58,728 bases of DNA, taken from the IMG/VR virus record IMGVR_UViG_3300045988_090936, one strand, 5' to 3'. Made by a program: the position numbers and the translations under genes. Positions within the stretch are counted from its first letter, which is position 1, and each line of letters begins with the position of its first letter. The notes below the pieces were generated by a model. The model made no database searches. It saw only the letters and a program-made list of their open reading frames with translations, and was not told the origin of the DNA. The stretch is from a virus. This document shows, piece after piece, positions 1 through 58,728 of this stretch.

Positions 1-119
1 ACTTTTTTTATCTACTCCATATTTCATAAACCTACTTGAACCACTAAATACCTGGTTAGTATATGGTTTAATGAATAGGAATTGAGGAAATAATGGACTT
101 TTTCTATTTACTGCCACTA
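1..119. repeat. 119-bp terminal overlap, identical to 58610..58728 (circular contig closure or terminal redundancy)
   Basis: Direct comparison: bases 1-119 (actttttttatctactcc...ctgccacta) recur exactly at the window end. Confidence 0.9.
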
Positions 120-209
120 TAAATCCTCCGTATATTACTTCTACCGTAAAAGGAGTTTTCCATCTATTACCTCTAGTATGAATTAAATCTCCTTCTTGAA
201 ACTTTCTTA
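1..209 (-). CDS. hypothetical protein, 5-prime part of a gene spanning the circular junction (continues in 58472..58609)
   Basis: ATG at 209..207 gives MVKLRKFQEGDLIHTRGNRWKTPFTVEVIYGGFIVAVNRKSPLF..., in frame with the truncated ORF at 58472..58726. Confidence 0.6.
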
Positions 210-212
210 ACT

Positions 213-704
213 TTACCATAATATCTTAAACTCCTTTAAATTCCTTCTTAATTGTCTATCTTGTCTTTTTATGTTCCATAAATATGTTGGTATACTTTTA
301 AGATATAACCATAATGATTTTTCTTTCAATTCTTGCAATGTTGATTCGGCTTGTACAGCTGCAAACTTTATCTTTAAGCATCTATTTTTTAATGCAATTA
401 AATCTCTATCTTTCCATATACCTTGTAACTTAACAAAGTTACTATCAGCATAGAACATTAAGCAATTACTATCTACTGTATTTTCTGCATGAGTTATTCT
501 TGCTAATGCTTCTTCATTCTCTGGTGGAAACATAGTTTTCAAATCCACTAAAACATACATACTTCTCATAAACAGATAATATTCATCTGTTCCTTGTTTT
601 CTTATTACATAACTTTTATTATTATTGTATATACTATGAACCTGGTAAAATTCTATTTTTGTATTATCTTTATTGTATGCTGCCAGAATTATTTTCTTTG
701 ACAT
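213..704 (-). CDS. hypothetical protein
   Basis: ORF track 213..746. Start moved to MSKKIILAAY, which is preceded by GAGAGGAG 10 nt upstream. Confidence 0.55.
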   Translation of the reverse strand: MSKKIILAAYNKDNTKIEFYQVHSIYNNNKSYVIRKQGTDEYYLFMRSMYVLVDLKTMFPPENEEALARITHAENTVDSNCLMFYADSNFVKLQGIWKDRDLIALKNRCLKIKFAAVQAESTLQELKEKSLWLYLKSIPTYLWNIKRQDRQLRRNLKEFKILW

Positions 705-900
705 TACTCTTATTCTCCTCTCGAAATAACTTATACTTTCTCTCATCTACCATAACTGAATCATATCCTTTGGCTGCAAATATCTCTGTTATTTTAGCAC
801 ATATTGCCCCTTCTTCAATACTATTCAATAATACTGGATGATAAGATTTTGTTGCTTTATCATAGTATAATACAAGTATTTCTCTTTCATTATTTTCCAT
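670..900 (-). CDS. hypothetical protein (76 aa)
   Basis: ORF in the same-strand gene train; start is coupled to the stop of the upstream gene. Confidence 0.5.
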   Translation of the reverse strand: MENNEREILVLYYDKATKSYHPVLLNSIEEGAICAKITEIFAAKGYDSVMVDERKYKLFREENKSNVKENNSGSIQ

Positions 901-1409
901 TACTTCTTATCCCCCTTTGCAACTACTGTTGTTACCTTTGATCTATCTACATTAACAAAGGTTACATTCATAGCTCCTTGTTGGTTTCCTTCTCTATCAA
1001 ATATATTAAAGCCATACATTCTATTCAATTCTTGGATTGAAGTGAATATTACTCTATGCATTGCTTCTGTAATACCATTATCTTGTATCTTTTCTTTTGC
1101 TAATCTTATTTCCTCTAAAAGTATTCTTACACCTTTATCAAAATCATACATATCACCAAGTATTTCATTATTTCTTATCTCTTCAAATAATACTTGTAAT
1201 CTTTTTATTACTCTTGGATTATTTTGTAATTCTTTTAGTAATCTATTTTGATTAAATTGTTCATATGTTCTTCTATTTGGATATGCTTGTAACATTGCTT
1301 CTAATGGTTCCATTCCTTTAGAAACATTCAAACAGAATTGTTCTTGCTCTTTTGATAATGCTTGATTTCTTACTTTCTTCGGAGCTTTTTCTTCTTTCTT
1401 CTCTGCCAT
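900..1409 (-). CDS. terminase small subunit-like HTH protein (located away from terL)
   Basis: N-terminal ALSKEQEQFCLNVSKGMEPLEAMLQAYPNRR resembles the LTxKQxxFxxxY...A...AGY HTH of Terminase_2-type small subunits; 169 aa is a typical size. Confidence 0.4.
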   Translation of the reverse strand: MAEKKEEKAPKKVRNQALSKEQEQFCLNVSKGMEPLEAMLQAYPNRRTYEQFNQNRLLKELQNNPRVIKRLQVLFEEIRNNEILGDMYDFDKGVRILLEEIRLAKEKIQDNGITEAMHRVIFTSIQELNRMYGFNIFDREGNQQGAMNVTFVNVDRSKVTTVVAKGDKK

Positions 1410-1570
1410 CAGAATAACCTCCTCTTAACTATTTTACGAACTTCTTGTAAATGTAATTGATAACACTTTGGTCCATAACCTTGAACCTGGGATTGATAAT
1501 TCTTTAATTTCTTACCACATCTTTTACATTTTAATTCTCTTTTGAATTCATATTTCTTTTCTATCTTCAT
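1409..1570 (-). CDS. small zinc-ribbon-like protein
   Basis: CKRCGKKL...GYGPKCY motif. Start moved to MKIEKKYEF behind TAGGAG, with an ATGA overlap to the upstream stop. Confidence 0.5.
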   Translation of the reverse strand: MKIEKKYEFKRELKCKRCGKKLKNYQSQVQGYGPKCYQLHLQEVRKIVKRRLF

Positions 1571-2502
1571 AATATTACTCCTATCAACCATTCCCAAGCA
1601 TATTGAGCTGGCATTCTACCACTTCTAATATCTTTATCAAGTTTATCTAAAGCCCATCTAATATCTAGTAAATCATTTTTAGTATATGGTACTCGATAAT
1701 CTCTTATCTCTTTTACTCTACCCCAGTATTCTCCAGCGTTATATGCTTTTGTTCCACCATCCCACTTTCCATAGATTTTAAGATATATGAAAATGTTAAC
1801 AGTGTTATATAGTTCAGGTATATAACTTAAGATATTACATTCATTCTTTTTTATGATGTTATAATATTCAGCTAGAAGATATGAATCTCTTGTTATAAAT
1901 GCATCAGCAAATTGTTTAGGAGTAGGTATTTCTTTTCTATCCATAAACAAACAAGCATAAGTCATTGCATCTATAGCATCATCATGATTCTCAACATAAT
2001 GATTATATTTGTTCATTTCCTCCACGATATTATTATACGAATTGAAACAATTATAAGCTATTCTCTTTGCGAAGTCTAATTTTATTTGATGGTTTTCTTT
2101 ATTAACATATTTGATAGCTATATCATTAGTTACATAATTAAAGGTAGTAATATAATCTTCAAATACTTTTTTGAATACACTCTTTTCTGGTATTTCATCA
2201 TATATCAATACAACACAATGCTTTCTAGATAATTCAATAAGTCTTTCATATACCTTTTCTTTTTGTTTAAGGTATTCCATATCATTGTATACAACATAAA
2301 CTAATTTAAGCTGAAATAAACTCTTTTTCTCCAATTCCTTATAAAGGTCTTGAACACTTTCTAAATATTTAATATTACCGTATAATTCACCTATTTTTTG
2401 ATAGTATATTTTTCTTATTAAATTCTCTTCCCCAGTAAAGATGTATAGATTATTTACTACCCCATCTTTTAATTCTTTTTTCAAATCTACTAATGATTTC
2501 AT
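1567..2502 (-). CDS. holA: DNA polymerase III delta subunit-like clamp-loader protein
   Basis: N-terminal LYIFTGEENLIRKIY pattern, size, and position directly after the DnaX and delta-prime homologues. Confidence 0.55.
   Translation of the reverse strand: MKSLVDLKKELKDGVVNNLYIFTGEENLIRKIYYQKIGELYGNIKYLESVQDLYKELEKKSLFQLKLVYVVYNDMEYLKQKEKVYERLIELSRKHCVVLIYDEIPEKSVFKKVFEDYITTFNYVTNDIAIKYVNKENHQIKLDFAKRIAYNCFNSYNNIVEEMNKYNHYVENHDDAIDAMTYACLFMDRKEIPTPKQFADAFITRDSYLLAEYYNIIKKNECNILSYIPELYNTVNIFIYLKIYGKWDGGTKAYNAGEYWGRVKEIRDYRVPYTKNDLLDIRWALDKLDKDIRSGRMPAQYAWEWLIGVIL
2032..2039 (-). promoter_or_regulatory. CGTATAAT motif copy (internal to the holA-like gene)
   Basis: Minus strand AATTCGTATAATAATATCGTGGAGG. 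Confidence 0.25.
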
Positions 2503-3299
2503 TCTACCATCTCCATTAACATATTATGAATAAGCATTTTATAGTTACTTATTGCTATTTTATTCAGTTGATATAGGGTTTTTTCAATAGCTTTGATATA
2601 TTTATATGAGCCATTTACTTTACTTACTATACCTGATTCTAATAACTCTAAATAAATCTTTATCTTATCCACATCATCATTACTAGACCAAAACTTATTT
2701 GATATTGTTCCAATGTCTTCAAGTTTCATTCCCTTTAATATGGCATCAATAGTAAAATTAGATAACTCAATTAGTTCTTCTATATCCTGCCTTTCTTTAT
2801 ATTTTCTTAATATGGATGGAGTAATATCCATTTTATAGTCGTTAATTAACGTATTTAACAAGGTTTCATCAAAAGACAGTATATTTATATAGTCTAATAT
2901 GTTTTCTTTAGAATATGGTTGAATATTCATATTATATGCCCTTGATACTAATGTATCTAGGAAATTATATGCTGATGTGGTTACTATTATCTTTGTTCCT
3001 GCTGGTGTTTCCTCTGCTACTTTAAGTAATGCTGCTTTGGCTGCTGGGCTTGATTTTTCAAAATCTTTAAAATGATAAACACAATTGTTATTATTTCTAT
3101 CACTTGATTCTACCAAACCTCTTATTGTATCTACCTTATTATCTAATAACTTATAGTGCATACCATAATGGTTAGCAATATACTTTACTAAATAAGTTTT
3201 ACCATAATGTTCTGGACCTCTTATTAAGATAAAAGTACTATTATCTATTTTTCCATTATCAATTAAATCTTTATTCTTTTCTTGTCCTACTAAATACAT
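2499..3299 (-). CDS. holB: DNA polymerase III delta-prime-like AAA+ clamp-loader subunit
   Basis: RGPEHYGKTYL P-loop-like motif; AALLKVAEETPAGTKIIVTT and TLVSRAYNMNIQPY match the LLKxLEEPP...SRC pattern. Confidence 0.65.
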   Translation of the reverse strand: MYLVGQEKNKDLIDNGKIDNSTFILIRGPEHYGKTYLVKYIANHYGMHYKLLDNKVDTIRGLVESSDRNNNNCVYHFKDFEKSSPAAKAALLKVAEETPAGTKIIVTTSAYNFLDTLVSRAYNMNIQPYSKENILDYINILSFDETLLNTLINDYKMDITPSILRKYKERQDIEELIELSNFTIDAILKGMKLEDIGTISNKFWSSNDDVDKIKIYLELLESGIVSKVNGSYKYIKAIEKTLYQLNKIAISNYKMLIHNMLMEMVE

Positions 3300-4345
3300 C
3301 TCTCAATCACCCAAGCTTCCAATAATACTTTAATATCCATCTTCGGTGCATTGATTACATTGTAAAGCTTTTGTGTATAATCTCTTATTTGATTAGTAAT
3401 GTTTTTAGGACAACTTTCTAAAATATCATTCGGAAGATTAGATACGCTAGTATTATTTAGTATTAAATATTTTTGTAAGTTTAATAGAAATTCAAAATAC
3501 ATATTAAGTAATAATCCCATATCTATTCCACTCATAAAGAATTCATCTAACTTCTTAATTGCTGCTTCTGTATTCTTACTTAATAATAGTTTTGTAAAAT
3601 CATATAATTCATATGGTGTTACCCCACTAGATAATACTTTAACTACATTTTCTAATGATAAATTCTTGTTATATTGTAAACATTTATCTAATGTTGTAAT
3701 AGCATCTCTCATTCCACCTTGTGCTTGTTTTGCTATATAATCAATAGCAGCATCTTCATAAGTAATGGCATTGGCTTCATATTCTCCTGGTGCAAAATCA
3801 TTTCCAGCTTTATTACACATTTCTTCATTCTCTTGTTCAATTATGTATTTCAATCTTTTGATTATACCCTCTTTTGATATTCTTTGGAAGTTATATCTTT
3901 GTACCCTTGATAATATAGTTCTTGGAATCTTTTGTGGGTCTGTTGTACAGAATATAAAGATTGTACTAGCTGGTGGTTCTTCTAATAACTTTAACATTGC
4001 TTGCCAAGCTGCATTTGATAATGAGTGACACTCATCTATTATGTATATTTTATATTTACTATCTAATGCTTTAAACTTACTATCATTGATAATCTTTCTT
4101 ACATCATCAACACTATTATTTGAAGCTGCATCTAATTCTATTGGTTTACCTTTACCATCATTTATCATATCAGCAACTATTCTTGCACAAGTAGTTTTAC
4201 CAGTACCAGCACCACCACAGAATAAATAAGCATTTCTAATATCATTATCTTTTATTTGATTTTCTATGATGGTTTTAATTGCACCTTGTTCTGATACATC
4301 TTCAAATCTTTTTGGTCTATATTTATTTGCTAATGGTTGTGCCAT
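3290..4345 (-). CDS. dnaX: DNA polymerase III gamma/tau-like clamp-loader ATPase
   Basis: KYRPKRFEDV, GGAGTGKTT (Walker A), IYIIDECHSLS (Walker B), LLKLLEEPP, TILSRVQRYNFQRI. Confidence 0.9.
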   Translation of the reverse strand: MAQPLANKYRPKRFEDVSEQGAIKTIIENQIKDNDIRNAYLFCGGAGTGKTTCARIVADMINDGKGKPIELDAASNNSVDDVRKIINDSKFKALDSKYKIYIIDECHSLSNAAWQAMLKLLEEPPASTIFIFCTTDPQKIPRTILSRVQRYNFQRISKEGIIKRLKYIIEQENEEMCNKAGNDFAPGEYEANAITYEDAAIDYIAKQAQGGMRDAITTLDKCLQYNKNLSLENVVKVLSSGVTPYELYDFTKLLLSKNTEAAIKKLDEFFMSGIDMGLLLNMYFEFLLNLQKYLILNNTSVSNLPNDILESCPKNITNQIRDYTQKLYNVINAPKMDIKVLLEAWVIERCI

Positions 4346-4348
4346 TTA

Positions 4349-4726
4349 TTATTCCTCCTCATCAGTTTCTTCTTCAATACCAAAGTATCCTAGTAATCTT
4401 TCTGTTGACATATAATAATGACCTCTTTGTGCTAATCTAGTTGTGAATACTCTTAATTGCCATCTTGTTTTAAAATAAGTATCCACTAGCTCTTTACTAG
4501 CACCAGGTTTATCTGCTTTATATTCTATCAACATTCTAATAAGGTTTAAGTATTTATCTTTATTGATATTTAATGCAATTACTTCTTTACCTTTACTTGC
4601 ATACTCTAATGCTTCTTGTAAAGTAAATTGTTGCATCCCACCTTTATCTAATAAAGTTCTTTCAATCTTAACTGGTCTACCAACTCTTTTAAGTTGTTTC
4701 TTACAATATTCTTCAGATATTTTCAT
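4349..4726 (-). CDS. hypothetical protein with acidic C-terminus
   Basis: ORF in the gene train; no recognisable motif. Confidence 0.5.
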   Translation of the reverse strand: MKISEEYCKKQLKRVGRPVKIERTLLDKGGMQQFTLQEALEYASKGKEVIALNINKDKYLNLIRMLIEYKADKPGASKELVDTYFKTRWQLRVFTTRLAQRGHYYMSTERLLGYFGIEEETDEEE

Positions 4727-5046
4727 AGGTATTCACCTCCTCCTGGTTTTTGTATATTATAATCTCGATGGTCTTCATACCATCTATCTAAATATTTCTT
4801 TAATCTTTTAAACATAGGCATTAGTTCCATACCTTCATCGTGGTAATAAACATGTACCTTTCCCTCTTTACCCTTTCTACCTAATTTAATATCATACATT
4901 TGTAATTCTGATATCAAAGGTTGTCGTTTAAAGTATAGAGTAAAACCACTTCTATCTATAAGATTTCCTATCTCCCTCATGATATTTTCCATTTGAGTAG
5001 TTTTAGGTACTGGTGATTCCATCAAATCTTTAAACATCTCGTTCAT
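4723..5046 (-). CDS. hypothetical protein
   Basis: ORF in the gene train, with overlapping stop/start codons. Confidence 0.5.
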   Translation of the reverse strand: MNEMFKDLMESPVPKTTQMENIMREIGNLIDRSGFTLYFKRQPLISELQMYDIKLGRKGKEGKVHVYYHDEGMELMPMFKRLKKYLDRWYEDHRDYNIQKPGGGEYL

Positions 5047-5356
5047 AGTTTTCCACCAAGAATTTCATCATCTTACTATCAATGATAAAATAATCCTTTC
5101 CATCTCCGAAGTCAAACCCAATAGCACATTCTAATTTACCCATTGAGAATTGTTCTTCTTTTAATTTCTCTAACCATTCTTTTTTAATGGATACAGATTT
5201 ACAAGGAGATGTACTAGTTTTACATTCTACTAAAAATGCCATAGTTCTTACATCTCCTTTATAGAAATCTGTTGCTCCACTATTTGCATTGACTTTACCA
5301 TTTAATAATTTAGCAATTCTTTGTTCCTGTTCATAACTATATTTTCTGGTATTCAT
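5030..5356 (-). CDS. PD-(D/E)xK-type nuclease, possible Holliday junction resolvase
   Basis: E..RI...L......SGAT...KGDV....LVECKTS pattern typical of small resolvase-like nucleases. Confidence 0.5.
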   Translation of the reverse strand: MNTRKYSYEQEQRIAKLLNGKVNANSGATDFYKGDVRTMAFLVECKTSTSPCKSVSIKKEWLEKLKEEQFSMGKLECAIGFDFGDGKDYFIIDSKMMKFLVENYERDV

Positions 5357-5374
5357 AATATTACCTCCTCATAG

Positions 5375-6421
5375 TTAATTATACGAAATCAATGCTTCTA
5401 ACTTCTTAAACAATTCCTTGTTTTCTTTTATTACTTTTATAAGATTTGGTTTACCTTGAATCTTTTCATCATATAATACTTCTCCTGTATCAGGATTGAT
5501 TATATCATAGTAAGAACCTCTTTGTAATATTGCTCCAAGCTGTATTAGTACATCTATAGTATCTGAAATATAATCTATACCTTCTAAATAATTTAATGTA
5601 TAGAATCCCATTCTTCTATCACTTCTACAAACTTTAGATTTTTCTATTTTTACTTTTACTAAATTACCAGCTGGATTCTCTGCCCCTCTAGTTAATTCTT
5701 TGTTATTAACATCTATGAAATTTCCTTGTTGGAACATTAACCTTACAGAACAATTATGCTTGAATCCTCTTCCTCCTGGTGTTATGAATTCATTATATGG
5801 ATTATTTAAGTCTTCTCTCACTTGGTTAATCATAATACACATACAATTATATTTTCCAAGTAATGGTACTATTATATTACAAAACTTTGTAAGAGACATT
5901 GCTATTCCACCATATTGTTTTTTCTCTATATCTTCCTCGAATGCTGATTTACTAACTAATTGAGCCACACTATCTAAAACTATTAAACCTATTTCTCCAG
6001 TTTCAATTACTGTTCTCATAATTTCAAATATTTGTTCAGCATATTGCTCTTGTGGTTTAATAAGTAATAAGTCTTTTACATTAACTCCAAGTTTAGTAGC
6101 CCATTCAACATCGAATGTATTTTCTGCATCAACAAAACAAACTCTTCTCTTTTCTGTTTTATTCTTTTTGGCTTCTTCAGCAAACTTTATTTGACATTGT
6201 TTTACCATATCTAAAGCTGTAGTAGTTTTACCACTTCTTTCAGCTCCGGCAAATTCTATCATTCTACCCATTGGTAAACCACCATACATCATATAATTTA
6301 ATCTTGGAGAACTAAATGGGACTTTTTCATATTTAATAAGTTCAGCATCATTACCATTAAAGGCAATTTCTTCTTTATACTCTTTATTGATTTCTTTAAT
6401 AATCGAATCTAATTTACTCAT
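5375..6421 (-). CDS. recA: RecA-family recombinase
   Basis: GAERSGKTT Walker A; LIVLDSVAQL Walker B; RecA-like loop region MINQVRED...GGRGFKH. Confidence 0.85.
   Translation of the reverse strand: MSKLDSIIKEINKEYKEEIAFNGNDAELIKYEKVPFSSPRLNYMMYGGLPMGRMIEFAGAERSGKTTTALDMVKQCQIKFAEEAKKNKTEKRRVCFVDAENTFDVEWATKLGVNVKDLLLIKPQEQYAEQIFEIMRTVIETGEIGLIVLDSVAQLVSKSAFEEDIEKKQYGGIAMSLTKFCNIIVPLLGKYNCMCIMINQVREDLNNPYNEFITPGGRGFKHNCSVRLMFQQGNFIDVNNKELTRGAENPAGNLVKVKIEKSKVCRSDRRMGFYTLNYLEGIDYISDTIDVLIQLGAILQRGSYYDIINPDTGEVLYDEKIQGKPNLIKVIKENKELFKKLEALISYN
5378..5385 (-). promoter_or_regulatory. CGTATAAT motif copy
   Basis: ATTTCGTATAATTAACTATGAGGAGG, 21 nt before the ATG of 5030..5356; overlaps the recA stop. 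Confidence 0.45.
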
Positions 6422-6909
6422 CTTCTTACCCCATTTCCTATCTGATATTCCATCATTCTGGCATCAAATATTCTTTTCAAACTATTAATCATTTCTTGAG
6501 CCATTTCTATCTTGGCTCTAATTAACTTATATGCTCTTTGATATATAATTTCATTGATGGCTTCATTTATTACTTGACTTTCAGCAGTAGTATTTTTATC
6601 AGCTACAGTACCATTTGCTTTTTCTCTTGCAATATTGTAATTAGCTTTTTTAGTCATTTCAGCAATATCTTGTTTGATACCTACTGCCTCCTGACCTTCA
6701 TTTACGAAGTATAGTATTGATGGTAATTGTGCTAATAAATCTTCTATCTCCTGGTTAGTAATCTTATCTTTACTTTGAAATATAGATTTACATGTTCCCA
6801 TAACTTTATCAAGTTCTTGAGTAAACTCTTTAGAAATATTAAATGCTATATCTTCAATCAGTTTACTATTTTCCGAGATTTCCTGGTTTAATAACAAGTT
6901 TTCCTTCAT
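6418..6909 (-). CDS. hypothetical coiled-coil protein
   Basis: ORF in the gene train. Confidence 0.5.
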   Translation of the reverse strand: MKENLLLNQEISENSKLIEDIAFNISKEFTQELDKVMGTCKSIFQSKDKITNQEIEDLLAQLPSILYFVNEGQEAVGIKQDIAEMTKKANYNIAREKANGTVADKNTTAESQVINEAINEIIYQRAYKLIRAKIEMAQEMINSLKRIFDARMMEYQIGNGVRR

Positions 6910-7099
6910 CTACTTTTTCCTCCTTTGTCATGCGAATCATTTCACACATAACACATTCTATCTTACCAGTCTTCTTATTTGGTAACCATAAACTAAAACG
7001 ATGGCATTCAGGACATCTATGTTTAGGTTTTCTTCCGAATGCTTGAGATAGAACTTTCTTATCTTTTTCATCCCTCATTTTCTTCGCTAGGTTTGACAT
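6866..7099 (-). CDS. zinc-ribbon protein
   Basis: CPECH...CVMCE; GGAGGAGG RBS 9 nt upstream of the ATG. Confidence 0.55.
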   Translation of the reverse strand: MSNLAKKMRDEKDKKVLSQAFGRKPKHRCPECHRFSLWLPNKKTGKIECVMCEMIRMTKEEKVDEGKLVIKPGNLGK

Positions 7100-7436
7100 C
7101 TTCTTTTTCCTCCTCCCCTATACCATAAACAAGTTTGAACCAATCATCAGCAGTCATTGTTATTAACCAAGGTCTATTATTCTTTCTATGTGCAACTATT
7201 GGTAAATCCCCTTTAACCTTGTTATCTCTTATTGCCTGGTCTATAGCATTATCTATATTCAAATGTTCAACCCTCTTAACTTCTATATGTATACCAGGTA
7301 TTCCAACACAATCTGCTAAAGATTCTAATTCCTTTCCATTATATTGTGCAGTTCTTCTTACATCAAATCCTTTAGTTTTACAATAATTGGCAAACTCTCT
7401 TTCACCTGCAGCACCTTTCTGCTTACTATTTATCAT
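7068..7436 (-). CDS. PD-(D/E)xK endonuclease, resolvase-like
   Basis: KGAAGEREFANY...DCVGIPGIHIEVKR...PIVAHRKNNRPWLITM pattern seen in phage resolvase-type nucleases. Confidence 0.55.
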   Translation of the reverse strand: MINSKQKGAAGEREFANYCKTKGFDVRRTAQYNGKELESLADCVGIPGIHIEVKRVEHLNIDNAIDQAIRDNKVKGDLPIVAHRKNNRPWLITMTADDWFKLVYGIGEEEKEDVKPSEENEG

Positions 7437-7447
7437 AAATAATCCTC

Positions 7448-8287
7448 CTATAAATGTTTAGAACATTCTCTCTTATATCTACAATACTCACATACTTTTG
7501 CTGATGGACCTGTTACTCTATCTTGTCCTCCGACAAAGTTAGGGTCTATATCTTTGTTAGTAATCTTTGGTGGCACTATATCACTATTTACATATTCTTC
7601 ACATTTCTTAATTTTATCTACAACCTTTACCCTCTTATCTTCTTCCGTAACATGATATAGAAATGATTTCTTATTACAGAAATTTCTATCTTCATATACG
7701 AATAATGTATCAGGTATACCAAAGTTTAATGAATAACAAGCTGCTTGTGTTTGGTGCATTAGTTCTTCTTTTTCTCTTGAATTAAACTTTTGACTTACCT
7801 CTGTTTTATACTCAAATATAAAATACTTGTTCTCAGGTATATATTTGATTATACCATCGGTAAAGAAACTCATGTTATATCTTTTATTGAAACAGTGGGT
7901 TTCCATTCCTTTTTTCTCTTTTATTTCTATATCTACTAGGTTATGTTCTTTGACATAAGTTTCTACATCTATATATTCAAATTCCATTCCTAGTCCCTTC
8001 ATCTCGTTTAACACCCTTTGTATTCTATCATGTCTATCGGTACCACTTTCGCATATACCAATAAATGAAGGGTCTTTCTTTTCTTCCTCCGGTTCTACTC
8101 CTTTTCGAACAAAGTACATTTGTCTCATACATATTAAGCTTGATGGTTTATAATAAATTGATGGCTTATAATCTGGTTCAAGTTTAACTATTGCCTCATT
8201 TATTCTTTTAAGAAATAAGGAGGCTACATTCTTACTAGCCTCCTCTTCTTTAATAAGGTTAGAGACTGAAAATAATCCCCTCGCCAT
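7448..8287 (-). CDS. Cas4/RecB-like PD-(D/E)xK exonuclease with an Fe-S cysteine cluster
   Basis: N-terminal Cys (SSLICMRQ) plus C-terminal CEYCRYKREC; FEYKTE core. Confidence 0.7.
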   Translation of the reverse strand: MARGLFSVSNLIKEEEASKNVASLFLKRINEAIVKLEPDYKPSIYYKPSSLICMRQMYFVRKGVEPEEEKKDPSFIGICESGTDRHDRIQRVLNEMKGLGMEFEYIDVETYVKEHNLVDIEIKEKKGMETHCFNKRYNMSFFTDGIIKYIPENKYFIFEYKTEVSQKFNSREKEELMHQTQAACYSLNFGIPDTLFVYEDRNFCNKKSFLYHVTEEDKRVKVVDKIKKCEEYVNSDIVPPKITNKDIDPNFVGGQDRVTGPSAKVCEYCRYKRECSKHL

Positions 8288-8289
8288 TA

Positions 8290-9375
8290 CTAATCCTCTA
8301 ATAAAGCTGTTATTTGAATTATATCTTTTTGAACCATCTTAATAGCTCTATCATTATCTCCAAAGAAAATAGTTATATTATCATCAGGTAATACATCTAA
8401 TTGTTCTTTAAGATTTTTAATATCAACTAAAGCATTAAATTCTACTAAACCATCCACAACTGCTTTTGAATACTTAATATCTTCTTGTACTGTTTCTTCT
8501 ACTGAAGCAATACTTAATCTATCTTTCTTAAATGTTAGGTTAATACCATTTCTATCAAAGTCTTTGATAAATAGTAATGCTCTATCTAAAATATCTAATA
8601 ATTCTTTTTTACTAATATCTGCATTATAAGTAAATGAAGAAGATAACATAGATTGAATTGCCTCTAATGGATAATTCTCTCTATCTTGTCCTATAACACT
8701 TTGAATGATATAATCATTATCAAATATTGTTAAGGTATTAGTTTCTGATACATAATCTAATTTACCTTTTTCGATTCCTAATGACATTAAGATATTTCCT
8801 AACTCCCTGCTAATGAATAGTTCTTTTGCTTTTAATGATTCAATATTTGGAACTGATGATACTTTAAATGCATCTGAAGCAATTATTTGTGCTGCTAGGT
8901 AATAGTTATTCATTTCTTTAGCATCAAATGAAGCAGGTATTGAAGATTTGGCAATTTCTAATCTTCTTGTTAATTCTTTGAAATCTATTTCAGTACCATT
9001 ACCAGCTGGTTCCTTTATCTCTGGAAACTTAATTACTTCTCCACTTTCATCTATACCAATATCTAAATAGTATAGACCATTACCTTCAATTACTAAAGCA
9101 TTACCATTCATATCAAATCCTATTTCAGGAGTTGTTATTTTATTAACTAGGCTAGTTAGTAATTGAACATCTACTACTACTCTCATTTCATCTGTTGTTT
9201 CTACCTTTTCTTTTATTTGGAAAGTAGTTCTTGTATCTGTAGTAGTAATACTTAAATAACCACCTTCTATTTTAACTTCAGTTAATATTGTTAGTGGTGA
9301 AAACTTATCTAAACTACAAACCTTAACGGCTTTGTTTAACATCTTCTGAATACTTTCGGTTTTAACTTTTATCAT
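8290..9375 (-). CDS. dnaN: DNA polymerase III beta sliding clamp
   Basis: 361 aa; N-terminal pattern (LNKAVKV......PLTILTEVKIEGGYLSITTTD) typical of DnaN. Confidence 0.75.
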   Translation of the reverse strand: MIKVKTESIQKMLNKAVKVCSLDKFSPLTILTEVKIEGGYLSITTTDTRTTFQIKEKVETTDEMRVVVDVQLLTSLVNKITTPEIGFDMNGNALVIEGNGLYYLDIGIDESGEVIKFPEIKEPAGNGTEIDFKELTRRLEIAKSSIPASFDAKEMNNYYLAAQIIASDAFKVSSVPNIESLKAKELFISRELGNILMSLGIEKGKLDYVSETNTLTIFDNDYIIQSVIGQDRENYPLEAIQSMLSSSFTYNADISKKELLDILDRALLFIKDFDRNGINLTFKKDRLSIASVEETVQEDIKYSKAVVDGLVEFNALVDIKNLKEQLDVLPDDNITIFFGDNDRAIKMVQKDIIQITALLED

Positions 9376-9385
9376 TTTCTTCCTC

Positions 9386-9997
9386 CTATTTTACATTTCT
9401 TGCCACTAATTCAGCGGCTTTTCTTTCAAACTCATTTCGAGCTTCTTTATCATTTCTTAAATCTTCAGTCATGAATGTTACATTGGTGCTACCTGATGCC
9501 TTAACCCCTCTTGCACTTACGCATCCATGTTTCATATTAAGATTTACATATACTTCTTTTGACCCAGTTGCCAAAGAAATACATTCAGCTATATCAGATG
9601 CTAGTTTTTCTTGTAACTGTAATCTTTTAGAACACATTTCTACTATTCTATATAATTTACTTAATCCTAACACTTTATATGTTCCATTTTCATTCTTAAC
9701 TGGAATATAACCTATTACTGCAGAACCATCAAACATTAGTGCTAAATGATGTTCGCAATGGCTATATATATTCTCTTGATATATTGTTACAATAGGATCA
9801 TATCCTACTTCAAAGTTTTTGCTATACTTTTCAGCAATTTCTTTGTTGGTATATTCTTCTCCTTCTAAAAGTTCTTGCCAGTAACCAGCAATTCTTCTTG
9901 GAGTTTCCTTTAATCCTTCTCTTTCAACATCTTGACCCATTGCAACTAGTAATTGCTTTGCAGCTTCTTTTACTGCTTCATAATTGAATTTTCCCAT
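9386..9997 (-). CDS. folE: GTP cyclohydrolase I
   Basis: GLKETPRR, YSHCEHHLALMFDGSAVIGYIP, HGCVSARGV motifs. Confidence 0.9.
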   Translation of the reverse strand: MGKFNYEAVKEAAKQLLVAMGQDVEREGLKETPRRIAGYWQELLEGEEYTNKEIAEKYSKNFEVGYDPIVTIYQENIYSHCEHHLALMFDGSAVIGYIPVKNENGTYKVLGLSKLYRIVEMCSKRLQLQEKLASDIAECISLATGSKEVYVNLNMKHGCVSARGVKASGSTNVTFMTEDLRNDKEARNEFERKAAELVARNVK

Positions 9998-10000
9998 AAT

Positions 10001-10723
10001 CTACACTCCTTGCTTATTACCCCATACTAAAGTATGAACTTGAGGTAATATAAATACTCTTTCCATATATGAATTAGCAACCATATTTATTAGTTTTTCA
10101 TAATCTGTTAAAACTCTTTTTGATATATCTCCAGCTTCAGTAGTATTAGTATTACCTACGCTTAAGTATAAATCAATATCAACGCCTTTTTCTCTATAAT
10201 AATCAACTAAAGCATAATACTTCATTGCAAATTCAAAATCTTCTTCATTGAATACTGGTATTTTAATTGCTACCTTTTGTTTAATACTTGTTAACAATTT
10301 CATATATTCATTAACTGTTTTATAAACATCAGGTTGTTTACTTGATGGTGCCTTTGGACTGATTACCAATAGGTCTACATCTAATAACCAATCAGGCATT
10401 TTACTTCCTTGTGTTTCTATATCCACAGTAATATTATTATCATGTAAGATATCTATTACTTCTTTGAAATCATATAAACAAGGATTACCACCAGTTAATA
10501 CTACATTGCTGCATTTACTATTATTACATTCTTGTACTAATATATCAGCCAATTCTTTTGTGCCATACCTTTTGATAGAACCATCTATCTTCCAGGCGAA
10601 TTTACTATCGCACCAAGCACATTTGAAATCACATCCTGCTACCCTTACAAATAAAGTTTGCATTCCTACATGTGGTCCTTCTCCTTGAATTGTTGGACCA
10701 AATATTTCAGCAACTGGAATCAT
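10001..10723 (-). CDS. queE: 7-carboxy-7-deazaguanine synthase (radical SAM)
   Basis: TIQGEGPHVGMQTLFVRVAGCDFKCAWCDS cluster motif. Confidence 0.9.
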   Translation of the reverse strand: MIPVAEIFGPTIQGEGPHVGMQTLFVRVAGCDFKCAWCDSKFAWKIDGSIKRYGTKELADILVQECNNSKCSNVVLTGGNPCLYDFKEVIDILHDNNITVDIETQGSKMPDWLLDVDLLVISPKAPSSKQPDVYKTVNEYMKLLTSIKQKVAIKIPVFNEEDFEFAMKYYALVDYYREKGVDIDLYLSVGNTNTTEAGDISKRVLTDYEKLINMVANSYMERVFILPQVHTLVWGNKQGV

Positions 10724-11241
10724 TATAACACTTCCTTTTCATCAAATAATGATAATTGTTCATAATTACTATTTTCTTCCTCTACTTCTTCATAATCTTT
10801 TTCTACTGTGGCATATGAATCAGCTGTTTCATATAATACCATTTTTGTTAACTGAACTTTTTTACTTACATTTAATTCATTATGTAAATAGTTTTCAATT
10901 AACTCTGCAAATACATGAACCATATATTCTGCTGTTGTTGGCTCTTCAAATAACATAACCTTGTTTTCATATCTATCAGCAACTTCTTTATAATCAAGAT
11001 TCTTTTTATCACCAACATAGCATAAAAACATATGATCTGGAAGAACTTCTTTCATAGCTTCTTTTAATAACTTAAAATCAACTACCATTCCAAATTCCGA
11101 ACTATCTCTTGGACCAGTTAATGTTACGTATGCTTTATATGTATGACCATGTAGATTTCTACATTTACCATTATAACCTTCTGGTAAAACATGTGCTGCA
11201 TCAAAATCAATATGCTTTGTTACACTTGTTAAGTTTTCCAT
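10723..11241 (-). CDS. queD: 6-carboxy-5,6,7,8-tetrahydropterin synthase with acidic C-terminal tail
   Basis: FDAAHVLPEGYNGKCRNLHGHTY motif. Confidence 0.85.
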   Translation of the reverse strand: MENLTSVTKHIDFDAAHVLPEGYNGKCRNLHGHTYKAYVTLTGPRDSSEFGMVVDFKLLKEAMKEVLPDHMFLCYVGDKKNLDYKEVADRYENKVMLFEEPTTAEYMVHVFAELIENYLHNELNVSKKVQLTKMVLYETADSYATVEKDYEEVEEENSNYEQLSLFDEKEVL

Positions 11242-11262
11242 ATTATTTCCTCCTTCACTATT

Positions 11263-11270
11263 ATTATACG
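11263..11270 (-). promoter_or_regulatory. CGTATAAT motif copy
   Basis: AATTCGTATAATAATAGTGAAGGAGG upstream of queD. Confidence 0.45.
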
Positions 11271-11272
11271 AA

Positions 11273-11476
11273 TTACTTTTCTTTGATTAACTTATGAATG
11301 TTAATTATTACTAAAATACCATTTAGTAACCATACACTTAAACTGCCAATCAATATTCCATAAATGATAAATAGAATTGCTCCTATTGTATCAAATATTC
11401 TTATTAACTTTTTACTATTCATTGCAAACGCTATTACTATAAATAATGTTGCAATGATTCCTAATACTTCTACCAT
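11273..11476 (-). CDS. 67-aa integral membrane protein with three hydrophobic helices (possible triple-helix-bundle mini-transporter)
   Basis: Three hydrophobic stretches (LGIIATLFIVIAFAM / IGAILFIIYGILIG / VWLLNGILVIINI); translationally coupled inside the que/dpdA operon. Confidence 0.55.
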   Translation of the reverse strand: MVEVLGIIATLFIVIAFAMNSKKLIRIFDTIGAILFIIYGILIGSLSVWLLNGILVIINIHKLIKEK

Positions 11477-11874
11477 CTACTCATATCCTCCCACGGATAA
11501 ACAATCCATTCATCCTTCTTTACATATTCGAAATAATCAAAGAAGCATTGGAATTGTGCTTCCTCTGCTAATTGATTATCTTTCACATACATTGCTGTTA
11601 TAAAATAATTCTTCTCATTCATTAAATCTGAATACTTCTTCATTGTTATACCTGTATCAATAATATCATCAATGATAATACAACCAGGTTGTGGATTCAT
11701 TAGTATTGGTTTATCTATTTCATAAGATAATAAGGTTGCAAGCATTAAACCACCTCTTGGAAATGTAAATATTCCAGGACATTCATCTAAATGAAAGTAT
11801 TGATCTTTTTTAAGTCTATCTACTAAATTATATAGATATTCTTTTACTTCCCACCATTGAACATATTTCTTCAT
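11470..11874 (-). CDS. type I phosphoribosyltransferase, Gpt (xanthine-guanine PRTase)-like
   Basis: PRPP motif CIIIDDIIDTGITM, FPRGGLMLATLL, C-terminal WIVYPWE; overall layout parallels E. coli Gpt. Confidence 0.75.
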   Translation of the reverse strand: MKKYVQWWEVKEYLYNLVDRLKKDQYFHLDECPGIFTFPRGGLMLATLLSYEIDKPILMNPQPGCIIIDDIIDTGITMKKYSDLMNEKNYFITAMYVKDNQLAEEAQFQCFFDYFEYVKKDEWIVYPWEDMSRW

Positions 11875-11883
11875 AATTACCTC

Positions 11884-12786
11884 CTAGAATAATGGCTTTC
11901 TTGTAATCTTATCTTCGTATTTATAATTGTTACAGAAGTCTAATATGTAATAAACATTTATTACTGTTCTATAGATATAGCCTCTTTCTCCAGTTATTTG
12001 ATCTAGGGTAATTCCTAGTTTATCAAGATACTTTTGTAATGTTTTCATTGCTGCATCTGATTTATTAAAGATATGATTCTTTAAATTACTTTGTACATCA
12101 CTTACTGGAATAATACCGTAATCAGTCATAATACTTCCTCTACTAGCACACATAATATGACTTGTACTATCTGCACTTGTTATTGGAAAACTTTTTAATA
12201 ACTTTTGATTAGTCATTCCGAATGTATGTACTTTAATTTTTCTACCAGTTTCTTTTTCAAATTCTTTTATAATTAAGAATACTTTATTTAAGAAATATTC
12301 TATTTGATTTTTAGATGCTCCAACTAAAGCACCAACTGCTATATAATCTTTTCCATATGATAAAATCTTTTTAAGATATTCCCAGCTTTCACCTTCATGG
12401 AAGACTGGTATAAGTTTTTCAGGATACTTTAAATGTTCCATCATATAGTTATAATTCTTTTCGCTGGCTTCTTCTGTTTTATCCCCCTTGAATTTAGGGA
12501 TTACATCTAATGGTGCTATTATATCAACATATTCACCAATCTCATTGATATAAGATATATAACTATCTATATCAACTTCATCTCCTTTAGTACTTACTGT
12601 ATAAGCACCAGAGTCTATAAATAATTTACCAGTATATTCAGGATGTTCTTTTTTATATTCAACAACCCTCTTAATCATTGGTCTATTATTATATTGAGAG
12701 AGCAACATATTACAGTTGTTCTCCATCAATATATTAAATAACAATTCTGAATTCCATCCTACAAAGAAATAATCTAACTTATTCAT
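11884..12786 (-). CDS. dpdA: DpdA-type DNA-guanine transglycosylase
   Basis: LFIDSGAYT motif, TGT-like size, and context with folE/queDEC. Start moved to MNKLDYF behind GGAGG. Confidence 0.75.
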   Translation of the reverse strand: MNKLDYFFVGWNSELLFNILMENNCNMLLSQYNNRPMIKRVVEYKKEHPEYTGKLFIDSGAYTVSTKGDEVDIDSYISYINEIGEYVDIIAPLDVIPKFKGDKTEEASEKNYNYMMEHLKYPEKLIPVFHEGESWEYLKKILSYGKDYIAVGALVGASKNQIEYFLNKVFLIIKEFEKETGRKIKVHTFGMTNQKLLKSFPITSADSTSHIMCASRGSIMTDYGIIPVSDVQSNLKNHIFNKSDAAMKTLQKYLDKLGITLDQITGERGYIYRTVINVYYILDFCNNYKYEDKITRKPLF

Positions 12787-14005
12787 CTGATACCTCCACA
12801 TCTTTTTGGCATAATGGATCTATCAAACCATTTCTTCTAAATGCTGTTTCTCTCATAAAACATGGTCCACAATGATGGCAAGGTTCTTCTCCATCCCTAT
12901 AACAAGACCAAGTATATTGAAATGGTGCATTATACTCATTACCGAATGCCACTATTTCATGTTTCATAAGATTTCCTACTGGAGTTTCTATATCAACATA
13001 TTTACCATTTTGTACAGCCCCATATAAACAAGAGTTAAAATCTTTTATGAATTGGTTTTCATTATCTGGATATGCTCCACCTTCTTCTAGGTTTGTTCCT
13101 AATAGAATATGACTATATCCATTTGCCTCACAGAATCCTACTGCTAATGATAACATTATTAAGTTTCTTGCAGGTACCCATTCATAAGCATATTCAGCAC
13201 CTTCAATTCCATCTTTGATATCTTTCTTATCTCCAAATAATGCTGATTGCTTATTCATAAAGGACATATCTATTGGAATAACTTTATAATCACATCCTAG
13301 GTATTCAGCAATTTTCTTAATACATTCTAATTCTTTACTTTCAGCGATACAACCATATTGGTAATGTAATAGAATAGTATTCTTTGCTCCATATTTAGCA
13401 CAAGTATATGCTGCTACAGCTGTACTATCTAATCCACCTGAGCATACTACTGCTGCTTTACCTGTATCCTCTCTAGGTATTGGTAATGATTCTCCTGTTT
13501 CTTCATCTAGTATTGAATATGGTTCTAACCTCTTAACATTTTCTATTCCTTCTAAATGATTTTTATAACTTGAAAATATAAAATTCTCTTTTCCTGGGTT
13601 AGCATAGAAAATAGGTTTATAATTACAAGCAAGATAGAAATGTCCGTTTGGTTTCATTATTGCTAATGCATATGAACCTTTCAATTTTTGAATACTTTTT
13701 TGTAATGTATAGATATTACTAAAATCTAATACTTTAGATATAATGTAACTATCTATCATACCTTCCTTATTTCCCAACTCTTTATCATTTGCAATAGTAC
13801 CATTATGCACTACCTTATAATCTGTTCCGAATGGTTGGTTAAACTCGGAACTTTCAACTTCAGTTGTTGGAACTGCTCTATGATTACAAATCCAACTTCC
13901 TTTACGATAGAAGATATTACTATAATCTCTTCCTCTATCTAGTGCTCTATTGAACACTTTTATTGCTTCTTGGTCAAACTTACGACCACCACAAATTGAA
14001 CACAT
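12779..14005 (-). CDS. queC: Gat-QueC fusion (class II glutamine amidotransferase + 7-cyano-7-deazaguanine synthase domain)
   Basis: Starts MCSICGG (N-terminal Cys) behind AAAGGAGG. Also HNGTIAND, PP-loop VCSGGLDST and the zinc motif CHHCGPC. Confidence 0.85.
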   Translation of the reverse strand: MCSICGGRKFDQEAIKVFNRALDRGRDYSNIFYRKGSWICNHRAVPTTEVESSEFNQPFGTDYKVVHNGTIANDKELGNKEGMIDSYIISKVLDFSNIYTLQKSIQKLKGSYALAIMKPNGHFYLACNYKPIFYANPGKENFIFSSYKNHLEGIENVKRLEPYSILDEETGESLPIPREDTGKAAVVCSGGLDSTAVAAYTCAKYGAKNTILLHYQYGCIAESKELECIKKIAEYLGCDYKVIPIDMSFMNKQSALFGDKKDIKDGIEGAEYAYEWVPARNLIMLSLAVGFCEANGYSHILLGTNLEEGGAYPDNENQFIKDFNSCLYGAVQNGKYVDIETPVGNLMKHEIVAFGNEYNAPFQYTWSCYRDGEEPCHHCGPCFMRETAFRRNGLIDPLCQKDVEVSDE

Positions 14006-14066
14006 ATCTTTTCCTCCTTTTAGTTTTTCAAGTGGATTGGGTTGTGGATACCTTCCACCTAATATT

Positions 14067-14074
14067 ATTATACG
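14067..14074 (-). promoter_or_regulatory. CGTATAAT motif copy
   Basis: ATACGTATAATAATATTAGGTGG, overlapping the polA stop and upstream of gat-queC. Confidence 0.4.
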
Positions 14075-16344
14075 TATATACTTTCCCCATACCAGCAAGC
14101 TGATATTTCTGCATCACATTTCATTGGAACTGAACATCTATCATTTGACTCTATCATTACTTGGGATAATAATTCTGTTACCCTCTTAACATTCTCAATA
14201 GGACATTCTCCTATATTTTCATCATGAACTGACATCAATAATCTAAAACCTAATTCATTTAGTTCTTTATGATTATACAATGCCACCATTGCTCTTTTTG
14301 TCATATCGGCAGCAGAACCTTGAACTATTCCATTAACTACTTGTCTTTCACTAGATGCCAACCAAGCTCCATTATCTTCAATGATTATTCCATTTGCTAA
14401 TGCATCATCCATTATTTTCTTTCTTTGATTAAATGATGCTTTTTCTAATTGTTTATTGTAATAATCTTTTATCTTTTGACTTACTTCATTATCTGCTTCT
14501 TCATCCGAATCAAATAATGGGTCAAAGTTAATTGGTCTGTTAACCCCATACTTATATTCATATCTTTCTTTTTGAATATATTTAAGATATCTTCTTCTTC
14601 CCCATAAAGTAGTTGTATAACCAGTTTTCTTTGCTTCGGCTTTGGCTTTTTCTATGTATTCCTTTATCTTTGGAAAACCTTCAAATAAGGAATTAGAAAT
14701 TTCTCTTGCTTCTTCTGTTGTTATTCCTAACTGTTCAGCAACTGAAGCATCTCCTCTACCGTACATTAACCCTAGAACAACTCCTTTAATATTACTTCTT
14801 CTTTTCTTACCTTCTTTATTGGTTGTACCATCAGGATAGAATTCTTTACAATCCTCATAAGGAACATGAAATGCTATACTCGCCATTGTTGAGTATAAAT
14901 CTTTTCCTGTCTTATAGGCATTTATCATATTCTCATCCCCACATAAATGTGCAAGTATTCTTGGCTCTTGTTGGGAATAATCGGCACCTACCATGTAATA
15001 ACCATCAGTGGCTTTAAACATACATCTAATTCCACCATCTCTTGGTATATTTTGTAAGTTAGGGTCTGAAGAACTAAATCTTCCGGTGTCAGCACCATTT
15101 TGATTAAATGAAGCATGTAATCTACCTGTTACCTTTTCAATCTTGGCTGGTATTGCTTCAATATAGGTACTTAATAATTTTTTAATAGTTCTATATTCTA
15201 AAATAGCATTAGTTAATGGTAAGTTAATATGTTTCAAAGCTGCTTCATCTACAGCTCTTGGATTATCTTTGTTACCACTTTGACATCCAATGATATCATA
15301 TAACAATATTGCTAATTGTTCAGGACTATTAAAGTTTATTGGATTTTGTAACTTGGTATTATAATGTATCATTCTGAATTTAACTATATTATCTTCATAC
15401 AATGCTATATTATCCTCTACCTCTTTAGTTACCTTTTCCATTTTCTCATTGTATTCTTTATTTAGTTTATCAGCAAGTTCCATATCTATTGCTACTCCAG
15501 TTCTTTGCATTGATGCTGTTACCTGGATTAAAGGAACTTCAACTTCTCTAAATAATTTATACATTTCAGCATTCTCTGGTCTTTCAAAGAATTCTTTTTG
15601 ATGTTCATAAAGTTTATAAGTCATCCAAGCATCTCTTGCGGCATAAATATATCCACTTTCAATTGGTACTTGGTCAAATCTTAAACCTTCAAACAAATCA
15701 TTAAAATGTGATAGAGTTTCTATCTTATCTTTATTTTCTAAATGACTACAATATTTACTGTATTGGTCTTTCAAACTTCTTTTGAATTCATCATTAGTTA
15801 TTAAATAACTTGCAACCAATGTATCCCAATATGGACAGTTCATTTTAGAATCTAGAAAAGTTTCAAGCATATTGATATCGAACTTACCATTGTGGTAAAT
15901 GAATTTAATGTTTTCATTAACGCATTGTTTCATTTTATCCTTAACAAATTCTATATCAGCTTGATTTTCAAGTCTCTTATTATAAATACTTGAAATATGA
16001 TTTAGAGGGATATAGGAAGCTTTTTCTCCCTCTGTATATAAACATATTCCAACAATTATATCTTCAAAAAAGTTTAATCCTGTAGTTTCTGTATCTATTG
16101 CTGCTATTCCATTGGCTCTTATATGCTCGAAGTATTCTTCAATTTCTTCATTGCTGATTAGTATTCTATAATCATCTTTATATTCTCCAAGGTTTTCGCT
16201 GATTCTTTCTCTTATTGCATTTATTCTTGCTAATAGATTATTGCTCTTTGAAGTTTTCTTATTTTGAGACTTTTTTAATGCCTTCTCTTTTAACATCCTA
16301 TCCATTTCTTTTGAAGTTCTTGAATAAGTATCAAAGAGAGCCAT
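14068..16344 (-). CDS. polA: family A DNA polymerase with 3-prime-5-prime exonuclease domain
   Basis: IAAIDTETTGL (Exo I), RLHASFNQNGADTGRFSSSDPNLQNIP (motif A region), RRSNIKGVVLGLMYG (motif B), MSVHDE (motif C). Confidence 0.92.
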   Translation of the reverse strand: MALFDTYSRTSKEMDRMLKEKALKKSQNKKTSKSNNLLARINAIRERISENLGEYKDDYRILISNEEIEEYFEHIRANGIAAIDTETTGLNFFEDIIVGICLYTEGEKASYIPLNHISSIYNKRLENQADIEFVKDKMKQCVNENIKFIYHNGKFDINMLETFLDSKMNCPYWDTLVASYLITNDEFKRSLKDQYSKYCSHLENKDKIETLSHFNDLFEGLRFDQVPIESGYIYAARDAWMTYKLYEHQKEFFERPENAEMYKLFREVEVPLIQVTASMQRTGVAIDMELADKLNKEYNEKMEKVTKEVEDNIALYEDNIVKFRMIHYNTKLQNPINFNSPEQLAILLYDIIGCQSGNKDNPRAVDEAALKHINLPLTNAILEYRTIKKLLSTYIEAIPAKIEKVTGRLHASFNQNGADTGRFSSSDPNLQNIPRDGGIRCMFKATDGYYMVGADYSQQEPRILAHLCGDENMINAYKTGKDLYSTMASIAFHVPYEDCKEFYPDGTTNKEGKKRRSNIKGVVLGLMYGRGDASVAEQLGITTEEAREISNSLFEGFPKIKEYIEKAKAEAKKTGYTTTLWGRRRYLKYIQKERYEYKYGVNRPINFDPLFDSDEEADNEVSQKIKDYYNKQLEKASFNQRKKIMDDALANGIIIEDNGAWLASSERQVVNGIVQGSAADMTKRAMVALYNHKELNELGFRLLMSVHDENIGECPIENVKRVTELLSQVMIESNDRCSVPMKCDAEISACWYGESIYV

Positions 16345-16346
16345 AA

Positions 16347-17147
16347 CTAGTACCCGCCGTTACCGTTATTTATAGTTCTACGATTATTATTCATTGGTGC
16401 AGCTGGTTGTTGGTAACCATAATTAGGTTGTGGACCATAACCTTGTGGTACTCCATATTGTTGTGGAGCTGGTTGGCTATAATCTTCAACTCTAGCTGGT
16501 TGACCAAAGTTATTATAGTTATTACCTCTTGGTTGGATACCTGGGTTTTGTACTGGAGCTTCTTGATTATTACCTGGAAGTACTCCTGTTCTTGTAAAGT
16601 TATCCATTTCATCATATGATAACTCTTTAATTATTCCTTGTTCAACTACATCAATAGGTTCTCCTAATTGTTCTAAAGTAGTTCCATCAACTGGTAATGG
16701 AATAACTGAATAAGTTGTTCTAGGATCTCCCTTTGCTCCATTTCTTTTAATCTTAAATGGAATTGAACATAATGGAGTATCTTTATACTCTATAAATAGT
16801 GGTTGTAATGTCTTTTCAAAGAATGAACCACCTCTTTGCCATACCTGTGCCTCATTTGCATCTTGGTTAAACACATTTAGATAAACACTCTTTCTAATTG
16901 GGTTTCCTGATGCACATAAAGGACATACAGATAATGGTGCTGAATTATCAGGTCTTAAACAACTGATAACCTTTCTGTTTCCTTCACTATCCTGTACTTC
17001 GTGAATAGTATCTACAATAATTTCTTCTAATGAATTATACATGAATCTAACTACTGCAGAATCACCATCATTACTTAAAGATAGAAAGTTAGTTCTTCCA
17101 CCACCTGATGGAAATTGCGCTGCTTGGGCTGGATTTAATCTTGCCAT
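16347..17147 (-). CDS. gp32-like ssDNA-binding protein with a Q/N/G/Y/P-rich C-terminal tail
   Basis: AVVRFM..., H-x13-C-x12-CPLC zinc-motif layout reminiscent of T4 gp32; sits next to the polymerase. Confidence 0.5.
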   Translation of the reverse strand: MARLNPAQAAQFPSGGGRTNFLSLSNDGDSAVVRFMYNSLEEIIVDTIHEVQDSEGNRKVISCLRPDNSAPLSVCPLCASGNPIRKSVYLNVFNQDANEAQVWQRGGSFFEKTLQPLFIEYKDTPLCSIPFKIKRNGAKGDPRTTYSVIPLPVDGTTLEQLGEPIDVVEQGIIKELSYDEMDNFTRTGVLPGNNQEAPVQNPGIQPRGNNYNNFGQPARVEDYSQPAPQQYGVPQGYGPQPNYGYQQPAAPMNNNRRTINNGNGGY

Positions 17148-17180
17148 AATTTTTCCTCCTTCATTTTGCTTCCTATATTT

Positions 17181-17188
17181 ATTATACG
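17181..17188 (-). promoter_or_regulatory. CGTATAAT motif copy
   Basis: T8-ATTCCTCGTATAATAAAT directly after a terminator, upstream of the SSB gene. Confidence 0.5.
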
Positions 17189-17193
17189 AGGAA

Positions 17194-17227
17194 TAAAAAA
17201 AAGAAGGATTATAAAGTAAATCCTTCT
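17194..17227 (-). terminator. rho-independent terminator
   Basis: Minus strand AGAAGGATT-tactttat-AATCCTTCT followed by T8; overlaps the stop of 17209..17796. Confidence 0.7.
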
Positions 17228-17796
17228 GAATAATTATTCGATAGTTTAAATTGTAAATTACTTAATAGTTCTTTATATTGTTTTAAAGTAATATTTAAGT
17301 GTTTACTAATCTCATTAGATTTATAACCGGCATCTATAAGTTTAACTAATGCTGATTCCAATCTGTTTAAATCATTTTCACTTATGAAATCATCTACTGT
17401 GAAATAATCTATTTCTCTTGATGGTTCATAGTTAATCTCCTCTTTTAATTGATCTAATGAATATGCTGATTCATTAAACTCATATTTCTTTGTTCTTTGC
17501 TTTTCTATGTAAGATATATATTCACATCTTAAAGCATTACCATAATAAGTTAATACCTTACCTTTACCACTGTTTAGTTTTGGAAGGCATCTAAATAATA
17601 CCTCCATCGCAATACTCATTTTATCTTCATATGGTATTGTAACATATTTGCTGCCAATACTTACACTGAATGCCTTAACCCCATACCATAATTGATTAAA
17701 ATATAATTCATTCTTTGTTGAGTTATACAATTCTGCTAACTCCTCTAAATTAAAACCTTGTACCCCTGATATTTCATTTTCACTTTTCATCTTCAT
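17209..17796 (-). CDS. sigma-factor-like transcription regulator (region 4-type HTH)
   Basis: C-terminal LESALVKLIDAGYKSNEISKHLNITLKQYKELLSNL HTH; has its own TTGATT-N17-TATATT promoter. Confidence 0.45.
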   Translation of the reverse strand: MKMKSENEISGVQGFNLEELAELYNSTKNELYFNQLWYGVKAFSVSIGSKYVTIPYEDKMSIAMEVLFRCLPKLNSGKGKVLTYYGNALRCEYISYIEKQRTKKYEFNESAYSLDQLKEEINYEPSREIDYFTVDDFISENDLNRLESALVKLIDAGYKSNEISKHLNITLKQYKELLSNLQFKLSNNYSEGFTL

Positions 17797-17942
17797 AATT
17801 TCTTTTACCTTTCACCTTTCAATAATTATGGATTGAAATATCATTAAACTTTTGTAAAAGTAATAAACCTAATTTAATTAGTTCACCACCCTTCCTGGAA
17901 TAAAACAATCACATCAGAATATCTTATCCTATCCATGTTATA

Positions 17943-17971
17943 AATATATGATATTGAAATTAAAAAATCAA
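17943..17971 (-). promoter_or_regulatory. housekeeping-sigma-type promoter (TTGATT-17 nt-TATATT)
   Basis: Minus strand TTGATTTTTTAATTTCAATATCATATATT with an A-rich upstream element, in the 212-bp gap upstream of 17796. Confidence 0.55.
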
Positions 17972-18008
17972 TAGTTTTTTCCATAATTTTTTAATTTCTT
18001 TTTTCGCC

Positions 18009-18977
18009 CTATTCATAATCCCTTAATTTACAAGGGACTTTCAAGAATTCGTCAAGTGTCAAATCATTGACATCTTTTCCTTCCGGCATCAAATATTCAT
18101 AAACGATTTTACCTTTTGAAATATTTTTACATAATTTTCTTGCACCATTTCTTCCAGCATTATCTCCATCAAGACATAAGTATACTGTTCTAAATGGTAA
18201 CTGATTTATTAAATCATATTGATAATTACTTCCTGTTCCCATTAAAGCAATAGCATTATAACCCCATTTCGCTAGAGTTAATGCGTTAAAGAATGATTCA
18301 CAGATAAATATATCGGGTTTGTTATAATCTAATTCATATACTCCGTATAACGGTTTATTTCTAGATGATGGTAAGATAAACATTTTACCAATTACAGAAC
18401 GCTTGGCTATAAATAGGGTTCTTCCATTTATATCTCTTATCGGAAATGTTATACTATTACTTACTCTATCATAACCAATATCATACTTCTCTATTATCTC
18501 ATTTGTTAAACCTCTTTTGTACATATATGGGTGGTAGTATCTATATTGTTGTAATAATGCCTCTTCAACAAATTGTTTAAGTGCTTCTTGACTTCTTCCA
18601 CTTTGTCTAGCTGGAATATAGACATTCAATTTCCTGGTATAAGTTACATCAAAGTTTTGTAATATCCAGTTAACCCCTTCAGTACCATCATCTTGTACTC
18701 CTAGTATTCTTGATATAAAAGTTTCTAAAGTACCTTTATACCCACAAGTAAAACAATGGACCCATATCTTACCATCTACCGGTTCATTATTTACACCACA
18801 AGATGGTTTTCTTTCTTCCCCGTGTTTATGGAAAGGACAGGTTACCATTGTATTTGTATATACATCTCTTATATCTCTAAAGATTTCATTTCCATCACGA
18901 TTTTTGATATAATTCTTTAACTCATTTAGAATATCAGTTGTAGTGGCATTTATTTGCCTATTATTTATAGTTAACAT
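18009..18977 (-). CDS. dnaG: DnaG-type DNA primase (CHC2 zinc finger + TOPRIM)
   Basis: CPFHKHGEERKPSCGV; ICESFFNALT; CLDGDNAGRNG. Confidence 0.85.
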   Translation of the reverse strand: MLTINNRQINATTTDILNELKNYIKNRDGNEIFRDIRDVYTNTMVTCPFHKHGEERKPSCGVNNEPVDGKIWVHCFTCGYKGTLETFISRILGVQDDGTEGVNWILQNFDVTYTRKLNVYIPARQSGRSQEALKQFVEEALLQQYRYYHPYMYKRGLTNEIIEKYDIGYDRVSNSITFPIRDINGRTLFIAKRSVIGKMFILPSSRNKPLYGVYELDYNKPDIFICESFFNALTLAKWGYNAIALMGTGSNYQYDLINQLPFRTVYLCLDGDNAGRNGARKLCKNISKGKIVYEYLMPEGKDVNDLTLDEFLKVPCKLRDYE

Positions 18978-20245
18978 TAGAATGGTGACTCCTCTTCATT
19001 ATTTCTTCTACTTAAACTTTCATCTTCTTTAGATGCAGTCTTTTCATTTCCATATCTAGAGAACTTAAATTCACCTTTATCAATATCCCATAAGTAAACA
19101 AATTGTCCTCCAACTGGTCCATATCTGTTTTTGACTACTTCTAATTTTAGTTCCTGCCCTACCCTTGACATACTTATTACCTTACTACTGTTTTGAGATA
19201 TTGCATCTGATTCACTCATATGTTCAAGTTCAGGTGTATCTGTTTTAGCGGCTGCTCTATTTGCTTGAGATAATGCCAATACAGGAACATGATATTTCAT
19301 TGATAAGTTAAATAAGTCTTGAGAGATATTTCCTAACTTAATTCTTAATTGTTCTTTGTAGTTAGTTCTATAATCCTGCATCAAACTGAATTGGTCTATC
19401 CCTACTATATCAAGATTGTATTTTTTAATCATGAAGTCTATATCATTTACTGTTGCTTGATGTCCTAGGTCTTTTGGTGTTATTACCACAAAACAATTTT
19501 CTGCTTTTTGTAATTCTTCTATATACTTTTCATATTTCTCTTTTTCTTCTTTACTTCCTCGCATCAATGCTAGGTTACTAAAATGTTGATATAATGCATC
19601 AAATCTATAACCTACTTGTTCAGAAGACATCTCTCCACTATAAAGCCCTACTCTTTTACCTTCCTTCCAAGCATTCATTAGTAGGTCAATTAGTATCCAA
19701 GATTTACCTTGATTGGTTCTTGCCATTATAGTAACCAATTCTTCTCCCAGCTGCCATCCTCCAATAGCATCATCAATTTCTTTTAGACCTATTGGAATTG
19801 TATTTGCTGTATCACTATCAATCTTTTTATTAAAAGTATCTAATCTATCTTTTGCATTCTTGATAATATCGTTTGAGGTAATTGGTCTGATATCTTCAAG
19901 TTCTGCTATTTTATTTTTCAATTTCTGATATGCTGATAAAGAATCTTCTTCCACATCTTTTACTATTCCATTAAGAGTTTGTGCTAATTGATTAAACATA
20001 TAACTTTCTCTTAACCCTAGAATTAAATAATTCCAATCTTCTTTATCACTTACAAATTCAAATTCATTAAACTTTCCCAAGAAAGTTTCTTTCGTTGGTA
20101 ACTTTCTATATTCATTGTAATGGTTATATATAAACTTTGCTTCTTTGTTATAGGTAATAAAGTAATCACTACTAATATTTTCATTAAGTAATAATTCAAT
20201 ATCTCCTCCGTTTAATAACTTACTAATTATTTGTGCTTCTATCAT
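18977..20245 (-). CDS. dnaB: DnaB-family replicative helicase
   Basis: GLKEIDDAIGGWQLGEL, ARTNQGKSW Walker A, RecA-like C-terminal domain. Confidence 0.88.
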   Translation of the reverse strand: MIEAQIISKLLNGGDIELLLNENISSDYFITYNKEAKFIYNHYNEYRKLPTKETFLGKFNEFEFVSDKEDWNYLILGLRESYMFNQLAQTLNGIVKDVEEDSLSAYQKLKNKIAELEDIRPITSNDIIKNAKDRLDTFNKKIDSDTANTIPIGLKEIDDAIGGWQLGEELVTIMARTNQGKSWILIDLLMNAWKEGKRVGLYSGEMSSEQVGYRFDALYQHFSNLALMRGSKEEKEKYEKYIEELQKAENCFVVITPKDLGHQATVNDIDFMIKKYNLDIVGIDQFSLMQDYRTNYKEQLRIKLGNISQDLFNLSMKYHVPVLALSQANRAAAKTDTPELEHMSESDAISQNSSKVISMSRVGQELKLEVVKNRYGPVGGQFVYLWDIDKGEFKFSRYGNEKTASKEDESLSRRNNEEESPF

Positions 20246-20931
20246 TACTTATCACCTCGGATTCCATATATTGAAATTACGGTACTATTATCTTCCACAT
20301 AATACTTTAAATCATTTCCAATAGCATTTATCAAATTACCAGCAGTATTTCTACCAATAAATATGTTACTTAAATTATTTGCTAACCTACTTTTAATTAT
20401 CATCTTTAGATAATTCCTTTCATATTCTGATAGTCTTACTTCATCAATTCCATCTAAAACTAATAAATCACATTCTCGCATTACCTTTTCAGTTTCTTTG
20501 AATTCTTTATCTTTACTATCAAAACTTAATTTTAATTCTCTTAAATATTCATTCAGGTCTAAATATAATGCCCTATCCTTTGAACCTGGTTTACCTATTA
20601 GATGATGAATATAATTTTGTAATATCTTTATACCCCAGCTTGTCTTACCGTTTTGTCTTTGGTTTGATTTTATATAAAGGTTAAAACCTTGTTCAACCAT
20701 TGCTGCTATATTCTTTTTGATTTCGCTTAAGATTTCAAAACTCTCTACATCTTCTTTACAACTTGGGTATAATACTATTGGTTGTACATACTTATGAGGT
20801 ATATTTGCATTATGCATCATCAAATCTATCTCATTGAAATCTACACACATTTTATAACATTCGCCATCAGAGGTTCTTTGCTTACATGTTTTTCTGTAAG
20901 GACAATCATTTCCATTTTTATAACAATACAT
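20245..20931 (-). CDS. DnaC/IstB-like AAA+ helicase loader with Cys-rich N-terminus
   Basis: NGKTSWG P-loop-like motif, DLLVLDGIDEV Walker B; lies directly downstream of... upstream of dnaB in the transcription order. Confidence 0.55.
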   Translation of the reverse strand: MYCYKNGNDCPYRKTCKQRTSDGECYKMCVDFNEIDLMMHNANIPHKYVQPIVLYPSCKEDVESFEILSEIKKNIAAMVEQGFNLYIKSNQRQNGKTSWGIKILQNYIHHLIGKPGSKDRALYLDLNEYLRELKLSFDSKDKEFKETEKVMRECDLLVLDGIDEVRLSEYERNYLKMIIKSRLANNLSNIFIGRNTAGNLINAIGNDLKYYVEDNSTVISIYGIRGDK

Positions 20932-20944
20932 GAAATCTACCTCC

Positions 20945-21565
20945 TCAATTTTTATTATACGAATTATTCATTACCTCATAAGTATCCGGAAATAGCATTT
21001 TATATTTTACTTTTAAAAGTTCTATAGTATTCTTTACAATATGCTTAACTTCTTTCATTGTTATGTTATGGGCGCTGGCAACTGTTCTTACCCCACGCTC
21101 TTCAATTATTCTTTCTATAAAGATTTCATATTCCTCTAAAGTAATATCTTCTTTATTAAGTAATTCCTTTAAACAGAATTCTATATCACTTTCCTCTTCC
21201 ATACTATTTTCTAAACATAAAACATCTTCTAATCTTATTGGTCTTTCACCATCATTGTAAATAATTTTTTCAAAACTATCTATTTCTACTTTTCTTACCC
21301 TTCCTGTAGTTCCTATAACAGGAGGTTTTACTACTAAATCTCTTTGTATGTATTCTTTTAAGAACCATTTAATATTCTTGACGGCATATGTAGAAAACTT
21401 TTTACCACTTTCTGGTTTGAAATTATCTACACATCTGATTAACTGTAAACAACCTTGTTGGAAATAATCATCATACTTACTTTTATCATATTCTAAAAGA
21501 TTAAGAGCATATCCAACTAGCGGCATGTTTTCAACTATCATTACCTCTCTTTCTTCCTTTGTCAT
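20945..21565 (-). CDS. sigma-70 family RNA polymerase sigma factor
   Basis: Region 2 pattern ENMPLVGYALN...DDYFQQGCLQLIRCVDNFKPESGKKFSTYAVKNIKWFLKEYI; C-terminal HTH. Confidence 0.75.
   Translation of the reverse strand: MTKEEREVMIVENMPLVGYALNLLEYDKSKYDDYFQQGCLQLIRCVDNFKPESGKKFSTYAVKNIKWFLKEYIQRDLVVKPPVIGTTGRVRKVEIDSFEKIIYNDGERPIRLEDVLCLENSMEEESDIEFCLKELLNKEDITLEEYEIFIERIIEERGVRTVASAHNITMKEVKHIVKNTIELLKVKYKMLFPDTYEVMNNSYNKN
20954..20961 (-). promoter_or_regulatory. CGTATAAT motif copy
   Basis: AATTCGTATAATAAAAATTGAGGAGG upstream of the loader gene; lies within the end of the sigma gene. Confidence 0.45.
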
Positions 21566-21570
21566 TCCCT

Positions 21571-22536
21571 TTAATATCCTTTCTTGATAAACGATGGAAC
21601 AAAGTTTTCTCTGTTAGCACTTGGTGGCTCATTTTTGAAATCCATATATGGTGTTGTTCCATTTCCTCTCAAGGCAAACTCTATTTTCTCTAATACCTGG
21701 TTTACCATTACTTTTCTTCCTTTGGTTCCTGGAATACTTATACTAGTGCTATTATACAAATAATCTAAAACTTCATGCCATTCTTCTAAAGTCCAAACCG
21801 CCCTCTGTCTATTTACTTGAATTACATAATTGGTTAAAGCATTACTAATATCTTTATATGCTATATAGTAATCTTTTATCGCATCAATGTATGGTGCTAG
21901 ATTAACCCCTTGTTTTCTTTTCTTTGGTTTCTCCTCGACCGGCGCTGCGGGTTCCAAGAAATCTTTTTCGAATACGTTTTCCTCTAAAACAACTTCATTA
22001 CCCATTTTAGTATTATTATTTATTTCATCTTTCCCATCTTGTGCCCCCGTGGCACTATTAGTTAATATATCTTTAGATATATTACTAATAGATGGATTAT
22101 TTATTATATTATTATTTAATTGGTGGTTATTTATAACCATACCCCTCTGGTTATTTTTAACCCCACCCCCGTTATCAATAACTATAAATAATTTTCTAAA
22201 AGAGATTTGTTTTGTGGTAATTATTTCACCATTCTTTTCTTTCTTCTTCTTATAAACAATTTCTCTTTTGAGATAACCAAGATTGACTAATTTAGTTATT
22301 GAATCTCTTACTCTGCATTCACTTTTATTTAGCATCTTTGCTATATAAGCATTACTAGCCCAGCAGTATCCTTCTTTTCTACATAGACCAGTTATAGCAG
22401 AATACAGAATTCTTTCAAAGTCAGTTAGTCTTTCATCAGTTAAAATATCATATGTCAACATCAAAAACTGTGAACTGGAATACTCTTGTTCCTTTTCTTC
22501 CGGCTCTATTACATAACCATTCTCATCAAATTCCAT
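21571..22536 (-). CDS. replication initiation protein (winged-helix N-terminus, DnaD-like C-terminus)
   Basis: LTDFERILYSAITGLCRKEGYCWASNAYIAKMLNKSECRVRDSITKLVNLGYL, typical of phage replication initiators. Confidence 0.6.
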   Translation of the reverse strand: MEFDENGYVIEPEEKEQEYSSSQFLMLTYDILTDERLTDFERILYSAITGLCRKEGYCWASNAYIAKMLNKSECRVRDSITKLVNLGYLKREIVYKKKKEKNGEIITTKQISFRKLFIVIDNGGGVKNNQRGMVINNHQLNNNIINNPSISNISKDILTNSATGAQDGKDEINNNTKMGNEVVLEENVFEKDFLEPAAPVEEKPKKRKQGVNLAPYIDAIKDYYIAYKDISNALTNYVIQVNRQRAVWTLEEWHEVLDYLYNSTSISIPGTKGRKVMVNQVLEKIEFALRGNGTTPYMDFKNEPPSANRENFVPSFIKKGY

Positions 22537-22559
22537 ACTTTGTTACCTCCTCAATTATA

Positions 22560-22567
22560 ATTATACG
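22560..22567 (-). promoter_or_regulatory. CGTATAAT motif copy
   Basis: T8-ATATCTCGTATAATTATAATTGAGGAGG directly after a terminator, upstream of the initiator gene. Confidence 0.55.
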
Positions 22568-22573
22568 AGATAT

Positions 22574-22598
22574 AAAAAAAATAGGCATTGCTGCCTAT
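22574..22598 (-). terminator. rho-independent terminator
   Basis: Minus strand ATAGGCA-gcaa-TGCCTAT followed by T8. Confidence 0.75.
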
Positions 22599-22969
22599 TT
22601 TACAGAAATTACTTGGGATTCAGTTATTGAGTTAAAAGGTATTACATAATCTAAAGGAATAATCTTATCTTGAACTGCTTGAGTTAAAGCTTCATTATCT
22701 ATAACTTCTTTAGTTCTAATGATAGTATTCTTAATTGCATCCTCGAATGATTTATCATTCTTGAATTGTTCAATGAAAGCATCTTCATTAAATACTTCTT
22801 TAGTTCTTACTGAAATCTTCATAGTAGCTTTGTTACCTTTAATTTCAGTTCTACCATCTTTTAAGATTCTTTCCTTTAATGCCTTTTCTTGTTCATCAAA
22901 GTTTTTCTTTGCATCACGAACTTCTTTTAACTTATCAACAACTTCTTCCATTGTTAGATTATCAAACAT
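22595..22969 (-). CDS. hypothetical protein in its own promoter/terminator-bounded unit
   Basis: ORF with GAGGAGGAG RBS; lies between two terminators and two near-identical promoter-like elements. Confidence 0.6.
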   Translation of the reverse strand: MFDNLTMEEVVDKLKEVRDAKKNFDEQEKALKERILKDGRTEIKGNKATMKISVRTKEVFNEDAFIEQFKNDKSFEDAIKNTIIRTKEVIDNEALTQAVQDKIIPLDYVIPFNSITESQVISVK

Positions 22970-22989
22970 AATTTCTCCTCCTCATAATA

Positions 22990-22997
22990 ATTATACG
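22990..22997 (-). promoter_or_regulatory. CGTATAAT motif copy
   Basis: GATATCTCGTATAATTATTATGAGGAGG after a terminator, upstream of 22595..22969. Confidence 0.55.
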
Positions 22998-23014
22998 AGA
23001 TATCATAAAACAAG

Positions 23015-23041
23015 AAAAAATCAACGCCATATAAACGTTGA
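23015..23041 (-). terminator. rho-independent terminator
   Basis: Minus strand TCAACG-tttatatgg-CGTTGA followed by T6. Confidence 0.65.
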
Positions 23042-23081
23042 TAGGAAGGTTTTTCAACCTCTGTCAATATATTTGGATGGA

Positions 23082-23354
23082 CTATTTTTCAGTCTTTTTC
23101 TCTCTTTTGTATTTCTCTCTAAATGCCTTACCGTAACGATGGTTATAATTATATTCCGACATCTCTCCATATTTTTTATTCTTAAATAATTCAATTATTT
23201 CTTTAGCACTTTCATCACTATAAACATATTTAGAACTTTGATATGGTTCAGGTTGAGGAACTGGCATATTATATTCGATACGATATTTAATAAATGCTAA
23301 AATAGCATCTTTTTGTACTCCACATTCTTTTGCAATATCTTCTAACTTATACAT
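23082..23354 (-). CDS. small HTH DNA-binding protein
   Basis: MYKLEDIAKECGVQKDAILAFIK resembles MerR/excisionase-type HTH. Confidence 0.45.
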   Translation of the reverse strand: MYKLEDIAKECGVQKDAILAFIKYRIEYNMPVPQPEPYQSSKYVYSDESAKEIIELFKNKKYGEMSEYNYNHRYGKAFREKYKREKKTEK

Positions 23355-23385
23355 ATTTAATTCCTCCTCTATTATATTCTATGTG

Positions 23386-25074
23386 TTATTCATCATAACT
23401 TTCTTCTTTGAAGATACATCTAATAAACTTCTTAAATTCTTTTGAATCTTTTCCATCTACTAAAATATCTCCAAAACTTGCCTTCTCAATAATCATTTTA
23501 TTAAGAAGTTCATCATAACTATCTTTCATAAGTAAACTAATTACTGTTACAGTATGTTTAGTTCCAATTCTATGTGCCCTATCTTCAGCCTGTTCCATAG
23601 TTGCTTTGTTCCAAGGTAAATCTAAAAAGACTACTATTGATGCTTCATTTAAAGTATGTCCTGTACCAGCTGCCATTGTTTGTCCGAATAGTACTTGGAA
23701 ACCTGGTGTGTTTTGGAATGTATCTTTTTGTTCTTGTAATTCTATTTGATTCATTTGACCCCATATATGCAAAGGCTTCATATCTTCAAATTCTTTTAGA
23801 GCCATTTCTATTAACTCTCTAAACATACTAAATACAATTACTTTCTCACCAGTTAATTGAGCTTCCTCTAATATATCTCTTAACTTTTCAAACTTGGTAC
23901 TCTTTACTACTTGGGTACTAACTAATCCAGTATGACAAAGTACTTGTCTCATTCTAGTTAACTTTGGTAATATCAATGTTGGATTTGAAATCTTATCACA
24001 TTCTTTTTTAGTTGCATTAACAATTTCATTATACAATCTTCTTTCATCGTTTGACATTTCAAGGTATATATCTTGATGTATCTTTTCTGGAAGGTCTAGT
24101 AAATCTTTAGTTCTTCTTAACATATTGTTATTCATTAACTCTTGTAACTCTCCCATATTTTGATAACCAATAGGTGTTCCCCATATATCTTGTACTGTAT
24201 AACGATTCATAAATTGATAATAGTTCATAGTTAATGCTTGAATGAAACTTAATGGCATATACAAATCCATTGGTTTGTTAACTAATAAAGTACCACTTAA
24301 ACCAATCTTTTGACATCCTTTAATTTTTAGTAATCCTCTACCTTGCATAGATGTTGGATTCTTGGCTTTATGAATTTCATCTACAATAACTAATCCTAGT
24401 TCTCCATCTTTTATAAACTCATTGATAATATCTACTATCTCTGATTTATAGAATCTACCTTCTTTATGGCAGCGTAATGTTTCTATATTAGTTATCCAGA
24501 AGAATTCTTCAGGCTTACTTTTTAAGTCTTCTATTCTTTCATTCATAGTTGGTTCTTTTCCTGGTTTAGTAAAACCTATTACCTTACCACTTTCATCACT
24601 ATGTTTCTTTATTTCATCTATCCAATTATATTTTAAGTTATTAACTCCACAAATAATAAGACAATGTTTTAGACCATTATGTTCTTTCTTCCATACTGCC
24701 AAGTCTATCATTTGTTTTGTTTTACCTAAACCTTGTTGGTCTCCTAATAACCAATTGTTATGTTCAATACCATATTTAACACCTTCCAACTGATGTGGAA
24801 AAGAAGGAGTTTTGAATTTAAGTTCTTTTATATCCACAACTGCTGGTGGTGCAAATATTGGTGCCTCATTTAGTTCTTTTATATCAGGTTCAAATTGTTT
24901 TACCATAGGAACCAAATTAAGAGGTATCTCCCATTCCTTTCTCGAAGGATTCCAGAACCTACAAGGTAGTTTCTTTATTTCTTCAACATACATTGGATTA
25001 TAAGTAAATGATAAGTAGGCACTAAAATCATTAACATTCTGTTTATCAGGTTCGCCATATCTTATATAAATCAT
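23386..25074 (-). CDS. SNF2-family helicase
   Basis: LGDQQGLGKTKQ (motif I), VIVDEIHKAKN (DExH), C-terminal helicase domain with QAEDRAHRIGT. Confidence 0.88.
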   Translation of the reverse strand: MIYIRYGEPDKQNVNDFSAYLSFTYNPMYVEEIKKLPCRFWNPSRKEWEIPLNLVPMVKQFEPDIKELNEAPIFAPPAVVDIKELKFKTPSFPHQLEGVKYGIEHNNWLLGDQQGLGKTKQMIDLAVWKKEHNGLKHCLIICGVNNLKYNWIDEIKKHSDESGKVIGFTKPGKEPTMNERIEDLKSKPEEFFWITNIETLRCHKEGRFYKSEIVDIINEFIKDGELGLVIVDEIHKAKNPTSMQGRGLLKIKGCQKIGLSGTLLVNKPMDLYMPLSFIQALTMNYYQFMNRYTVQDIWGTPIGYQNMGELQELMNNNMLRRTKDLLDLPEKIHQDIYLEMSNDERRLYNEIVNATKKECDKISNPTLILPKLTRMRQVLCHTGLVSTQVVKSTKFEKLRDILEEAQLTGEKVIVFSMFRELIEMALKEFEDMKPLHIWGQMNQIELQEQKDTFQNTPGFQVLFGQTMAAGTGHTLNEASIVVFLDLPWNKATMEQAEDRAHRIGTKHTVTVISLLMKDSYDELLNKMIIEKASFGDILVDGKDSKEFKKFIRCIFKEESYDE

Positions 25075-25100
25075 TTATATCAATCCTTTCCCGTAATTAT

Positions 25101-25108
25101 ATTATACG
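25101..25108 (-). promoter_or_regulatory. CGTATAAT motif copy
   Basis: ACCACGTATAATATAATTACGGGAAAGGA upstream of the SNF2 gene. Confidence 0.4.
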
Positions 25109-25428
25109 TGGTATCCTAGGTCCTCTTTATAATCCTTTGAATGTTTTTGTTTCTTCTCCCAATCTTTACCACGAAGATTAGGATTTTCTTTTTGTAATTT
25201 AGTATTCAATCTAATTACAGATGCCATTGATGGTATCTTCTTTTGTAATGGGTCATTCATATAATCTTTGAAATGTTCCTTTACTGTAGTATTTTCTATA
25301 TACTCTTTTCCTCGTATTGACATAATACAAGCAAGGTATAAAAGATTAACATCATCTCTCAATGCTCTATATTTAGTTAGTAAATCAAATACTAAATCTT
25401 TATATCTTCCAGCATCACTCATTGCCAT
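25102..25428 (-). CDS. hypothetical protein
   Basis: ORF in the gene train. Confidence 0.5.
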   Translation of the reverse strand: MAMSDAGRYKDLVFDLLTKYRALRDDVNLLYLACIMSIRGKEYIENTTVKEHFKDYMNDPLQKKIPSMASVIRLNTKLQKENPNLRGKDWEKKQKHSKDYKEDLGYHV

Positions 25429-25750
25429 TCCTTCCTTTCATAAAATAGTTGCCATCTTCATAATCAGGTAATATACTTCTATCATAGAAATCATTTAGCA
25501 TATACATTGCTAGACATCCTGCCCCTATAAACTTATCTTCTGATTTGTTATAGAACTTACAGGCATACCTTTGACCATCTTTTAATAATACAAACCTATC
25601 AGTACCAGCATCAGGGTGATATTCGCTGATTATTTCGTTTATATTCGATTTTTTATCTTTATCAATATAAATTATCGGTTCTTTTTCTATCTTTTGGTTT
25701 TGGGTAGGCTTTGCTACCCCTACGCTGAACAATGGTCTTCTACTTGGCAT
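25415..25750 (-). CDS. hypothetical protein
   Basis: ORF in the gene train. Confidence 0.5.
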   Translation of the reverse strand: MPSRRPLFSVGVAKPTQNQKIEKEPIIYIDKDKKSNINEIISEYHPDAGTDRFVLLKDGQRYACKFYNKSEDKFIGAGCLAMYMLNDFYDRSILPDYEDGNYFMKGRNGNE

Positions 25751-25752
25751 AA

Positions 25753-26001
25753 CTATTCCTCCTTTAAATCTTTTTCGTAATAATTTACACCATCACTATA
25801 TAATGGGAAATACTTTTCATCAGGACCAGGTTTCCATCCGTTAGGATTTTCCTTTACCCATATTTGATGAATACATCTTCTACAATATTGTAACCCATCT
25901 CTCCAAACAAGGCATCCATAATATTCATGATGACCACATCCACGGTAATTGATTACAACATCTTTCATCATATCATTTTTATTTCTGGTTAGATGTTCCA
26001 T
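25753..26001 (-). CDS. hypothetical Cys/His-rich protein
   Basis: Start moved to MEHLTRNK behind GGAGGAGG; CGHH...C...CRRC pattern. Confidence 0.5.
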   Translation of the reverse strand: MEHLTRNKNDMMKDVVINYRGCGHHEYYGCLVWRDGLQYCRRCIHQIWVKENPNGWKPGPDEKYFPLYSDGVNYYEKDLKEE

Positions 26002-26188
26002 TCTTTTCCTCCTCCATTGCTTTATCAACTCTACCTCGTAATACCTTGATGTCCCATTCAATTGATTTTAGTTTTTCATCTATGTATCCTGCATAGGCTT
26101 TATCTTTATAACATTCATTTGTTATTGATGCTAACTTATCATTTAGATTAGCAATTATCATTTTCATTTGACTATCTACTTCTATCAT
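25979..26188 (-). CDS. hypothetical protein
   Basis: ORF in the gene train. Confidence 0.45.
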   Translation of the reverse strand: MIEVDSQMKMIIANLNDKLASITNECYKDKAYAGYIDEKLKSIEWDIKVLRGRVDKAMEEEKNGTSNQK

Positions 26189-26189
26189 A

Positions 26190-26516
26190 CTACCACACCT
26201 CTCTTATTTCTTCATCGCTGGCAGTAGTTATTGCCCCTACCAACTCATCTTCTGCTATAAAATATCCTAGTCCGTTTACATGTCCATAATATAATTTCTT
26301 GTTACCATTATGAGGTACAACAAAATCCATTCTTCTCATTAAGAAGTTTACACAAGCAATATTCATTTGTTGAATTGGTTGATCTAATATATCATTGACT
26401 GTAAATTCTCTTTCTAATATAATTCTCTTTCCACCAATTCCTTGATGTTGTATAGTATCTACTAACCTTCCACTTAACATTGGATTTAATCTTCTACCCT
26501 CTACCATTTTTAACAC
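26190..26516 (-). CDS. hypothetical protein
   Basis: ORF in the gene train. Confidence 0.5.
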   Translation of the reverse strand: MLKMVEGRRLNPMLSGRLVDTIQHQGIGGKRIILEREFTVNDILDQPIQQMNIACVNFLMRRMDFVVPHNGNKKLYYGHVNGLGYFIAEDELVGAITTASDEEIREVW

Positions 26517-26796
26517 TCTCCTTTACTAATTTAACCATGTAATCTAATTCTTGGCTTGATATAATACCTTTTGTTATTAGTGTTTGTAAATAACTTGATG
26601 TAGCAGTCATAATTGAAATCTTATTTCCTGCTATTGTTTGTAAGGAGTTTCCCATTCCTGGTTTTCTCCATATATGAATATCTACATTATAGATATCATC
26701 ATCTCTACCGCCTTCCCATAATGGACGGTTAGAGGAAACAGCTTGTTCTGCTTCCTTTTCAAAGTCCTTTAATAAATCATCTAGATTCTTTGCCAT
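26494..26796 (-). CDS. hypothetical protein
   Basis: ORF in the gene train. Confidence 0.5.
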   Translation of the reverse strand: MAKNLDDLLKDFEKEAEQAVSSNRPLWEGGRDDDIYNVDIHIWRKPGMGNSLQTIAGNKISIMTATSSYLQTLITKGIISSQELDYMVKLVKESVKNGRG

Positions 26797-27095
26797 TAGT
26801 TTTCCTCCTTTTCTAAATATGGTAAATGATATTTATACCATTGAAATGAATGTTCTTTTTGATATCTCAAATCTTCTTCAACATCTTCTTGTTTATATTT
26901 CTTGGCTCTTTCTAACCATTCTTTAAAACATTTTTCACAATAACAATCTCCTAATACAAATACTAAATACATATCATCTTCTAGGAATTGTCCGTTACAA
27001 TGATTACATATACAAAAGCCACCCCATTGTAAAATATCTTCTGGTTTAACTTTTACATAATTAAAACCTCTTTCAGTATATTCTATTTTATTCAT
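26796..27095 (-). CDS. hypothetical zinc-binding protein
   Basis: CICNHCNG...CYCEKC. Confidence 0.5.
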   Translation of the reverse strand: MNKIEYTERGFNYVKVKPEDILQWGGFCICNHCNGQFLEDDMYLVFVLGDCYCEKCFKEWLERAKKYKQEDVEEDLRYQKEHSFQWYKYHLPYLEKEEN

Positions 27096-27307
27096 TATTC
27101 CACCTCTTTCATAGGTTCTATTTTTAAGTACTCTATTTCATTCATATCTAATATTTCTGTCCAATAATGATATTCTTCATCATAATAAGTTGGGAATATA
27201 TCTACACCTTTTAAAATAATTTTATTATCTTTTATTATTATATTTTCTAGATTATGTCCACCAACCTTACAATTACGTTTATATTTATATTCATAAAAAT
27301 ATCTCAT
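27095..27307 (-). CDS. hypothetical protein
   Basis: ORF in the gene train. Confidence 0.45.
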   Translation of the reverse strand: MRYFYEYKYKRNCKVGGHNLENIIIKDNKIILKGVDIFPTYYDEEYHYWTEILDMNEIEYLKIEPMKEVE

Positions 27308-27352
27308 TTTATTTATTTCACCTCTTTTAGAATATCTAAATAATTTTCTATC

Positions 27353-27715
27353 TTATTCATTTATAAAGTCCTCCATTGCTTCATCTTGACCACATTGACT
27401 ACATATTTCTGTTTTATTATCTTTTCTACTTATAGCAGGATAACCTTCAATGCCTCTATGACAGGATGGGCATTCTTTGTATTCATAATCTGATAAATGT
27501 AATTCTAATTCATTTACTAGCATATCATAATATGCTGCTTTAATTTCTTTATTATCATATAAGCAATTTTCAATGCTTTCTATAACATTATCTTTTTTCT
27601 TACTTACGTGCTCGTTTTGGAATAATACTTCCATTATGTTTTTAGCTTTAATATTTCCTGTGCTGCTAACCTCATACATTGTGCTAGCTGGCATTTTAAC
27701 TCTTACTTTCATCAT
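27353..27715 (-). CDS. hypothetical protein with C-terminal zinc ribbon
   Basis: CPSCH...CSQCG. Confidence 0.5.
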   Translation of the reverse strand: MMKVRVKMPASTMYEVSSTGNIKAKNIMEVLFQNEHVSKKKDNVIESIENCLYDNKEIKAAYYDMLVNELELHLSDYEYKECPSCHRGIEGYPAISRKDNKTEICSQCGQDEAMEDFINE

Positions 27716-28173
27716 AATCTCACCCTTACACTTTCTTTATTTTCTTCTACGAAATCTAAATATTGCATTACATCGCTTACATTATCTTCTGTAATATCTT
27801 TCTTCCAAAACTTACCAGCGCTTTTATAACTTGTGTTCCATAGGTCAATTATTACTCCATTGATAGCTACTGTTAAGTGATGGCTACAATGCATTATCAA
27901 TATACTGTTTGGATAAGTTTCTACTACTTCCTCTATAGTATACCAATTACCATTGGAATGTTTCAATTGTTTCTCTTCTGTAAAACCTTTTTCTTTTAAG
28001 TAAGCACCATATGAATAACTCTCATTTGGCATTCTTCCTTTTTTCTTTCCGATGGCGCATAGGTCATCATATACATCATCCCAGGTTTGTTGTGTTGCAG
28101 CTGCAACTGCTCTAATAACACAATCTCCTGTTTTCCATCCTTTCGGATTGGCATTGTACTTAATAAATTTCAT
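27712..28173 (-). CDS. hypothetical protein with a possible Cys-His catalytic pair (papain-fold-like)
   Basis: NPKGWKTGDCVIRAVA near the N-terminus and MHCSHHLTVAING later on. This is pattern recognition only. Confidence 0.3.
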   Translation of the reverse strand: MKFIKYNANPKGWKTGDCVIRAVAAATQQTWDDVYDDLCAIGKKKGRMPNESYSYGAYLKEKGFTEEKQLKHSNGNWYTIEEVVETYPNSILIMHCSHHLTVAINGVIIDLWNTSYKSAGKFWKKDITEDNVSDVMQYLDFVEENKESVRVRL

Positions 28174-28199
28174 TTCGACTTCACCTCTAACCTTTCATT

Positions 28200-28748
28200 T
28201 TATAATTCAATTATTAAGCCTTCATTGAATTCAGATATCTTTGTTGTATCTACTATCTTACATCCTAATCTTGTTAACCATACAATTACATGTAATGCTG
28301 CTGTACTCTTATCTGTATAATACATTTTAGTAATACCTAATGATTTATAGAAGTTAACCATTTCTATTAAGCCTTCTTCTTTCCATATAATATCTCTAAT
28401 CCATACAGCATCTTCTGGAAGTTGTTCTTTCATTATACAATATTTATCTTTGAAGAATTGGTCTCTTTCATTCTTGTTCCATACTAGAACTCTTAATGCT
28501 TGTATTTGCATTTCTGTAAGACCTTTTAAGTTCTCATAATTGTTCCATAATTTTTCCTCTTCACTCTTAACAAGTCTATCACTGTAACTTAATATTTCTT
28601 TGTTGTCATTTAGTTTAGCAACTCTTATTGTTGCATCAACATCTTTCCAAAAACTTTCAAGTGATCTAATCATTTCAAGTCTCTTATGTCTCATTTCCTT
28701 TCTTTCATTTTCGATAGCTTCTAATTCTTTTTTAGTTAGCTTTTTCAT
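28200..28748 (-). CDS. hypothetical protein (first gene behind the 28.8-kb promoter)
   Basis: ORF with RBS, immediately downstream of the promoter. Confidence 0.55.
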   Translation of the reverse strand: MKKLTKKELEAIENERKEMRHKRLEMIRSLESFWKDVDATIRVAKLNDNKEILSYSDRLVKSEEEKLWNNYENLKGLTEMQIQALRVLVWNKNERDQFFKDKYCIMKEQLPEDAVWIRDIIWKEEGLIEMVNFYKSLGITKMYYTDKSTAALHVIVWLTRLGCKIVDTTKISEFNEGLIIEL

Positions 28749-28783
28749 TTCAAATCTCCTTCTTTCTTTTTAATAATGATATT

Positions 28784-28812
28784 ATTATAGGCGATCTTTA
28801 TGGAAAAATCAA
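28784..28812 (-). promoter_or_regulatory. housekeeping-sigma-type early promoter (TTGATT-17 nt-TATAAT)
   Basis: Minus strand ATGCCTTGATTTTTCCATAAAGATCGCCTATAAT. About 40 nt including the upstream A/T tract is nearly identical to the element at 57780..57808. Confidence 0.7.
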
Positions 28813-28854
28813 GGCATAATTTAAAATTCATTAAAAAACTTTTAATTTTTTACA

Positions 28855-28879
28855 TGAAAAAAGAACCTAATCGGTTCTT
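28855..28879 (-). terminator. rho-independent terminator (second of a tandem pair ending the late operon)
   Basis: Minus strand AAGAACC-gatta-GGTTCTT followed by TTTTT. Confidence 0.75.
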
Positions 28880-28885
28880 TTATAA

Positions 28886-28909
28886 AGAAAAAACCACATA
28901 AAGTGGTTT
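28886..28909 (-). terminator. rho-independent terminator (first of the tandem pair)
   Basis: Minus strand AAACCAC-tttat-GTGGTTT followed by TTTT. Confidence 0.75.
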
Positions 28910-28920
28910 TATTATATCTC

Positions 28921-30042
28921 TTATCTAACTCTTATTCTTTGACCTGCGTATATCAAATTAGGATTTTTAATGCCATTGATTTCTGCTAGGTGTTGGTAAG
29001 TAGTTCCATATCTAGAAGCAATTCCTGATAATGTATCTCCTCTTCTTACTGTATAGTATTCTACAGTAGGTGATGGAGTACTACCACCATTTAGAATTTT
29101 ATTAACAATTTCTTGTACTTCTGAATAGTTATATCCTGCATTTGTTAATGCTGCTTTTCTATCAGAACCATTTCCCCATTTACCAGCGATTACTTCTTTA
29201 GCAATTTCTTCATTTGATTTCTTGGCAGGTTTAGTACCTAGGATTTCATTAACTCTATTTTGTACGGCATTGTAATCATATCCTGCATTTGTTAAAGCAT
29301 TAACTCTATCTTGTCCGTTACCCCATTTACCAGCTATAACCTCTCTTGCTATTTCATCTACTGATTTAGTTGGAGTAGGTTGTGGTGTAGGTGCTGGAGT
29401 ATTTCCTCCTTCTTTACTATAACCATTTAATCCTAATTGTTTCATAATTGCTGGGTAATCTTTAACAGCCCAGTTTTGGTCTGTAGTTACTCCTGCAACT
29501 TTATTACTTCTTTGATAGTTTGTTTCTCCTCCGAATTGCCATAAACCATAGTTTACTCCTGATGGTGCTCCTGTTGACCAACAAGCAATCCACCAATCAT
29601 ATCTCTTATTTAATTCAGAACCACTAATTAAGTTTCTATACCAATTTAAGTTAGTATATACACCAAAGTAGTATCCTGCTGATTCAATTATTTCTCCGAA
29701 GGCTCTTACCATTGCATTTCTGGTTTCTTTAGAAGTTTTATTAGCAATACTGCTATCTTCTAAATCTAGATACAATGGATATTCAAACTTCTTACCTGCT
29801 ACTGCTCTCAAGAATGCTCTTGCTTCTGCTTTGGCACCTTCAACTGTAGTAGCATACATATACCAATAAGCACCAACTCCCCATCCTTGCGCTTTTGCTG
29901 CTGCATAGTGAGTTTCAAACTGATTATCTTTAGTTTGACTAAAACCTGCTCTTAATATTGCAAACTTAACTCCTTCTCTAGTTGCTCCACCGTAAGGATA
30001 GTTTCTTTGCCAGGTACTTATATCAATACCAAATAATTTCAT
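28921..30042 (-). CDS. endolysin: GH25 muramidase + two CW_7 repeats + LysM
   Basis: [11 protein letters not shown]25 N-terminus; duplicated IA[RK][20 protein letters not shown] repeats; C-terminal [14 protein letters not shown]...IYAGQRIRV LysM. Confidence 0.9.
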
Positions 30043-30044
30043 TT

Positions 30045-30176
30045 CTATTCCTCCTCTATCAATTCTTTATCTTCTTCATTAGGAATTCCAAATTCAGCAT
30101 CTCTTTGAGGTGCTACATTCTTTTCATCCTCTTCTCCTAAAAGTACATCTTTCAATTCATCGATATTGTTTTCCAT
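30045..30176 (-). CDS. 43-aa acidic peptide between holin and endolysin (not in the ORF track)
   Basis: [43 protein letters not shown]. Its ATG overlaps the holin stop (TAATG), and its stop lies 2 nt before the lysin ATG. Confidence 0.4.
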
Positions 30177-30460
30177 TATTTTACCTCCTTGTCTCCTGAT
30201 ATCTTATTAAATAAATCATGTACAAAGTTTGCACCACGACTTACAATTATACCAGTAAGTATACTTCCAATAACTGGAACCATTATTGATAGATTAACAA
30301 TTGGAAAAATATCTATTTTAGCTAGGATACAAATTAGTATACTAATTACTAATGAACCTATTTTATCAATAGAGAATTTTCCGTTTTGCCATACCATCTT
30401 AATATTTTCCCATATAGCTTCGATTAAAATCGCTACTATAACTAATTGAGCATATTCCAT
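30176..30460 (-). CDS. holin
   Basis: 94 aa with three hydrophobic helices and a charged C-terminus (GANFVHDLFNKISG); adjacent to the endolysin. Confidence 0.75.
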   Translation of the reverse strand: MEYAQLVIVAILIEAIWENIKMVWQNGKFSIDKIGSLVISILICILAKIDIFPIVNLSIMVPVIGSILTGIIVSRGANFVHDLFNKISGDKEVK

Positions 30461-30476
30461 ATAACCTTCCTCCTTT

Positions 30477-31094
30477 CTACTTTTTAATAAGCATTTCTAG
30501 GTTTTCCTCGATAAAGAATTTTAGTCTTAATAAACTTTCTCTATCATTATTATTATATGTCTTATGGTAATCATTAACATATTGTATTGCGATGAATCCA
30601 ATCGGCTCTCCTTGTTTATTGTTTAAAATAATGTCATAGAAAGATTTAATATCTTGTGCCTTTTTGAGTGAATAAGTTGCCGGCATTGTTTCCTTTAAAT
30701 CTTCAATATCTTTTACCTCTAATTGATTTTTATCTAATAATGTTTTTATGAACTTTGGTATACAACTTAATGGGATTGATTGTAATTTCATTTGATGACT
30801 AGTAATTCCTTGTCGTAGTACCTCATAAGTACATGATGTCTTTAAAGCACTTCTTCCGTTAGCATAATGTTCTCCGTTATGAAAATCATATAACTGAACT
30901 CTATCTGCATTTAATAATTCTTTCGCTTGTTCCATTCGTCTAATTATCTCTGTATCAATTCCTGATTGTCTTTTTATTTTAGACGGTATAGTTTCTTCCA
31001 CTTGCTTCTTCAATTTAGTAAATGCTAGTAAAACTCCAGTGAAAGCTGATATCAATGCTGTTAATGCTAATAAGAATGCTGTTAACCATTCCAT
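30477..31094 (-). CDS. membrane-anchored protein with a GAF-like soluble domain
   Basis: N-terminal TM (LTAFLLALTALISAFTGVLLAF). ADRVQLYDFHNG...IGFIAIQYV resembles a GAF-type fold, by pattern only. Confidence 0.4.
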   Translation of the reverse strand: MEWLTAFLLALTALISAFTGVLLAFTKLKKQVEETIPSKIKRQSGIDTEIIRRMEQAKELLNADRVQLYDFHNGEHYANGRSALKTSCTYEVLRQGITSHQMKLQSIPLSCIPKFIKTLLDKNQLEVKDIEDLKETMPATYSLKKAQDIKSFYDIILNNKQGEPIGFIAIQYVNDYHKTYNNNDRESLLRLKFFIEENLEMLIKK

Positions 31095-31110
31095 AGATTG
31101 ACCTCCCTCT

Positions 31111-32214
31111 TTATTTTATTGTTTTGAATTTTTCTTTTTTAACTTCTATAAATGAACCACCATTTACTGATATGTACATTTTCTTTTTATCAAAAGTTCC
31201 ACCATTTACTGATACATAAATGTATTTATCAGATACAATAGTAATAGTACCACTTACAACTTGTGCTGAACCAGCTCCACCACCATTAAAATGTTTATTA
31301 CCAGCCCAGTCCTTTGAGTAAGAATATAATCCAAACTTAATTACATCTCCTACAGCAAAGTTATAATCTGCACCGTTTATGGTTTTTGAAGTAGCAGTAC
31401 TTTCTGTATCCTCCATAAGAATTTCTGTATTGTTCTTATATAATCTAAATCTATAACCTGCTATTGGTTTAGAACCTGCCGATCCAGCATCCCAACTAAA
31501 TGTATAAGCAGCTGTTGGTATGGGTTCATTTTTATTATAAGCAATTTTTAGATTACTTGGTGCTCCTGGATTTGTAAATCCAGTAGTAAAGCTACTTACT
31601 CCGGTATAACTTCTTCCGGCAGCATTGGCAGCATTACCTCTGGCATAATAAGTTCTGTTAGGATCTAATCCAGTAAAAGTTCCAGCTCTTGAACCAATTG
31701 ATTTAACTACCGATCCAAAGTTTGATAAAGATAAATCTATATAACTATCTGAAACACTACCATTGTTGGCATTATTTATATTGAAACTTATATATGCCGA
31801 TGTATCTGATACGCTGCTTATACTTAATCCACTTAATGATGGTTTTGAACAAGTAGGTAAATCATATACAGTTAATGTAACATATCCTGGGTCCCAAGGA
31901 TCCCAGTTATTACCTTGTGTTCCTACACTTATATTGCAGCTTGAAGCTCCTGGGTCTAAATCAACCGATTTTCCTACCCAACCACCATAGTATTTTACAT
32001 TTTTTGATGATTTTGATCTATCTTTTACAACATATCTATTTCCTTCAGTCCAAACCGCCCATACGTTTGTTGAATAAGTATTGGTGCTTTGATATAAATA
32101 GGCTCTATACTCGAAATAAACGCTTCTACCATTTCTGGATACATTTCTTATTTCAGCACCAACATTTGCTGCAACATTTATCTTGGAAGCTCCTGCTTCT
32201 GATATCCAAGCCAT
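31111..32214 (-). CDS. tail fibre / adhesin with fibronectin type III-like repeats
   Basis: S/T/G/N-rich; FTGLDPNRTYYARG and PSNLKI...YTFSW FN3-like signatures; position after the fibre gene. Confidence 0.55.
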   Translation of the reverse strand: MAWISEAGASKINVAANVGAEIRNVSRNGRSVYFEYRAYLYQSTNTYSTNVWAVWTEGNRYVVKDRSKSSKNVKYYGGWVGKSVDLDPGASSCNISVGTQGNNWDPWDPGYVTLTVYDLPTCSKPSLSGLSISSVSDTSAYISFNINNANNGSVSDSYIDLSLSNFGSVVKSIGSRAGTFTGLDPNRTYYARGNAANAAGRSYTGVSSFTTGFTNPGAPSNLKIAYNKNEPIPTAAYTFSWDAGSAGSKPIAGYRFRLYKNNTEILMEDTESTATSKTINGADYNFAVGDVIKFGLYSYSKDWAGNKHFNGGGAGSAQVVSGTITIVSDKYIYVSVNGGTFDKKKMYISVNGGSFIEVKKEKFKTIK

Positions 32215-32226
32215 TTATACCACCTC

Positions 32227-33030
32227 CTAACTTGAAGTATCTATCCAAATTATTGTTTTTCCTGATTGTACTGATGGTTGGGTACCACCAACTTTAATAA
32301 TAGTATTACCATCACTAATTACACCAAAACCTTCAACAGCCTCTTTAACTCTTTGAGGTGTCATGTATTTATTATTTACATTTCCCGCTTTGGCTTCATT
32401 TGTACTAGCAATACTGTAATTCTCTACACTTCCTAATCCTACTTGTGACTTTGTAACACTATGAGGATTATTTGTATTTTGTATATGAGCTGTTAAAGCT
32501 TCATTAACTGATGCTACATCTGTATCAATCTTTTCTCTTAAAGTGGTATCTAATTCATTGATAGCATCATTCATATTATCTACAGTAGCAAATACTAAAG
32601 AAGTATCTATAACTACTTCGACATTTTCTACATTACCTACAACTACGTTTAAATCTATTAACTGTTCTGCTACTGCTCCACCTGCTGGTATATAACTAGC
32701 TTTATCTCCACAGTTATCATAACTAAATAGATATTCTATATTATCTCCATCTAAATCTTTAGCAAATACTCCAACTTCTCTCCAGTAGAATGCTTCTCTT
32801 ACATCTACCCCATATAAGTTAGAACCTATAAGTAAAGTTCTAGCATCAATAATACTATTACGGGCTATTGGCAATGTTTGTTTAACACTAACTAAATCGG
32901 TCAATGATGCAATACTTGATGGTTTATTTCCATCTCCCATTTTGATATGAGTGAATTGAACTTTATGACCATTTAGTAGATTAACTAAAAGTTCTATACC
33001 TTTATCAGTTAATTGTAATCCATTAAACAT
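32227..33030 (-). CDS. tail fibre protein (tail-collar fibre N-terminal domain)
   Basis: MFNGLQLTDKGIELL...FTHIKMGDG N-terminus; NPHSVTKSQVGLGSVENY...KYMTPQRVKEAV fibre motif. Confidence 0.65.
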   Translation of the reverse strand: MFNGLQLTDKGIELLVNLLNGHKVQFTHIKMGDGNKPSSIASLTDLVSVKQTLPIARNSIIDARTLLIGSNLYGVDVREAFYWREVGVFAKDLDGDNIEYLFSYDNCGDKASYIPAGGAVAEQLIDLNVVVGNVENVEVVIDTSLVFATVDNMNDAINELDTTLREKIDTDVASVNEALTAHIQNTNNPHSVTKSQVGLGSVENYSIASTNEAKAGNVNNKYMTPQRVKEAVEGFGVISDGNTIIKVGGTQPSVQSGKTIIWIDTSS

Positions 33031-33033
33031 TTA

Positions 33034-33924
33034 TTATCCCTCCTTTATTTTAAATACACAAGAACTATCATCAAGATTATTGATTTCATCCACTTCTCCC
33101 CATATATTAAATCTTATATAATGAACGCCAGAAGGAACCGTATATTCGTTAACCCTTAATGTGGCGCTTCTTGAAATAAATGTATCTTCTGTTGGACCTC
33201 CATAAATTGCTATTCTATCGAATGGCTTGTTAATATTGTTGGTAAACTTATATGTTTTTCCTGGTATAACCTTCATTATGTTTGCAACGGTTTTGCTTCT
33301 ATCCGGATAAGTTATAGTATCTATTGATCCATTTTGAGCATTTATGGTTCCTCTTACAATAGTTTTAATTAGATTACCAGCAATTTCATCTGAATCATAT
33401 GCACTATCAATCTTATATTTGATTCCAATTCTTAATGCCATTCCTACTTTAATATCTGCACTAACTAATGGTGGACCACCAATTTCTAACACCATATTTG
33501 AAGGTATTGCATTTCTTAATTGTTTTTGAACCTCTATCATCATATTTGTATCAAGACCTGATAGAACTATTGTAATAGCATAATCATCTTGATTTATATT
33601 TAAGGTATATCCACTAGGTGAACCAGTTATTTGAGTTAACTTTTGTATTAACCATCTATAAGTATATGGTAACTTACTTGTTAATAAATTGTTAACTCTA
33701 AATCTTCTAGTTTCTAATGAATCTCCATCTTTAGGAGTTATTCCTAACGCCTTTTCCCATTTTTGAATTCCATATAAGCTGGCACTTTTTACTATAACTT
33801 CTTTTCCTATATCTGTTATATATCCATCTAATTGTTCCAGCTCTATATCTAAATCTTCATTCAATAATTTTAAATCAATTACATCTTTTAAAGTTTCTGG
33901 AAGATATTCATGTATCCTAGACAT
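33034..33924 (-). CDS. XkdU/P2 gpI-like baseplate protein with extra C-terminal beta-rich domain
   Basis: YLPETLKDV...GIQKWEKALGI...ETRRFRV pattern (DUF2313-like). Confidence 0.6.
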   Translation of the reverse strand: MSRIHEYLPETLKDVIDLKLLNEDLDIELEQLDGYITDIGKEVIVKSASLYGIQKWEKALGITPKDGDSLETRRFRVNNLLTSKLPYTYRWLIQKLTQITGSPSGYTLNINQDDYAITIVLSGLDTNMMIEVQKQLRNAIPSNMVLEIGGPPLVSADIKVGMALRIGIKYKIDSAYDSDEIAGNLIKTIVRGTINAQNGSIDTITYPDRSKTVANIMKVIPGKTYKFTNNINKPFDRIAIYGGPTEDTFISRSATLRVNEYTVPSGVHYIRFNIWGEVDEINNLDDSSCVFKIKEG

Positions 33925-34981
33925 TGATTACCACATCTCCTTCCCTTACTGGAATTTCATTACTTTCCAATGAAAGGTTAGAAGATGAATTATTCATTTT
34001 AGTATTTGTAATATCTAATACCCCAGCTACTCCAAGTAACCTTGTTTCTAATTGACTAATTCTTGCAATAAGATTATCTTCTTTATCCCAGCTATTTGAT
34101 AATGATTTGAAATAATTATCTACTATATTATTTACTGAATCTTGAATATCTGTTGGGTCTACCCCTGATTCTAAAGTAAATGTAGCACTTACAGTTATGT
34201 TCTTTGCTACAGCTCCTTCAACAGTAACAATATGACCTATTGGTGCAATTCCTAATCCTTGTTGGTCTTGGTTAGGGTCTACTGCTTCTTGAACATCATT
34301 TACTAATGAACTTGTAGGAACTCCTCCTTGCGAGTTAGTAATTATAAGTTTTACTGTTCCTCCACCATTCCATATTGGAACTACTTTACATCCACCAACT
34401 CCTGTTAAAGATTTAACTTTTGTTTGATAATCAGAAACATTACCACCAAATTGTGGAGCAGTAACACTTTCCATATATCTTACTCTTAAATCTTCATCAG
34501 ATTCTATATCATCACCCATATCAATTATATCAGTTAACTCTGCTCTTGTAAGTCCTTGTAAATAAGTTATTGGAGTTAGAGAACCATAATAACTATTACC
34601 AACTACTCCAGCTTGTTCACATCTTAATATCGAGTTATTTGTACCTACAATATTTTCAATAACAATATAAGTATTTTCTCCATCACTAAATCTATTATCA
34701 ACTGGTACTACCATATTGAATTCACCTTTACGTAAAGCATAAGTGGCATCTTTTCTTTTAACACCATTTTGTTCTACTAATTTATCAAGGGCTTCTCCTA
34801 CGGCAGTATCTATAAATACCTGGTCATATATTCCTGATAGTTCTATATACATTTGAGCTAATTCTACGCAGCAAGGTGCTAAAGCATCATAAATTATAGA
34901 ACCTTGTCTTTTATCGATAGTATTGGGAATTCTATCTAGACATCTTTGAAGAATCTCTTCATAAGTAGGTATTTCATTCAT
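33917..34981 (-). CDS. baseplate J-like protein (XkdT-like)
   Basis: Size, position and an N-terminal pattern typical of baseplate J. Confidence 0.7.
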   Translation of the reverse strand: MNEIPTYEEILQRCLDRIPNTIDKRQGSIIYDALAPCCVELAQMYIELSGIYDQVFIDTAVGEALDKLVEQNGVKRKDATYALRKGEFNMVVPVDNRFSDGENTYIVIENIVGTNNSILRCEQAGVVGNSYYGSLTPITYLQGLTRAELTDIIDMGDDIESDEDLRVRYMESVTAPQFGGNVSDYQTKVKSLTGVGGCKVVPIWNGGGTVKLIITNSQGGVPTSSLVNDVQEAVDPNQDQQGLGIAPIGHIVTVEGAVAKNITVSATFTLESGVDPTDIQDSVNNIVDNYFKSLSNSWDKEDNLIARISQLETRLLGVAGVLDITNTKMNNSSSNLSLESNEIPVREGDVVINV

Positions 34982-35373
34982 TATAGATTCACCTCCCAGT
35001 TAATATTGATATCACCAATATTTGTTTCAACTAAAAATACTACATTCGCTACATCTTTATTAAAAGAGATATCAAAATCAGTAACATCTAATATTCTATC
35101 ATCTTCTAATATAGCTTCAGCAATTCTTCTTTTCAATTCTGACTTAACAAAATCTCTATCCTTTCCAACTAAAGAATCAAATTCAGTACCATAATACCAA
35201 TTGTATATTACTGATTCATATCTCTCGGTAGAAAGTATTAAATAGATTGCTTGAACAATAGCATCTTTATCGTCTATGTAACCGGAAATACGATTTGTAT
35301 TTCTATTTATATAATATGTTTTAGACGGCATAGTATTATCTTGTTGATATATTGTATTATAATCTGGCAACAT
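34981..35373 (-). CDS. XkdS/gp25-like baseplate wedge protein (DUF2634-like)
   Basis: KTYYINRNTNRISGYIDDKDAIVQAIYLILSTERYE pattern. Confidence 0.6.
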   Translation of the reverse strand: MLPDYNTIYQQDNTMPSKTYYINRNTNRISGYIDDKDAIVQAIYLILSTERYESVIYNWYYGTEFDSLVGKDRDFVKSELKRRIAEAILEDDRILDVTDFDISFNKDVANVVFLVETNIGDININWEVNL

Positions 35374-35411
35374 ATCTAATTACCTCCTTCTTTTCTTTAA
35401 TTATTTTATGT

Positions 35412-35876
35412 TTATGATACTCTCTTCCAGGCATAAACTTGAAAAGTGGCTATATTATGTGAGTGCCCTTCACTAGCATTTGAACCTCCTGCATATTCAG
35501 TATTAGTCCAAGAGTCTTCGTGCATATCTCCTTTATATACATCTCCATGAAATCCATAAGACATCTCAGAGAATTTGTAAAAAGGAGAATGAATATTATG
35601 ATTATGTGCTGGTAATCCTGATTGATTAGCAGTTAAAGTATGACTTTGAGTACCGATTCCTGTATAATTAGTTTTAGTACCACCAGTTCCTAGATATAAA
35701 TAATAACCACTTATTTGTTCCCATTTTCCTCCAAAGATAGTTCCTGGGTTGGTATTGTTTACTGATAAATAAACATAACCTATTGGAAATAGAATAGTAT
35801 TTAATATTTTCTTATTATGTACTATTCCTCTAGTATCTAAATATAAATTATTCTTTAACTTAACTGATTTGCTCAT
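35412..35876 (-). CDS. receptor-binding tip protein, cassette A (154 aa)
   Basis: PIGYVYLS...NPGTIFGGKWEQ, HNHNIH and GHSHNI HxH motifs, C-terminal VYAWKRVS; paralogous to the next three genes. Confidence 0.7.
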   Translation of the reverse strand: MSKSVKLKNNLYLDTRGIVHNKKILNTILFPIGYVYLSVNNTNPGTIFGGKWEQISGYYLYLGTGGTKTNYTGIGTQSHTLTANQSGLPAHNHNIHSPFYKFSEMSYGFHGDVYKGDMHEDSWTNTEYAGGSNASEGHSHNIATFQVYAWKRVS

Positions 35877-35892
35877 ACCTTACGGTATTATC

Positions 35893-36356
35893 TTAACTTA
35901 CTCTTTTCCACATTTTTACTACTATATAAGGTTGGAGGTTTCCACTATTTCCAGTATTAACTCCTCTTACACCCTTTGTATATACAGCGCCTCCTTGAGA
36001 TACTTCTGTATTTGTTGCTACTCCGTATCCACCAGCTGGTGCGGGTATTGGAAAATCACTATAATAAGTATAATGACTATGTTCCTGTATATATTTACTA
36101 CCACCAGTTTTTAGCAAAGTATTAAATTCCGTTTGTGAAGTATCAACTCCTACAAGACATCTTCCTGTTCCAAAAGTTTCCCAAGTACCGCCAAAGTAAG
36201 TAGAGGGATTAGTATTAACAGTAGATATAAATATGGAACCTACCGGATAAATATTATCAAGTAAGTTATTTAGATAATACCATCCCCCCCCCTCTTATGT
36301 ACTATTGAGGTTGAAGAAAGGTATAAACTATTTTTTAATTTTACTGCTTTTGACAT
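35893..36356 (-). pseudogene. receptor-binding tip protein, cassette B, interrupted by a frameshift at a G9 tract (phase-OFF allele)
   Basis: ATG at 36356 gives MSKAVKLKNSLYLSSTSIVHKRGG, then the frame breaks at the G9 run and stops after 28 aa. With 10 G the frame runs to 35893 (154 aa, ending KMWKRVS). Confidence 0.8.
36284..36292 (-). repeat. homopolymeric G9 tract (C9 on the plus strand) inside cassette B
   Basis: Plus strand cat-ccccccccc-tctt, counted directly. Confidence 0.9.
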
Positions 36357-36374
36357 ATAGTTTGAACTATATTA

Positions 36375-36833
36375 TTAAGCTGTTCTTATCCAAATATAAC
36401 ATGTAATATAAGGTTGAAAATTAGAAACAGTACCTGTATTTCCATGATTATGCGGTTGATTATAACCATATTGACCATAGTCTCTTAATGAGGTAATCTG
36501 CCAACCACTAACCCCTGTTTTTGCAGCTCCTGATAAATAACCAAAGTTACCATCAATGCAAACTTCTAATGGTAAATGTTTATAATCTAAAGTAAAGTTT
36601 CCAGTTGTATGATAATGTTCTTTGTTACCACCAGTTTTCTTAACAGTATTGAAATTGATATCTGATGTATCCACGCATACTGGAACTCTTCCTGGACCAA
36701 ATAGTTCCCACTTACCACCAAGATAGTTTGATGGATTAGTTGCTATAGTAGTAAGAAATAAATCTCCTACCCTATAATATGGAGTGGTTACAATTTTATT
36801 ACCTGTTTTATCTTTTAAATAAACTGCCTTCAT
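36375..36833 (-). CDS. receptor-binding tip protein, cassette C (152 aa)
   Basis: MKAVYLKDKTGNKIV..., RVGDLFLTT...NPSNYLGGKWE, HNHGN, C-terminal YIWIRTA. Confidence 0.7.
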   Translation of the reverse strand: MKAVYLKDKTGNKIVTTPYYRVGDLFLTTIATNPSNYLGGKWELFGPGRVPVCVDTSDINFNTVKKTGGNKEHYHTTGNFTLDYKHLPLEVCIDGNFGYLSGAAKTGVSGWQITSLRDYGQYGYNQPHNHGNTGTVSNFQPYITCYIWIRTA

Positions 36834-36847
36834 TCTATTCTAATAGA

Positions 36848-37288
36848 TTATTTTATTCTTTTCCATACCCATACACCAATATGCGGAATATCATGTGAAT
36901 GTCCTTTACCACCGCCTGTATAAGACGTATCTCTTTCAAATCTATATGTGGTTGAACCATCTTGTACTCCAAGTATATCTTCACCACCAGCTTGTTCTGA
37001 ATAATACATTCTTGGCGCCCAATAAATATGCTTATGAGATGGTATTTGGTTAATTGTCAATGTTGTGTCAAAGCTCTTTGTAGAACCAACGCTACTATTC
37101 ATAAGGTTATTATCTATAGCGCTATTACATCCCCAAAGAAATCCTCCAGAAATCTTTTCCCAGGTTCCTCCAAAGTATTTACTTGGATTATCATTAGATA
37201 CGGTTAAGAATATTGAACCAATAGGCATCCACGGAGCAGCAAATACTTTATTTCCATTTTTATCTTTTAACTGAACCGCCCTAGCCAT
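36848..37288 (-). CDS. receptor-binding tip protein, cassette D (146 aa from MARAVQLKDKNGNKVF)
   Basis: PIGSIFLTVSNDNPSKYFGGTWE, SHKH, GHSHDI, C-terminal VWVWKRIK. Start chosen at the ATG behind AGGTGA, parallel to the other cassettes. Confidence 0.7.
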   Translation of the reverse strand: MARAVQLKDKNGNKVFAAPWMPIGSIFLTVSNDNPSKYFGGTWEKISGGFLWGCNSAIDNNLMNSSVGSTKSFDTTLTINQIPSHKHIYWAPRMYYSEQAGGEDILGVQDGSTTYRFERDTSYTGGGKGHSHDIPHIGVWVWKRIK

Positions 37289-37391
37289 TGGCATCACCTA
37301 ATCTATTTATACCTCCTTCCGGAGATATATGAGAAGGAGAACAACTTAAATAAGTTCTTCCCCCCCCCCCTCGAATTATTCTAAACATCAT
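37281..37391 (-). CDS. 36-aa leader ORF containing a G11 tract, ending on the cassette D start codon
   Basis: AAAGGAG RBS 9 nt before ATGATG; MMFRIIRGGGGRTYLSCSPSHISPEGGINRLGDANG; its stop TAG overlaps the ATG of cassette D (ATGGCTAG). Confidence 0.4.
   Translation of the reverse strand: MMFRIIRGGGGRTYLSCSPSHISPEGGINRLGDANG
37360..37370 (-). repeat. homopolymeric G11 tract (C11 on the plus strand)
   Basis: Plus strand ttctt-ccccccccccc-tcgaa, counted directly. Confidence 0.9.
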
Positions 37392-37408
37392 AATTTCAAA
37401 CTCCTTTC

Positions 37409-37960
37409 TTAAAAGTCTTCAATTACTTCATACTCTAAATATACATCTAAATTAGGTTTATTCTTTATGTAATCTAAAGAAGATGTATTAGTTTGATTCC
37501 AATCACTTTGTATTTGAGCAGCTGGTATAGTTGGTTTATCTCTTAAATCATTATAAGAACCAGTTTTTGATATCTTATGTAATTTAATAGTTCCTCCTAT
37601 TGTTTCATTACTGCTTACTGATTGGCTTGCTGTATTATTAGTATTTAGAATTGGCTTGTTTTGAAGGTCATTATAATTTATTGTACCTCCACTTGCTGCC
37701 TTTCCTAAAATATAAAATCTTTGACCATTGTTGTAACGAACCATTTCAATTTCTTCTCCCACAACAAGTGGTAGGGCTGAACTAGGAGAAGAGTCATCTA
37801 TTCCTAGACTCCTAGGTTCAATGAAGCTCAGCCCTATACTAATTTTATTACTAATTCTTACTTTTAGAGGTTCTAAAGATTCTACTGTACCTTTTATTAT
37901 TGTTGTAAATGAAATACTGTTTAATTTACGGTTTATTGCTTCATTTATAGTATTTATCAT
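37409..37960 (-). CDS. XkdR/gpV-like baseplate spike protein with C-terminal fibre repeats
   Basis: GTVESLEPLKVRISNKISIG (DUF2577-like OB fold); repeats YNDLQNKP / YNDLRDKP / DYIKNKP. Confidence 0.55.
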   Translation of the reverse strand: MINTINEAINRKLNSISFTTIIKGTVESLEPLKVRISNKISIGLSFIEPRSLGIDDSSPSSALPLVVGEEIEMVRYNNGQRFYILGKAASGGTINYNDLQNKPILNTNNTASQSVSSNETIGGTIKLHKISKTGSYNDLRDKPTIPAAQIQSDWNQTNTSSLDYIKNKPNLDVYLEYEVIEDF

Positions 37961-38946
37961 TCAAACCTCACCTCCAAGTCCATATCATGAATACCATTTG
38001 AGTACTTATCCTCTATCTTGGTAATCAATGCAGCTTGGTTAAATGTAATACCAGGTATATCAGTTATTTGAAGATAGATACCATTACCTGGTTCTAAATC
38101 TATTAACCCTTTACAATTTAATTTCAAAGTTCTATTTAATCTATTATAAAGTCTTAATAGTTGTTCTGCTTTGGCTCTTGCTTGAGCATCAGTAACATTT
38201 TCATCAACTGATTGATATAATTGAAGCATACCCCATCTTTTCTGATTATCAGAATCTTTTACTATATATACTTCTCTTCTACCTGTATCTTTATTATCTT
38301 TGTATAACTTAACACTGTTATAAACATCTGAATCTATTGATTCTTTATAACTATAATCTTTTAATAAACTTACATTACCTATAATTGCATTGGTAACTAA
38401 TTTACTTACATCTCTGCAGCATAAGTATCCAAACTCATCTCTAATTATATATTGTCTACCAGTTCCTTGTAAAGTAAAATCTATTGCTCTTTGAATTATA
38501 TCTCCTAGCGCTTTATTATCTTCTACCCTTTCTGGTAATATATATCTAGAACCTTCAATAGTTCCTAATCTTAAATTGAAATCTCTTCCTATCAATCTAA
38601 TAAGGTTTTCCATAGTAGTTCCAGTTAATACATAACTTTCACTATTCTTTAGATATCTCAATTGATCATAGGCTGTTATACTAACACTATCTCCTTTTGG
38701 TTCTGCTGTAAATATATAACCAAAGAATTTTCCTTTTCTCTTTCCACCTTCAGTAACTGTTAAACTTACTGTACTACCCATTGGAAATCTTATTTTATTT
38801 TGATTTGTATCAATAGAAAAGGAACACTTTCCTGCAGAGTTATCGATAGCTTTACTAGTACTTACATCTTTTGCAATATTACTTACATCGTATATAGTAC
38901 CATCTTCTGAACTTTGAATAATCAATTCTAAACTATCATACTGCAT
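37957..38946 (-). CDS. XkdQ / late control gene D-like baseplate hub protein
   Basis: Size and conserved position between the LysM protein and the spike. Confidence 0.55.
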   Translation of the reverse strand: MQYDSLELIIQSSEDGTIYDVSNIAKDVSTSKAIDNSAGKCSFSIDTNQNKIRFPMGSTVSLTVTEGGKRKGKFFGYIFTAEPKGDSVSITAYDQLRYLKNSESYVLTGTTMENLIRLIGRDFNLRLGTIEGSRYILPERVEDNKALGDIIQRAIDFTLQGTGRQYIIRDEFGYLCCRDVSKLVTNAIIGNVSLLKDYSYKESIDSDVYNSVKLYKDNKDTGRREVYIVKDSDNQKRWGMLQLYQSVDENVTDAQARAKAEQLLRLYNRLNRTLKLNCKGLIDLEPGNGIYLQITDIPGITFNQAALITKIEDKYSNGIHDMDLEVRFE

Positions 38947-38957
38947 AGTGTTCCCTC

Positions 38958-39656
38958 CTAACTAGATGGAATTGAAAGAACTTGACCTGGATAAATCAAA
39001 TTAGGATTTCCACCTATAATACTCTTATTATTATTATATGTATAAATCTCTCTCCACCTAGAACCACTACCAAGAAATTTTTGTGCTATCTTCCACAAGG
39101 AATCTCCACTAATTACTGTATATTGTTTAGGTATTGATTTTTCCACTGGTCTATTACTATTGGTTGTTGTAGGTGCTGCACTAGAAACAGTTCTACCACT
39201 ACTATCCACAACCATATAACCATTGCTTACTGGTTTAAGTATTCTTACATTATGTTCTTTATATTCCTTTAAACTTAAACTATAATCAACATCATCAGTA
39301 CCAAATTGATAAGTATGTTCAAAACTCTCAACACTTACTAACATATTGATATCTAATTGGGTTATTATCAATCTAAATGGTTTTCTATCTTTCTTTATAT
39401 CCTCGAAGAACTTAACATAGAATTCTGGTCCTTCAAATCCTCCACTAGTATTGATATACCCTTCTCCATTATCCCTCGCAGGAAAGAAGGATTCGATAGA
39501 TAATTCCTTTAACCCAGCGAATCCAATATCATTGATTTCTCCTTGTCCTACGGTATCAACAGTATTATTATTGGCTTGACCACTAATAGTAATACTCTCG
39601 GGATTTACAGGAAGCTGTATAATTCTCTCATTGTACTTTGCAAAGAAACTTATCAT
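38958..39656 (-). CDS. XkdP-like LysM-domain tail protein
   Basis: C-terminal [27 protein letters not shown]...[10 protein letters not shown] LysM. Confidence 0.7.
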
Positions 39657-39657
39657 A

Positions 39658-42090
39658 TTATGCCTCCTCTACTACATATAATTCTGCTAATTCATCTTCC
39701 ATCATCTTTTGAATTGCATCTTTAACAGCTCCTACATCTGCTGTTTCTCTTACATCTCCGAAGCTGATGTTTACATTTGGAGTTATATGTTTATAGTTTA
39801 ACATATATTCTCTTGTTGCAATATCTTTTAGCATCTTTAAATCTTCATCTGAAATATCTACTTCTTTATCTGAATTCTTCTTAATATCAACAGGTACATT
39901 ACCATTTGGTGTCATCATCTTTGACATATCGAACTCTCCGAATTGGTTTTGGTCCATTGGATTATTTAATAAGTCATCCATCATATTACCAGGATTGAAA
40001 CTTCCTATTGCTGATGAAATCTTATTGGTAATGTTATCTCCCCACGCTGCACCTTTTGTAAAGGCATCTGCTACCCAACCTTCTCCGAAGGTATCAAAGG
40101 TATCCATTCCTTTATTAAATGCATCTGTAAGACTTTCATAATCCTCTTTACTGTTTTGAGCATCTTTAGCTTTCTTCGCATAATCTTTAGCTTTACTTGT
40201 AATACCACTATAGTCAAAGTCTACGAATGGTAATTTATTTAATGCTTTACAAATACCTTCAACTACTGTTAGAGCTGTACTTAATAGGTTATAGAAGAAA
40301 GATTGTACATTCTTAATTGCATTACTAAATGCTATTCTTACATTAGATGCACAAGCTTTCATAACTTCCCATATACCAAGTCCAATGTTAGCAACTTCTA
40401 ATCCCAAGTTCTTGAAGAATTGAATTACTACATTAACTCCACCAGCTATCATTCCCAATCCAGAACCAGCAAGTCCAGTTGCTTTTGCCATCCATTGCAT
40501 AAAGGCAAAGATTGCTGCTATCAATGCTATTACTAATACTATTATCCAAACAAGTGGACAAGCATATAACGCTCCATTAACAGCCCATTGAACTATGTGC
40601 CATATTGCTAAAGCTGCTACTAATAATCCAATAACTACTACTATTATTTCTAATGGAGTTTTTAATGCCATTAACACTCCAACTACTATTGCAATAATTC
40701 CTATCGCTAATAACATTTGAGAGTTAGCAGCCATCCACGCTGTTGCCTTCGCCCATAATGCAGTTACGGCAGCCCACGCAGCTGGTACATATGTTCCAAT
40801 TAACACTGCAGCTATTGCTCCAAGTAATGGAATTGTTATATACATATGGTTAGCTAGGAAATCAAATCCCCATCCTAATCCTTGTAATATAATCAATGCC
40901 ACTCCGGCAAATGTTCTAATACCACTTAATATTCCACTTAATATTGTTTGGAACCTTTCACTATTTAACATTTCCGCAATCTTATCAGCAACAGGTTGCA
41001 TATATCTTTGAGCTGTATTCTTCATACTATTCATAGCATCTCCGAATGTCTTTGGCATCTGTTCATATTTAGCATTGATATCATCTGCTGCGCTAAATAA
41101 AGCATTCTTAATTATATCAGATGTAATAGCTCCTTCGGCAGCTAGATCTCTTAACTCACCTTTTGATTTACCCATATACTTCGCAATTGCATCAGCAAGC
41201 ATTGGTGCATTCTCCATAATACTTCTGAATTCATCACCTTGAAGTTTACCACTTGCCATTGCTTGAGTTAACTGATATGTTGCTGCACTTATTTCTTGTT
41301 GTCCTGCTCCTGATACTTTAAATGATTTATTCATCATTTCACTAAATGCTATCATTTCATCATTATTCTTAAATGCATCTCCAGCAAGTAATCCTAATTT
41401 AGAAACTGAATTAGCCATATCAGTATAAGAACCTCTTGACCTTTGTGCTGCTTGATATAGTTTATTCTGTAAATCAATTGTGGTTTGTGTACCATCATTT
41501 ATTAAGTTCAATCTAGATTGTGTTAATGATAATTCATCTGACCAATCTAAAACTTTCTTTACTCCTCCGAATAATGTTTTAGCAGCTTGGATTGTTTGAT
41601 TGAACTTAAGCATTTTAGCTGTCCATTTATCTATTCCACCTTCTACATCTCTTTCTTTAGGTGGTATCTTTCCTACGTTATCAGCTACTTTCAATACTTC
41701 TTCGGCTTGCTTTTCTATTTCACCAGTTAATTTATCTGATTTCATAGCCAAGTCTTCCACCTTATTTTGAATGTTATTGATTGAGGTTTGTATTCCATTT
41801 ATTTTCTTTTCATTTTTAGAATACATTCCTTGTTCAGTAGCTAATTCCTTTTCTAGAATCTTTTGCTTTTGATTTAGCAACTCTGCTTGAGTATTTATTC
41901 TATCTTGAGAATGTTCTAACTGAAGGTATTTATCAATGGCATTTTGTAAAGCTGGAGATACATTTCCACCTATTGGTTGGTTAGCAATAACATCAGCTTT
42001 ATCTATAACACTATCCATAGCACTTGCAACACTGTTAAATGTTTTAGTCGCTTGGTCCTGCATTTTAAATGTAGAACTAATAGTTGCCAT
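39658..42090 (-). CDS. tape measure protein
   Basis: 810 aa with a coiled-coil N-terminus and a central hydrophobic block; lies downstream of the frameshifted chaperone. Confidence 0.85.
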
Positions 42091-42114
42091 ATCATTACCT
42101 CCTTCTTGTACGCA

Positions 42115-42725
42115 TTATTTTTTCTTACGAGAGGCTGTCTTCATTTTAGATTCCTCTTTCTTTTTCTCTTTTTGGTATTCATCAATGAAGGCAATAATTA
42201 AGGCCTTCTCTTTCACTGGTAAGTTAGCGAATTCGGAAGGCCTCATATGTATCTTATGGAAAGCGAAGTATGCGTACATCGTCTCGCCATCGTTTTCCGC
42301 TATTAGTTTTTTGCTTTTTCTATTTCTTCATTTATGTCTACATCGAATCCTGATAGAGAACTTATTTGATTACCTAATTCTACTATCTCACCAGCTAGCA
42401 ATACTTTAGACACAGCTTGTTCAGGAGTTACAGCTCCTACTTTCTTTAAGAATTCTGCATTCTTGAAATCTGGGTCTAGGCAACAATTTACTATACACAT
42501 TACATTATATTTACCACTATCGAATGAAGTTTCTCTTTTCTTACCATTCATATTGATTTTAGTACATGCCTTTTGGAACATACCAAATTCATCTCCACTC
42601 ATTGGTCTAATTTTAAACTTTAGTAAGTTACCATCCTTATCTTTAAATCTAGGACTTATTGCTACTTCTTCTTTAATTTCATCAATGTTTTGGTTTTCTG
42701 CTAGAAAATCTTGTAATAATGACAT
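42115..42725 (-). CDS. tail assembly chaperone, -1 frameshift-extended form (gpGT-like)
   Basis: After the slip at A_AAA_AAC the -1 frame stays open for 63 codons (LIAENDGETMYAYFAFHKIHMRPSEF...KKK), up to 24 nt before the tape measure ATG. Confidence 0.65.
42303..42725 (-). CDS. tail assembly chaperone (XkdN-like), zero-frame product
   Basis: 140 aa, lying between the tail tube and tape measure genes. Confidence 0.7.
   Translation of the reverse strand: MSLLQDFLAENQNIDEIKEEVAISPRFKDKDGNLLKFKIRPMSGDEFGMFQKACTKINMNGKKRETSFDSGKYNVMCIVNCCLDPDFKNAEFLKKVGAVTPEQAVSKVLLAGEIVELGNQISSLSGFDVDINEEIEKAKN
42306..42312 (-). promoter_or_regulatory. -1 programmed ribosomal frameshift slippery heptamer A_AAA_AAC
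   Basis: Minus strand GCA AAA AAC TAA at the end of the chaperone ORF. Confidence 0.65.
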
Positions 42726-42771
42726 AATATCTTCTCCCTTCTATAATATCATTACTGTATTACTGGCATAT

Positions 42772-42835
42772 CTGTTAAATAAAAGGAGTTTTGTTTAGTT
42801 CAAATAATTTATATTATCTCCATTCAAAACTCCTT
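42772..42835 (-). terminator. long hairpin, terminator/attenuator after the tail tube gene
   Basis: AAGGAGTTTTG ... CAAAACTCCTT (11-bp stem) followed by TTATTT on the minus strand. Confidence 0.45.
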
Positions 42836-42856
42836 AAATTAACCGTGTATTTTTAA

Positions 42857-43324
42857 CTAATCTGAATATGTTGGAGATACAAAGCTTTCTAATATATCGA
42901 AATCACTAAATGTGAAATCCATATCTTCATCCAATGCATCTGAATCAACATCGAATTTAGCTAGGTTAACACTATCAATCATACAATCATATAATACAAC
43001 TGTTTGTTTTCCGATGCTAGTACCTTTATCCTCGTTAGTTATTACTAACTTGAATGAAGGAAGTACACCTTCTTTAGCATATCTTAATAATAGATTTCTA
43101 AATATAGTTGTAATGTAATAGATTGTCATTGAACCGCTACCAGTCCATCCAGTAGTTTTGTTTTGAACTCCTCTTTTACCCATTACTTTAACTTCTGATT
43201 TATTTAATTCTGCAGAAGCTTCAATTGATTTGGCATAAAAGAATTCCTCTACTTTACCATTGATATCGATATATGCAACGGCTTCACTACCAGCAGGAAT
43301 ATCACTTGCTTTTAATGTTTTCAT
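42857..43324 (-). CDS. tail tube protein (XkdM-like)
   Basis: 155 aa directly after the sheath gene, with an XkdM-like pattern. Confidence 0.7.
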   Translation of the reverse strand: MKTLKASDIPAGSEAVAYIDINGKVEEFFYAKSIEASAELNKSEVKVMGKRGVQNKTTGWTGSGSMTIYYITTIFRNLLLRYAKEGVLPSFKLVITNEDKGTSIGKQTVVLYDCMIDSVNLAKFDVDSDALDEDMDFTFSDFDILESFVSPTYSD

Positions 43325-43344
43325 CTATTTTTCCTCCCTTCGAA

Positions 43345-44706
43345 TTATCTTACATTAACTATCATATAAAGTTTATCAACGCTATATGTTGGTTGAATGT
43401 ATATTTCAGAATAGTAAGCATCTACTTGTTCTCCAGCTTCAACCATTACATCAGTTGAACTATTGAAGTTTATAATTGCTCCACTATTTTGAAGTTCTGT
43501 TAGATAACTAATTATGCTTGCTTTGAATAAAGCTCTACCATTAACATCTTGAACTACTTTACCAGCGTAATTTTGTTCAAAGTCTAATGCTATATGGTTT
43601 GCTACTGCATCTAACAATCTAATAACTTTATTTTCTTTGAAAGCATCAGTTACATCATCTCTTAAGTTTACTAAAGTATTGATATCTTTTTCAATTACTA
43701 TAGCTCCATCTCTTCTCTTACTAATTATGATATATCCACTTGTAATTAAAGATTCAATATCATCTTCTAATACATTGCCAGTTACTTCTACTGCGTTAGC
43801 AACTACTTTATAAGTATTTGATTCAGTTACATCAGCTCCTGCTGTTGCTCCTGCTACCCATACTACAAATTCTTCTGCACTTAATTCAGTACCATCAGCG
43901 TATTTAACACCTTGGTTATAAGTACTAATAACTCCTTCATAGTTAGCTGCTACATAGTTGTTAATAACTGCTTGACATTTAATACCTCTAGTTTCTCTCA
44001 TTTCTTGGATAAATTCTTTAATAGTACCACCATTAAATAATTCTGTTTCTCCAATCTTGAATGCTGCTAAAGTATCAAATTGTGTATTCTTTAATTTAGC
44101 AAGATATTCTGTATACATTTGGTTAGTTGGAGTTCCATCAGTTCCACCAGCTAGTAATGTATTTACTGCTGTTTGAGCTATTACTGCATCTCCTTCACCG
44201 AAATCTACAAAATCATTTGAAACTAGTTCATTTATATTAGTAACTATTTGAGAATCTTTTTGAGTGCTTCCTAGGAATGTATTAACACTATAACCACCAC
44301 TATATGCTTCTTTGATAGATACACTAATATTATTACCAGTTGTACCTTTATATTTAGCAGTTACTGTAAGGTTTTTATTTGAAGCTACTGGAATATCTAC
44401 AGTTGCCTTTGCACCACCTTTATCAGCACGATATAGTAGTAATGTATGAGCGTTCTCTAAAGCTGCTTTGAATAATTTAGCTTTAGAATTGTAAACATTA
44501 AATCCTAATATCTTTTCAAGCTTATTAGAATATAAATCAGCTACAGTTACTTTAATCAATTCATCTTCAGGACCCCATCCAATAGGAGCTGCCATAGTAA
44601 CAATTCCTCTTGAACCTACTATATTATCAGTAGATGGAACACCTTGGAATTTAATATAAGCACCTGGTCTGATTTTGTTTTGACTTTGAAAACTTCCACC
44701 TGCCAT
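43345..44706 (-). CDS. contractile tail sheath protein
   Basis: MAGGSFQSQNKIRPGAYIKF N-terminus; 453 aa. Confidence 0.85.
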   Translation of the reverse strand: MAGGSFQSQNKIRPGAYIKFQGVPSTDNIVGSRGIVTMAAPIGWGPEDELIKVTVADLYSNKLEKILGFNVYNSKAKLFKAALENAHTLLLYRADKGGAKATVDIPVASNKNLTVTAKYKGTTGNNISVSIKEAYSGGYSVNTFLGSTQKDSQIVTNINELVSNDFVDFGEGDAVIAQTAVNTLLAGGTDGTPTNQMYTEYLAKLKNTQFDTLAAFKIGETELFNGGTIKEFIQEMRETRGIKCQAVINNYVAANYEGVISTYNQGVKYADGTELSAEEFVVWVAGATAGADVTESNTYKVVANAVEVTGNVLEDDIESLITSGYIIISKRRDGAIVIEKDINTLVNLRDDVTDAFKENKVIRLLDAVANHIALDFEQNYAGKVVQDVNGRALFKASIISYLTELQNSGAIINFNSSTDVMVEAGEQVDAYYSEIYIQPTYSVDKLYMIVNVR

Positions 44707-44707
44707 A

Positions 44708-45202
44708 TTACATATCCTCCTTTTCTTTATTTATTATATGTTTATCTAGGTAATTAGTTTTAACTTTATCCATATCTAAATACTGAATAGTTCTCATTGG
44801 AAATACTATATCAAAATGTAATACTTTATCCACTATAGTTACTTCTATATTGTTTATTCTATTACTTTTAGAATATACTTTATTTCCATCTATGTTAACT
44901 ATTTCTAAATATCTAAATAATTGTTTCAACTCATCAATTTTATCATTGATATCCTTTACCTTGTTATTCTTATTATCTGTGAAATACTTAATTTCATATC
45001 TATATGTATCATCAGTTAGATGGTATTGATGTCCTGTATAACCTTTCTTGGAATTATCATCTATCTTTTGTACATGGAAAGATGGTTTCTCAAATCCTTG
45101 TTCGATTTCCTCATCATAATAATGATAGTTATCTCCAAAGTGATTAGATAATGCATATACGATTGAACCAAGTATTATATTTTCAGTTATCTCTATATTC
45201 AT
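44708..45202 (-). CDS. tail completion / terminator-like protein
   Basis: Called from position upstream of the sheath gene only. Confidence 0.35.
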   Translation of the reverse strand: MNIEITENIILGSIVYALSNHFGDNYHYYDEEIEQGFEKPSFHVQKIDDNSKKGYTGHQYHLTDDTYRYEIKYFTDNKNNKVKDINDKIDELKQLFRYLEIVNIDGNKVYSKSNRINNIEVTIVDKVLHFDIVFPMRTIQYLDMDKVKTNYLDKHIINKEKEDM

Positions 45203-45618
45203 AATCCCATCTCCTTTACAAAGTTATTAAATAATATATTCCAAACTCTATTCATATCAGCAACAACTTCATCAGTTGCCATAGTTAACATTCTTCTTCC
45301 TTCAACCCAGCTTACTCTACCTCTGGTAAAGTGTCCGTATTCTACATAAGAAGCATAACTCTCATCAGCACCATCATCCCTAGCATCATTATATATGGTT
45401 AATTGAATATCATTACCTTTAACTTCCACTCTAGAAACCTTCCAACTTCTTCTTAATCTTCCGGTTCTTACTGGAGTAGTTTTAAGTACTCTACTCATTA
45501 CCATAGTTGCTAATGTATTAAGATATCTTTCTTCAAAGTTTCTTAATTGGTTAGCAGCCTTTAATACTTTTAATTGATAATCTTTAATTGCCTTCACATC
45601 TAATTCGAAGGTAGCCAT
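45199..45618 (-). CDS. HK97 gp10-like tail component
   Basis: TPVRTGRLRRSWKV motif. Confidence 0.6.
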   Translation of the reverse strand: MATFELDVKAIKDYQLKVLKAANQLRNFEERYLNTLATMVMSRVLKTTPVRTGRLRRSWKVSRVEVKGNDIQLTIYNDARDDGADESYASYVEYGHFTRGRVSWVEGRRMLTMATDEVVADMNRVWNILFNNFVKEMGL

Positions 45619-46008
45619 TTAATTCTCCTCATCAATTATTATTGGGATTTCCTGATGGTAATCAAATCTATTTGGTTCTCCACAGATTCCTTCTATCAGC
45701 TGTTCAATTCCACTTGGACTATCTTTACGATATCCTTTAATGAAATCTCCTGCCTTTATATTATAATCTAAATCTAAAAATACTCTTACTTCTTTTAACA
45801 CTGGAACATAAACATCATTACCATCTCCTGGATTATCCACATTGGTAAAACTAAACTTACAAGGAATATCTTCATATAGTACTTCTCTTCCGTTAGGATT
45901 TGTAGCACCGTATTTATCTTTGACATTTCCTAGTTTAGATATTGTACAGGTATCTCCATACATTAAGTTATTGACTATCTTACCGAATGGTCTTAAATTA
46001 AATGCCAT
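45619..46008 (-). CDS. head closure / head-tail joining protein
   Basis: Called from position. Start moved to MAFNLRPFGK behind GAAAGGA. Confidence 0.4.
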   Translation of the reverse strand: MAFNLRPFGKIVNNLMYGDTCTISKLGNVKDKYGATNPNGREVLYEDIPCKFSFTNVDNPGDGNDVYVPVLKEVRVFLDLDYNIKAGDFIKGYRKDSPSGIEQLIEGICGEPNRFDYHQEIPIIIDEEN

Positions 46009-46438
46009 GTAAATCCTTTCCACAACCAGCTGGGAATTTCCTATAAGATTGTAATTGTTTAGTGAAACTAAATAATATGTTAGCATCCACCGAATTGTTA
46101 TTATATCCAGTATCTATAGTATCATCAGATGAACCTGCTTCTACATTTATTGTAGTATCCCCAGCTTTTACACTAGTTATTCTTTTAGCAAGTTCTTCTT
46201 CTGATGTAGTATCCTTTTCAAATAAAGGTTTAAGAATATCTTTCATAAATTCTATTGCCATATCCGCCCAAGTATAATACAATCCTTGTGGCATATCTTG
46301 TCTATGACAATATCCTTGGATTAGTGCCTTTGCACGTGCTAATACAAATTCTATATCTTCATCAGTAACCTTTGCATAGTTTTCTGAAGATAATAGTTTT
46401 GATAGCTTGTACTTAACTATTTTCTTTACCTCATCCAT
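45998..46438 (-). CDS. gp6-like head-tail connector protein
   Basis: Position and an N-terminal helical pattern. Confidence 0.45.
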   Translation of the reverse strand: MDEVKKIVKYKLSKLLSSENYAKVTDEDIEFVLARAKALIQGYCHRQDMPQGLYYTWADMAIEFMKDILKPLFEKDTTSEEELAKRITSVKAGDTTINVEAGSSDDTIDTGYNNNSVDANILFSFTKQLQSYRKFPAGCGKDLHGI

Positions 46439-46456
46439 ATTAGCACCTCCTATTTA

Positions 46457-46819
46457 TTATTCTTCATTAGCAATTTTATTTAATAAATCACTATCTTCAT
46501 CCTCTTCAGTTTCTACTTCTTCTTCATCTGATTCTGATTCAGTTTCTTCTTCTATTTCATCTTCTGAAACTTCTTCTTCCTCTTCTTCATCTGATTCTGT
46601 AGATTCTAAATTGGCTTTAGTTTCTTCTAATAAAGCAATTAAATCAGCTTTCTTATTAGATGGGAATTCAGTAACTCCTAGTTCTCTTAATTCTTCTCTA
46701 ATTTCATTGATTGTTTTTTCTTTATCAGCATTTTCTTTTACTGGTTCTTGACCGATAGGTACTTCTTGACCTGGTTCGTAATCAATACCATTATGTTTTA
46801 CTGGAAATGGATATTTCAT
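46457..46819 (-). CDS. highly acidic protein with a SAP/Rho-N-like helix-extended-helix motif
   Basis: TINEIREELRELGV...KKADLIALLEE followed by a long E/D/S run. Start moved to MKYPFPV behind AAGGAGGAG. Confidence 0.5.
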   Translation of the reverse strand: MKYPFPVKHNGIDYEPGQEVPIGQEPVKENADKEKTINEIREELRELGVTEFPSNKKADLIALLEETKANLESTESDEEEEEEVSEDEIEEETESESDEEEVETEEDEDSDLLNKIANEE

Positions 46820-46850
46820 AAGTTCTCCTCCTTCTACTTTAAATTCCATT

Positions 46851-46882
46851 TAAGAAATAAGGAAGGTCTTGCAACCTTCCTT
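46851..46882 (-). terminator. hairpin terminator/attenuator just after the major capsid gene
   Basis: Minus strand AAGGAAGGT-tgcaag-ACCTTCCTT followed by ATTTCTT. Confidence 0.6.
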
Positions 46883-46885
46883 TGA

Positions 46886-47944
46886 TTAGGCTACTTTTAT
46901 TGTAGCTACTTCGTTCATTCTTTCAAATGAAGGTAATACGATTTCAGAAACGATTGTTTCTTTATTTACTGGATGTGGAATATTGATAGTTGTTACAGCT
47001 ACACCTGTTTCAACTATATTACATTCTCCATTAAAGTTAGCTGATTGTAAATCTGCTTCTTCAGGAGTTGTACCATAGTAAGTATTACCAACTGTATTTC
47101 CTGGAAGTAATGTTACATAATCATCTGGATAGAAGTTCTTTGTAGCACCACTTTCATCTTTAAATTTCTTATCATATACTGCAACAGTTAATCCAAGTTC
47201 ACTTACTAATAATGATTTTAATTCTGCTTCTCTAACTAGGTTTAATCCGTTAGCTAATGGATTCAAAGCAATTCTAATTGATTTATTTTGTAATAAATAA
47301 TTGAATGTCTTTTGAGTCATAATAGCTCTTGTAGGTTTAACTCCAGTTAAGTCAACAATTTTTTGTTGCATAGCACGTAAGTCTTCTAATGGAGTACTAT
47401 TTTGAGTATCAGACCAAGCACTAGTTCCGCTTAAAGCTTTATAGTTATTTCTAGTCCATTCTCCATCTACATCATAATTATAAGTATAATCAACATTGTT
47501 AGCTACGATAGAAATTCCACCTGTAACTAAAAGTTGCATTCTCATTCTTTCACCTTGGATTAAAGCACCTTCAATTAGTTGAGCTCTATCATCAAAGATT
47601 TCAGATATGATAGTACTATATAAGTTTTGAGGATCATTCTCTCTAAATCTTAATAGTTCTTGTCTATCTCTTTCTTTAATTGTCATTGCTTCTCTAAAGA
47701 AAGGCATTTCAGTTTCAATCTTTTTAACACCAATTCTATCTCTTACTGTAGCTTTAGTATCGAAATGACTTGGTTTTAATGCAATAGGTAATCCTTTGTA
47801 ACCTTTTATCCAAGCAAGGTCTAATCCCATTTTCTTTTTAGCTGGGAATAAACTTTCACCTAGGTAAGGAATACGATTACTTACTGTTTCATTCCAATAT
47901 GTTGCTAATGCTTTTGCACTAACTAAATCCATAACATTGTTCAT
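46886..47944 (-). CDS. major capsid protein (lambda gpE-like family)
   Basis: N-terminal ...ATYWNE...IPYLGESLFPAKK..GLDL.WIKG pattern; 352 aa. Confidence 0.8.
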   Translation of the reverse strand: MNNVMDLVSAKALATYWNETVSNRIPYLGESLFPAKKKMGLDLAWIKGYKGLPIALKPSHFDTKATVRDRIGVKKIETEMPFFREAMTIKERDRQELLRFRENDPQNLYSTIISEIFDDRAQLIEGALIQGERMRMQLLVTGGISIVANNVDYTYNYDVDGEWTRNNYKALSGTSAWSDTQNSTPLEDLRAMQQKIVDLTGVKPTRAIMTQKTFNYLLQNKSIRIALNPLANGLNLVREAELKSLLVSELGLTVAVYDKKFKDESGATKNFYPDDYVTLLPGNTVGNTYYGTTPEEADLQSANFNGECNIVETGVAVTTINIPHPVNKETIVSEIVLPSFERMNEVATIKVA

Positions 47945-47973
47945 AATTCTAATTCCTCCTATTCAATTTTATC

Positions 47974-48333
47974 TTAATAATCTAAATCTTTATCAGACAT
48001 AAAGATTATCCCTTTTAGTGCTGCAATTGCTTCTGCTGATAATGTAACACCAGCATAATCTTTAATCTTATCTTTATTTAATGTACCACGATATACACCT
48101 GTACCAGCTTTTGGTCCATATGTTACATCAACATCTTTTAATAGTACATATCTAGCAGTAGCATCGTTTGCTGCTTTACCAGCTTTATCTAATGGAGTTC
48201 CAGCTTTAACGATTTTCTTACCATTTACTGCTGCTACTTCTTCATCGCTTACCATTATAGGTCTAGCTGTATATGGGTCTAGATTAAATAAAATATCTAC
48301 ATCCATACCATAGTTTGTTTGAACTACTTTCAT
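47974..48333 (-). CDS. capsid accessory / decoration-like protein
   Basis: Called from its position between the scaffold and major capsid genes. Confidence 0.35.
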   Translation of the reverse strand: MKVVQTNYGMDVDILFNLDPYTARPIMVSDEEVAAVNGKKIVKAGTPLDKAGKAANDATARYVLLKDVDVTYGPKAGTGVYRGTLNKDKIKDYAGVTLSAEAIAALKGIIFMSDKDLDY

Positions 48334-48366
48334 TATAATTTCCTCCTTATCTTAATTATAATTTAT

Positions 48367-49014
48367 TTATTCACCAAAGTAAATACTATCTGCCGAATTC
48401 TTTATTGCTTCATTATGGTTAGCAGCTAAAGATTTAGCAAATTGTTCTCCCTTACTTAAGTTGCTAGGTTTTCCACCTTCTCCATCTTTTGGAGTAGCCC
48501 CTTTAACATAAGGTTCAGGATTACCACCTTGGTTATTACCATTATTATTATCTTCTGGTATAAATAGATAACTATCAGATTTCTTTAAATCATCTAGTTG
48601 CTCTTTTAATCCTGATTTCACTTTGCCATTTTCATCCATTACTATATTATCCATTTTTAATAGATTCATAGTTATGTCTGCATTATGGACTTTTCCAATT
48701 AGCTCTAATTTAATAGCATTTGATTTTCTTTCAGCTGCCAAAGCATCTGCTGCTTCTTTAGCTTGTTTCTTATTTGATGCTTCTAATTCAGTAATCTTCT
48801 TTTTAAGTTCCTCATTAGAATTCTCATCATTCTTCAAATCTGCTAATTGCTTATCCCTTTCAGATAATGTCTTTTTAGTTGTATTTAACTCATTGTTAAC
48901 TTCATTGAATCTTTCTTTGGTTACATAGACTCCATCAATTACAGTTCCAAAGTTATCTACAACCTTTTGAGCTAATTCTTCAGTTAGCCCTAAACTTACT
49001 AACTTTTCTTTCAT
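48367..49014 (-). CDS. scaffolding protein (GP20-like)
   Basis: Coiled coil with MKEKLVSLGLTEELAQKVVDNF N-terminus. Confidence 0.7.
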   Translation of the reverse strand: MKEKLVSLGLTEELAQKVVDNFGTVIDGVYVTKERFNEVNNELNTTKKTLSERDKQLADLKNDENSNEELKKKITELEASNKKQAKEAADALAAERKSNAIKLELIGKVHNADITMNLLKMDNIVMDENGKVKSGLKEQLDDLKKSDSYLFIPEDNNNGNNQGGNPEPYVKGATPKDGEGGKPSNLSKGEQFAKSLAANHNEAIKNSADSIYFGE

Positions 49015-49125
49015 AAATAATCTCCTCCTCTATTATTCCGCTTTTTTCCGAGGTGGCGCGATATTACTATACAATTGATAGTAAATCTTCCTCGAATAAA
49101 GTCAGTAATCATTTATTCTTTATTA

Positions 49126-50766
49126 TTATATGTTTTTATTTTTGATTATTTCTTCCATATAATAGTAAACTATTTTGTTCTTTACTTTTATATCAGTTAT
49201 TCTAAAAGTAGTATTTCTTTTGAATATTACTTCTTTATTAACTTTATAATTTAATACCTTCTTACCAACATCTCTACCAGTTTTACTAACAATAACAAAT
49301 CTGTATTCAGCATTATCATAATACTTATTTTTCTTTGTACTAAATAGATACTTTCTAGGAACCCATTCATCACCAATACTTAAACCATCAAGTGGATTAT
49401 TATTTCCTGGTCTTATATCTGTTGTTACCTCCCCATTGAAGTATTCTATTTTATCTAAAGCATCATCAATATTTTTAATTAACTCTTTATCAGCATCACT
49501 TAATTCTATTTGATTAGATAACTTATTATTAAGATTATTGATAGTTGGACCTTTCATTGTTAATAATGTTTCTTTGTATTCACTTGGTAAAGTTTTTACT
49601 GCATCTGGATTAGTATATGTTATACTTGTTTCTCCAGTTGGTGTCATATCTACATAAGATATGGCAGCTACTAAAGATGCTAAATCATTTCTAGTTGATG
49701 CAATAGCTTGTGCTTGCTTTTCATCTCCTAGTTCTTCTTTTAGGTAATCAATATAGTTTCTATTTTTACCCATAACTGATTTCCCAGTATTAACATCTCT
49801 ATATATTCTCTTATCTCCACCTTTATCTATTTCCTCATCCATTACTGGTGCTATAACTGACCTACAATATGGATGAAGTGGTGGTACATTTAATCCTATC
49901 TTGGCATTCTCTATATCAATAATAGTTCCATCCATTGCTCTACATATTTCAGAAGTCTTCATATCTAATGTTGCTACAAATTCTAACTTTTGTACTCCCA
50001 TTCTTTTGTATGTATCTAATAAAGACATATTATCCATTCTTGCTGATTCTGTCATTATTAACCTGGCAGCATTATTGTATCCGGTATCCATTTTCTTTGC
50101 TAACTCTTTTGCCATATCATCAAAACTTCTACCAATAGCCATTCCTCTAATAACAGTTTCATCTAATGCTTTAATTAACTTTTCTTTATTACCCCATATA
50201 TTTTCTGAAAAACTTCCTCCACCTGACCAATTCTCATTGATTAAACTTTGGATTCTATCTTTATCTACTTTAGCGAATACCTCATCATTATTTAGATATT
50301 GATTATAGTAACTTGTATTGGTATATATCTTTTCTAGAAATTTCCCAGCTGTTTCCTCCATATCAATATCATATATAACTTTTCTATATTCAGTTTGTAA
50401 TTGGTTTAGTACTGAATGTTTATGCATCAAGGATTGGTTTAATAAATATTGTTTCCACTTTGGATCTCCTTGATGTTCTTGAGCTAATCTAATATATTCA
50501 TTAACATCTGCTTTATATTCTGTTTCCATTTTCTTTGGCAGTTGTTTGTATGCCTCTTTTAATGTTATCTTATTATTTGAGGCATACCTTGCATATACAT
50601 TAGCCATTTTCTTTTCTATATCTCTTTGAGCTGCATCATAAATACCTTTTATTCTTTTCAAATAATCTTCCTCATTCTCAACAGCTCTTATTTCTGTATC
50701 TAATGCTCTTGACTGCCAATAGTTAGAATTTTTCTCTAATAACTCTTTTAGTTTATCTGAATTCAT
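49126..50766 (-). CDS. minor head protein (Mu F / SPP1 gp7-like) with C-terminal ADP-ribosyltransferase-like extension
   Basis: TESARMDN...TSEICRAMDG...PPLHPYCRSVIAP Mu F core. The C-terminal ~180 aa carry R / FSTK / NKEVIFKRNTTFRI, resembling the R-S-E ART triad. Confidence 0.7.
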   Translation of the reverse strand: MNSDKLKELLEKNSNYWQSRALDTEIRAVENEEDYLKRIKGIYDAAQRDIEKKMANVYARYASNNKITLKEAYKQLPKKMETEYKADVNEYIRLAQEHQGDPKWKQYLLNQSLMHKHSVLNQLQTEYRKVIYDIDMEETAGKFLEKIYTNTSYYNQYLNNDEVFAKVDKDRIQSLINENWSGGGSFSENIWGNKEKLIKALDETVIRGMAIGRSFDDMAKELAKKMDTGYNNAARLIMTESARMDNMSLLDTYKRMGVQKLEFVATLDMKTSEICRAMDGTIIDIENAKIGLNVPPLHPYCRSVIAPVMDEEIDKGGDKRIYRDVNTGKSVMGKNRNYIDYLKEELGDEKQAQAIASTRNDLASLVAAISYVDMTPTGETSITYTNPDAVKTLPSEYKETLLTMKGPTINNLNNKLSNQIELSDADKELIKNIDDALDKIEYFNGEVTTDIRPGNNNPLDGLSIGDEWVPRKYLFSTKKNKYYDNAEYRFVIVSKTGRDVGKKVLNYKVNKEVIFKRNTTFRITDIKVKNKIVYYYMEEIIKNKNI

Positions 50767-50777
50767 AAGATTACCTC

Positions 50778-52517
50778 CTAACTATTTACATTACTTCCAG
50801 CTTTTTTATCTTTTTTCTCCTCATTACCTTGATTTAAAGTTGTTTTATTGGGATTGGCATTTGAATTTCCACTCTTTTGTGTTGTTGGATTGTTTATATT
50901 GGCATTATTTGCTGGTTGATTTTGATTAAATCCTTGATTTCCGAATGCTTTCATTTGCTCTTCCAATTTCTTTTGTTCTTCTGCTTCTTGTTCTTCAATA
51001 GCTTCTTCTACTGCTGTTACATCTTCTACGAATGGATGTTTTGGTAATAATATCTTATCAGGTATCATATCTCTAGAGTTATTTATCATATCAATTAACT
51101 CACCTTCATCTATTATAGTAGTTTTGTTAAAGTTAAATGTTACTTCTACATCACTATAATCTTGATGATGTTTTAAATTGATATCATAATCTACAAACCA
51201 TAATAACCATTCAAAGAATACATCCATTTCTTGTTCTAGTTCTTCTAGGTCTAAATCTAAATCACTGTATAAGAATTTTAATCCTACTCCACTCTTATCT
51301 CCAGTGTTATCATTTTGCATATCTACTCCAGCACCATCTTCATAGGCATCTTTTCTTAATCTATCTAATAATTCTCCAAAGGTACTTCCATTGAATTCTG
51401 TATTTAAAGAACCTACATCTCCATCAGGATCAACTAATATTGCTCTATATTGTGCAATGTTTCTAGTTAATTCTGCTAAATCAGCTCCTCCATATCCTTT
51501 AAAGTATTTGATGGCATTTGGAATATCTTGTACTATATCTACCATTGTTGATATCAATGATTCATAAGTATCTTGATAACTTCTAATATATTTAAGTAAT
51601 GAAGTTTCTTCCTCATTATACTTTAATGGTACCCACGGAATTCTATCCCATACCATTTGTTGAGGTTCAAATATAATGTTATTATTTTCATCTAGCTTAT
51701 AAGTAGTTTCTACTATCTCACCTTTATCATTTACTATATCTTCTGTTTGAGGTATCATTAAAGTAAAGTTACCTTCTTCTTTTGGTCTTTCAGAATCTCT
51801 TTCAAAACCATTATCTCCTTTGATATAATGAATAACTCCATTTTGACTATAGTAATCTGCATAAGTAGTAACCTTCTTTTCTTCCCCTTTATATACTTCA
51901 ATATCGTAGTAATGAATAAGTTGAGCTATCTTTGTATGTTCTCTATCTATCCAGAATGCTTTAACTTGATTTCCTGGTACCCTTCTAAATTGTAGTTTAC
52001 CATTTTCATCATAATAAGCATTTAACCAGTTGATTCCTTCCTTGATAGCTTCTTTACATGTATTAAATACCTTTCTATACATATACTTATCAAAGTATTC
52101 ATCCTCTAATATTTCTTTATAGGTTTCATCATCTGTATCTATAGAATAAGGTTTACCTAATAATGTATTGACTTTTTGTCTAGTCATCTTACGCATAAAG
52201 TTCTTATGTACTTTAGCATTTGATAGTTTATCATTTTCTGCACTATCACTTCCACAATGGTCATACCTCTTCTTTTTATCTATTTCAGATTCATTGTCAT
52301 AGTATTTAATACCTTCCAGCATTAACTTTCTTTCATCGCTATTTTCGAATTCACTATATACCTTTTGTACTAGTTTATCTACTTCAATATCATTAGCGGA
52401 TACATTATAAGTTTCAATAGTATCTTTTTCTATTTGCTTTTGTTCATCATCAAGATAAACTATTTGGTCTCCGCCAAGATTATTGTTAAGCATACTTCTT
52501 TTCTTGCTCTTTGGCAT
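50778..52517 (-). CDS. portal protein (SPP1 gp6-like)
   Basis: 579 aa, lying between the terminase and head morphogenesis genes. Confidence 0.75.
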   Translation of the reverse strand: MPKSKKRSMLNNNLGGDQIVYLDDEQKQIEKDTIETYNVSANDIEVDKLVQKVYSEFENSDERKLMLEGIKYYDNESEIDKKKRYDHCGSDSAENDKLSNAKVHKNFMRKMTRQKVNTLLGKPYSIDTDDETYKEILEDEYFDKYMYRKVFNTCKEAIKEGINWLNAYYDENGKLQFRRVPGNQVKAFWIDREHTKIAQLIHYYDIEVYKGEEKKVTTYADYYSQNGVIHYIKGDNGFERDSERPKEEGNFTLMIPQTEDIVNDKGEIVETTYKLDENNNIIFEPQQMVWDRIPWVPLKYNEEETSLLKYIRSYQDTYESLISTMVDIVQDIPNAIKYFKGYGGADLAELTRNIAQYRAILVDPDGDVGSLNTEFNGSTFGELLDRLRKDAYEDGAGVDMQNDNTGDKSGVGLKFLYSDLDLDLEELEQEMDVFFEWLLWFVDYDINLKHHQDYSDVEVTFNFNKTTIIDEGELIDMINNSRDMIPDKILLPKHPFVEDVTAVEEAIEEQEAEEQKKLEEQMKAFGNQGFNQNQPANNANINNPTTQKSGNSNANPNKTTLNQGNEEKKDKKAGSNVNS

Positions 52518-52559
52518 ATGTATTCCTCCTTCTTTATTATTTCTTTATTTATTTTATGT

Positions 52560-52928
52560 TTAGTTATTAGACTTACATTCTTTTTCGCATTGAGTTCTTA
52601 ATTCTAATATTACTGATTCTAAATATTCAATATCATCTAGGTATTGTTGTTTTGGTATAGAATCTTCATAATCTTGAATGATGGAATCTTTAGCTGCTTC
52701 CGCTTTATTTCTTTCAATAATTAGATAATTGATTTCTTCTTGGTATCCTTCTATTTCATTATTCCTAGTTTCTACTACTCCAACTAAATCATTACACATT
52801 GCTACTAAAGCACATGTAAATATACCAATGATTACTACTATTACAGTTACTGCAAACATATAACAAGTTTTAATATCCTCCTTGTATTCAATGCACCAAT
52901 CTTTTACCCTATTGAATATCTTTTTCAT
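52560..52928 (-). CDS. membrane-anchored coiled-coil protein
   Basis: TM FAVTVIVVIIGIFTCALVAM. Confidence 0.5.
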   Translation of the reverse strand: MKKIFNRVKDWCIEYKEDIKTCYMFAVTVIVVIIGIFTCALVAMCNDLVGVVETRNNEIEGYQEEINYLIIERNKAEAAKDSIIQDYEDSIPKQQYLDDIEYLESVILELRTQCEKECKSNN

Positions 52929-53195
52929 TTAATCATACCTCCCTTTCTTATATTCAATAAAATCTTTATCAACCAGGTCTTGGTATTTATCCTTATGAAC
53001 TTCCATAAATGGACTACCACCCATTCCTGCCAATAACTTAACTTCTCTTGTCCTACGCATTACTATTACATATAAACCATCCGGGTCTATTACTTTTACC
53101 CATCCTTTTTCTGGTTTAGCTGCTAAAGTAAATCCGTAATCTAAATAATCTCTTTTGAATTCATCGAATCTTTCTTTTTTGATATATGCCTTCAT
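52929..53195 (-). CDS. hypothetical protein
   Basis: Start moved to MKAYIKKERF behind GGGGAGG. Confidence 0.5.
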   Translation of the reverse strand: MKAYIKKERFDEFKRDYLDYGFTLAAKPEKGWVKVIDPDGLYVIVMRRTREVKLLAGMGGSPFMEVHKDKYQDLVDKDFIEYKKGRYD

Positions 53196-53373
53196 TTGAT
53201 TTCCTCCCCAGCTTTTTCTCATAGTATACTTTATCATTTTCATATATGGTAAAGGTATCTATATTATCACTTACTTCAAAGTTCTTTAATATAGAAAGGA
53301 ATATACCTGGTTTATCATATTCTGCCATAAATATATTCCTTCCATCTCTCATAGTTGCATATAAACTATACAT
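53161..53373 (-). CDS. hypothetical protein
   Basis: Start moved to MYSLYATM, 9 nt after AGGAG. Confidence 0.45.
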   Translation of the reverse strand: MYSLYATMRDGRNIFMAEYDKPGIFLSILKNFEVSDNIDTFTIYENDKVYYEKKLGRKSNEGIYQKRKIR

Positions 53374-53385
53374 ATTATTCATCTC

Positions 53386-54870
53386 CTAGAATCTAAACAT
53401 TCTCTTTCTTGTTCCTTCTGTTGCATATCTTAATGCATCCATTAAGTGATTGTATTCATCTATTGGGTCATTTAATAACTTATCAGTATCTTTATCTTTC
53501 TTCCATACATAGTTATTCAATTCTATTATAGTATTTTGACATCTACTATTTACTATTATCTTATAATCTTGTAATCTAGATATACCTTGTTTAATATTAT
53601 TATCTTTATGTTTGGTTGCTCCTATTGCTCTTGTTATTCCGAAGTATTTTAATTCATCAATACTTTTTGGTTCTGCTGCATCACATCTTATTATTTCTTT
53701 GTTATAGCCTTTATACCTTAACATATCAGCTAGCATCATATTTGTTTGTCCTGCTTTATAGAATTCATCAAATATCCATATACGCATATTCTTTTCATCT
53801 ATTATACAAGCAATCAATGCTGCCACATCATTTGTATAACCAAAGTCTAATCCGAATCTTAATTTTAAATCTGTTTTACCATTTACGTTTAATGATTTCT
53901 TTATAATCTCTTTATAATCGAAATCCATAACAGTCCAGTTTCTATATATAAGTCCTTCTGATATACCCCAGTTACCAAGTCCTTCTATATTAAATGCTAT
54001 TGGATTATTTATTCTAGTTAGATTGAATACTGCAATATCTTCTTCATCTAGAAATTCATTAGCAGCATATATAGTTGTTCCTACAAATATTCCTTCTTTA
54101 GGTAAACTTGCAAACTTATTTATAGTCTTTCTTGTTCCGGCATTATATTCATCTAATTCTTCTTCCGTTATATTAACATCAGGACATTTATCAAAGAACC
54201 TTCTTTTACCCCACCATTTATCTGACCAGGCATTAAAGGTAAATGTTATTTGTTTCCATAGTCCATGTTCTTCTAATGAACTACCATCAGGCATTCTACC
54301 ACGAATAGATTTATCTACTTTATCAAAATCTGCTTCTGATTCTATTTGGAATGCTTCTTCAAACCAAGCCCAACATAATATACCATGACCAACAGAGAAA
54401 GATGTAATATTAAGTGGGTCATCAAATCCTCTAAAGAATATCTTTTGACCAGTACTTATTCTAGTTATAGTTAAATCTCCATTATCTGATTTACTATAAT
54501 ACCAATCATCTTTTACACCTAATCTATTTATAGCCCATATCAAATCATTTCTTGTACTAGTTCTATGAGTATTAAGATGCTTTCTTATTACCACCAGGTT
54601 AGCCTCTGGAAATTCCATCATATTACTTATATAGAATAAAGCAGTTACTTTTGATTTCTTACTTCCACGACTTCCTTTTATAACTCTATAACGTTCTCTA
54701 CTATACCAGAATGATTCATATTCTTTACCTATTATTTCATTCAGGTCTATTGTTTTATCTTTTGGACTTTGTATGGTTGGTAGTGTTGCCTGGAATTCTT
54801 TGGCTTTGTAATATTGATTAAAGCTCTCAAAGATATTGGCATTTGGTTTTAATGCTAATGTTACTCCCAT
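53386..54870 (-). CDS. terL: terminase large subunit
   Basis: KGSRGSKKSKV Walker A-like motif; nuclease-domain D residues. Start moved to MGVTLALKPN behind AAAGGAG. Confidence 0.88.
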   Translation of the reverse strand: MGVTLALKPNANIFESFNQYYKAKEFQATLPTIQSPKDKTIDLNEIIGKEYESFWYSRERYRVIKGSRGSKKSKVTALFYISNMMEFPEANLVVIRKHLNTHRTSTRNDLIWAINRLGVKDDWYYSKSDNGDLTITRISTGQKIFFRGFDDPLNITSFSVGHGILCWAWFEEAFQIESEADFDKVDKSIRGRMPDGSSLEEHGLWKQITFTFNAWSDKWWGKRRFFDKCPDVNITEEELDEYNAGTRKTINKFASLPKEGIFVGTTIYAANEFLDEEDIAVFNLTRINNPIAFNIEGLGNWGISEGLIYRNWTVMDFDYKEIIKKSLNVNGKTDLKLRFGLDFGYTNDVAALIACIIDEKNMRIWIFDEFYKAGQTNMMLADMLRYKGYNKEIIRCDAAEPKSIDELKYFGITRAIGATKHKDNNIKQGISRLQDYKIIVNSRCQNTIIELNNYVWKKDKDTDKLLNDPIDEYNHLMDALRYATEGTRKRMFRF

Positions 54871-55082
54871 ACTAAATCTCCTTTCACTATATCTCATTAA
54901 CTATTTTCTATTATATCTATACCTTTTACTTTAATTAGAGGATAATCTTTATTCTCTATATCTTATATTCTTATTATTAGATAATCATTATTATTCCTCT
55001 TTTATATTTTATGTATTTTATTCCATAATATTATGTAGTTATTATCTCCCATTCTCTTATTCCGCGAAAACGATTTTTATAC

Positions 55083-55112
55083 ATAAAAATAAGATGGCAT
55101 TTCTACCATCTT
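55083..55112 (-). terminator. rho-independent terminator inside the ORF-free gap
   Basis: Minus strand AAGATGG-tagaaatg-CCATCTT followed by ATTTTTAT. Confidence 0.6.
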
Positions 55113-55425
55113 TAAAAGGTTTTACATTATTCGAATTATTAAGGAGATTTGATTCAATAATAATTATTTGAATAATGAAAGGTTAGTGAGGGACTCTTGA
55201 CTTACACAAGATAGATATTTCCCATATCATCCCTCATAAGAAATTGGGATAAAACCTTATAGTATGCAACTGCAGTAATACATCTATCGCCTTTTAGTTT
55301 TTTATGTATATAGATATTATTGGATTAGTCGGCACCAGGTAAGAACTCTTTTCTCGAACCTCTATATACAACCCTTTATATAAAATGGATTAGGAAGCTA
55401 CCGCTATTACTGTATCCTTTTACCC
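55083..55425 (-). ncRNA. candidate structured non-coding RNA of about 340 nt (class unknown)
   Basis: Bounded by a CGTATAGT -10-like element (55432..55439) and the terminator at 55083..55112. No ORF longer than 16 codons; locally GC-richer, with nested hairpins including a 50-nt three-way junction at 55187..55236. Confidence 0.3.
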
Positions 55426-55431
55426 TAGTTC

Positions 55432-55439
55432 ACTATACG
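55432..55439 (-). promoter_or_regulatory. CGTATAGT, a one-mismatch variant of the CGTATAAT motif
   Basis: Minus strand AAACGTATAGTGAAC in the ORF-free gap. Confidence 0.3.
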
Positions 55440-55483
55440 TTTATAAGCGCCATTACTTACTAGGAACCATTATTTATAATATG

Positions 55484-55765
55484 TTACTTATATGGATAAC
55501 TTTCATCTGGATGGAAATCTATTGCACTATAGAATAATTCTTTCCATTCATCTGCTTCCATTCTGCAATTATATAATTCTTGATTTCTAGATATTAAAGC
55601 ATTATCTATATCATTATATTGTTTATCCTTTTCTTCTATTTTAGTATTTAGTACTTTAATATCTCCTCCGCGTTTAACTGATTGTGTTATACTAATTATT
55701 AAAGTAGATAGTAATACAATATTTGCTATTAGTAATATCCAAAAACCTTTTTGATACCTTTCCAT
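55484..55765 (-). CDS. membrane-anchored hypothetical protein
   Basis: TM FWILLIANIVLLSTLIISI. Confidence 0.5.
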   Translation of the reverse strand: MERYQKGFWILLIANIVLLSTLIISITQSVKRGGDIKVLNTKIEEKDKQYNDIDNALISRNQELYNCRMEADEWKELFYSAIDFHPDESYPYK

Positions 55766-56065
55766 CTATCCTCCATATGTTGCTAGTACTAATCTAGCAA
55801 TAGCATTGTTGTAATATTCCTCTTGTTTTTGTAATTGTTGTTTAAGAATTTCTACCTCATGTTCTTTATTATATAATGCCATTGTTAAATCCTGGTTCTT
55901 TCTTTCTAATTCATCAGTTGCCATTTTTATTTGTTCTTCTACTGATGGTTCTTGAACTGGGATTTCAGGCATTGCTGGTAATTCTTCTATTTCTTCTAAT
56001 GCTAAATCTTCTAATGGAATTTCTTTTAGATTAGTTTCTTCTACTGCTTTCTTTGATCTTGCCAT
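55766..56065 (-). CDS. hypothetical coiled-coil protein
   Basis: ORF in the gene train. Confidence 0.5.
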   Translation of the reverse strand: MARSKKAVEETNLKEIPLEDLALEEIEELPAMPEIPVQEPSVEEQIKMATDELERKNQDLTMALYNKEHEVEILKQQLQKQEEYYNNAIARLVLATYGG

Positions 56066-56445
56066 TATTTTTCCTCCTCTTCATCAAATAATAATGCTCC
56101 AGCTCTCATCATTATTTCAGGTATAACTCCTACTGGGCTAATATTTCCTCCAGTTGCTTGAGATATTTGTTGAGCCATTGTTGCCATAGCACAAGCTGTC
56201 ATATCTAATACACTATCTACATCTCCACATATTTCAGTTTCACATCCATATCCATTTCTTTCAGAATCTTCATCAATATGAATATGAAGTTTAGCTGGTT
56301 CCTCTTCATCTTTCTTTGGTTCTTTTACATCTTTGAAAGCATCATTTAATTGCTTTTCAATTTCCTTCATAGCTTCTGCTTTTAATTCTTCTTTTGATTT
56401 ACCTTTTCCATTGATTTTAATTTCTTTAATAATAACCTTTTCCAT
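56065..56445 (-). CDS. hypothetical protein
   Basis: ORF in the gene train. Confidence 0.5.
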   Translation of the reverse strand: MEKVIIKEIKINGKGKSKEELKAEAMKEIEKQLNDAFKDVKEPKKDEEEPAKLHIHIDEDSERNGYGCETEICGDVDSVLDMTACAMATMAQQISQATGGNISPVGVIPEIMMRAGALLFDEEEEK

Positions 56446-56663
56446 TATTTTGTTTCCTCCTTATATAATTTCTTTTCTTCCTCATTTAACCAATGAGCTA
56501 CTCTTTTCTTTGTTTTAGTATCTAAATAAATACCTTTGATATTTCCTTTATCAGAAGTATATGTATAAAGTAATTTCATATTATCTTTTACTTTATCCCA
56601 TTCTTTTCCTTGTAACCTTTCATATCTTTTAGGTTGTAATTCTTTTTCATTATTCTTCATCAA
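56445..56663 (-). CDS. hypothetical protein
   Basis: ORF in the gene train. Confidence 0.5.
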   Translation of the reverse strand: MMKNNEKELQPKRYERLQGKEWDKVKDNMKLLYTYTSDKGNIKGIYLDTKTKKRVAHWLNEEEKKLYKEETK

Positions 56664-57141
56664 TTATTTCCTCCTCATTATTATTATACGAACTAAAGAT
56701 TTCGTTATTTGATATTATTTCTCCTTTACGCTTTCTTGGTAAAGATTTATCTTCATTCATTGCATCCAACTCTTCTTTTGTATATTGTCTAAAGTTATAA
56801 GTTGTTTGTAATGATTTATCTTCTTTATGTAGTTCTGCTATTAAGAAATCTCTATGATTCCTTTCGCCAAGTTTCATTCTATTTTTACCATAGACATTCC
56901 ATAGCTCCCACATTTGTTTCATATACCTTCTTTCTATTCGAAGGTTTTGTAATTCATTTATTAGTTCTATAGCACCTGATCTTGTTATAGGTGTTACTTC
57001 TAAATAATGTAAAATATCTCTTATCTTCCACTCAATATCATCCAGCTGGTTTACATAGTTGTGAACTTCTTCTTCCATAGCGGTAAGATTATTTATACTA
57101 CTTATTACTTTGTTTAGCAGTTCCTCTTTCTTTCTTGCCAT
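56650..57141 (-). CDS. hypothetical protein
   Basis: ORF in the gene train. Confidence 0.5.
   Translation of the reverse strand: MARKKEELLNKVISSINNLTAMEEEVHNYVNQLDDIEWKIRDILHYLEVTPITRSGAIELINELQNLRIERRYMKQMWELWNVYGKNRMKLGERNHRDFLIAELHKEDKSLQTTYNFRQYTKEELDAMNEDKSLPRKRKGEIISNNEIFSSYNNNEEEIIDEE
56683..56690 (-). promoter_or_regulatory. CGTATAAT motif copy
   Basis: AGTTCGTATAATAATAATGAGGAGG upstream of 56445..56663. Confidence 0.45.
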
Positions 57142-57439
57142 ATAATACTTTCTTACCTCCTTGCGAACTCTTTTTATTAAGTTGATTTTTATAGTAATCC
57201 CTCTCTTCCCTTGTAGCAGAAAGTAGATTTCTTAACCTAGAATTTTCTCTTTTAATTCTTCTTGTTTCTAGTGGGTCAGTAAGGTTTTTAATAACCTTAC
57301 TATAAACATCTGATGCCATTACCTCTTTAAGAGTTTCAATTTCTAAAGATAAACTATTGTATTTCTTACGCCAATACCAAGAGGATATCAAATCGTCATA
57401 TTCCTCTGAATGCTTTTTTATCCATCTTCTTAAGTTCAT
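57098..57439 (-). CDS. hypothetical basic coiled-coil protein
   Basis: ORF in the gene train. Confidence 0.5.
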   Translation of the reverse strand: MNLRRWIKKHSEEYDDLISSWYWRKKYNSLSLEIETLKEVMASDVYSKVIKNLTDPLETRRIKRENSRLRNLLSATREERDYYKNQLNKKSSQGGKKVLYGKKERGTAKQSNK

Positions 57440-57753
57440 TATTTATCCTCCACAATGTATAAGTCATATCCTTTTTGAATATACTTATATCCATATTTTT
57501 TAACTAATTGGTCCATATAATGATAACTTGTACCTTGTTTTCTAGCACAATAATCTCTTTGAGTCCAATTCTCATTCAAGCAAGTTACATATGTATTAAC
57601 CATTTCCTTTTCTCTCTTAATGTTTTCAGCTTTGGCATTTTTCATTAACATACCTATTAGTAATCCAATAACTATTGCTAATAATATAACTCCAATTCTT
57701 TTTAATAACCTTCTTCCCCTTCTTGTTTTAGTAAAATAATTTCTCATAATCAA
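57439..57753 (-). CDS. membrane-anchored hypothetical protein (first gene behind the 57.8-kb promoter)
   Basis: TM IGVILLAIVIGLLIGMLM. Confidence 0.5.
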   Translation of the reverse strand: MIMRNYFTKTRRGRRLLKRIGVILLAIVIGLLIGMLMKNAKAENIKREKEMVNTYVTCLNENWTQRDYCARKQGTSYHYMDQLVKKYGYKYIQKGYDLYIVEDK

Positions 57754-57779
57754 ATCTCCTCTCTTTATTTTACAATTTA

Positions 57780-57808
57780 ATTATATGAAATATTTATGGA
57801 GAAATCAA
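57780..57808 (-). promoter_or_regulatory. housekeeping-sigma-type early promoter (TTGATT-17 nt-TATAAT)
   Basis: Minus strand ATGCCTTGATTTCTCCATAAATATTTCATATAAT; near-duplicate of 28784..28812 including the upstream AATGAATTTTAA..TTATGCC. Confidence 0.7.
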
Positions 57809-57840
57809 GGCATAAATTAAAATTCATTTAATTTTTTATA

Positions 57841-58479
57841 TTACTTGACATTTTTATTGACATTTCCGTATAGATATTTATCTAATCCTGCTTTAAAATC
57901 TTCTAACATTCCAGGACTTTCTAGAATATAGGTTGCTCTCATATCAGCCATATGTAATACCAATGATTCAGGATACTTATTAAATAAATCACTTGAACTA
58001 AAATAACTAGTATCTACAAATCCACCCATATGATTTCTTATCATAGCAATTTCTACTTCAGTTAATTGAATGTATTGTTGTGCAATAATAATACTTTTCT
58101 CTGCATGTCCCATTGGAAACATATCTTCTACTGTATAATATGGTTCTTGTACCCAAGCGCCATTCTTCTTAACATTTTTAGTATCCATTTTATAATAGTT
58201 AACCTTACATATATCATGTAACAATGCTGCTATAACTACTGTATCTTTTGGTATATTAAATAGTTGTAATAAATCTGACATTCTTAAGCATTCATAATAT
58301 ACATTTAAACTATGATGTAATAATCCACCTTCATAATTAGAATGATATCTTGTACTAGCTGGTGCTACTTTAAAATCTGAATTATCTAACCATTGAATAA
58401 GATTTTCTATTCCTTTTCTTCTTGTACTTAATAATAAAGTTTTGAATGTTTCCCATTCTTCTTGTATAACATTATTCAT
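57841..58479 (-). CDS. HD-domain metal-dependent phosphohydrolase
   Basis: RYHSNYEGGLLHHSL, AALLHDICK, GHAEKS, LHMADM. Start moved to MNNVIQEEW behind GGAGGGAG. Confidence 0.7.
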   Translation of the reverse strand: MNNVIQEEWETFKTLLLSTRRKGIENLIQWLDNSDFKVAPASTRYHSNYEGGLLHHSLNVYYECLRMSDLLQLFNIPKDTVVIAALLHDICKVNYYKMDTKNVKKNGAWVQEPYYTVEDMFPMGHAEKSIIIAQQYIQLTEVEIAMIRNHMGGFVDTSYFSSSDLFNKYPESLVLHMADMRATYILESPGMLEDFKAGLDKYLYGNVNKNVK

Positions 58480-58728
58480 AATGTACTTGCTCCCTCCTTT
58501 CATATTGAATAAAACAATCATCCCCTAGAATCAATTCTACTGGGTAACAAGTATCCATTTCTAATTTATATTCACCTTTATGAATTGAATCTATAAAAGG
58601 TTTGATTGAACTTTTTTTATCTACTCCATATTTCATAAACCTACTTGAACCACTAAATACCTGGTTAGTATATGGTTTAATGAATAGGAATTGAGGAAAT
58701 AATGGACTTTTTCTATTTACTGCCACTA
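58472..58728 (-). CDS. 3-prime part of the junction-spanning hypothetical gene (5-prime end is at 120..209 by circularity)
   Basis: Frame stays open to the window edge; sequence continuity with 1..209. Confidence 0.6.
   Translation of the reverse strand, partial: VAVNRKSPLFPQFLFIKPYTNQVFSGSSRFMKYGVDKKSSIKPFIDSIHKGEYKLEMDTCYPVELILGDDCFIQYERREQVHYE
58610..58728. repeat. second copy of the 119-bp terminal overlap
   Basis: Identical to bases 1-119. Confidence 0.9.

Follow-up and report, generated by a model that had tools for sequence, protein, structure and literature searches.

The genome of an uncultured phage, analysed here as a window of ~59 kb (the whole stretch of DNA, with the minus strand as its coding strand) and compared with related phage genomes such as G002, G005, G007 and G008, raises the question of what is signalled by TCGTATAAT, a 9-base sequence that stands ahead of DNA-replication genes in the window and in all relatives. 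Searching for the 8-mer CGTATAAT, we recovered all ten coding-strand copies that the initial annotation had located (Table 1) and also one copy on the plus strand, where none had been reported. The Markov-model count that it had called for revealed both enrichment and strand bias: with models of order 1-4, 0.56-0.91 copies are expected on the coding strand and 0.57-0.69 on the other, against 10 and 1 observed. In 100 dinucleotide shuffles the two strands together carried a mean of 1.29 copies and a maximum of 5, compared with 11 in the window, and on the coding strand CGTATAAT tops the over-representation among non-homopolymer 8-mers. The late operon is indeed devoid of it, as first noted, since the coding strand from 25109 to 56682 contains no copy.

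Table 1. Coordinates of promoter-like sites, sigma-family genes and related features in the window
Feature	Coordinates	Strand	Context
TCGTATAAT site	56683..56690	-	22 nt before ATG of 71-aa gene 56445-56660; within last codons (S-Y-N) of upstream gene; kept in G002, G005, G007, G008
ACGTATAAT site	25101..25108	-	26 nt before SNF2-type helicase gene 23386-25074; overlaps V-stop of upstream gene
TCGTATAAT site	22990..22997	-	after terminator 23042-23020; 20 nt before 124-aa gene
TCGTATAAT site	22560..22567	-	directly after terminator 22601-22578; heads operon of replication initiator (21571-22536) and sigma gene g60
TCGTATAAT site	20954..20961	-	in last codons (S-Y-N) of g60; 22 nt before DnaC-like loader gene
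TCGTATAAT site	17181..17188	-	directly after terminator 17227-17202; 33 nt before SSB gene; conserved leader AGGAAGCAAAA starts 7 nt after TATAAT
ACGTATAAT site	14067..14074	-	overlaps polymerase stop codon; 61 nt before Gat-QueC; conserved structured leader 14006-14060 comes next
TCGTATAAT site	11263..11270	-	21 nt before QueD
TCGTATAAT site	5378..5385	-	last codons (S-Y-N) of RecA-like gene; 21 nt before Holliday-junction resolvase gene
TCGTATAAT site	2032..2039	-	inside clamp-loader gene 1567-2502; 15 nt before in-frame ATG; kept in G002, G007, G008, Shine-Dalgarno behind it not conserved
CGTATAAT antisense copy	2379..2386	+	sole plus-strand copy
Late-class site ACATATAATA	44732..44741	-	26 nt before sheath gene
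ACATATAATA, further exact copies	49124-49133; 39032-39041; 30551-30560
ACATATAATA, one-mismatch copies	55475-55484; 55005-55014; 52550-52559; 35402-35411
CGTATAGT	55432-55439	-	inside 25-nt block identical in G002 and G005
g60	20945..21565	-	sigma-70-family factor, 206 aa (Pfam Sigma70_r2, phrog_351, PDB)
g64	17209..17796	-	divergent sigma-fold protein, 195 aa (model fold)
Host-type early promoter TTGATT-17-TATAAT	28784..28812	-
Host-type early promoters, others	57780-57808; 17943-17971 (g64)

The placement of the copies is far from random with respect to genes, with a start codon 15-61 nt downstream of nine of the ten. Six end 20-23 nt before an ATG near a GAGGAGG-type ribosome-binding site, as originally described, with 6-7 nt between the motif and GAGGAGG or GAAGGAGG, and the other four are 15, 26, 33 and 61 nt from the start. 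The three copies at 17181, 22560 and 22990, said to follow terminators, each lie directly downstream of one. The extended consensus put forward earlier, [TC][TC]CGTATAAT[AT]A[TA], describes the sites only in part, its upstream portion fitting eight of the ten and its downstream portion nine. Where copies overlap the ends of genes, the x-V-stop reading in two genes had been correctly identified, and the S-Y-N overlaps are real but number four rather than three once the internal site at 2032 is included. The codon TCG is rare, making up 2.1% of serine codons, yet it encodes the serine in four of the five S-Y-N tripeptides, precisely those that coincide with motif copies, which backs the earlier argument that the motif is selected at the nucleotide level. 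In the sigma factor g60 the C-terminal SYN, with its embedded site, is kept even in homologues of 36-41% identity because the motif lies there.

In each of five further lineages, 10-13 coding-strand copies contrast with 0-3 on the opposite strand. Their sigma proteins are 36-41% identical to that of the window in four cases, in which 10-13 coding-strand copies stand against 0-2 on the other strand, and 77% identical in one. In G002, at 77% nucleotide identity, all ten sites are exact while their flanks diverge, with indels of 3-12 nt immediately upstream of the motif; across genomes of 72-77% identity the orthologous sites are unchanged, and in all lineages analysed the sites occur only in the replication/early part of the genome. 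We pooled 65 sites from the six lineages, whose relatedness means that the pooled counts are not independent. As the initial annotation had stated for the window, there is no consistent -35 hexamer: across the 65 sites the information is ~0 from -64 to -20 and there is no signal upstream of -19. T occupies -15 in 58 of 65 sites, the positions from -6 to -4 are A or T, and a pyrimidine at -1 (49/65) is followed by a purine at +1 (56/65), a step 7 nt after TATAAT that cannot be fully separated from the onset of the purine-rich Shine-Dalgarno sequence. The base at -16 varies by lineage, being a pyrimidine in the window and G002, A in G005 and G in 12 of 13 sites of G006. The invariance of CG in this set holds by construction, because the sites were gathered by the exact 8-mer; an unbiased tally of the dinucleotides before TATAAT hexamers located 15-35 nt before starts gave CG 40 times, CA 18 times and any other at most 6 times, with TG absent. 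Furthermore, 38 of the 65 sites end 19-26 nt before a start codon, compared with 2.8% expected, and 19 directly follow a hairpin and T-run, so that the upstream transcript cannot supply the next gene. The predicted +1, exactly 7 nt past TATAAT, is where the conserved leaders of SSB and QueC begin.

The late region, where CGTATAAT has no copies, is marked by a second motif that is described here for the first time. ACATATAATA has 37 coding-strand copies and 4 on the opposite strand, against 2.5 expected; it is likewise -35-less, with the same strand bias as the first class, and since it is confined to the late region it complements the TCGTATAAT class. The territories of the two motifs are complementary.

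The phage has two sigma-family genes, which bears out the earlier description of one clear sigma factor and one sigma-like protein, the latter by its model only. The protein g60 is closest to sporulation sigmaF (PDB 1l0o_C, E 6e-14), aligning to its region 2 and, weakly, to region 4, and it would be transcribed from the predicted promoter at 22560, within a TCGTATAAT operon. Searches of Pfam and PHROG with g64 gave no match. However, its AF2 model (pLDDT 75.5) has two helical domains matching full sigmas, and the top 50 Foldseek matches listed from the PDB, at E values of 1e-3 to 0.17, are sigma chains or sigma-containing RNA polymerase complexes, ECF sigmas (sigmaE, sigmaW, sigmaH) among them, with one RNA-guided transcription complex as the sole exception. 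The gene forms a transcription unit of its own between a host-type promoter (17971-17943) and a terminator (17227-17202), and its orthologues in other lineages are also preceded by sigmaA-type promoters. Both genes are present in every relative found, so that their co-occurrence cannot tell which of them reads the motif.

The initial annotation had proposed a -35-independent middle-promoter class, and the absence of a -35, the upstream indels, the preceding terminators, the leaders at +1, the confinement to the early region and the sigma genes all support it. As a prediction from sequence, the promoter reading is well supported, because placement, conservation, pooled anatomy and the codon test converge on it. 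We consider it fairly probable that (T)CGTATAAT forms the -10-type core of a -35-less middle promoter specific to the phage, within a cascade formed by g64 and g60; TCGTATAAT is most likely one step of an ordinary early/middle/late cascade with two phage sigmas. RNA polymerase would start ~7 nt downstream of the hexamer, placing the start of most transcripts at or just before the Shine-Dalgarno sequence, with leaders of ~14-16 nt, and these promoters would drive the middle genes for replication, recombination and 7-deazaguanine synthesis. A phage sigma-family protein on the host core RNA polymerase would read C-14, G-13 and T-15 together with the lineage-specific base at -16. In the most parsimonious order, which we infer from the position of g64 behind a sigmaA-type promoter, of g60 in a TCGTATAAT operon and of ACATATAATA in the late region only, host sigmaA would read the three TTGATT-N17-TATAAT early promoters, including that of the stand-alone g64 unit; g64, as a divergent two-domain sigma, would then read the TCGTATAAT promoters, one of which would transcribe g60; and the sigmaF-like g60 would in turn read the -35-less ACATATAATA class. 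On the other side of the account we counted that the g60 operon would be autoregulated if g60 itself were the reader of TCGTATAAT, and that sigmas with two domains as a rule use a -35 element as well, which the motif class lacks.

The main alternative is that the sites are promoters for the host sigmaA holoenzyme, acting alone on a '-10-only' element or with a non-sigma phage co-factor, and that the two phage sigma-like proteins serve other targets. Host sigmaA may read the sites alone, because TATAAT matches its -10 consensus exactly; moreover, the TGn extension also begins with T, the base found at -15, AT-rich stretches or T-runs upstream could mimic an UP element, and the pairing of a phage sigma with the motif is a prediction. 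We nevertheless regard this explanation as unlikely. Position -14 is C and not the G of an extended -10, CG and CA dominate before start-proximal TATAAT, and, since the coding strand of the window has 93 TATAAT hexamers, it must be TCG that confers specificity. The genuine host-type promoters of the window have the -35 TTGATT and no CG before the -10, and the lineage-specific -16 base is hard to square with a conserved host sigma, unless the hosts differ.

The same abundance of TATAAT (93 copies plus 96 on the other strand, at 30% G+C) might suggest an artefact of codon usage or of base composition in an AT-rich genome, a reading whose probability is negligible and which we rejected in view of an excess of at least 10-fold over Markov orders 1-4, a count reached by 0 of 100 shuffles, the 10:1 strand ratio, the exact orthologous sites and the use of the rare TCG codon. 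It is improbable that UCGUAUAAU acts as RNA 5' of the Shine-Dalgarno sequence, as a processing site, translational operator or translational enhancer. The distance from motif to Shine-Dalgarno and ATG is fixed at most sites and the motif, save for the copy at 2379, is on the coding strand only, but at the 19 copies behind a terminator T-run the upstream transcript has already ended, in the window anything from 15 to 61 nt separates motif and start, with structured leaders in between, the sequence is identical to the -10 consensus, and the related motif of the late region has the same hexamer. Very improbable, too, is a role as a DNA site that serves a factor other than RNA polymerase, whether as a phage regulator's operator, as a signal for replication or recombination, or as the place where the 7-deazaguanine transglycosylase DpdA acts: a DpdA/QueC pathway and, nearby, HTH proteins are encoded and the motif has a single G, but the strict coding-strand orientation and the pre-start and post-terminator placement are unexpected for a modification or replication site, and the motif is not palindromic, unlike most operators.

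The proposed phage-specific middle promoter can be compared with several known systems. As in sigma70-family -10 elements, every one of the ten copies contains TATAAT. With extended -10 promoters (TGnTATAAT, sigma70/sigmaA) the sites share the perfect hexamer, T-15, independence of a -35 and specificity at -15 to -13; we rejected this class since the sites have C-14 and G-13 in place of G-14 and any base at -13. T4 late promoters, TATAAATA, are read by the region-2-only gp55 with gp33 and the sliding clamp. Like the motif, they are short extended -10-like elements resembling TATAAT, without a -35 and in one temporal class; they have a phage sigma-family reader on the host core polymerase, whereas for the motif such a reader is proposed. 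A T4-type late class was rejected because the core is CGTATAAT and not TATAAATA, and TCGTATAAT stands at replication (middle) genes rather than late genes; a gp55-like reader was also rejected, g60 having region 2 and a weak region 4 and the g64 model two helical domains. In the Bacillus phage SPO1, gp28 serves middle and gp33/gp34 late genes, from bipartite promoters (-35 and -10) unlike TATAAT. The window resembles it in having three predicted temporal classes, two phage sigma-family proteins (g60, and g64 by fold only), with g64 under a host-type promoter and g60 in the middle class, and strong Firmicutes-type Shine-Dalgarno sequences; it differs in that neither phage class has a -35 and the two have the -10 hexamer of the host in common. 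The phiEco32 sigma gp36, a two-domain protein that replaces the host sigma, recognizes, in the major groove, the base pairs at -14/-13 that lie upstream of the melted region, and also uses a -35 contact (PMC12276001). Small size, two domains and -14/-13 reading make gp36, which acts with gp79, similar to the proposed reader, but gp36 needs the -35 contact and the motif sites carry no -35 information. Promoters of the B. subtilis ECF factor sigmaW have a -35 TGAAAC and a -10 CGTA (PMC5758882). The motif also starts with CGTA, and the g64 fold matches ECF sigmas among others; however, the element continues as a full TATAAT, and there is no AAC-type -35 at 16-17 nt, on which ground the ECF class was rejected. 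Sporulation sigmaE and sigmaK recognize the -10 elements CATAcanT and CATA---TA, and their promoters also have a -35. The late-class CATATAATA fits CATA---TA, and g60 is closest to a sporulation sigma, but the late class lacks the -35 and its pairing with g60 is itself conjectural. The system is of a known kind, and the phage family is undescribed.

Three minor elements deserve comment. The word CGTATAGT, considered earlier a variant of the motif upstream of terL, is present there, but it lies ~36 nt downstream of a late-class site, within a surrounding block conserved in G002, G005 and G008, and more probably belongs to a transcribed leader or an ncRNA than to the promoters of the motif class. 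The plus-strand copy at 2379, whose position is shared by G001 and G002 alone, is probably incidental because no gene lies behind it. Some in-gene copies encode R-I-I (CGT ATA AT.), and these may be coding coincidences.

All ten minus-strand copies of the middle-class octamer CGTATAAT listed in the initial annotation were recovered at their reported positions, and the late operon was indeed free of the motif; the further statement that the plus strand holds none had to be corrected by one copy. The excess suspected from base composition proved real under Markov models of order 1-4, which predict 0.56-0.91 copies on the coding strand, that is, the minus strand that carries all genes of the window, versus 10 seen, and 0.57-0.69 on the opposite strand versus 1 seen. 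Among 100 dinucleotide shuffles, no more than 5 copies appeared on both strands together, against a real count of 11. The motif is the most over-represented non-homopolymer 8-mer of the coding strand. GGGGGGGG heads the 8-mer list because of runs of nine and eleven G in the tail-fibre cassette region, and a literature search for the CGTATAAT 8-mer returned only loxP-containing papers.

The described placement also held. In six copies the motif ends 20-23 nt ahead of an ATG, with GAGGAGG or GAAGGAGG following at 6-7 nt, and in the remaining four the distance to the ATG is 15, 26, 33 and 61 nt; intrinsic terminators precede the copies at 17181, 22560 and 22990, and the overlaps with upstream gene ends, as S-Y-N or x-V-stop, are genuine. 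Behind the sites lie the genes for an SNF2-type helicase, a 124-aa protein of unknown function, the replication initiator with the sigma gene behind it, a DnaC-like loader with DnaB and primase behind it, SSB and then family-A polymerase, Gat-QueC, QueD and then QueE, FolE and the clamp, a Holliday-junction resolvase and a 71-aa protein, while one copy is internal to the clamp-loader gene. Together these loci form the replication ('middle') portion of the genome. Behind the internal copy, at 2032, come GTGGAGGAA and an in-frame ATG, from which a 150-aa C-terminal clamp-loader product would result. Since the relative G002 has lost this SD through synonymous changes and kept the motif, selection here seems to act on a promoter rather than on an internal start. 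A one-mismatch copy, CGTAAAAT, is placed as a true site would be, 21 nt ahead of a gene start, but was dropped because no relative conserves it.

The motif recurs in the 97% identical record G001 and in G002 (~77%), which retains all ten sites base for base amid diverged flanks. Indels of 3-12 nt separate the window from G002 directly upstream of the 22990 and 20954 sites, a difference that excludes a -35 element at a constant distance. Another four ~59-kb lineages (G005-G008), found by a sigma-protein profile and with sigma 36-41% identical, each carry 10-13 coding-strand copies and 0-2 on the opposite strand, against an expectation of 0.4-1.3 per genome and 0-3 copies of the reversed word as control. 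In all four, the 3' end of the sigma gene encodes SYN as TCG TAT AAT, 13-24 nt before the loader gene start. That selection operates at the nucleic-acid level, as previously argued, is borne out by codon usage: TCG makes up 2.1% of Ser codons in the window, yet it occurs in four of the five S-Y-N tripeptides of the proteome, and these four are the motif copies, so that the target of selection is the DNA word. A separate in-gene copy, CAT CGT ATA ATA (H-R-I-I), is kept in G005-G008 and uses CGT, a rare Arg codon in the window (37/741); the window reads H-R-V-I at that place and lacks the motif. Either an internal promoter or mere chance in the coding sequence may explain this copy. An extra G002 copy in an in-gene R-I-I codon string was discarded, having no counterpart in the window.

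We pooled 65 sites from six lineages (the window, G002 and G005-G008), which are related, so that pooled statistics overstate independence; +1 was set at the seventh nucleotide after TATAAT, and genes in relatives were called by a simple ORF/SD rule. Positions -64 to -20 carried zero information, and an ECF-type -35 (AAC) was sought over the pooled sites and found absent. A weak T/A/T pattern occupies -19 to -17, T stands at -15 in 58 sites, and -6 to -4 are A or T alone save for three exceptions. A pyrimidine prevails at -1 (49/65) and a purine at +1 (56/65). Because the SD begins here, this signal is in part confounded, but the three long-leader sites of the window (14067, 17181 and 25101) likewise show T followed by A. 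The distance from the end of the motif to a called start is 19-26 nt for 38 copies (positional expectation 2.8%), and a hairpin with a T-run immediately precedes 19. Together with the indels, the empty upstream region upholds the proposal of a -35-independent class, and the CGTATAAT sites are, on sequence grounds, probably middle-class promoters of this kind.

As an unbiased check, we counted the dinucleotide preceding all TATAAT hexamers 15-35 nt before starts: it was CG in 40 cases, CA in 18, each of the others in at most 6, and TG never. The CA group resolved into a second motif, ACATATAATA, with 4-9 coding-strand copies per genome (37 over six genomes; ~2.5 expected) and 0-1 on the opposite strand (4 in total). 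It takes up orthologous positions ahead of the portal, scaffold and sheath genes and where the ORF-free gap upstream of terL begins, and all four exact copies in the window fall in the late region, which lacks CGTATAAT. One-mismatch versions (ACATAAAATA, ACATATTATA) lie 33 nt before the portal gene, 29 nt before gene 36, 135 nt before terL, after a terminator, and at the start of the terL gap. ACATATAATA is a second -35-less motif class, restricted to the late region, and a candidate class of late promoters. The near-copy CGTATAGT, which the initial annotation took for a variant of the middle motif, is located near terL as described; it sits ~36 nt downstream of the one-mismatch late-class site at the gap start, within a stretch of 25 nt that is the same in G002 and G005 and almost the same in G008, and we read it as belonging to a conserved, putatively transcribed leader or ncRNA instead of as a promoter variant. 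Every lineage also has a CGCG-rich box (TCGTTTTCGCGGAATAAGAG in the window) after the terminator upstream of terL, then ~150-200 nt of AT-rich ATATAA-type repeats, then terL; this region may be a packaging site or other late control region.

Coordinates of features in the window and, where named, in relatives
Feature	Position	Strand
Plus-strand CGTATAAT copy	2379-2386	plus
CGTAAAAT, one mismatch	1431	
Clamp-loader gene	1567-2502	minus
Internal ATG of clamp-loader gene	2014-2016	minus
QueC leader AGGTGGAAGGTATCCACAACCCAATCCACTTGAAAAACTAAAAGGAGG	within 14006-14066	minus
SSB leader	17148-17180	minus
g64	17209-17796	minus
g60	20945-21565	minus
Early host-type promoters	28784-28850, 57780-57850	minus
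G9 and G11 runs	36284-36292, ~37340-37350	minus
Exact ACATATAATA	30551-30560, 39032-39041, 44732-44741, 49124-49133	minus
ACATATAATA variants	35402-35411, 52550-52559, 55005-55014, 55475-55484	minus
CGTATAGT	55432	
Terminator upstream of terL	55112-55091	
CGCG box and repeats	54871-55112	minus
Extra G002 copy	16631	
H-R-I-I copy, G005	50882	coding
H-R-I-I copy, G006 (on the record's reverse complement)	1526	coding
H-R-I-I copy, G007	55614	coding
H-R-I-I copy, G008	54276	coding

Two genes are candidate readers. The sigma gene g60 belongs to the sigma-70 family (Pfam Sigma70_r2, phrog_351), with sporulation sigmaF as its closest PDB match (1l0o_C, E 6e-14), and its operon is headed by a site of the 9-base form TCGTATAAT placed after a terminator. 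The divergent g64 has no Pfam or PHROG match; its profile weakly matches LuxR/sigma4-type HTH domains, and for its AF2 model (pLDDT 75.5) the best 50 PDB matches listed by Foldseek, at modest E-values of 1e-3 to 0.17, are sigma-factor chains or sigma-containing RNAP complexes (sigmaD, H, E, A, 32, B, W, WhiG), the sole exception being one RNA-guided transcription complex. In all lineages g64 forms a unit of its own, with a long leader behind a sigmaA-type promoter (TTGATT/TTGACT-17-TATAAT), and in the window it ends in its own terminator. Assigning the reader by phyletic pattern failed, because both genes are present in every relative found and g64 homologues occur only on contigs that also hold g60 homologues. 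Among cultured phages, megablast of the window gave no match; the nearest relatives are distant (polymerase 42% to phiCTP1 and Dp-1), and we found no full-length cultured relative of g60 and none at all of g64. The early host-type promoters share ~45 nt, and in most lineages an inverted repeat, TTTATGG-N10-CCATAAA (left arm TTATGCC in the window), brackets their -35 TTGATT and looks like an operator that would shut off early transcription.

The reader of the middle sites is most likely a phage sigma on host core RNAP, an assignment we regard as probable. At -16 the window and G002 have T or C, G005 has A, and 12 of the 13 G006 sites have G; this lineage-specific base argues for a reader evolving with the phage. 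That host sigmaA, with or without a co-factor, reads these sites is unlikely; it remains a real rival since TATAAT is the host consensus and known two-domain sigmas, including phiEco32 gp36, also use a -35 (PMC12276001). A role of the motif in RNA is unlikely too, because many copies lie just past terminators and their distance from the SD varies. With a phage sigma as reader, the most economical cascade would have host sigmaA transcribe the early units, g64 among them; g64 would then read TCGTATAAT and switch on the replication genes and g60, and g60 would read ACATATAATA before the virion genes. The reverse assignment is problematic on two counts: late genes would be turned on by a sigma made early, and expression of g60, which lies behind two terminators, would require g60 itself.

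More tentatively, the two phage sigmas might share the host TATAAT without a -35 and possibly tell middle from late solely by three upstream bases, T-C-G versus A-C-A, effectively -15 and -13 plus the lineage-specific -16; if true, this would amount to a minimal temporal code of two letters. The proposed system resembles T4 late and SPO1 middle/late transcription in its phage-encoded sigma, private promoter class and temporal cascade, but it lacks the defining motif or architecture of each. The sigmaK-type -10 is CATA---TA, which CATATAATA fits, and this proves nothing. The motif's CGTA is likewise the -10 of the B. subtilis ECF factor sigmaW (PMC5758882), a resemblance that fits but is no proof. 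The phage may modify its own DNA with 7-deazaguanine through its DpdA/QueC pathway, and it follows that the discriminating G at -13 may be read in a 7-deaza form without N7; phiEco32 gp36 contacts N7 at -14 and -13 (PMC12276001).

The window belongs to an undescribed, very common, uncultured phage family, the sigma protein alone occurring on hundreds of metagenome contigs. For this widespread ~59-kb family, the analysis provides a predicted transcription map of early, middle and late classes and terminators. It also supplies two sigma/promoter pairs, compact (9-10 bp, no -35) and possibly orthogonal, as candidate parts for low-GC Gram-positive bacteria, and a natural case for sigma reading of -16 to -13, possibly on 7-deazaguanine-modified DNA. 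The general picture of phage transcription cascades is unchanged.

Two leaders start exactly at the predicted +1. That of SSB, AGGAAGCAAAA(A)n and then the SD, begins 7 nt after TATAAT and is conserved in all six lineages, among them G002, G005, G006 and G007, and it may be an autoregulatory operator for SSB. Rfam returned nothing over the whole window, and the 48-nt QueC leader, behind the 14067 site, was not called a preQ1 riboswitch because only sub-threshold Rfam-type matches were seen. This leader is 100% identical in G002 though the gene behind it differs, being a Gat-QueC fusion in the window and plain QueC in G002 (34% identity). Two alternative hairpins are possible, GGTGGA pairing with either of two TCCAC, and the leader is a riboswitch candidate for the 7-deazaguanine pathway.

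Follow-up and report, generated by a model that had tools for sequence, protein, structure and literature searches.

In this study, we have found that two genes of a viral 7-deazaguanine cluster, one encoding a minimal phosphoribosyltransferase (PRTase) that resembles xanthine-guanine PRTase (XGPRT) and the other a 67-residue membrane protein, here called the mini protein, recur amid the genes of this DNA modification pathway in related viral loci. Our preferred interpretation, which is tentative and to which we give somewhat less than an even chance, is that the two genes form a guanine and xanthine clearing-and-recycling arm that serves the DpdA exchange reaction and supplies GTP to FolE. 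The window analyzed here is a 58,728-nucleotide stretch of viral DNA (IMG/VR record IMGVR_UViG_3300045988_090936), and all of its genes that are given coordinates below lie on the minus strand.

The first-pass annotation of this DNA had placed two genes between dpdA and queD, at 11273-11874, with overlapping or closely spaced stop and start codons, and both are indeed open reading frames (ORFs) at these positions. The PRTase gene (11470..11874, 134 aa) begins 9 nt after the stop codon (11884-11886) of the gene for a DpdA1-like DNA guanine transglycosylase (11884..12801, 305 aa; phrog_887, 8e-42), and its ribosome-binding site (GGAGG, 11880-11884) reaches into that stop codon. The PRTase stop codon (11470-11472) and the ATG of the mini gene (11474-11476) leave a 7-nt ORF overlap; the mini gene (11273..11476) has a GGAGG ribosome-binding site of its own at 11487-11491, within the 3' end of the PRTase gene, and its stop lies 31 nt from the queD start. 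The remainder of the cluster encodes FolE (GTP cyclohydrolase I, which consumes GTP in the first step; 9386..9997, PF01227 1.5e-48), QueE (CDG synthase, a radical SAM enzyme with Fer4_12 and Radical_SAM matches; 10001..10723), which is 61% identical to the QueE of related clusters, QueD (CPH4 synthase; 10723..11241, PF01242 PTPS 8.8e-25), and a fusion of a class-II glutamine amidotransferase with QueC (Gat-QueC; 12779..14005, QueC 5.8e-53, GATase_7 1.8e-7, phrog_10428 3.8e-100), which completes a full FolE, QueD, QueE, Gat-QueC, and DpdA set. The mechanically called Gat-QueC ORF extends to 14098 (TTG); the likely start is the ATG at 14005, which gives the N terminus MCSICGG and a suitable N-terminal cysteine context.

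The DpdA of the window is 27% identical to that of the Queuovirinae phage NP1 (BLASTP, E = 4e-22); assignment to DpdA3 was rejected, since there is no similarity to the DpdA3 proteins of phiST or immuto. By Pfam match, the window contains no ribonucleotide reductase (RNR), nucleotide kinase, or dNTPase/dGTPase, and nucleotide-tailoring genes (GMP-reductase-like, decarboxylase, Nudix, HAD) are likewise absent from it. The presence of DpdA and the lack of RNR, kinase, and dNTPase matches in the window indicate that the encoded route is post-replicative. In gene content, the cluster resembles the archaeosine (dG+) clusters of the 9g/Queuovirinae type, which hold FolE, QueD, QueE, Gat-QueC, and a DpdA1-like enzyme near replication genes (PolA, clamp); however, the window phage is unrelated to that group. 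It is a gut phage, an AT-rich myovirus with a Gram-positive-type endolysin, whose PolA and clamp genes lie near the cluster.

Several analyses agree with the earlier assignment of the first gene to the Gpt-like type I PRTases. The protein scores 31.1 bits against PF00156 (cutoff, 26.3), its best NCBIfam model is the xanthine PRTase PRK09177 (3e-9), and a profile of the family finds 1vdm (3.8e-15) and E. coli XGPRT (9e-11) in the PDB; against the xanthine-PRTase equivalog NF006613, it reaches 36.6 bits, well below the cutoff of 138. The AlphaFold (AF2) model is confident (pLDDT 95.8), and XGPRTs head its Foldseek matches (TM 0.72-0.75). The best matches in both sequence and structure, E. coli XGPRT (Gpt; 1A95-1A98, 1NUL) and the Pyrococcus horikoshii purine PRTase (1VDM), share with the phage protein the type I core fold, a similar size class, the PPi loop S/P-R-G-G, the PRPP motif hhhhDD-h-h-D-T/S-G-x-T with the aspartate equivalent to D92, and the C-terminal hood W-I-x-x-P-W-D/E with its stacking tryptophan. 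The motifs quoted in the first-pass annotation (FPRGGL, CIIIDDIIDTGITM, and WIVYPWE) are all present in the sequence, in which the PRPP-binding motif reads CIIIDDIIDTGIT and the PPi loop FPRGG. Unlike XGPRT and 1VDM, however, the phage enzyme lies in a DNA modification operon rather than in a purine-salvage context; it is only ~21-23% identical to them and is ~22-27 residues shorter, the difference falling at XGPRT residues ~55-81. The statement that it has the same architecture as E. coli XGPRT is therefore correct for the fold and the motifs but not for the loop II hairpin.

In XGPRT, the base is held by Trp134, which stacks on it, Asp92, which contacts N7, Lys115, which contacts O6, and Ile135 and Asp140, which read N1 and the 2-position. 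We take D73, W123, and E129 of the phage PRTase to be the counterparts of D92 (the contact to purine N7), W134 (the stacking residue), and D140 (reading the 2-position), and the family alignment matches the XGPRT-type set of base-binding residues; the residue numbering follows an E. coli Gpt sequence, and the gap location is confirmed independently by PDB alignments. Conserved positions among 68 distinct phage homologues are R40-G41-G42, D69-D70, D73, G75, T/S77, W123, P127, W128, and E129. R40, G41, G42, D69, D70, and G75 are invariant (68/68), as is W123; position 73 is Asp in 65 homologues and Glu in 3, I/V124 is conserved, E129 is kept in 67, and 61 have K, H, or Q at position 98. In the multiple alignment, none of the 68 phage PRTases has the hairpin of the flexible catalytic loop II (reference residues ~54-81), which in characterized 6-oxopurine PRTases shuts over the active site. 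The missing segment, ~22-27 residues, is the beta-hairpin that carries the loop; every alignment to a solved XGPRT-type enzyme splits in two around the gap, and the AF2 model has no hairpin at this position. Because loop II is missing, normal PRTase catalysis is not assured; the strong conservation of the PRPP-, PPi-, and base-binding motifs points to a working PRTase active site. A large protein collection contains 116 homologues of the PRTase, with invariant residues, and the loop-less family as a whole numbers 1,121 representatives (50% identity, E <= 1e-10).

The second gene had been likened to a triple-helix unit of the YgjV/SemiSWEET type, and this comparison withstood closer analysis. 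The mini protein scores 31.8 bits against PF10688 (Imp-YgjV; cutoff, 23.5), and its AF2 model (pLDDT 95.1) has three helices, at residues 2-18, 22-43, and 46-66. The match spans positions 91-154 of the 159 in the profile, a half-size YgjV unit rather than the full-length architecture. Like SemiSWEET, PnuC, and YgjV proteins, which we take to form the MtN3-like clan of Pfam, it is predicted to form one triple-helix bundle of ~65-90 residues; unlike SemiSWEET and YgjV, it corresponds only to the second half of the YgjV model, lacks a PQ motif, and stays below the SWEET threshold (PF03083 MtN3_slv, 15.9 bits against 23.7; 0.013). SemiSWEET and SWEET structures come first in the Foldseek ranking against the PDB, but with E values of about 1 to 4. 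Residues E3, G6, R26, G32, F36, Y39, G40, S47, L50, L51, and N52 are invariant. Loop 1 and the C terminus carry positive charges, which would fit an N-out/C-in topology; such a topology would be compatible with a parallel homodimer. The large protein collection contains 58 mini-protein homologues, most with a precomputed PF10688 annotation; the 77 cellular homologues, like the phage protein, exist as freestanding units, ~70-90 aa in length. A 67-aa protein of phiST, CGPG_00064, was rejected as a homologue, being acidic and soluble. Profile scores, conservation among homologues, and confident models confirm that both the PRTase and mini ORFs are real genes rather than chance ORFs.

Of 80 viral contigs with the PRTase gene (30-100% PRTase identity), 76 place it amid FolE, QueD, QueE, QueC, or DpdA genes; the set was retrieved by similarity to the query and contains some redundancy (L014-L017, for instance, overlap L171-L174). 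The loci show at least six gene orders, and FolE, QueD, and QueE are encoded with the PRTase in 68-71 of the 80. In phage NP1, the PRTase is fused to FolE with its motifs intact, and in 35 records of cultured Queuovirinae-type phages, genes labeled "GTP cyclohydrolase" give PRTase matches; in the window, by contrast, the PRTase gene is separate and is accompanied by the mini-transporter gene. Complete dG replacement is known from three cultured groups (CP220-like, phiST-like, and immuto), each of which has the PRTase. A GuaD-type guanine deaminase (1tiy/1wkq, E = 4e-38) accompanies the PRTase in 16 clusters, whereas the 31 clusters without a PRTase all lack it; the Fisher test of this co-occurrence ignores phylogeny. 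No near-identical or protein-level match to the window PRTase was found among GenBank phages; the cultured relatives surfaced only with more central family members as queries, and 9g, CAjan, and iggy gave no match to the PRTase queries. A search for divergent DpdA proteins in HMM-negative clusters yielded a weak TGT match for the L058/L068 type only, the other candidates being an HNH endonuclease, DUF932, an amidase, PolB, and a transposase; since most candidates failed, the presence of DpdA in every PRTase cluster is not established. An iterated QueF HMM drifted onto FolE, which has a related fold, and the QueF counts were discarded.

Of 34 viral loci with the mini gene, likewise retrieved by similarity, 31 place it in dpdA/que surroundings, and the co-occurrence test suggested in the first-pass annotation was thus strongly positive for both genes. 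The PRTase and mini genes do not, however, depend on each other's presence: most PRTase clusters have no mini gene, and the mini gene is paired more often with a YhhQ-type transporter gene than with the PRTase gene. A Vut_1 (YhhQ-family) gene directly adjoins it in 22 of the 34 loci, in both orders and mostly without a gap, and the same pairing is seen in a Scatosoma MAG and an Oscillospiraceae MAG. Minimal modules consisting of DpdA, Vut_1, and the mini gene also exist, with neither biosynthesis genes nor the PRTase. The order PRTase-then-mini, with the ORFs overlapping or nearly abutting, is kept at 100, 60, and 31% PRTase identity. YhhQ (COG1738, Pfam Vut_1), a preQ0/preQ1 importer, occupies the same operon slot as the mini gene and is its most frequent immediate neighbor; the two proteins are not homologous, YhhQ being a multi-pass protein of ~230 aa from another family, and the window has no Vut_1 gene. 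YhhQ homologues are already recognized as accessory genes in the deazaguanine clusters of phages (Hutinet 2019; CAjan in PMC10484667).

This tight coupling to YhhQ-family genes favors a role in transport for the mini protein. Its substrate is left unconstrained by the cellular relatives, because their surroundings are uninformative and no riboswitch was detected: the 77 cellular homologues lie in lineage-specific neighborhoods without purine- or queuosine-related neighbors, and upstream of the closest of them (L010/L011), no riboswitch was found at Rfam gathering thresholds, the spacer there being a tRNA-Ser gene. By eye, the neighbors in Pasteurellaceae are AzlCD and a LysR-type gene, and those in Flavobacteria are aquaporin, AlkB-like, and desaturase-like genes.

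We postulate that both genes constitute the purine-base handling arm of a predicted dG+/dPreQ0 DNA modification module. The PRTase would be a minimal XGPRT-type 6-oxopurine enzyme that joins guanine, and probably xanthine, to PRPP to give GMP or XMP. Each DpdA exchange frees one guanine, a rival of the 7-deazaguanine base for the transglycosylase pocket, and clearing this guanine may pull the exchange forward; the cleared purine could then pass through GTP to FolE, so that guanine removed from DNA would become raw material for the next modified base. The mini protein may be a SemiSWEET-like half-transporter whose homodimer would facilitate the passage of a purine-type base, and its putative translational coupling to the PRTase would allow an incoming base to be trapped as a nucleotide; elsewhere it would be coupled to the YhhQ-type preQ0 importer beside DpdA. 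Pnu-type facilitators rely on metabolic trapping by a cytoplasmic enzyme, which the coupling of the PRTase and the mini protein would resemble.

The genomic company of the PRTase favors guanine recycling or clearing, given its fusion to FolE, the restriction of GuaD to PRTase-positive clusters, and the conserved aspartate predicted to contact N7. GuaD is a second enzyme whose closest characterized homologue works on free guanine, although it could alternatively serve a deazaguanine PRTase by removing a competitor. An identical PRTase is encoded with plain QueC in locus L205 and with Gat-QueC in the window, which implies that its substrate is independent of the end product. Complete dG exchange would entail by far the largest release of guanine, and the PRTase is present in all three cultured groups in which it occurs. 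NP1, the phage with the FolE fusion, has a DpdA1-type, post-replicative design, as does the window. Some observations run against clearing: the PRTase tracks FolE, QueD, and QueE more closely than DpdA, and the minimal DpdA-Vut_1-mini modules have no PRTase even though guanine is released there too. In addition, because hosts normally have Gpt or Hpt of their own, the need for a phage PRTase is an argument rather than a demonstration.

The only characterized PRTase encoded beside FolE, QueD, and QueE homologues also counts against clearing. TubE (tubercidin) and ToyH (toyocamycin) of Streptomyces are purine-PRTase homologues in such company, like the phage enzyme, and TubE joins 7-carboxy-7-deazaguanine (CDG) to PRPP in vitro (PMC6112128). 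The phage PRTase could therefore be an enzyme of the TubE/ToyH kind, specific for 7-deazaguanine bases and the entry to a pre-replicative, nucleotide-level route beside or instead of the DpdA exchange; a CDG- or preQ0-type base and PRPP would yield a ribonucleotide, which would be phosphorylated and reduced to a modified dGTP analogue for incorporation by the phage polymerase. We consider this unlikely. The resemblance to TubE, which has 194 aa against 134 in the window PRTase, lies in gene context and in a shared PDB neighbor, S. solfataricus GpT-2 (4Z1O), which is aligned with TubE in the supplement of the TubE paper and matches the phage profile at 4.2e-8. The best co-occurrence of the PRTase is with the CDG-making enzymes FolE, QueD, and QueE, and every cultured phage with 100% dG replacement carries it, full replacement being typical of pre-replicative pathways. 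DpdA3 or DpdL was not reconstituted in E. coli, and ADG nucleoside was reported in infected cells (Cui 2023). Nucleotide-level enzymes also occur near pathway genes: in phiST, an RNR gene lies two genes from the PRTase and a MazG-like gene beside FolE, and the immuto cluster holds a thymidylate-kinase-like gene. An HAD phosphatase adjoins the PRTase in some relatives, and in one subfamily the two look fused by eye, an arrangement that suits a nucleotide-to-nucleoside pathway better than guanine salvage. The one QueC-PRTase fusion seen (P0181) is given little weight, because only a single 4.4-kb contig shows it, and the two neighboring genes there seem to have been joined by loss of a stop codon. 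Set against all this, TubE/ToyH clusters have no DNA/tRNA transglycosylase and do have tailoring enzymes (GMP-reductase-like, UbiD, Nudix or HAD), whereas the window shows the reverse. A 7-deazaguanine PRTase would compete for the free base with DpdA, which nearly all clusters, the window included, retain; no RNR, kinase, or dGTPase matches accompany it in the window, and the FolE fusion is found in DpdA1-type Queuovirinae, whose characterized relatives are partially modified via DpdA exchange. The putative N7-contacting aspartate is almost invariant, yet 7-deazapurines have no N7, and the base-contacting residues stay constant across predicted end products as different as preQ0, G+, preQ1, DG, ADG, and fdPreQ1. 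The stronger proposal, that the loop-less PRTase is the committed step of an unrecognized pre-replicative pathway (base plus PRPP to NMP, to dNTP, to polymerase), we judge to be quite unlikely; if it were true, the PRTase would be the "unknown enzyme" of complete dG replacement, which is now credited to DpdA3 alone, and the window phage would be expected to carry modified G far above the ~25-30% typical of DpdA1 systems.

For the mini gene only, and in a manner compatible with either view of the PRTase, it is conceivable, if on balance rather doubtful, that the protein is a preQ0/preQ1-type importer or an accessory subunit of YhhQ, that it has no functional tie to the PRTase, and that its adjacency to the PRTase gene reflects only operon packing. 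The direct adjacency to Vut_1 in most viral loci and in the two MAGs speaks for precursor uptake, as do the minimal modules without biosynthesis genes, which must rely on an imported base; published work already describes phage YhhQ homologues as putative transporters of preQ0. However, the mini gene occurs without Vut_1 in phages with the full pathway (the window, L007, and L018), the order PRTase-then-mini persists down to the lowest PRTase identity given above, no Vut_1-mini fusion was found among the loci searched, and one operon would hardly need a second importer of the same substrate. With no partner of the mini type, E. coli YhhQ reportedly suffices for preQ0 uptake. A generic auxiliary metabolic gene that enlarges the purine nucleotide pool for replication and is not specifically tied to DNA modification, or a noncatalytic PRT-fold protein such as a nucleotide-binding regulator, is in our estimate a very improbable identity for the PRTase. 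Nucleotide-salvage genes are frequent in phages, loop II is missing, the gene lies outside the main que cluster in phiST and in CP220, where a radical-SAM gene is two genes off, and three loci (L047, L048, and L078) have no que genes within 8 kb; nevertheless, the PRTase is found amid deazaguanine-pathway genes in nearly all loci and in many orders, its fusion to FolE recurs among the cultured phages, GuaD is limited to clusters that have it, and its three ligand-binding motifs are all strongly conserved.

That neither gene belongs to the canonical preQ0/DpdA pathway agrees with the literature: phosphoribosyltransferases are not mentioned in the main texts of the two key pathway papers or in the supplements of the 2019 paper. 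The suggestion that such an arm would be new requires qualification, since the PRTase gene already bears the label "phosphoribosyl transferase" in the GenBank records of phiST, CP220, and immuto; it stands insofar as our literature search, which did not extend to Crippen et al. 2019 or the Cui 2023 supplements, found no paper that discusses the PRTase or the mini gene or assigns them a role. In the searchable literature, phage 7-deazaguanine systems consist of FolE-QueD-QueE-QueC and DpdA, with YhhQ as an occasional extra. To these our analysis adds three recurrent accessory genes, the minimal XGPRT-like PRTase, the half-YgjV mini-transporter, and, in some lineages, GuaD, all of which point to the handling of free purine bases as an integral part of such systems. 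Because the PRTase is present in every cultured group with 100% dG replacement and reconstitution of DpdA3 or DpdL failed, it is a testable candidate for the missing factor, which would either clear the bulk guanine from complete exchange or feed a nucleotide-level route. The data also define a large PRTase family without the canonical catalytic loop and provide a first functional context for the uncharacterized half-YgjV family, whose members are spread widely among Flavobacteriaceae, Pasteurellaceae, and Firmicutes.

Far from the cluster, the window encodes an HD-domain phosphohydrolase (57841..58521; phrog_28876 9.8e-39, phrog_5889 1.2e-36), for which comparison with solved structures gave only a marginal match to YhaM. 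The same two PHROGs describe an HD gene located after the divergent DpdA gene in PRTase-containing clusters of the L058 type, and the HD-domain gene may thus be associated with the deazaguanine module.

The tight spacing of the PRTase and mini genes described in the first-pass annotation can be read directly from the window sequence. Both genes belong to a single minus-strand operon spanning 9.4 to 16.3 kb, which encodes, all on the minus strand, PolA (14068-16344), Gat-QueC (an ORF to 14098, with a likely start at 14005), DpdA (11884-12801), the 134-aa PRTase (11470-11874), the 67-aa mini membrane protein (11273-11476), QueD (10723-11241), QueE (10001-10723), FolE (9386-9997), and a sliding-clamp homologue. 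The dpdA stop codon and the PRTase ATG are separated by 9 nt, with a GGAGG overlapping the dpdA stop; a 7-nt overlap joins the PRTase ORF to the mini ORF, whose GGAGG lies within the PRTase 3' end. The window represents a contractile-tailed phage of ~58.5 kb; the GH25, CW_7, and LysM domains of its endolysin suggest a Gram-positive host. The whole window contains no tRNA genes, and no RNR, nucleotide kinase, or dNTPase with a Pfam match was found in it. The assembly collection contains the exact PRTase sequence in 306 indexed blocks; this phage family is therefore present in many assemblies.

The Gat-QueC ORF (12779-14098) opens with a TTG that overlaps polA. This start is unlikely to be correct; translation from the ATG at 14005 would yield an N-terminal Cys (MCSICGG), as a class-II amidotransferase requires. 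A near-identical phage, L205, has a 100% identical PRTase and encodes a plain 254-aa QueC (8320-9084) in place of the ~408-aa Gat-QueC of the window, so the final-step enzyme appears to have been swapped, with preQ0 the predicted product in one phage and archaeosine in the other.

The PRTase scores above the Pfam threshold for PF00156; among NCBIfam models it matches xanthine PRTase best, with a score far under the equivalog cutoff. Among solved structures, the family profile matched the Pyrococcus purine PRTase 1vdm (3.8e-15), the E. coli and Yersinia XGPRTs (~1e-10), and the Sulfolobus GpT enzymes; the AlphaFold model (pLDDT 95.8) superposed on XGPRT with a TM score of 0.72 to 0.75. Across 68 distinct phage homologues, the invariant or nearly invariant residues are R40-G41-G42 (PPi loop), D69-D70 (PRPP acidic pair), D73, G75, T/S77, W123, I/V124, P127, W128, and E129, which align with XGPRT R37-G38-G39, D88-D89, D92, G94, T96, W134, I135, P138, W139, and D140. 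By comparison with 6-oxopurine PRTase structures, we take these residues to bind PPi and ribose/Mg, to supply the N7-contacting acid/base and the 5'-phosphate loop, to stack against the base, and to recognize its 6-oxo/2-amino edge. All alignments to solved enzymes are split in two, and the PRTase family alignments lack a counterpart of reference residues ~55 to 81, the hairpin with flexible loop II. Judged by sequence, the PRTase is a descendant of the XGPRT group and is predicted to work likewise, yet it forms a distinct loop-less subfamily, with 4,674 representatives at 50% identity (E <= 1e-3; 1,121 at E <= 1e-10), most of 110 to 150 aa. Some family members (L047 7992-8975 and the retrieved proteins P0185, P0193, and P0199) are extended at the C terminus by ~210 aa that match no Pfam model; in loci L047 and L048, the extended PRTase is remote from any que genes.

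Relatives with only 31 to 60% identity to the window PRTase still lie within a deazaguanine cluster, although their position varies. An IMG/VR scan confirmed 135 relatives; for the best 80 of these, pathway genes occurred within 8 kb in 76, comprising FolE (71/80), QueD and QueE (68/80 each), QueC (55/80), and window-type DpdA (47/80). There are at least six gene orders, and in the L058/L068 type of locus a weak TGT-like gene directly follows the PRTase. Cultured phages that encode a family PRTase include those of Brevundimonas and Synechococcus, 15 records of CP220-group Campylobacter phages, Cellulophaga phages phiST, phi19:2, and phi13:1, where it lies near RNR, and Flavobacterium phage immuto_2-6A, where it lies within the cluster QueD-QueE-PRTase-FolE-...-DpdA-DpdN-Tmk-QueF. 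In 35 cultured phage records, the PRTase is the N-terminal domain of a FolE fusion; the hosts are Pseudomonas (NP1, PaMx25, JG012, and others), Vibrio (VpKK5 and others), Stenotrophomonas, Xanthomonas, Variovorax, and Sphingomonas. The NP1 protein BI064_gp36 (L211 3809-4702), annotated like the fusions of the other records as "GTP cyclohydrolase," consists of a short PRTase (residues ~1 to 112) and FolE (116 to 296), and the motifs PRGG, IDDLIDSGST, and WIVFPWE, checked in NP1, are intact. QueE occurs in ~266 cultured phage records, and the PRTase therefore marks a substantial minority of them. The PRTase domain goes unmentioned in the annotations of NP1 and the 34 other fusion records. Homing-endonuclease genes (GIY-YIG, HNH, or NUMOD3) split or interrupt polA in several related phages (L001 2632-6505; upstream regions of L007-L009); in L019 a homing endonuclease separates QueC from QueD, and in NP1 another separates FolE from DpdA.

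Several accessory enzymes accompany the PRTase in phage deazaguanine clusters. A 161-aa GuaD-type deaminase, closest in the PDB to B. subtilis guanine deaminase (1tiy/1wkq; E = 4e-38), occurs in 16 loci, mostly adjoining the PRTase (e.g., L019 7489-7980, L021 7509-7982, and L072 7995-8480); it is present in 16/83 PRTase-positive versus 0/31 PRTase-negative loci (Fisher p = 0.0055, relatedness ignored). Directly upstream of the PRTase, five loci of one lineage (L007 [6255-6611], L008, L009, L028, and L064) encode a 118-aa BT0820-type HAD phosphatase. P0298 (5 cluster members) fuses what appears, by eye, to be this HAD domain (DFDGT motif) with a divergent PRTase that has Lys in place of R40 and Ala in place of D73. 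QueF and an amidase occur in some lineages, and in the L058 type an HD phosphohydrolase directly follows a divergent DpdA. The window encodes a 226-aa HD-domain "metal-dependent phosphohydrolase" (57841-58521, minus; phrog_28876 and phrog_5889) that shares its PHROGs with this HD gene; among solved structures it resembles only the HD domain of YhaM, and that marginally. Some PRTase-containing que clusters have, within or next to them, an amidase-signature enzyme of ~500 aa (PF01425, E as low as 5e-96; L039 4599-6092, L049 9425-10960, and L034), which could convert the 7-substituent between amide and acid.

The mini protein scores above the Imp-YgjV threshold, matching the second half of the model only, and below threshold against the SWEET model. 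Its AlphaFold model has three helices (pLDDT 95); SemiSWEET/SWEET structures rank first, without significance, both in Foldseek and when PDB sequences are searched with a profile. Loop 1 and the C terminus are positively charged, as would be expected of an N-out/C-in topology, which would suit a parallel homodimer. The 77 cellular homologues (Flavobacteriaceae, Pasteurellaceae, Acholeplasmataceae, Lachnospiraceae, and others) are almost all standalone genes of ~70 to 90 aa with lineage-specific, uninformative neighbors. The closest (L010/L011 6852-7222, Hadza gut contigs; 77% identity) has no upstream riboswitch at Rfam gathering thresholds and immediately follows a tRNA-Ser(GCT) gene that was found by ARAGORN and unreported by the Rfam search. 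Among viral loci, with matches validated by a non-iterated profile, 31 of 34 have a dpdA/que context. A Vut_1 (YhhQ-family) gene directly adjoins the mini gene in 22 loci, in either order and mostly with zero gap; several loci are minimal DpdA-Vut_1-mini modules without biosynthesis genes or PRTase, and two Firmicute MAGs carry the Vut_1-mini pair as well. In the window's family, L004 (60% PRTase identity to the window; mini gene missed by annotators), L007-L009 (31%), L018, and L064, the mini gene follows the PRTase gene, and the two ORFs overlap or nearly abut. The L058-type members form a divergent subfamily.

The PRTase is present in all three completely substituted groups. The dG peak is gone in phiST (302,000 dDG per 10^6 nt) and immuto_2-6A (345,000 fdPreQ1 per 10^6 nt) (Cui et al. 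2023), and CP220 has 100% dADG (cited by Cui et al. 2023). Partially modified 9g, CAjan, and iggy gave no match to the PRTase queries. Cui et al. (2023) ascribed completeness to DpdA3, with which the PRTase correlation is confounded; they could not reconstitute DpdA3 or DpdL in E. coli and noted that further enzymes may be needed. The PRTase is not exclusive to these phages, since it also accompanies the DpdA1-type enzymes of NP1 and the window, which share 27% identity (E = 4e-22); the window DpdA has no similarity to DpdA3.

The PRTase is embedded in clusters of many gene orders, is fused to FolE, and co-occurs with GuaD, observations that link it to the pathway proper rather than to general salvage. 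Our best explanation, held tentatively, is an arm that clears and recycles guanine and xanthine. These substrates are favored over a 7-deazapurine because the XGPRT-like active site, including the N7-contacting Asp, stays the same across the predicted end products; because an identical PRTase serves the QueC and Gat-QueC variants of the window phage; because the DpdA1-type enzymes of the window and NP1 require free base; because a second enzyme of guanine type, GuaD, was recruited only together with the PRTase; and because the fusion partner FolE consumes GTP. The main alternative, a TubE/ToyH-like PRTase that acts on a 7-deazapurine base in a nucleotide-level route, is rather unlikely but has real support. 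There is the precedent of TubE (PMC6112128); the association of the PRTase is looser with DpdA than with FolE, QueD, and QueE; the HAD phosphatase is linked to the PRTase; phiST and immuto have nucleotide-level neighbors; and the completeness of substitution has so far gone unexplained.

In TGT, one pocket receives both the leaving guanine and the incoming base. By analogy, DpdA would use the same single pocket, and because the two bases would share it, guanine removal would favor base insertion. Under the guanine/xanthine reading, GMP made by the PRTase would be converted to GTP and supply FolE. We roughly estimate that complete substitution would release on the order of 10^6 guanines per cell (100 genomes, 58 kb, ~15% G on each strand), equivalent to millimolar guanine in a 1-fL cell; this concentration is probably well above its solubility. 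Such a load would explain the presence of the PRTase in all fully substituted phages. With low confidence, the mini protein may be a facilitator for a purine-type base, with transport following the gradient: trapping when coupled to the PRTase, and export of released guanine in pairings with a preQ0 importer. With about equal likelihood, it imports preQ0/preQ1 itself or acts as a partner of YhhQ.

In GenBank, the PRTase gene already bears the label "phosphoribosyl transferase"; no paper in the literature searched connects phage deazaguanine systems with a phosphoribosyltransferase, guanine deaminase, or SemiSWEET/YgjV-type protein. On these genomic data, a DNA modification pathway has recruited both a loop-less XGPRT subfamily and a half-YgjV unit, which provides a testable system-level hypothesis. 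The deazaguanine clusters of fully substituted phages also contain nucleotide-level enzymes: a MazG-like pyrophosphatase adjoining FolE in phiST (CGPG_00068; L210 12176-12763) and a thymidylate-kinase-like gene between DpdN and QueF in immuto (gp203; L208 10618-11142).

Follow-up and report, generated by a model that had tools for sequence, protein, structure and literature searches.

A tandem array of Gp10_C-type head cassettes, one with a variable poly-G tract, in the PBSX-type baseplate operon of an uncultivated phage

Leiman et al. are said to have reported in 2006 that adjacent baseplate genes of phage T4 encode products that share a head fold and form a peripheral network. Among these products, gp12 is a long multidomain protein of about 527 aa and gp11 has about 219 aa; gp10, gp11 and gp12 are fixed, essential components. 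In lactococcal siphophages, receptor-binding proteins (RBPs) such as TP901-1 BppL, carried on BppU, and p2 ORF18 are small trimeric proteins of about 160-260 aa. They are anchored in a baseplate carrier by a short N-terminal segment, and their heads can be exchanged from one phage to another. To our knowledge, no homopolymer switch is known in lactococcal RBPs. In Campylobacter phages (Fletchervirus), hypermutable poly-G tracts give rise to phase-variable receptor-binding proteins (Sorensen et al. 2021, Cell Rep 35:109214, as cited in PMC10579305; the reference also appears in PMC10877375). Other built-in means of diversifying receptor tips, listed together with poly-G tracts in PMC10579305 and PMC12823448, are the tail-fibre segments that Mu and P1 invert and the diversity-generating retroelement (DGR) of Bordetella phage BPP-1. 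Furthermore, simple-sequence repeats in genes of T2 and T4 act as contingency loci, which cause reversible frameshifts and serve bet-hedging (Gomez, Barrick and Waters 2025 preprint, PMC12633550). In coliphages, repeats are under-represented in tail-fibre and other infection genes (PMC12633550).

Here we describe four tandem minus-strand genes of about 150 aa, in the order D, C, B, A, in a 58,728-nt (58.7 kb) stretch of phage DNA, the whole of which is called the window. The products share 23-36% pairwise identity, and a six-frame scan of the window found exactly four Gp10_C-type frames, which are D, C, B and A. The array and the baseplate genes next to it are as follows.

37409..37960, minus strand: DUF2577/XkdR-like spike protein, 183 aa, Pfam DUF2577 at residues 9-43; upstream neighbour of the array
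36848..37288, minus strand: cassette D, 146 aa, intact; N-terminal adaptor of the short type (MARAVQLKDKNGNKVF) and free-standing Gp10_C head (Pfam Gp10_C, E 1.5e-14, 55.5 bits)
36375..36833, minus strand: cassette C, 152 aa, intact; Gp10_C, E 4.9e-21, 76.5 bits
35893..36356, minus strand: cassette B; N-terminal adaptor of the long type (MSKAVKLKNSLYL..SIVHKRGGGW), Gp10_C head, no Shine-Dalgarno (SD) sequence
35412..35876, minus strand: cassette A, 154 aa, intact; Gp10_C, E 3.5e-10, 41.4 bits
34981..35373, minus strand: sheath initiator (XkdS/gp25-like), Pfam PF10934, E 8.9e-26; downstream boundary of the array
33034..33924: XkdU/Mu gp48-like baseplate gene

The initial annotation had placed four consecutive genes of about 150 aa between an XkdR-like and an XkdS/gp25-like gene. 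The DUF2577 and Sheath_initiator matches bear out the position, and D, C and A are intact, but B is frameshifted in this window. The same annotation had put fibre genes at 33034..31111; this does not stand for 33034..33924, which is the XkdU gene and not a fibre gene. The PBSX-type order of LysM, XkdQ, XkdR (DUF2577), XkdS (gp25-like), XkdT (Baseplate_J) and XkdU (Mu gp48-like) is present in order at 39656..33034, the wider order by Pfam being LysM, YQBQ/XkdQ, array, Baseplate_J, Mu_Gp48, and a sheath protein gene lies upstream of the baseplate module. The span of B, 464 nt, is not a multiple of 3, so that B is out of frame: a G9 run shifts the frame after 28 codons, and the C-terminal 133 codons are open in another frame. 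A run of G10 or G7 restores a 154-aa protein, which matches Gp10_C with an E value of 2.4e-24 (87.3 bits). The N-terminus of repaired B (KRGGGW) was found exactly in the intact homologues P0012 and P0066, the former at 95% identity.

All four cassettes, B in its repaired form, scored above the Pfam gathering score of PF21939 Gp10_C, the T4 gp10 C-terminal head domain, which is 27 bits, and each match extends from profile position 1-7 to the last position, 139 of 139. A PDB profile search with 76 homologues gave at E <= 1e-4 only the T4-type gp10 C-terminal domain (2FKK, chain 2fkk_A, E 4e-12), with YP[IV]G and the C-terminal W-x-R as the two ends of the alignment. The best tblastn matches in cultured phages were the C-termini of long Streptococcus prophage structural proteins. 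Judged from these sequence matches, it is supported that the cassettes belong to a fibre-tip/head domain family, as had been suggested from motifs alone. An AlphaFold2 monomer of D reached a mean pLDDT of only 67, and Foldseek with this model gave no significant match; its top two matches were 9nxk (phage tail fibre) and 2fkk (T4 gp10), at E 0.1-0.7.

An N-terminal segment of 20-35 residues precedes the head in every cassette, consistent with the earlier description of free-standing mini-proteins. D and C share one adaptor type, and B and A share the other. The N-terminal, core, HxH and C-terminal motifs that had been proposed as shared are real in the alignment of the four cassettes, where the invariant residues include V5, L7, K8, N43, P44, G49, G50, W52, E53, H91, H93, W150 and R152. 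A has two HxH motifs. The central segments, said to be unrelated, can be aligned only through gaps. We propose that each cassette consists of an adaptor, a conserved core of the T4 gp10/gp12 family with the invariant HxH, and a hypervariable central insert.

Like the products of T4 genes 10-11-12, the cassettes are linked to the gp10 C-terminal head domain by homology (2FKK, PF21939). Unlike gp10, a long multidomain protein of 602 aa in PDB entries, they stand alone at 146-154 aa, and gp11 is likewise larger than they are. T4 gp10 is a connector for the short tail fibre, and it is the only type of solved homologue within the threshold above; the cassettes might therefore be structural baseplate connectors like gp10 and gp11, which orient the fibres encoded downstream and vary together with them. 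However, the invariant HxH of the cassettes is missing from gp10 in the alignment, and the same domain stands at the extreme C-terminus of long tail proteins in cultured Streptococcus phages. H85 and H87 are invariant across the 76 homologues. HxH is a usual feature of receptor-binding fibre tips that bind metal, for example in T4 gp12.

Comparison with other genomes also bears on the connector idea. In 140 distant PBSX-like modules with the same gene order, the gap from XkdQ to XkdS was at most 744 nt long (median 316 nt), and none of them had a Gp10_C ORF in this gap. The DUF2577 and gp25-like genes of C. difficile phage CDMH1 lie directly next to each other. Both results agree with the proposal that the genes flanking the array are normally adjacent. 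The array occurs only in a single clade, whose members are metagenomic phages of 58-60 kb. The cassette number within this clade ranges from 0 to 4: it is 1-4 where the baseplate genes are 96-100% identical, and 0 in more distant members; L176 has a single cassette, and L012, L029 and L047 have none. Where genomes match at 96-100% in LysM, XkdQ, XkdS and XkdT, the identity between cassettes of equivalent slots is 38-97%, mostly 40-70%. Nucleotide identity to four relatives is saw-toothed, with 0.97-1.0 in the flanks, 0.45-0.55 in each cassette core and 0.9-1.0 at the junctions. D-type orthologues show the same within the protein: identity over residues 1-50 is 96-100% in most of them, with 70-80% in the members of a divergent subset; it is 10-90% over residues 51-128 and, again in most, 83-100% over residues 129-146. 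In several relatives the A slot is occupied by a 153-172 aa protein without a Gp10_C match, which shares only about the first 29 residues.

Cassette number varies, and content differs sharply beside near-identical flanks. An invariant and ubiquitous block would have refuted the initial reading, and the four-gene block is neither. Diversity above that of neighbouring structural genes, concentrated in part of the protein, is a hallmark of receptor-binding proteins, and it is met here. The C-terminus of XkdU and the downstream fn3 protein are likewise variable among close genomes, which lends some weight to co-variation of connectors with fibres. On the other hand, an essential connector should not be absent from or single in relatives, nor frameshifted in about half of the contigs, and the variation lies mainly in the central insert with near-identical ends. 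We therefore consider it unlikely that the cassettes are connectors. Taking these results together, we favour with moderate confidence, as the best explanation of the whole, that the four cassettes are old paralogues of a free-standing head protein and form a clade-specific hypervariable island in an otherwise conserved PBSX-type baseplate operon. In contrast to the T4 components, cassettes vary in number, are swapped between near-identical genomes, and one is phase-variable.

The array contains the two long G homopolymers that had been noted earlier, one in B and one in a leader ORF upstream of D:

36284..36292, minus strand: poly-G tract of B, G9 inside the ORF; it encodes a Gly linker between adaptor and head, and G10 is in frame
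37281..37391, minus strand: leader ORF, 36 codons (MMFRIIRGGGGRTYLSCSPSHISPEGGINRLGDANG), with a strong Shine-Dalgarno sequence (duplex -13.7 kcal/mol)
37360..37370, minus strand: upstream poly-G tract, G11 on the coding strand, within the leader ORF
37308..37368, minus strand: two predicted RNA hairpins, fold -41.5 kcal/mol, z = -2.5

These are the only G/C homopolymers of at least 6 bases in the window; for G runs of at least 9, 0.02-0.03 are expected and 2 were observed. A/T runs are strongly depleted (2 T runs of at least 7 bases against 49-66 expected). Across relatives the tract in B has the same position and identical flanks with lengths of G8-G11. In 22 contigs, 10 were in frame (G10 in nine, and G9 in one with a different context) and 12 were out of frame (G9 in eight, G11 in three, G8 in one). 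The upstream tract in relatives with identical flanks is G7, G9, G10, G11, G12, G13 or the interrupted G6AG3. All four combinations of leader frame and B state occur among relatives, and both tracts keep their positions in relatives that are only about 75% identical. L193 shares the G11/G9 state of the window, which indicates some stability. A search of IMG/VR with exact-flank DNA patterns added 0 and 1 loci. A contingency locus is characterized by a homopolymer in an ORF or its control region far beyond chance and by length polymorphism with in-frame and out-of-frame alleles, and both are met. Natural on and off alleles of B exist, and B is off in this window. The proposal of a switchable module thus holds for B only, whose length variants have identical flanks; a regulatory role of the upstream G11 is inferred.

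Tract lengths were taken from assembled contigs and not from reads, and homopolymer consensus errors cannot be fully excluded. It could be argued that the length differences are sequencing or assembly artefacts, that B is in reality intact or a dead pseudogene, and that there is no switch. Long homopolymers are error-prone, all data are contig consensus, and, as a speculation, guanines modified through the phage-encoded QueC-amidotransferase fusion may disturb polymerases. However, the lengths span G7-G13 and G8-G11 in independent JGI, ENA and Logan assemblies, in-frame and out-of-frame B alleles are about equally common, and the positions of the tracts are kept in the diverged relatives mentioned above. 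Moreover, one relative has the interrupted tract, the two G runs persist in a genome purged of A/T runs, and assemblies break at the tract. An artefact is therefore quite improbable in our judgement. Contigs L010 and L015 end at the tract of B; such ends are only an indirect hint of switching within a population.

The tracts might also act by programmed transcriptional or ribosomal slippage, by which a fixed small fraction of full-length B, or of leader read-through, would be made at any tract length without heritable switching. Runs of 9-11 identical bases are known slippage sites of RNA polymerase, and the out-of-frame alleles are all one or two bases from an in-frame length. Yet the length polymorphism is observed directly in the DNA of near-identical genomes, so heritable variation exists anyway, and we have little faith in slippage as the sole explanation. 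Slippage and heritable switching are not mutually exclusive. In the reading that we prefer, slipped-strand length change in the G tract of B would turn the B head on or off.

As in Campylobacter phages, which offer the closest precedent, a poly-G tract controls a putative receptor-binding protein. Unlike the Campylobacter myoviruses, the present phage is an uncultivated phage of low-GC Bacillota, and the tract belongs to one member of a tandem set of four mini-head paralogues in a baseplate operon, with a second tract in a leader ORF. The initial annotation was not aware of any such module in this type of phage. This needs qualification, as poly-G-controlled receptor-binding proteins are already known in Campylobacter phages (PMC10579305); it is the host lineage and the tandem-array setting that differ. 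Unlike in coliphages, the only two long G runs of the present genome sit in a putative host-recognition array. Compared with lactococcal siphophages, the head fold and family differ, and a siphovirus baseplate with a single RBP gene stands against a tandem array. Different from Mu, P1 and BPP-1, the present phage varies its array by the exchange of cassettes and by slippage of tracts. An invertible segment was rejected because the cassettes all share one strand and each has a start codon of its own; no invertase is present in the window. A DGR was rejected because a scan of the window found no reverse transcriptase. Only L012, a relative without cassettes, has the features of a true DGR, a reverse transcriptase and a TR/VR pair with adenine-specific mismatches, and it has them in the same tail module.

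The leader ends in a TAG stop that overlaps D's start (ATGGCTAG). Relatives have a conserved leader, whose stop position varies with the length of the G tract. L005 and L176 lack the upstream tract; in L005 a 12-codon leader likewise ends over the ATG of D. In the first predicted hairpin the G tract is paired with an invariant CCUUCUC arm, and the second has the form AUAUCUCC-GNRA-GGAGGUAU. A consensus of this structure was obtained in 7 relatives; the pairs are mostly invariant, which provides little covariation support and speaks neither for nor against it. An Rfam search of the region gave no match. The upstream tract was also considered as a promoter spacer or a terminator, and this was dropped because a promoter scan was at chance level and no terminators were found. 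Extension of the N-terminus of D by frameshifting was rejected because there are stops in all three frames between leader and D.

D is the only cassette with its own SD (AGGTGAT). The duplex energies are -10 for D, -1.3 for C, -0.7 for B and -1.5 kcal/mol for A, which like C and B has no SD, and the window median is -12.1 kcal/mol; the value of C belongs to the weakest 3% among ORFs of the window. C, which has the short adaptor type, starts 14 nt past the stop of D, and the D-C junction is kept in relatives. The pattern of SDs at leader and D and none at C, B and A is repeated in relatives. Because SDs are found only at leader and D, translation of C, B and A is probably coupled from gene to gene through the array. 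With such chained translation, the leader tract could modulate entry into the array as a whole, and the frameshift in B could also lower A, both of which are inferred. D has its own SD, which is unpaired in the predicted fold, so the leader tract may not gate D at all.

The spike protein encoded next to D combines an OB-fold domain in its N-terminal part with a fibre-like C-terminal extension that contains Y-N-D-L-x-x-K-P repeats and has EVIEDF as its last residues. Most homologues of the protein carry PF10844. An AlphaFold2 model has a beta-barrel at residues 20-88 (pLDDT 72-85). Foldseek with this model gave generic OB folds, and Mu baseplate chain V and the R2 pyocin spike were far down and non-significant (E 0.1-0.4); the identity of XkdR as a central spike therefore rests on Pfam DUF2577, fold class and synteny. 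Nothing useful was found in the literature on the structure of DUF2577 or XkdR. In L009/P0140 and in L017 (E 1e-30 in the latter), DUF2577 is fused to a Gp10_C head, and in L011 to Collar plus Gp10_C; in the L009, L017 and L011 fusions the head follows the C-terminus of the spike protein. As three relatives make spike and head as a single protein, the C-terminal extension of the spike is the likeliest docking site. We infer that the cassette proteins would be trimeric, that the heads would dock through their adaptors on the baseplate, most likely at this extension, and that they would serve as alternative or additional receptor-binding heads. Recombination at the conserved ends and junctions would swap cores between phages, a pattern which is seen directly in the comparison.

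The cassettes could instead be non-virion proteins, soluble or cell-associated during infection, which block receptors (superinfection exclusion) or act as decoys. They are small and free-standing, and some relatives dispense with them. But their genes lie in the middle of the baseplate operon between spike and sheath-initiator genes, three relatives have them fused to the spike, and the N-terminal adaptor segments are conserved; we give this idea almost no weight. There is no direct evidence of cassettes in virions or of receptor binding, and the C-terminal domain of T4 gp10 is a structural connector that is not known to bind receptors. Every element of the initial interpretation that computation could test was nonetheless upheld. 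We consider it reasonably probable that the array is an exchangeable, partly phase-variable set of receptor-binding heads; that the heads bind receptors and are incorporated into virions is inferred, and so is the role of the upstream tract. It looks like a built-in means to vary the hosts to which the phage can attach.

A more specific form of this reading is a two-tier contingency switchboard, which we put forward only tentatively and regard as doubtful. The two adaptor classes (D/C and B/A) would each compete for their own docking site on the spike-borne fibre, the first gene of each pair would be gated by poly-G (D by the tract in the leader, B by the one inside its own ORF), and translation would be chained from a single entry. 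One genome could then give up to four virion types of different receptor specificity, and cores would be exchanged more slowly at the junctions. If true, it would be without precedent among phages of Gram-positive bacteria, and no earlier case would be known of a contractile-tail central spike that carries interchangeable receptor-binding heads.

Little is known of how phages of gut and animal-associated Firmicutes follow the variation of cell-wall glycans, and no member of this clade has been cultured. The single clade combines or alternates mini-head cassette exchange, homopolymer phase variation and, in one relative, a DGR. Phage contingency loci for receptor-binding proteins would extend beyond Campylobacter phages, in contrast to the depletion of repeats in coliphage tail genes. 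Furthermore, a conserved adaptor with a swappable head, together with fusions that indicate the carrier, could guide host-range engineering in PBSX-like phages and tailocins. The region had no megablast match among 50,697 phage records, and no close relative was found among genomes of 185,579 species, where the best matches, in C. perfringens and Paraclostridium, reach no more than 42% identity. One homologue is carried by a contig of 61.6 kb that was placed in the bin of a Romboutsia timonensis MAG, a weak indication of the host. The phage is uncultivated and widespread and belongs to low-GC Gram-positive bacteria (Bacillota), with no host established; its exact sheath-initiator protein is listed in 434 blocks of a public assembly index.

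Open reading frame analysis confirmed that four tandem genes, here called D, C, B and A in order of transcription, lie where the initial annotation had placed them, and, as a correction, revealed that B is frameshifted in the window.

37288..36848, minus strand: D, 146 aa, intact
36833..36375, minus strand: C, 152 aa, intact
36356..35893, minus strand: B, frameshifted, spanning 464 nt, which is not a multiple of three
35876..35412, minus strand: A, 154 aa, intact

The frame of B stops after 28 codons, just beyond a G9 run at 36284-36292, and the other 133 codons are open in a different frame; G10 or G7 would unite both. A related contig has an intact protein of 154 aa (P0012) with which repaired B shares 95% identity. 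The four cassettes are 23-36% identical in pairs. The motifs that they had been said to share are present in the alignment, with the HxH pair and the C-terminal W-x-R among the invariant positions. All four score above the Pfam gathering score for Gp10_C (PF21939; E 3.5e-10 to 2.4e-24), and a six-frame profile scan found exactly these four copies in the window. Their PHROG matches are C-terminal parts of tail, baseplate-wedge and tail-fibre families. When a profile of 76 homologues was searched against the whole PDB, the sole match at E <= 1e-4 was the C-terminal domain of T4-type gp10 (2FKK, E 4e-12). Modelled as a monomer, D gave moderate confidence (pLDDT 67), and the Foldseek matches of this model were not significant, the top two being a phage tail fibre and 2FKK. 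The domain is widespread in cultured phages, with 1,080 matching records, and almost never repeated within a genome (1,087 places in these records); it is matched best by the far C-terminal ends of long tail proteins from Streptococcus prophages.

The window, a contig of 58.7 kb and about 30% GC, has virtually all of its genes on the minus strand. Among its products are terminase, portal, sheath and tape-measure proteins and, for replication, its own PolA, DnaB, RecA, sliding clamp and clamp loader. Pfam searches gave the gene order LysM protein, YQBQ/XkdQ hub, DUF2577/XkdR, the array, XkdS/gp25-like sheath initiator, Baseplate_J, Mu gp48-like protein (XkdU), a protein with a tail-fibre N-terminal domain and an fn3 protein. 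The nearest annotated phages are C. difficile myoviruses, just 47-48% identical on Baseplate_J, and in one of them, CDMH1, the DUF2577 gene directly adjoins the gp25-like gene. We also collected another 160 PBSX-like modules, drawn from metagenomes and from genomes of 185,579 species, and counted the 140 in which XkdQ was less than 50% identical and the two flanking genes were both present. The gap from XkdQ to XkdS never exceeded 744 nt (median 316 nt), and none of the 140 carried a Gp10_C-like ORF within 6.5 kb on the operon coding strand. This indicates that the array is a real insertion between normally adjacent genes, as had been proposed, and that it is limited to one clade. No close relative was found in the sequenced bacterial genomes of these 185,579 species (best 42%), which, together with the replication genes, suggests that the phage is virulent. 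The clade is abundant: 434 blocks of the assembly index list XkdS in exactly the form found here, many of them on 58-60 kb contigs. An XkdR homologue of 308 aa (P0198, 53% identical) lies on a phage-sized NCBI MAG contig of 61,593 bp binned with a Romboutsia timonensis MAG, and this binning is the only host hint found, a weak one.

The number of cassettes is 1, 2, 3 or 4 among close genomes, defined by 96-100% identity to the window in the LysM, XkdQ, XkdS and XkdT proteins, and cassette proteins that occupy corresponding slots mostly share 40-70% identity. Conserved ends and a variable middle had been recognized from the window alone, and comparison bears this out. Nucleotide identity to four close genomes follows a saw-tooth pattern, with 0.97-1.0 in the flanks, 0.45-0.55 in each cassette core and 0.9-1.0 at each junction. 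Most D-type orthologues are 96-100% identical over residues 1-50 (70-80% in a divergent group) and most are 83-100% identical over residues 129-146; identity over residues 51-128 ranges from 10% to 90%, with column conservation of about 0.2 across residues 88-123. The final slot is occupied, in several genomes, by a protein of 153-172 aa that has no Gp10_C match and shares with A only its first 29 or so residues (76-79% identical there), so that the N-terminal segment behaves as a conserved adaptor and the remainder as a head that can be swapped. Clade members that are more distant show other arrangements, and three of them, L012, L029 and L047, have no cassettes. In the related contig L005 (3990-6461), four additional ORFs (115, 198, 441 and 77 aa) stand between the sole cassette and XkdS, indicating that the insertion site takes unrelated cargo; the 441-aa ORF, the only one tested, had no Pfam match. 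A second site of variation in the baseplate is XkdU (33034-33924, minus strand), which keeps an N-terminal part of ~180 aa and whose C-terminal extension is variable or absent among genomes with identical XkdS (182, 296, 306, 319 or 328 aa).

The XkdR-like protein was modelled with an N-terminal beta-barrel (pLDDT 72-85) that has a general resemblance to OB folds and a weak one to the spike proteins of Mu and R2 pyocin. Its C-terminal ~95 residues, with Y-N-D-L-x-x-K-P repeats, are predicted to be unfolded as a monomer, and in most clade members they end in [F/Y]EVIE[E/D]F. The C-terminal half in the window (37409-37690, minus strand) has three Y/I-N/K-D/N-L/K-x-x-K-P motif copies (NYNDLQNKP, SYNDLRDKP, DYIKNKP), and in L011 the same region has grown to many ATSGKYSDL-type repeats ahead of a Collar domain. 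In three relatives the protein does not end there and is lengthened by a fusion, of DUF2577 to Gp10_C in L009 (P0140) and L017 (E 1e-30), and to Collar and Gp10_C in L011. Following the standard argument from gene fusion, the XkdR-like protein is the most likely docking site of the free-standing heads, a site that is inferred without multimer prediction.

Only two G/C homopolymers of at least 6 exist in the window, G9 in B and G11 between XkdR and D, where 0.02-0.03 G runs of at least 9 are expected by chance. A/T homopolymers are heavily depleted: T runs of at least 7 number 2 versus 49-66 expected, and those of at least 8 number 0 versus 27. This depletion suggests genome-wide selection against slippery runs, with the two G tracts excepted. 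Both tract positions are kept in relatives down to ~75% identity, and tract lengths vary between contigs with identical flanks. In a survey of 22 contigs, the B tract was in frame as G10 in 9 and as G9 in a variant context in 1, and out of frame as G9 in 8, G11 in 3 and G8 in 1; two contigs end exactly at it. The tract encodes a Gly linker joining adaptor to head, and this linker tolerates length change. At the level of sequence, the B tract meets the criteria for a contingency locus; switching within a population has not been shown. The window also encodes a QueC-glutamine amidotransferase fusion (12779-14098, minus strand; Pfam E 5.8e-53), which suggests 7-deazaguanine modification of phage DNA that might influence replication or sequencing of G tracts.

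The upstream tract varies from G7 to G13, with G10 commonest, and lies inside a small leader ORF with a strong Shine-Dalgarno (SD) sequence. Its length determines where the leader stops. With G11, as in the window, the leader ends after 36 codons and its stop overlaps the ATG of D; with G10, G13 or G7 it ends after 14-15 codons; with G9 or G12 it usually ends 28-30 codons in, close to the D ribosome-binding site. In L007 (G9) and L187 (G12), 1-nt downstream indels move the end to the D start. L005 and L176 are without the ~75-nt G-tract element, and L005 has a 12-codon leader ending over the ATG of D. Predicted RNA folding pairs the tract with an invariant CCUUCUC, and a second invariant hairpin, of GNRA type, follows; these predicted hairpins had negligible covariation and no Rfam match. 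Leader frame and B state are found in all four combinations among contigs. In L181 (3520-3564), a deletion runs exactly from the upstream tract to the B tract, removing D, C and the B N-terminus and joining the leader to the C-terminal part of B, out of frame at G10. This shows that the two tracts can recombine.

The SD-antiSD duplex was -13.7 kcal/mol for the leader, -10 for D, and -1.3, -0.7 and -1.5 for C, B and A, respectively, the last three in the weakest 1-5% of the 77 ORFs of the window (median -12.1 kcal/mol). The spacers from the preceding stop codon are 14-18 nt.

36834-36847, minus strand: junction before C, no Shine-Dalgarno
36357-36374, minus strand: junction before B, no Shine-Dalgarno
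35877-35892, minus strand: junction before A, no Shine-Dalgarno

Relatives have the same SD pattern and near-identical junctions, which may serve both translational coupling and recombination. Because C, B and A lack an SD and their junctions are short and conserved, we hypothesize that the array is translated by coupling from one entry point in a low-GC Gram-positive host. Under coupling, the leader tract could tune the whole array and out-of-frame B could lower A. In this regular layout, one tract would gate the first gene of each adaptor-type pair, the leader tract gating D in the pair D and C, and the B tract gating B in the pair B and A. The function of the upstream tract is inferred, and the SD of D itself is predicted to be unpaired, which speaks against control of D by the leader tract.

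The proposal that the cassettes form a receptor-binding tip module is supported as far as sequence analysis reaches; receptor binding and incorporation into virions are inferred. T4 genes 10-11-12, adjacent baseplate genes with a common head fold, are a precedent for neighbouring baseplate genes with this fold, and lactococcal BppL-type proteins are one for small stand-alone receptor-binding proteins docked via an N-terminal segment. In the open-access literature, we found no description of a tandem free-standing Gp10_C array between spike and sheath-initiator genes, nor of homopolymer switching of such heads in a Gram-positive phage. Campylobacter phages have been described to carry receptor-binding proteins whose phase variation is driven by polyG tracts (Sorensen 2021, cited and summarised in PMC10579305 and PMC12823448). 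More generally, a 2025 preprint (PMC12633550) reports contingency loci for phages T2 and T4 and finds repeats depleted in coliphage tail genes.

In L012 (IMGVR_UViG_3300045988_096523), XkdR directly adjoins XkdS without cassettes, and a bona fide diversity-generating retroelement (8718-11709) lies in the tail module between XkdU and the fibre gene.

L012 10094-10208: VR, in a target ORF of 498 aa
L012 10312-10426: TR
L012 10567-11709: reverse transcriptase

TR/VR mismatches fall at TR adenines in 18 of 19 cases.

Follow-up and report, generated by a model that had tools for sequence, protein, structure and literature searches.

Poly-G tracts in a baseplate cassette array of an uncultured gut phage as candidate phase-variation switches

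To our knowledge, virion proteins whose phase variation is driven by poly-G tracts have been demonstrated experimentally only in Campylobacter phages. As related in the papers that cite the original work (Sorensen et al. 2021, Cell Rep 35:109214, as cited in PMC10579305, PMC12823448 and PMC10877375), hypermutable polyG tracts in these phages make the expression of receptor-binding proteins phase-variable; the first-pass annotation of the sequence analysed here had invoked this precedent, and it is a real one, going by two of these citing papers (PMC10579305, PMC12823448). In bacteria, contingency loci carry poly-G/C tracts near the 5' end of genes for surface structures, for example cj1421/cj1422 (PMC8713573). 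Reversible frameshifts at simple repeats have also been described as contingency loci of phages T2 and T4, where a role in bet-hedging was proposed (Gomez, Barrick & Waters 2025, bioRxiv 10.1101/2025.10.21.683753).

The locus described below lies in a 58,728-base stretch of DNA (the window, meaning the whole stretch analysed) from an uncultured, ~58.7-kb contractile-tail phage of a very common human-gut lineage. One of its baseplate genes contains a run of nine G residues, which is probably a hypermutable contingency tract acting as a slipped-strand ON/OFF switch of this gene. The mechanism is already known from Campylobacter Fletchervirus; what is new is the setting, a widespread lineage of uncultured gut phages. 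An index of public assemblies lists one protein encoded next to the array in 434 blocks. With tail proteins about 47% identical to those of C. difficile myophages and a lysin containing GH25, CW_7 and LysM domains, the phage reasonably fits the earlier label of "Gram-positive-type myovirus"; the lineage resembles Bacillota phages. A megablast search of 50,697 phage records with the array gave no match, and the sole match of a distant blastn search was to the XkdS gene in C. tetani phages; hence, no cultured close relative is available. Campylobacter did not rank in the top ten organism names by frequency among tblastn matches to the phage records.

The tract and reading frame of cassette B

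The tract belongs to an array of four paralogous cassettes, listed here in the order in which they are read.

36848..37288, minus strand: cassette D, 146 aa from ATG GCT, Gp10_C (ORF, Pfam)
36375..36833, minus strand: cassette C, 152 aa, Gp10_C (ORF, Pfam)
35893..36356, minus strand: cassette B, Gp10_C baseplate-protein gene, one base out of frame (OFF) (ORF, Pfam)
36284..36292, minus strand: G9 homopolymer in cassette B, codons 22-25, AAG AGG GGG GGG G..
36270..36356, minus strand: truncated 28-aa product of cassette B in the G9 state (ORF reading)
35412..35876, minus strand: cassette A, 154 aa, Gp10_C (ORF, Pfam)

Letters at 36284..36292 are C9 on the plus strand, that is, G9 on the coding strand. 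As it stands, cassette B measures 464 nt and its ORF, starting from the ATG at 36356, reads MSKAVKLKNSLYLSSTSIVHKRGGDGII* (28 aa). When lengths from G8 to G12 were tried, the only one that carried the frame through to 35893, where the stop lies, was G10; G7 and G13 share its phase but fall outside this range. The G10 form encodes R-G-G-G at the tract and produces a 154-aa protein that ends in WKRVS and can be aligned with cassettes A, C and D. Thus, ORF reading bears out the stop after 28 aa that had been noticed from the letters, and in-silico repair confirms that one extra G yields a protein like that of cassette A, with the same ending. Lying 22 codons into the gene, the run exceeds the length of at least about 7-8 G at which a repeat within an ORF is considered slip-prone.

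Such a run is out of keeping with the rest of the genome, whose G+C content is 30%. A scan of the whole window for G/C runs of at least 6 returned just two in 58,728 bases, one at 36284..36292 and the other, C11, at 37360..37370. The earlier statement that the window holds only two runs of this kind therefore stands; its placing of both in the array needs one correction, as the second run is not part of a cassette but of a 36-aa leader ORF. Matches to G8 or longer number six, all in the cassette array, against 0.18 expected from dinucleotide-preserving shuffles, and none of 100 such shuffles reached six. The tract of cassette B is made of rare codons: GGG accounts for 5% of Gly codons and AGG for 10% of Arg codons, so that codon usage gives AGG GGG GGG a probability of about 2.5e-4. 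The other five GGG tripeptides in the long ORFs of the window are encoded mainly by GGT and GGA. We read this composition as suggesting selection at the nucleotide level.

All four cassettes pass the gathering threshold of Pfam PF21939 (Gp10_C; 27 bits), with scores of 41.4 for A, 76.5 for C, 55.5 for D and 87.3 for repaired B, the highest of the four (E 2.4e-24). In the PDB, the cassette proteins match in sequence only T4 gp10, at its C-terminal domain, through the motifs IYPxGxIY..NP..FGG.W and NxQPYI.VY.W.R. They contain HxH motifs and share a conserved N-terminal portion of 60 aa, the remainder being hypervariable. Cassette A has the same N-terminal type as B, without the tract (..IVHNKKILN..), and cassette C a short N-terminal type; D, the first cassette of the array, has an alternative GTG start at 37297. 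Going by these sequence features, an indirect kind of support, the cassette proteins may be host-recognition or receptor-binding determinants. The AlphaFold monomer of an ON ortholog was mediocre (pLDDT 68); in the PDB, Foldseek matched this model to nothing other than T4 gp10 and a baseplate protein from a Klebsiella phage, at a TM of about 0.3. The model adds nothing to the Pfam assignment.

Tract length among relatives

Seventeen independent tract-bearing assemblies were picked by their identical neighbouring proteins (XkdS-like and LysM); the sample is therefore not biased by tract state. All tract lengths are assembly consensus calls. An exact search of IMG/VR with the flanks gave 0 matches, because synonymous differences break the pattern, and the related IMG/VR contigs were found by a protein-based scan.

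Nine of the 17 assemblies are in frame (eight with G10, one with an interrupted G9A) and eight are out of frame (six with G9, one with G11 and one with a deletion that fuses the leader to B). Further JGI and IMG/VR contigs have G8, G9, G11 (two contigs) or an in-frame G8AG. The first-pass annotation had held that the idea would fall if related genomes carried no homopolymer here and the gene were simply decaying. Relatives do carry the tract, at exactly the same position, and its length varies from G8 to G11 while the 30 nt on either side remain near-identical. L002 is 97% identical and has G10; P0001, the ortholog of cassette B, is 95% identical and with G10 is in frame. Genomes in the OFF state usually have an ON genome as nearest neighbour, at 0.4-1.5% divergence over the adjacent 850 nt. 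As a control, A6 homopolymers were invariant in 8/8 cases, a weak comparison in that relatives covered only short runs. Heterogeneity at the level of reads is indicated indirectly: in one metagenome (3300031994), two overlapping contig ends match throughout apart from G9 in one and G11 in the other.

A second set of data comes from a sister family of ~115-kb phages with six poly-G tracts. Seven contigs of this family are 99.9-100% identical, with 0-2 substitutions and, relative to the reference contig, 2-4 indels each, none from L124. Five of the six tracts vary in the family tally, and the tract indels switch three cassettes ON or OFF in differing combinations. In two of these contigs, the assembly stops at a tract.

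These differences have to be weighed against the chance, also named in the first-pass annotation as a way for the idea to fail, that the tract is really an in-frame G10 that never varies and the G9 of the window a consensus miscall. Sequencing of long G runs is prone to error; at this one, contigs from at least two metagenomes break off and one scaffold has an N gap; and the out-of-frame calls are mostly -1 (six of eight are G9), the direction that PCR or sequencing stutter also favours. Moreover, the template DNA may be modified: the phage has a set of genes for 7-deazaguanine DNA modification, which could alter slippage as well as library preparation at runs of G. However, Illumina assemblies miscall a 10-mer in far fewer than 50% of cases, and such an artefact is unlikely because 8/17 assemblies out of frame far exceed what it would yield at a fixed tract. 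These eight stem from varied studies, pipelines and sources (ENA, Logan, JGI) and are scattered among in-frame relatives; G9 recurs in six assemblies, and G8 and G11 occur too. In the sister family, contigs that are the same elsewhere differ at G8 and G9 tracts, lengths at which sequencing is dependable. Even were the call in the window wrong, the conserved rare-codon G10 would stay slippage-prone.

The breaks themselves can be read in two ways. A contig from another metagenome (L075) terminates within 13 nt of the tract and one scaffold (L102) has an N10 gap there, which could reflect either poor read quality or true heterogeneity.

Were cassette B simply a pseudogene, on its way out of a redundant four-gene array through an ordinary inactivating frameshift, further damage might be looked for. 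Instead, 6/6 OFF alleles are repaired by tract length alone, giving intact ORFs of 152-170 aa and leaving them in principle reversible; no second lesion was seen in the OFF allele of the window or in any other examined, and the lesion is always at the tract. The OFF alleles sit at tips amid ON relatives and do not make up a clade in decay, and repaired B has the best Pfam score of the array. Cassette number does vary from 1 to 4 among relatives, one of which (L097) has lost two cassettes. The 90% cluster of the window's allele holds eight 154-aa sequences and three 74-aa fragments, and its exact G10 version is absent from the protein collection searched, which leaves reversion in the window's own lineage hypothetical. 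Simple gene decay, the second half of the condition set in the first-pass annotation, is not borne out and is very improbable.

Another reading has the G9 form expressed by programmed recoding, either through -1 ribosomal frameshifting (G GGG GGG) or through an RNA polymerase that slips and adds a G. A -1 slip on AGG GGG GGG G would yield exactly the G10 protein, transcriptional slippage is possible at homopolymers of at least 9, a length that this tract has, and the tract region of cassette B folds better than shuffled sequences (z = -2.8). Yet the out-of-frame arrangement, which a recoding signal would keep, is not conserved, since 9/17 relatives are in frame and others have G8 or G11, and the interrupted G9A and G8AG hold the frame without a slippery run. 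In addition, the predicted fold, in which the tract pairs with a run of pyrimidines some 75 nt downstream, has the G tract as one of its arms and does not look like a stimulator 5-9 nt past the slippery site. Recoding is very improbable. Programmed frameshifting was rejected as the designed mode on these two grounds, relatives in frame and a predicted fold other than a downstream stimulator; slippage may still let some protein through in the OFF state, but only incidentally.

Altogether, the conserved tract, the recurrent length changes among relatives and the intact OFF alleles support slipped-strand phase variation. One G would be gained or lost by mispairing in replication, presumably on the phage's own replisome, as the phage encodes a family-A DNA polymerase, a clamp and a clamp loader. 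G10 would be the ON state with the full 154-aa protein, and G8, G9 and G11 would be OFF states producing a harmless peptide of about 28-34 aa; the window would represent a genome, or the majority of a population, caught OFF. The outcome would be a phage population whose baseplates bear different subsets of the four paralogous proteins, with conserved N-terminal and hypervariable distal parts. Within any one population, we take switching to be frequent and reversible.

The leader and the second tract

The second run lies upstream of cassette D, in the leader of the array.

37281..37391, minus strand: leader uORF of 36 aa when read with G11, located after the XkdR-like gene and before the first cassette (ORF)
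37360..37370, minus strand: second homopolymer, G11 (run scan; relatives)
37331..37368, minus strand: predicted hairpin 1, G tract paired with downstream UUCUCCUUCUC around a small inner hairpin
37308..37329, minus strand: predicted hairpin 2, sequestering GGAGG (37312..37316) upstream of cassette D

Relatives have G9, G10, G11, G12 or G13 at this site, or the interrupted forms G6AG3 and G7AGG. The uORF has a strong SD (GAAAGGAG) and encodes a peptide homologous to a cassette N-terminus, and its stop overlaps the ATG of cassette D by 8 nt (ATGGCTAG), a stop/start geometry that is identical in the leaders of L089. In the G10/G13 frame a TAA stop follows directly after the tract. Fusion of the uORF to cassette D at other tract lengths was considered and discarded, being blocked by this in-frame TAA and by a TAG at 37300..37298.

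Hairpin 1 (z = -2.5) is conserved nearly without covariation, and the pairs of hairpin 2 are 8/8 invariant, hence uninformative on structure. The consensus fold of the leader has a compensatory change in 2/24 pairs, divergent leaders being poorly aligned, and Rfam at gathering thresholds gave no match in the window and five related loci. We treat the leader structure as an unproven prediction.

Homology between the leader peptide and a cassette N-terminus also bears on a further reading, namely that the tracts serve mainly as recombination or deletion joints for reshuffling cassettes, frame changes being a by-product. In L097 the upstream flank of the leader is joined to the downstream flank of B exactly at the G run, with D and C deleted; the L089 arrays hold leader-like remnants with tracts, and the window phage encodes RecA. 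Against this, a single such junction was found among about 30 genomes, compared with +/-1 length changes in about half, and homologous recombination has little to work with in a homopolymer of 10 nt. As the main role of the tracts, reshuffling is quite improbable; it is compatible with slipped-strand switching and adds to it.

Cassettes C, B and A are all devoid of a Shine-Dalgarno sequence and begin 14-18 nt past the preceding stop (14-20 nt in relatives; 16 nt between B and A). Because of this arrangement, the OFF state of B may also lower translation of A. Somewhat speculatively, the poly-G runs could go beyond switching single genes and be gates in a translationally coupled cassette chain combining a leader gate, reinitiation and array reshuffling, a scheme that we regard as possible though doubtful. 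Such a system would be common to gut Bacillota-type phages and prophage-like arrays, which would have as many as six tracts in one array. The length of the leader G11 tract would set whether ribosomes cross the SD-masking hairpin and end on the start of cassette D, the 8-nt overlap of stop and start recurring in unrelated leaders; the later, SD-less cassettes would rely on reinitiation, an internal frameshift silencing its own cassette and those that follow; and tract-to-tract deletions like that of L097 might additionally reshuffle the array.

Implications and comparison with known systems

The same device is also present in the ~115-kb phage family and in prophage-like arrays of Clostridia and Bacilli MAGs, the tracts numbering up to six per array. 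If switching is real, baseplate variants would coexist at all times in gut phage populations, with a bearing on host range and on coexistence with hosts. "Frameshifted" tail genes in metagenomes should then not be called pseudogenes, assemblies will break at such tracts, and G runs built of rare codons and lying about 22 codons from the start of Gp10_C genes would mark candidate host-range determinants of uncultured phages. Public reads for dozens of ON and OFF samples make the switching claim testable now.

The C-terminal domain of T4 gp10 (PF21939; PDB 2FKK, 2FL8, 5HX2) is both the sequence match and the best fold match of the cassettes. T4 gp10 is a 602-aa wedge protein, a baseplate connector whose C-terminal domain anchors other fibres. 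In the cassettes, unlike T4 gp10, the Gp10_C domain stands alone, with an N-terminal extension of 25-30 aa and a hypervariable middle.

Among devices that place alternative host-recognition proteins in one population, the invertible G/C segments of Mu and P1 and the diversity-generating retroelements of Bordetella phage BPP-1 give a similar result by other means, the mechanism here being a change in homopolymer length. A non-exhaustive look around the array revealed no invertase, inverted repeats, reverse transcriptase or template repeat. The T2/T4 loci are mostly A/T runs of at least 6, occur in all gene classes and are under-represented in tail-fibre genes; in the window, by contrast, the runs are of G in rare codons, are just two, long and isolated, and do not occur outside the baseplate cassette array.

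The contingency loci of Campylobacter, Neisseria and Haemophilus come closer: they too have an N-terminal tract of 8-11 G, frames that go ON or OFF by +/-1 and interrupted, "locked" alleles, and the mixed lengths of their populations may have a counterpart here. The difference is that the carrier here is a virus with a replisome of its own, whose polymerase, more than replication and repair by the host, probably sets the slippage rate. With Fletchervirus, as the citing papers describe it, the likeness is one of proposed mechanism: a poly-G of changing length would toggle a virion or host-recognition gene, and several such genes per phage would give phenotypically mixed progeny. Unlike Fletchervirus, the present lineage has a PBSX/phiC2-like tail and a Gram-positive-type lysin, and its only G runs are these, in a genome of low G+C content. 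The switched genes are cassettes of about 150 aa in tandem array, and the second tract lies in a leader uORF.

Cassette array and its poly-G tract

All genes in the window lie on the minus strand, and the four small cassette genes are found within a PBSX/xkd-type contractile-tail module.

Gene order around the cassette array
39658..42090, minus strand: tape measure, heading the gene order ahead of the array
between the tape measure and XkdR-like genes, minus strand: LysM protein, then YqbQ-like protein
37409..37960, minus strand: XkdR-like protein, directly before the leader uORF
37281..37391, minus strand: leader uORF with a strong Shine-Dalgarno (SD) sequence, housing a G11 run at 37360..37370
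36848..37288, minus strand: cassette D
36375..36833, minus strand: cassette C
35893..36356, minus strand: cassette B
35412..35876, minus strand: cassette A
34981..35373, minus strand: sheath initiator XkdS
after XkdS, minus strand: baseplate J protein, XkdU-like protein and tail fibre, in that order

Inspection of cassette B bore out the first-pass annotation, which had described a G9 tract leaving the gene one base out of frame. The minus strand reads GGGGGGGGG at 36292..36284, and the ORF beginning at the ATG at 36356 reads MSKAVKLKNSLYLSSTSIVHKRGGDGII before reaching a stop. When the run was set to each length from G8 to G12 in turn, G10 alone left the frame open to the stop at 35893. The repaired protein (154 aa) aligns with its three neighbouring paralogs and ends in WKRVS as cassette A does. 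Since the tract sits early in the gene, the product of the out-of-frame (OFF) state is only a 28-aa peptide, as opposed to the full-length protein of the in-frame (ON) state. The annotation had also counted two such runs, both assigned to the array. The number stands, a C11 at 37360..37370 being the sole other G/C run of at least 6 in the window, but this second run lies in the leader upstream of the array and not inside a cassette. G8 is matched 6 times in the window (30% G+C), against 0.18 times expected from shuffles.

Each of the four cassettes has a Pfam match to Gp10_C, a domain from the C-terminus of the T4 baseplate protein gp10; repaired B scores best (87 bits). T4 gp10 was their only sequence match in the PDB; meaningful fold matches were confined to it and to a baseplate protein from a Klebsiella phage. 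In a structural model of an ON ortholog, GGG is predicted to form part of a turn that links two short strands and precedes the Gp10_C domain. In the long ORFs of the window, GGG makes up 5% of Gly codons and AGG 10% of Arg codons; given this usage, the probability of R-G-G being spelled AGG GGG GGG is about 2.5e-4. The five other Gly-Gly-Gly tripeptides in these ORFs use mainly GGT and GGA. Selection acts on the homopolymer at the DNA level and not solely on the glycine loop it encodes.

Tract length among relatives

A protein search with repaired B returned 1026 homologs. P0001, the closest of them, shares 95% identity across all 154 aa; its DNA, locus L002, matches the window at 97% identity and carries G10 at the corresponding site. 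In many other homologs the first 60 residues, KRGGGW among them, are nearly the same, and the middle that comes next is wholly different. Comparison of B-type cassettes (window 35893..36356 with homologs P0002-P0033 and loci L093-L117) found the last ~13 residues often near-identical too, the ~90 residues between being unrelated across genomes. Arrays in relatives hold 1 to 4 cassettes. These features point to exchange of the distal cassette part as a putative module.

To guard against bias towards in-frame genes, loci were sampled via two tract-independent neighbours, the XkdS-like and LysM proteins. The former is listed in 434 collection blocks, so the phage is common. After removal of duplicates, 17 independent contigs carried the tract at the cassette B site.

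Cassette B tract in the window and in contigs of relatives (L-numbers)
In frame, G10: L093, L095, L096, L099, L109, L110, L116, L117
In frame, interrupted G9A (KRGGEW): L098
Out of frame, G9: window, L094, L100, L101, L111, L113
Out of frame, G11: L108
Out of frame, deletion fusion at the tract: L097
Further JGI and IMG/VR contigs: L004, G8; L070, G9; L054/L074, G11; L075, G11; L076, G8AG (in frame)

The 30-nt flanks on each side are nearly invariant in all these contigs; thus, the tract itself is conserved, but no other character of the locus varies as much as its length. The interrupted in-frame alleles, G9A and G8AG, resemble variants that are "locked-ON". Recoding on the G9 template, by programmed frameshifting or by transcriptional slippage, was envisaged because a -1 slip on G GGG GGG would yield the correct protein. 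Relatives do not conserve the out-of-frame arrangement, however, and no downstream stimulator is evident at the tract; we consider this reading very improbable. Simple decay of cassette B into a pseudogene does not fit either, since all six OFF alleles that were repaired yielded an intact ORF of 152-170 aa by a change in tract length alone. In the 850 nt adjoining the array, the nearest neighbour of almost every OFF genome is an ON genome (0.4-1.5% divergence), indicating numerous independent changes of frame. The 90%-identity cluster of the window's B allele comprises eight full-length sequences and three 74-aa fragments, the latter arising from OFF-state gene calls; one fragment led to two further OFF contigs (L103 and L104, both G9).

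Slipped-strand mispairing at a contingency tract is the best explanation for these data, and we hold it to be likely. Such mispairing, presumably occurring on the phage's own polymerase, would alter tract length so that cassette B would be ON with G10 and OFF with G8, G9 or G11, the window representing a genome captured in the OFF state. From the baseplate domain, the HxH motifs, the conserved docking end and the hypervariable remainder, we infer that the cassettes may be host-recognition proteins. A role of the tracts as recombination joints would add to slipped-strand mispairing without replacing it. In L097 (2500..2600), the upstream flank of the leader is joined to the downstream flank of B exactly at a G10 run; the fusion has lost cassettes D and C and is one base out of frame. 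Judging from this one clear case, tracts can serve as deletion or recombination joints.

Variation in a sister family and hints of it within samples

The cleanest evidence for tract switching is that from a sister family of ~115-kb phage, represented by seven contigs (L118-L124) from different samples of one study and from Logan runs. These are 99.9-100% identical over 3.5-6.4 kb, each differing from reference contig L119 by 0-2 substitutions and 0-4 indels. L119 carries six poly-G tracts in 2.7 kb (at 2416, 2595, 3529, 4060, 4562 and 5065), one in the leader and five ~22 codons into Gp10_C cassettes. Five of the six differ in length between contigs and one is constant. Three cassettes occur both ON and OFF, in varying combinations (154 vs 28 aa, 162 vs 29 aa and 156 vs 29 aa); one tract varies in length and is out of frame in both states. 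Another locus of this family, L071 from IMG/VR, has two cassettes out of frame at their tracts. As an overall account, sequencing artefact is unlikely: it would require errors in half of the independent consensus sequences, and the sister-family G8/G9 tracts, short enough for reliable reading, vary as well. For the single G9 call in the window, an artefact may still be the cause.

Contig ends hint that samples contain more than one tract length. IMG metagenome 3300031994 yielded a contig with G9 (L070) that ends 10 nt past the tract and a contig with G11 (L054) whose start lies 117 nt ahead of it; apart from tract length, the two are identical where they overlap. L075 ends 13 nt beyond a G11, ten N's abut the tract in scaffold L102 (2318..2334), and two sister-family contigs (L123 and L124) terminate either right at a tract or 13 nt past it. 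Similar coverage of two variants makes assemblers break a contig; as poor read quality at G runs could equally cause breaks, this evidence is suggestive, not decisive.

Similar arrays with 2-6 tracts were found in L089, L088 and L079, contigs assigned to Clostridiaceae and "Bacilli" MAGs. Their cassettes share the N-terminus MAKSIKFKNxxYLDSSS and have very different bodies. L089 (550..5600, Clostridiaceae MAG contig) has six G9-G11 tracts, one within a frameshifted Gp10_C gene and the others in leader-like remnants.

Leader tract, phage background and known systems

The leader sequence and its uORF are near-identical across the relatives examined, with a tract of 9 to 13 residues or interrupted. 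In the G11 frame the uORF encodes 36 aa and its stop overlaps the cassette D ATG by 8 nt (ATGGCTAG). The G10/G13 frame meets a TAA just after the tract; the G9/G12 frame terminates shortly before D or, where a different cassette comes first, on an ATGA. L089 contains two unrelated leaders with the same arrangement, one frame giving the 8-nt overlap and another stopping early. In the predicted RNA fold, the G tract pairs with downstream UUCUCCUUCUC, and a second predicted hairpin masks the GGAGG ahead of D; covariation is sparse in both pairings.

GGAGG is present at every neighbouring tail gene, and an SD sequence is absent at cassettes C, B and A. These start 14, 18 and 16 nt past the preceding stop (36834..36847, 36357..36374 and 35877..35892), gaps that are conserved in relatives (14, 18-20 and 15-16 nt). 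This suggests that C, B and A are translated by termination-reinitiation, in which case the B frameshift may be polar on A. From the missing SD sequences and conserved short gaps, we tentatively envisage a translationally coupled chain, possible though rather doubtful, in which tract states would gate downstream expression and the G9 in B would also depress A.

A scaffold from a human-gut metagenome (ENA ERZ28659340, study code ZEEV15) matches the window at 100% identity across the 12.5 kb compared. DNA searches against phage records found no close cultured phage; at the protein level, baseplate J shares ~47% identity with its counterparts in C. difficile myophages phiC2 and CDMH1.

Replication and DNA-modification genes (minus strand)
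2499..25074: replisome and others, with family-A polymerase with 3'-5' exonuclease, clamp, two clamp-loader-like proteins, DnaB-like helicase, primase and RecA; also SNF2 helicase and sigma factor
9386..14098: 7-deazaguanine DNA-modification set, with FolE, QueE-like radical SAM protein, DpdA/TGT-like transglycosylase and Gat-QueC fusion

The 7-deazaguanine set looks complete, and modified G could alter both slippage and sequencing at G runs. No integrase was found among the subset of window ORFs scanned, which suggests a virulent lifestyle.

Searches of the literature turned up no mention of such tracts in Gp10_C cassettes or in Firmicutes-type phages of the gut. Contingency loci at A/T runs were recently reported in T2 and T4 (bioRxiv 10.1101/2025.10.21.683753). 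PolyG phase variation itself is already known: in Campylobacter Fletchervirus, hypermutable polyG tracts causing phase-variable expression of receptor-binding proteins are established (Sorensen 2021, as cited in PMC10579305, PMC12823448 and PMC10877375). In the present lineage, which is widespread and uncultured, it has strong support from comparative data. The array architecture and leader tract may turn out to be a new variant.
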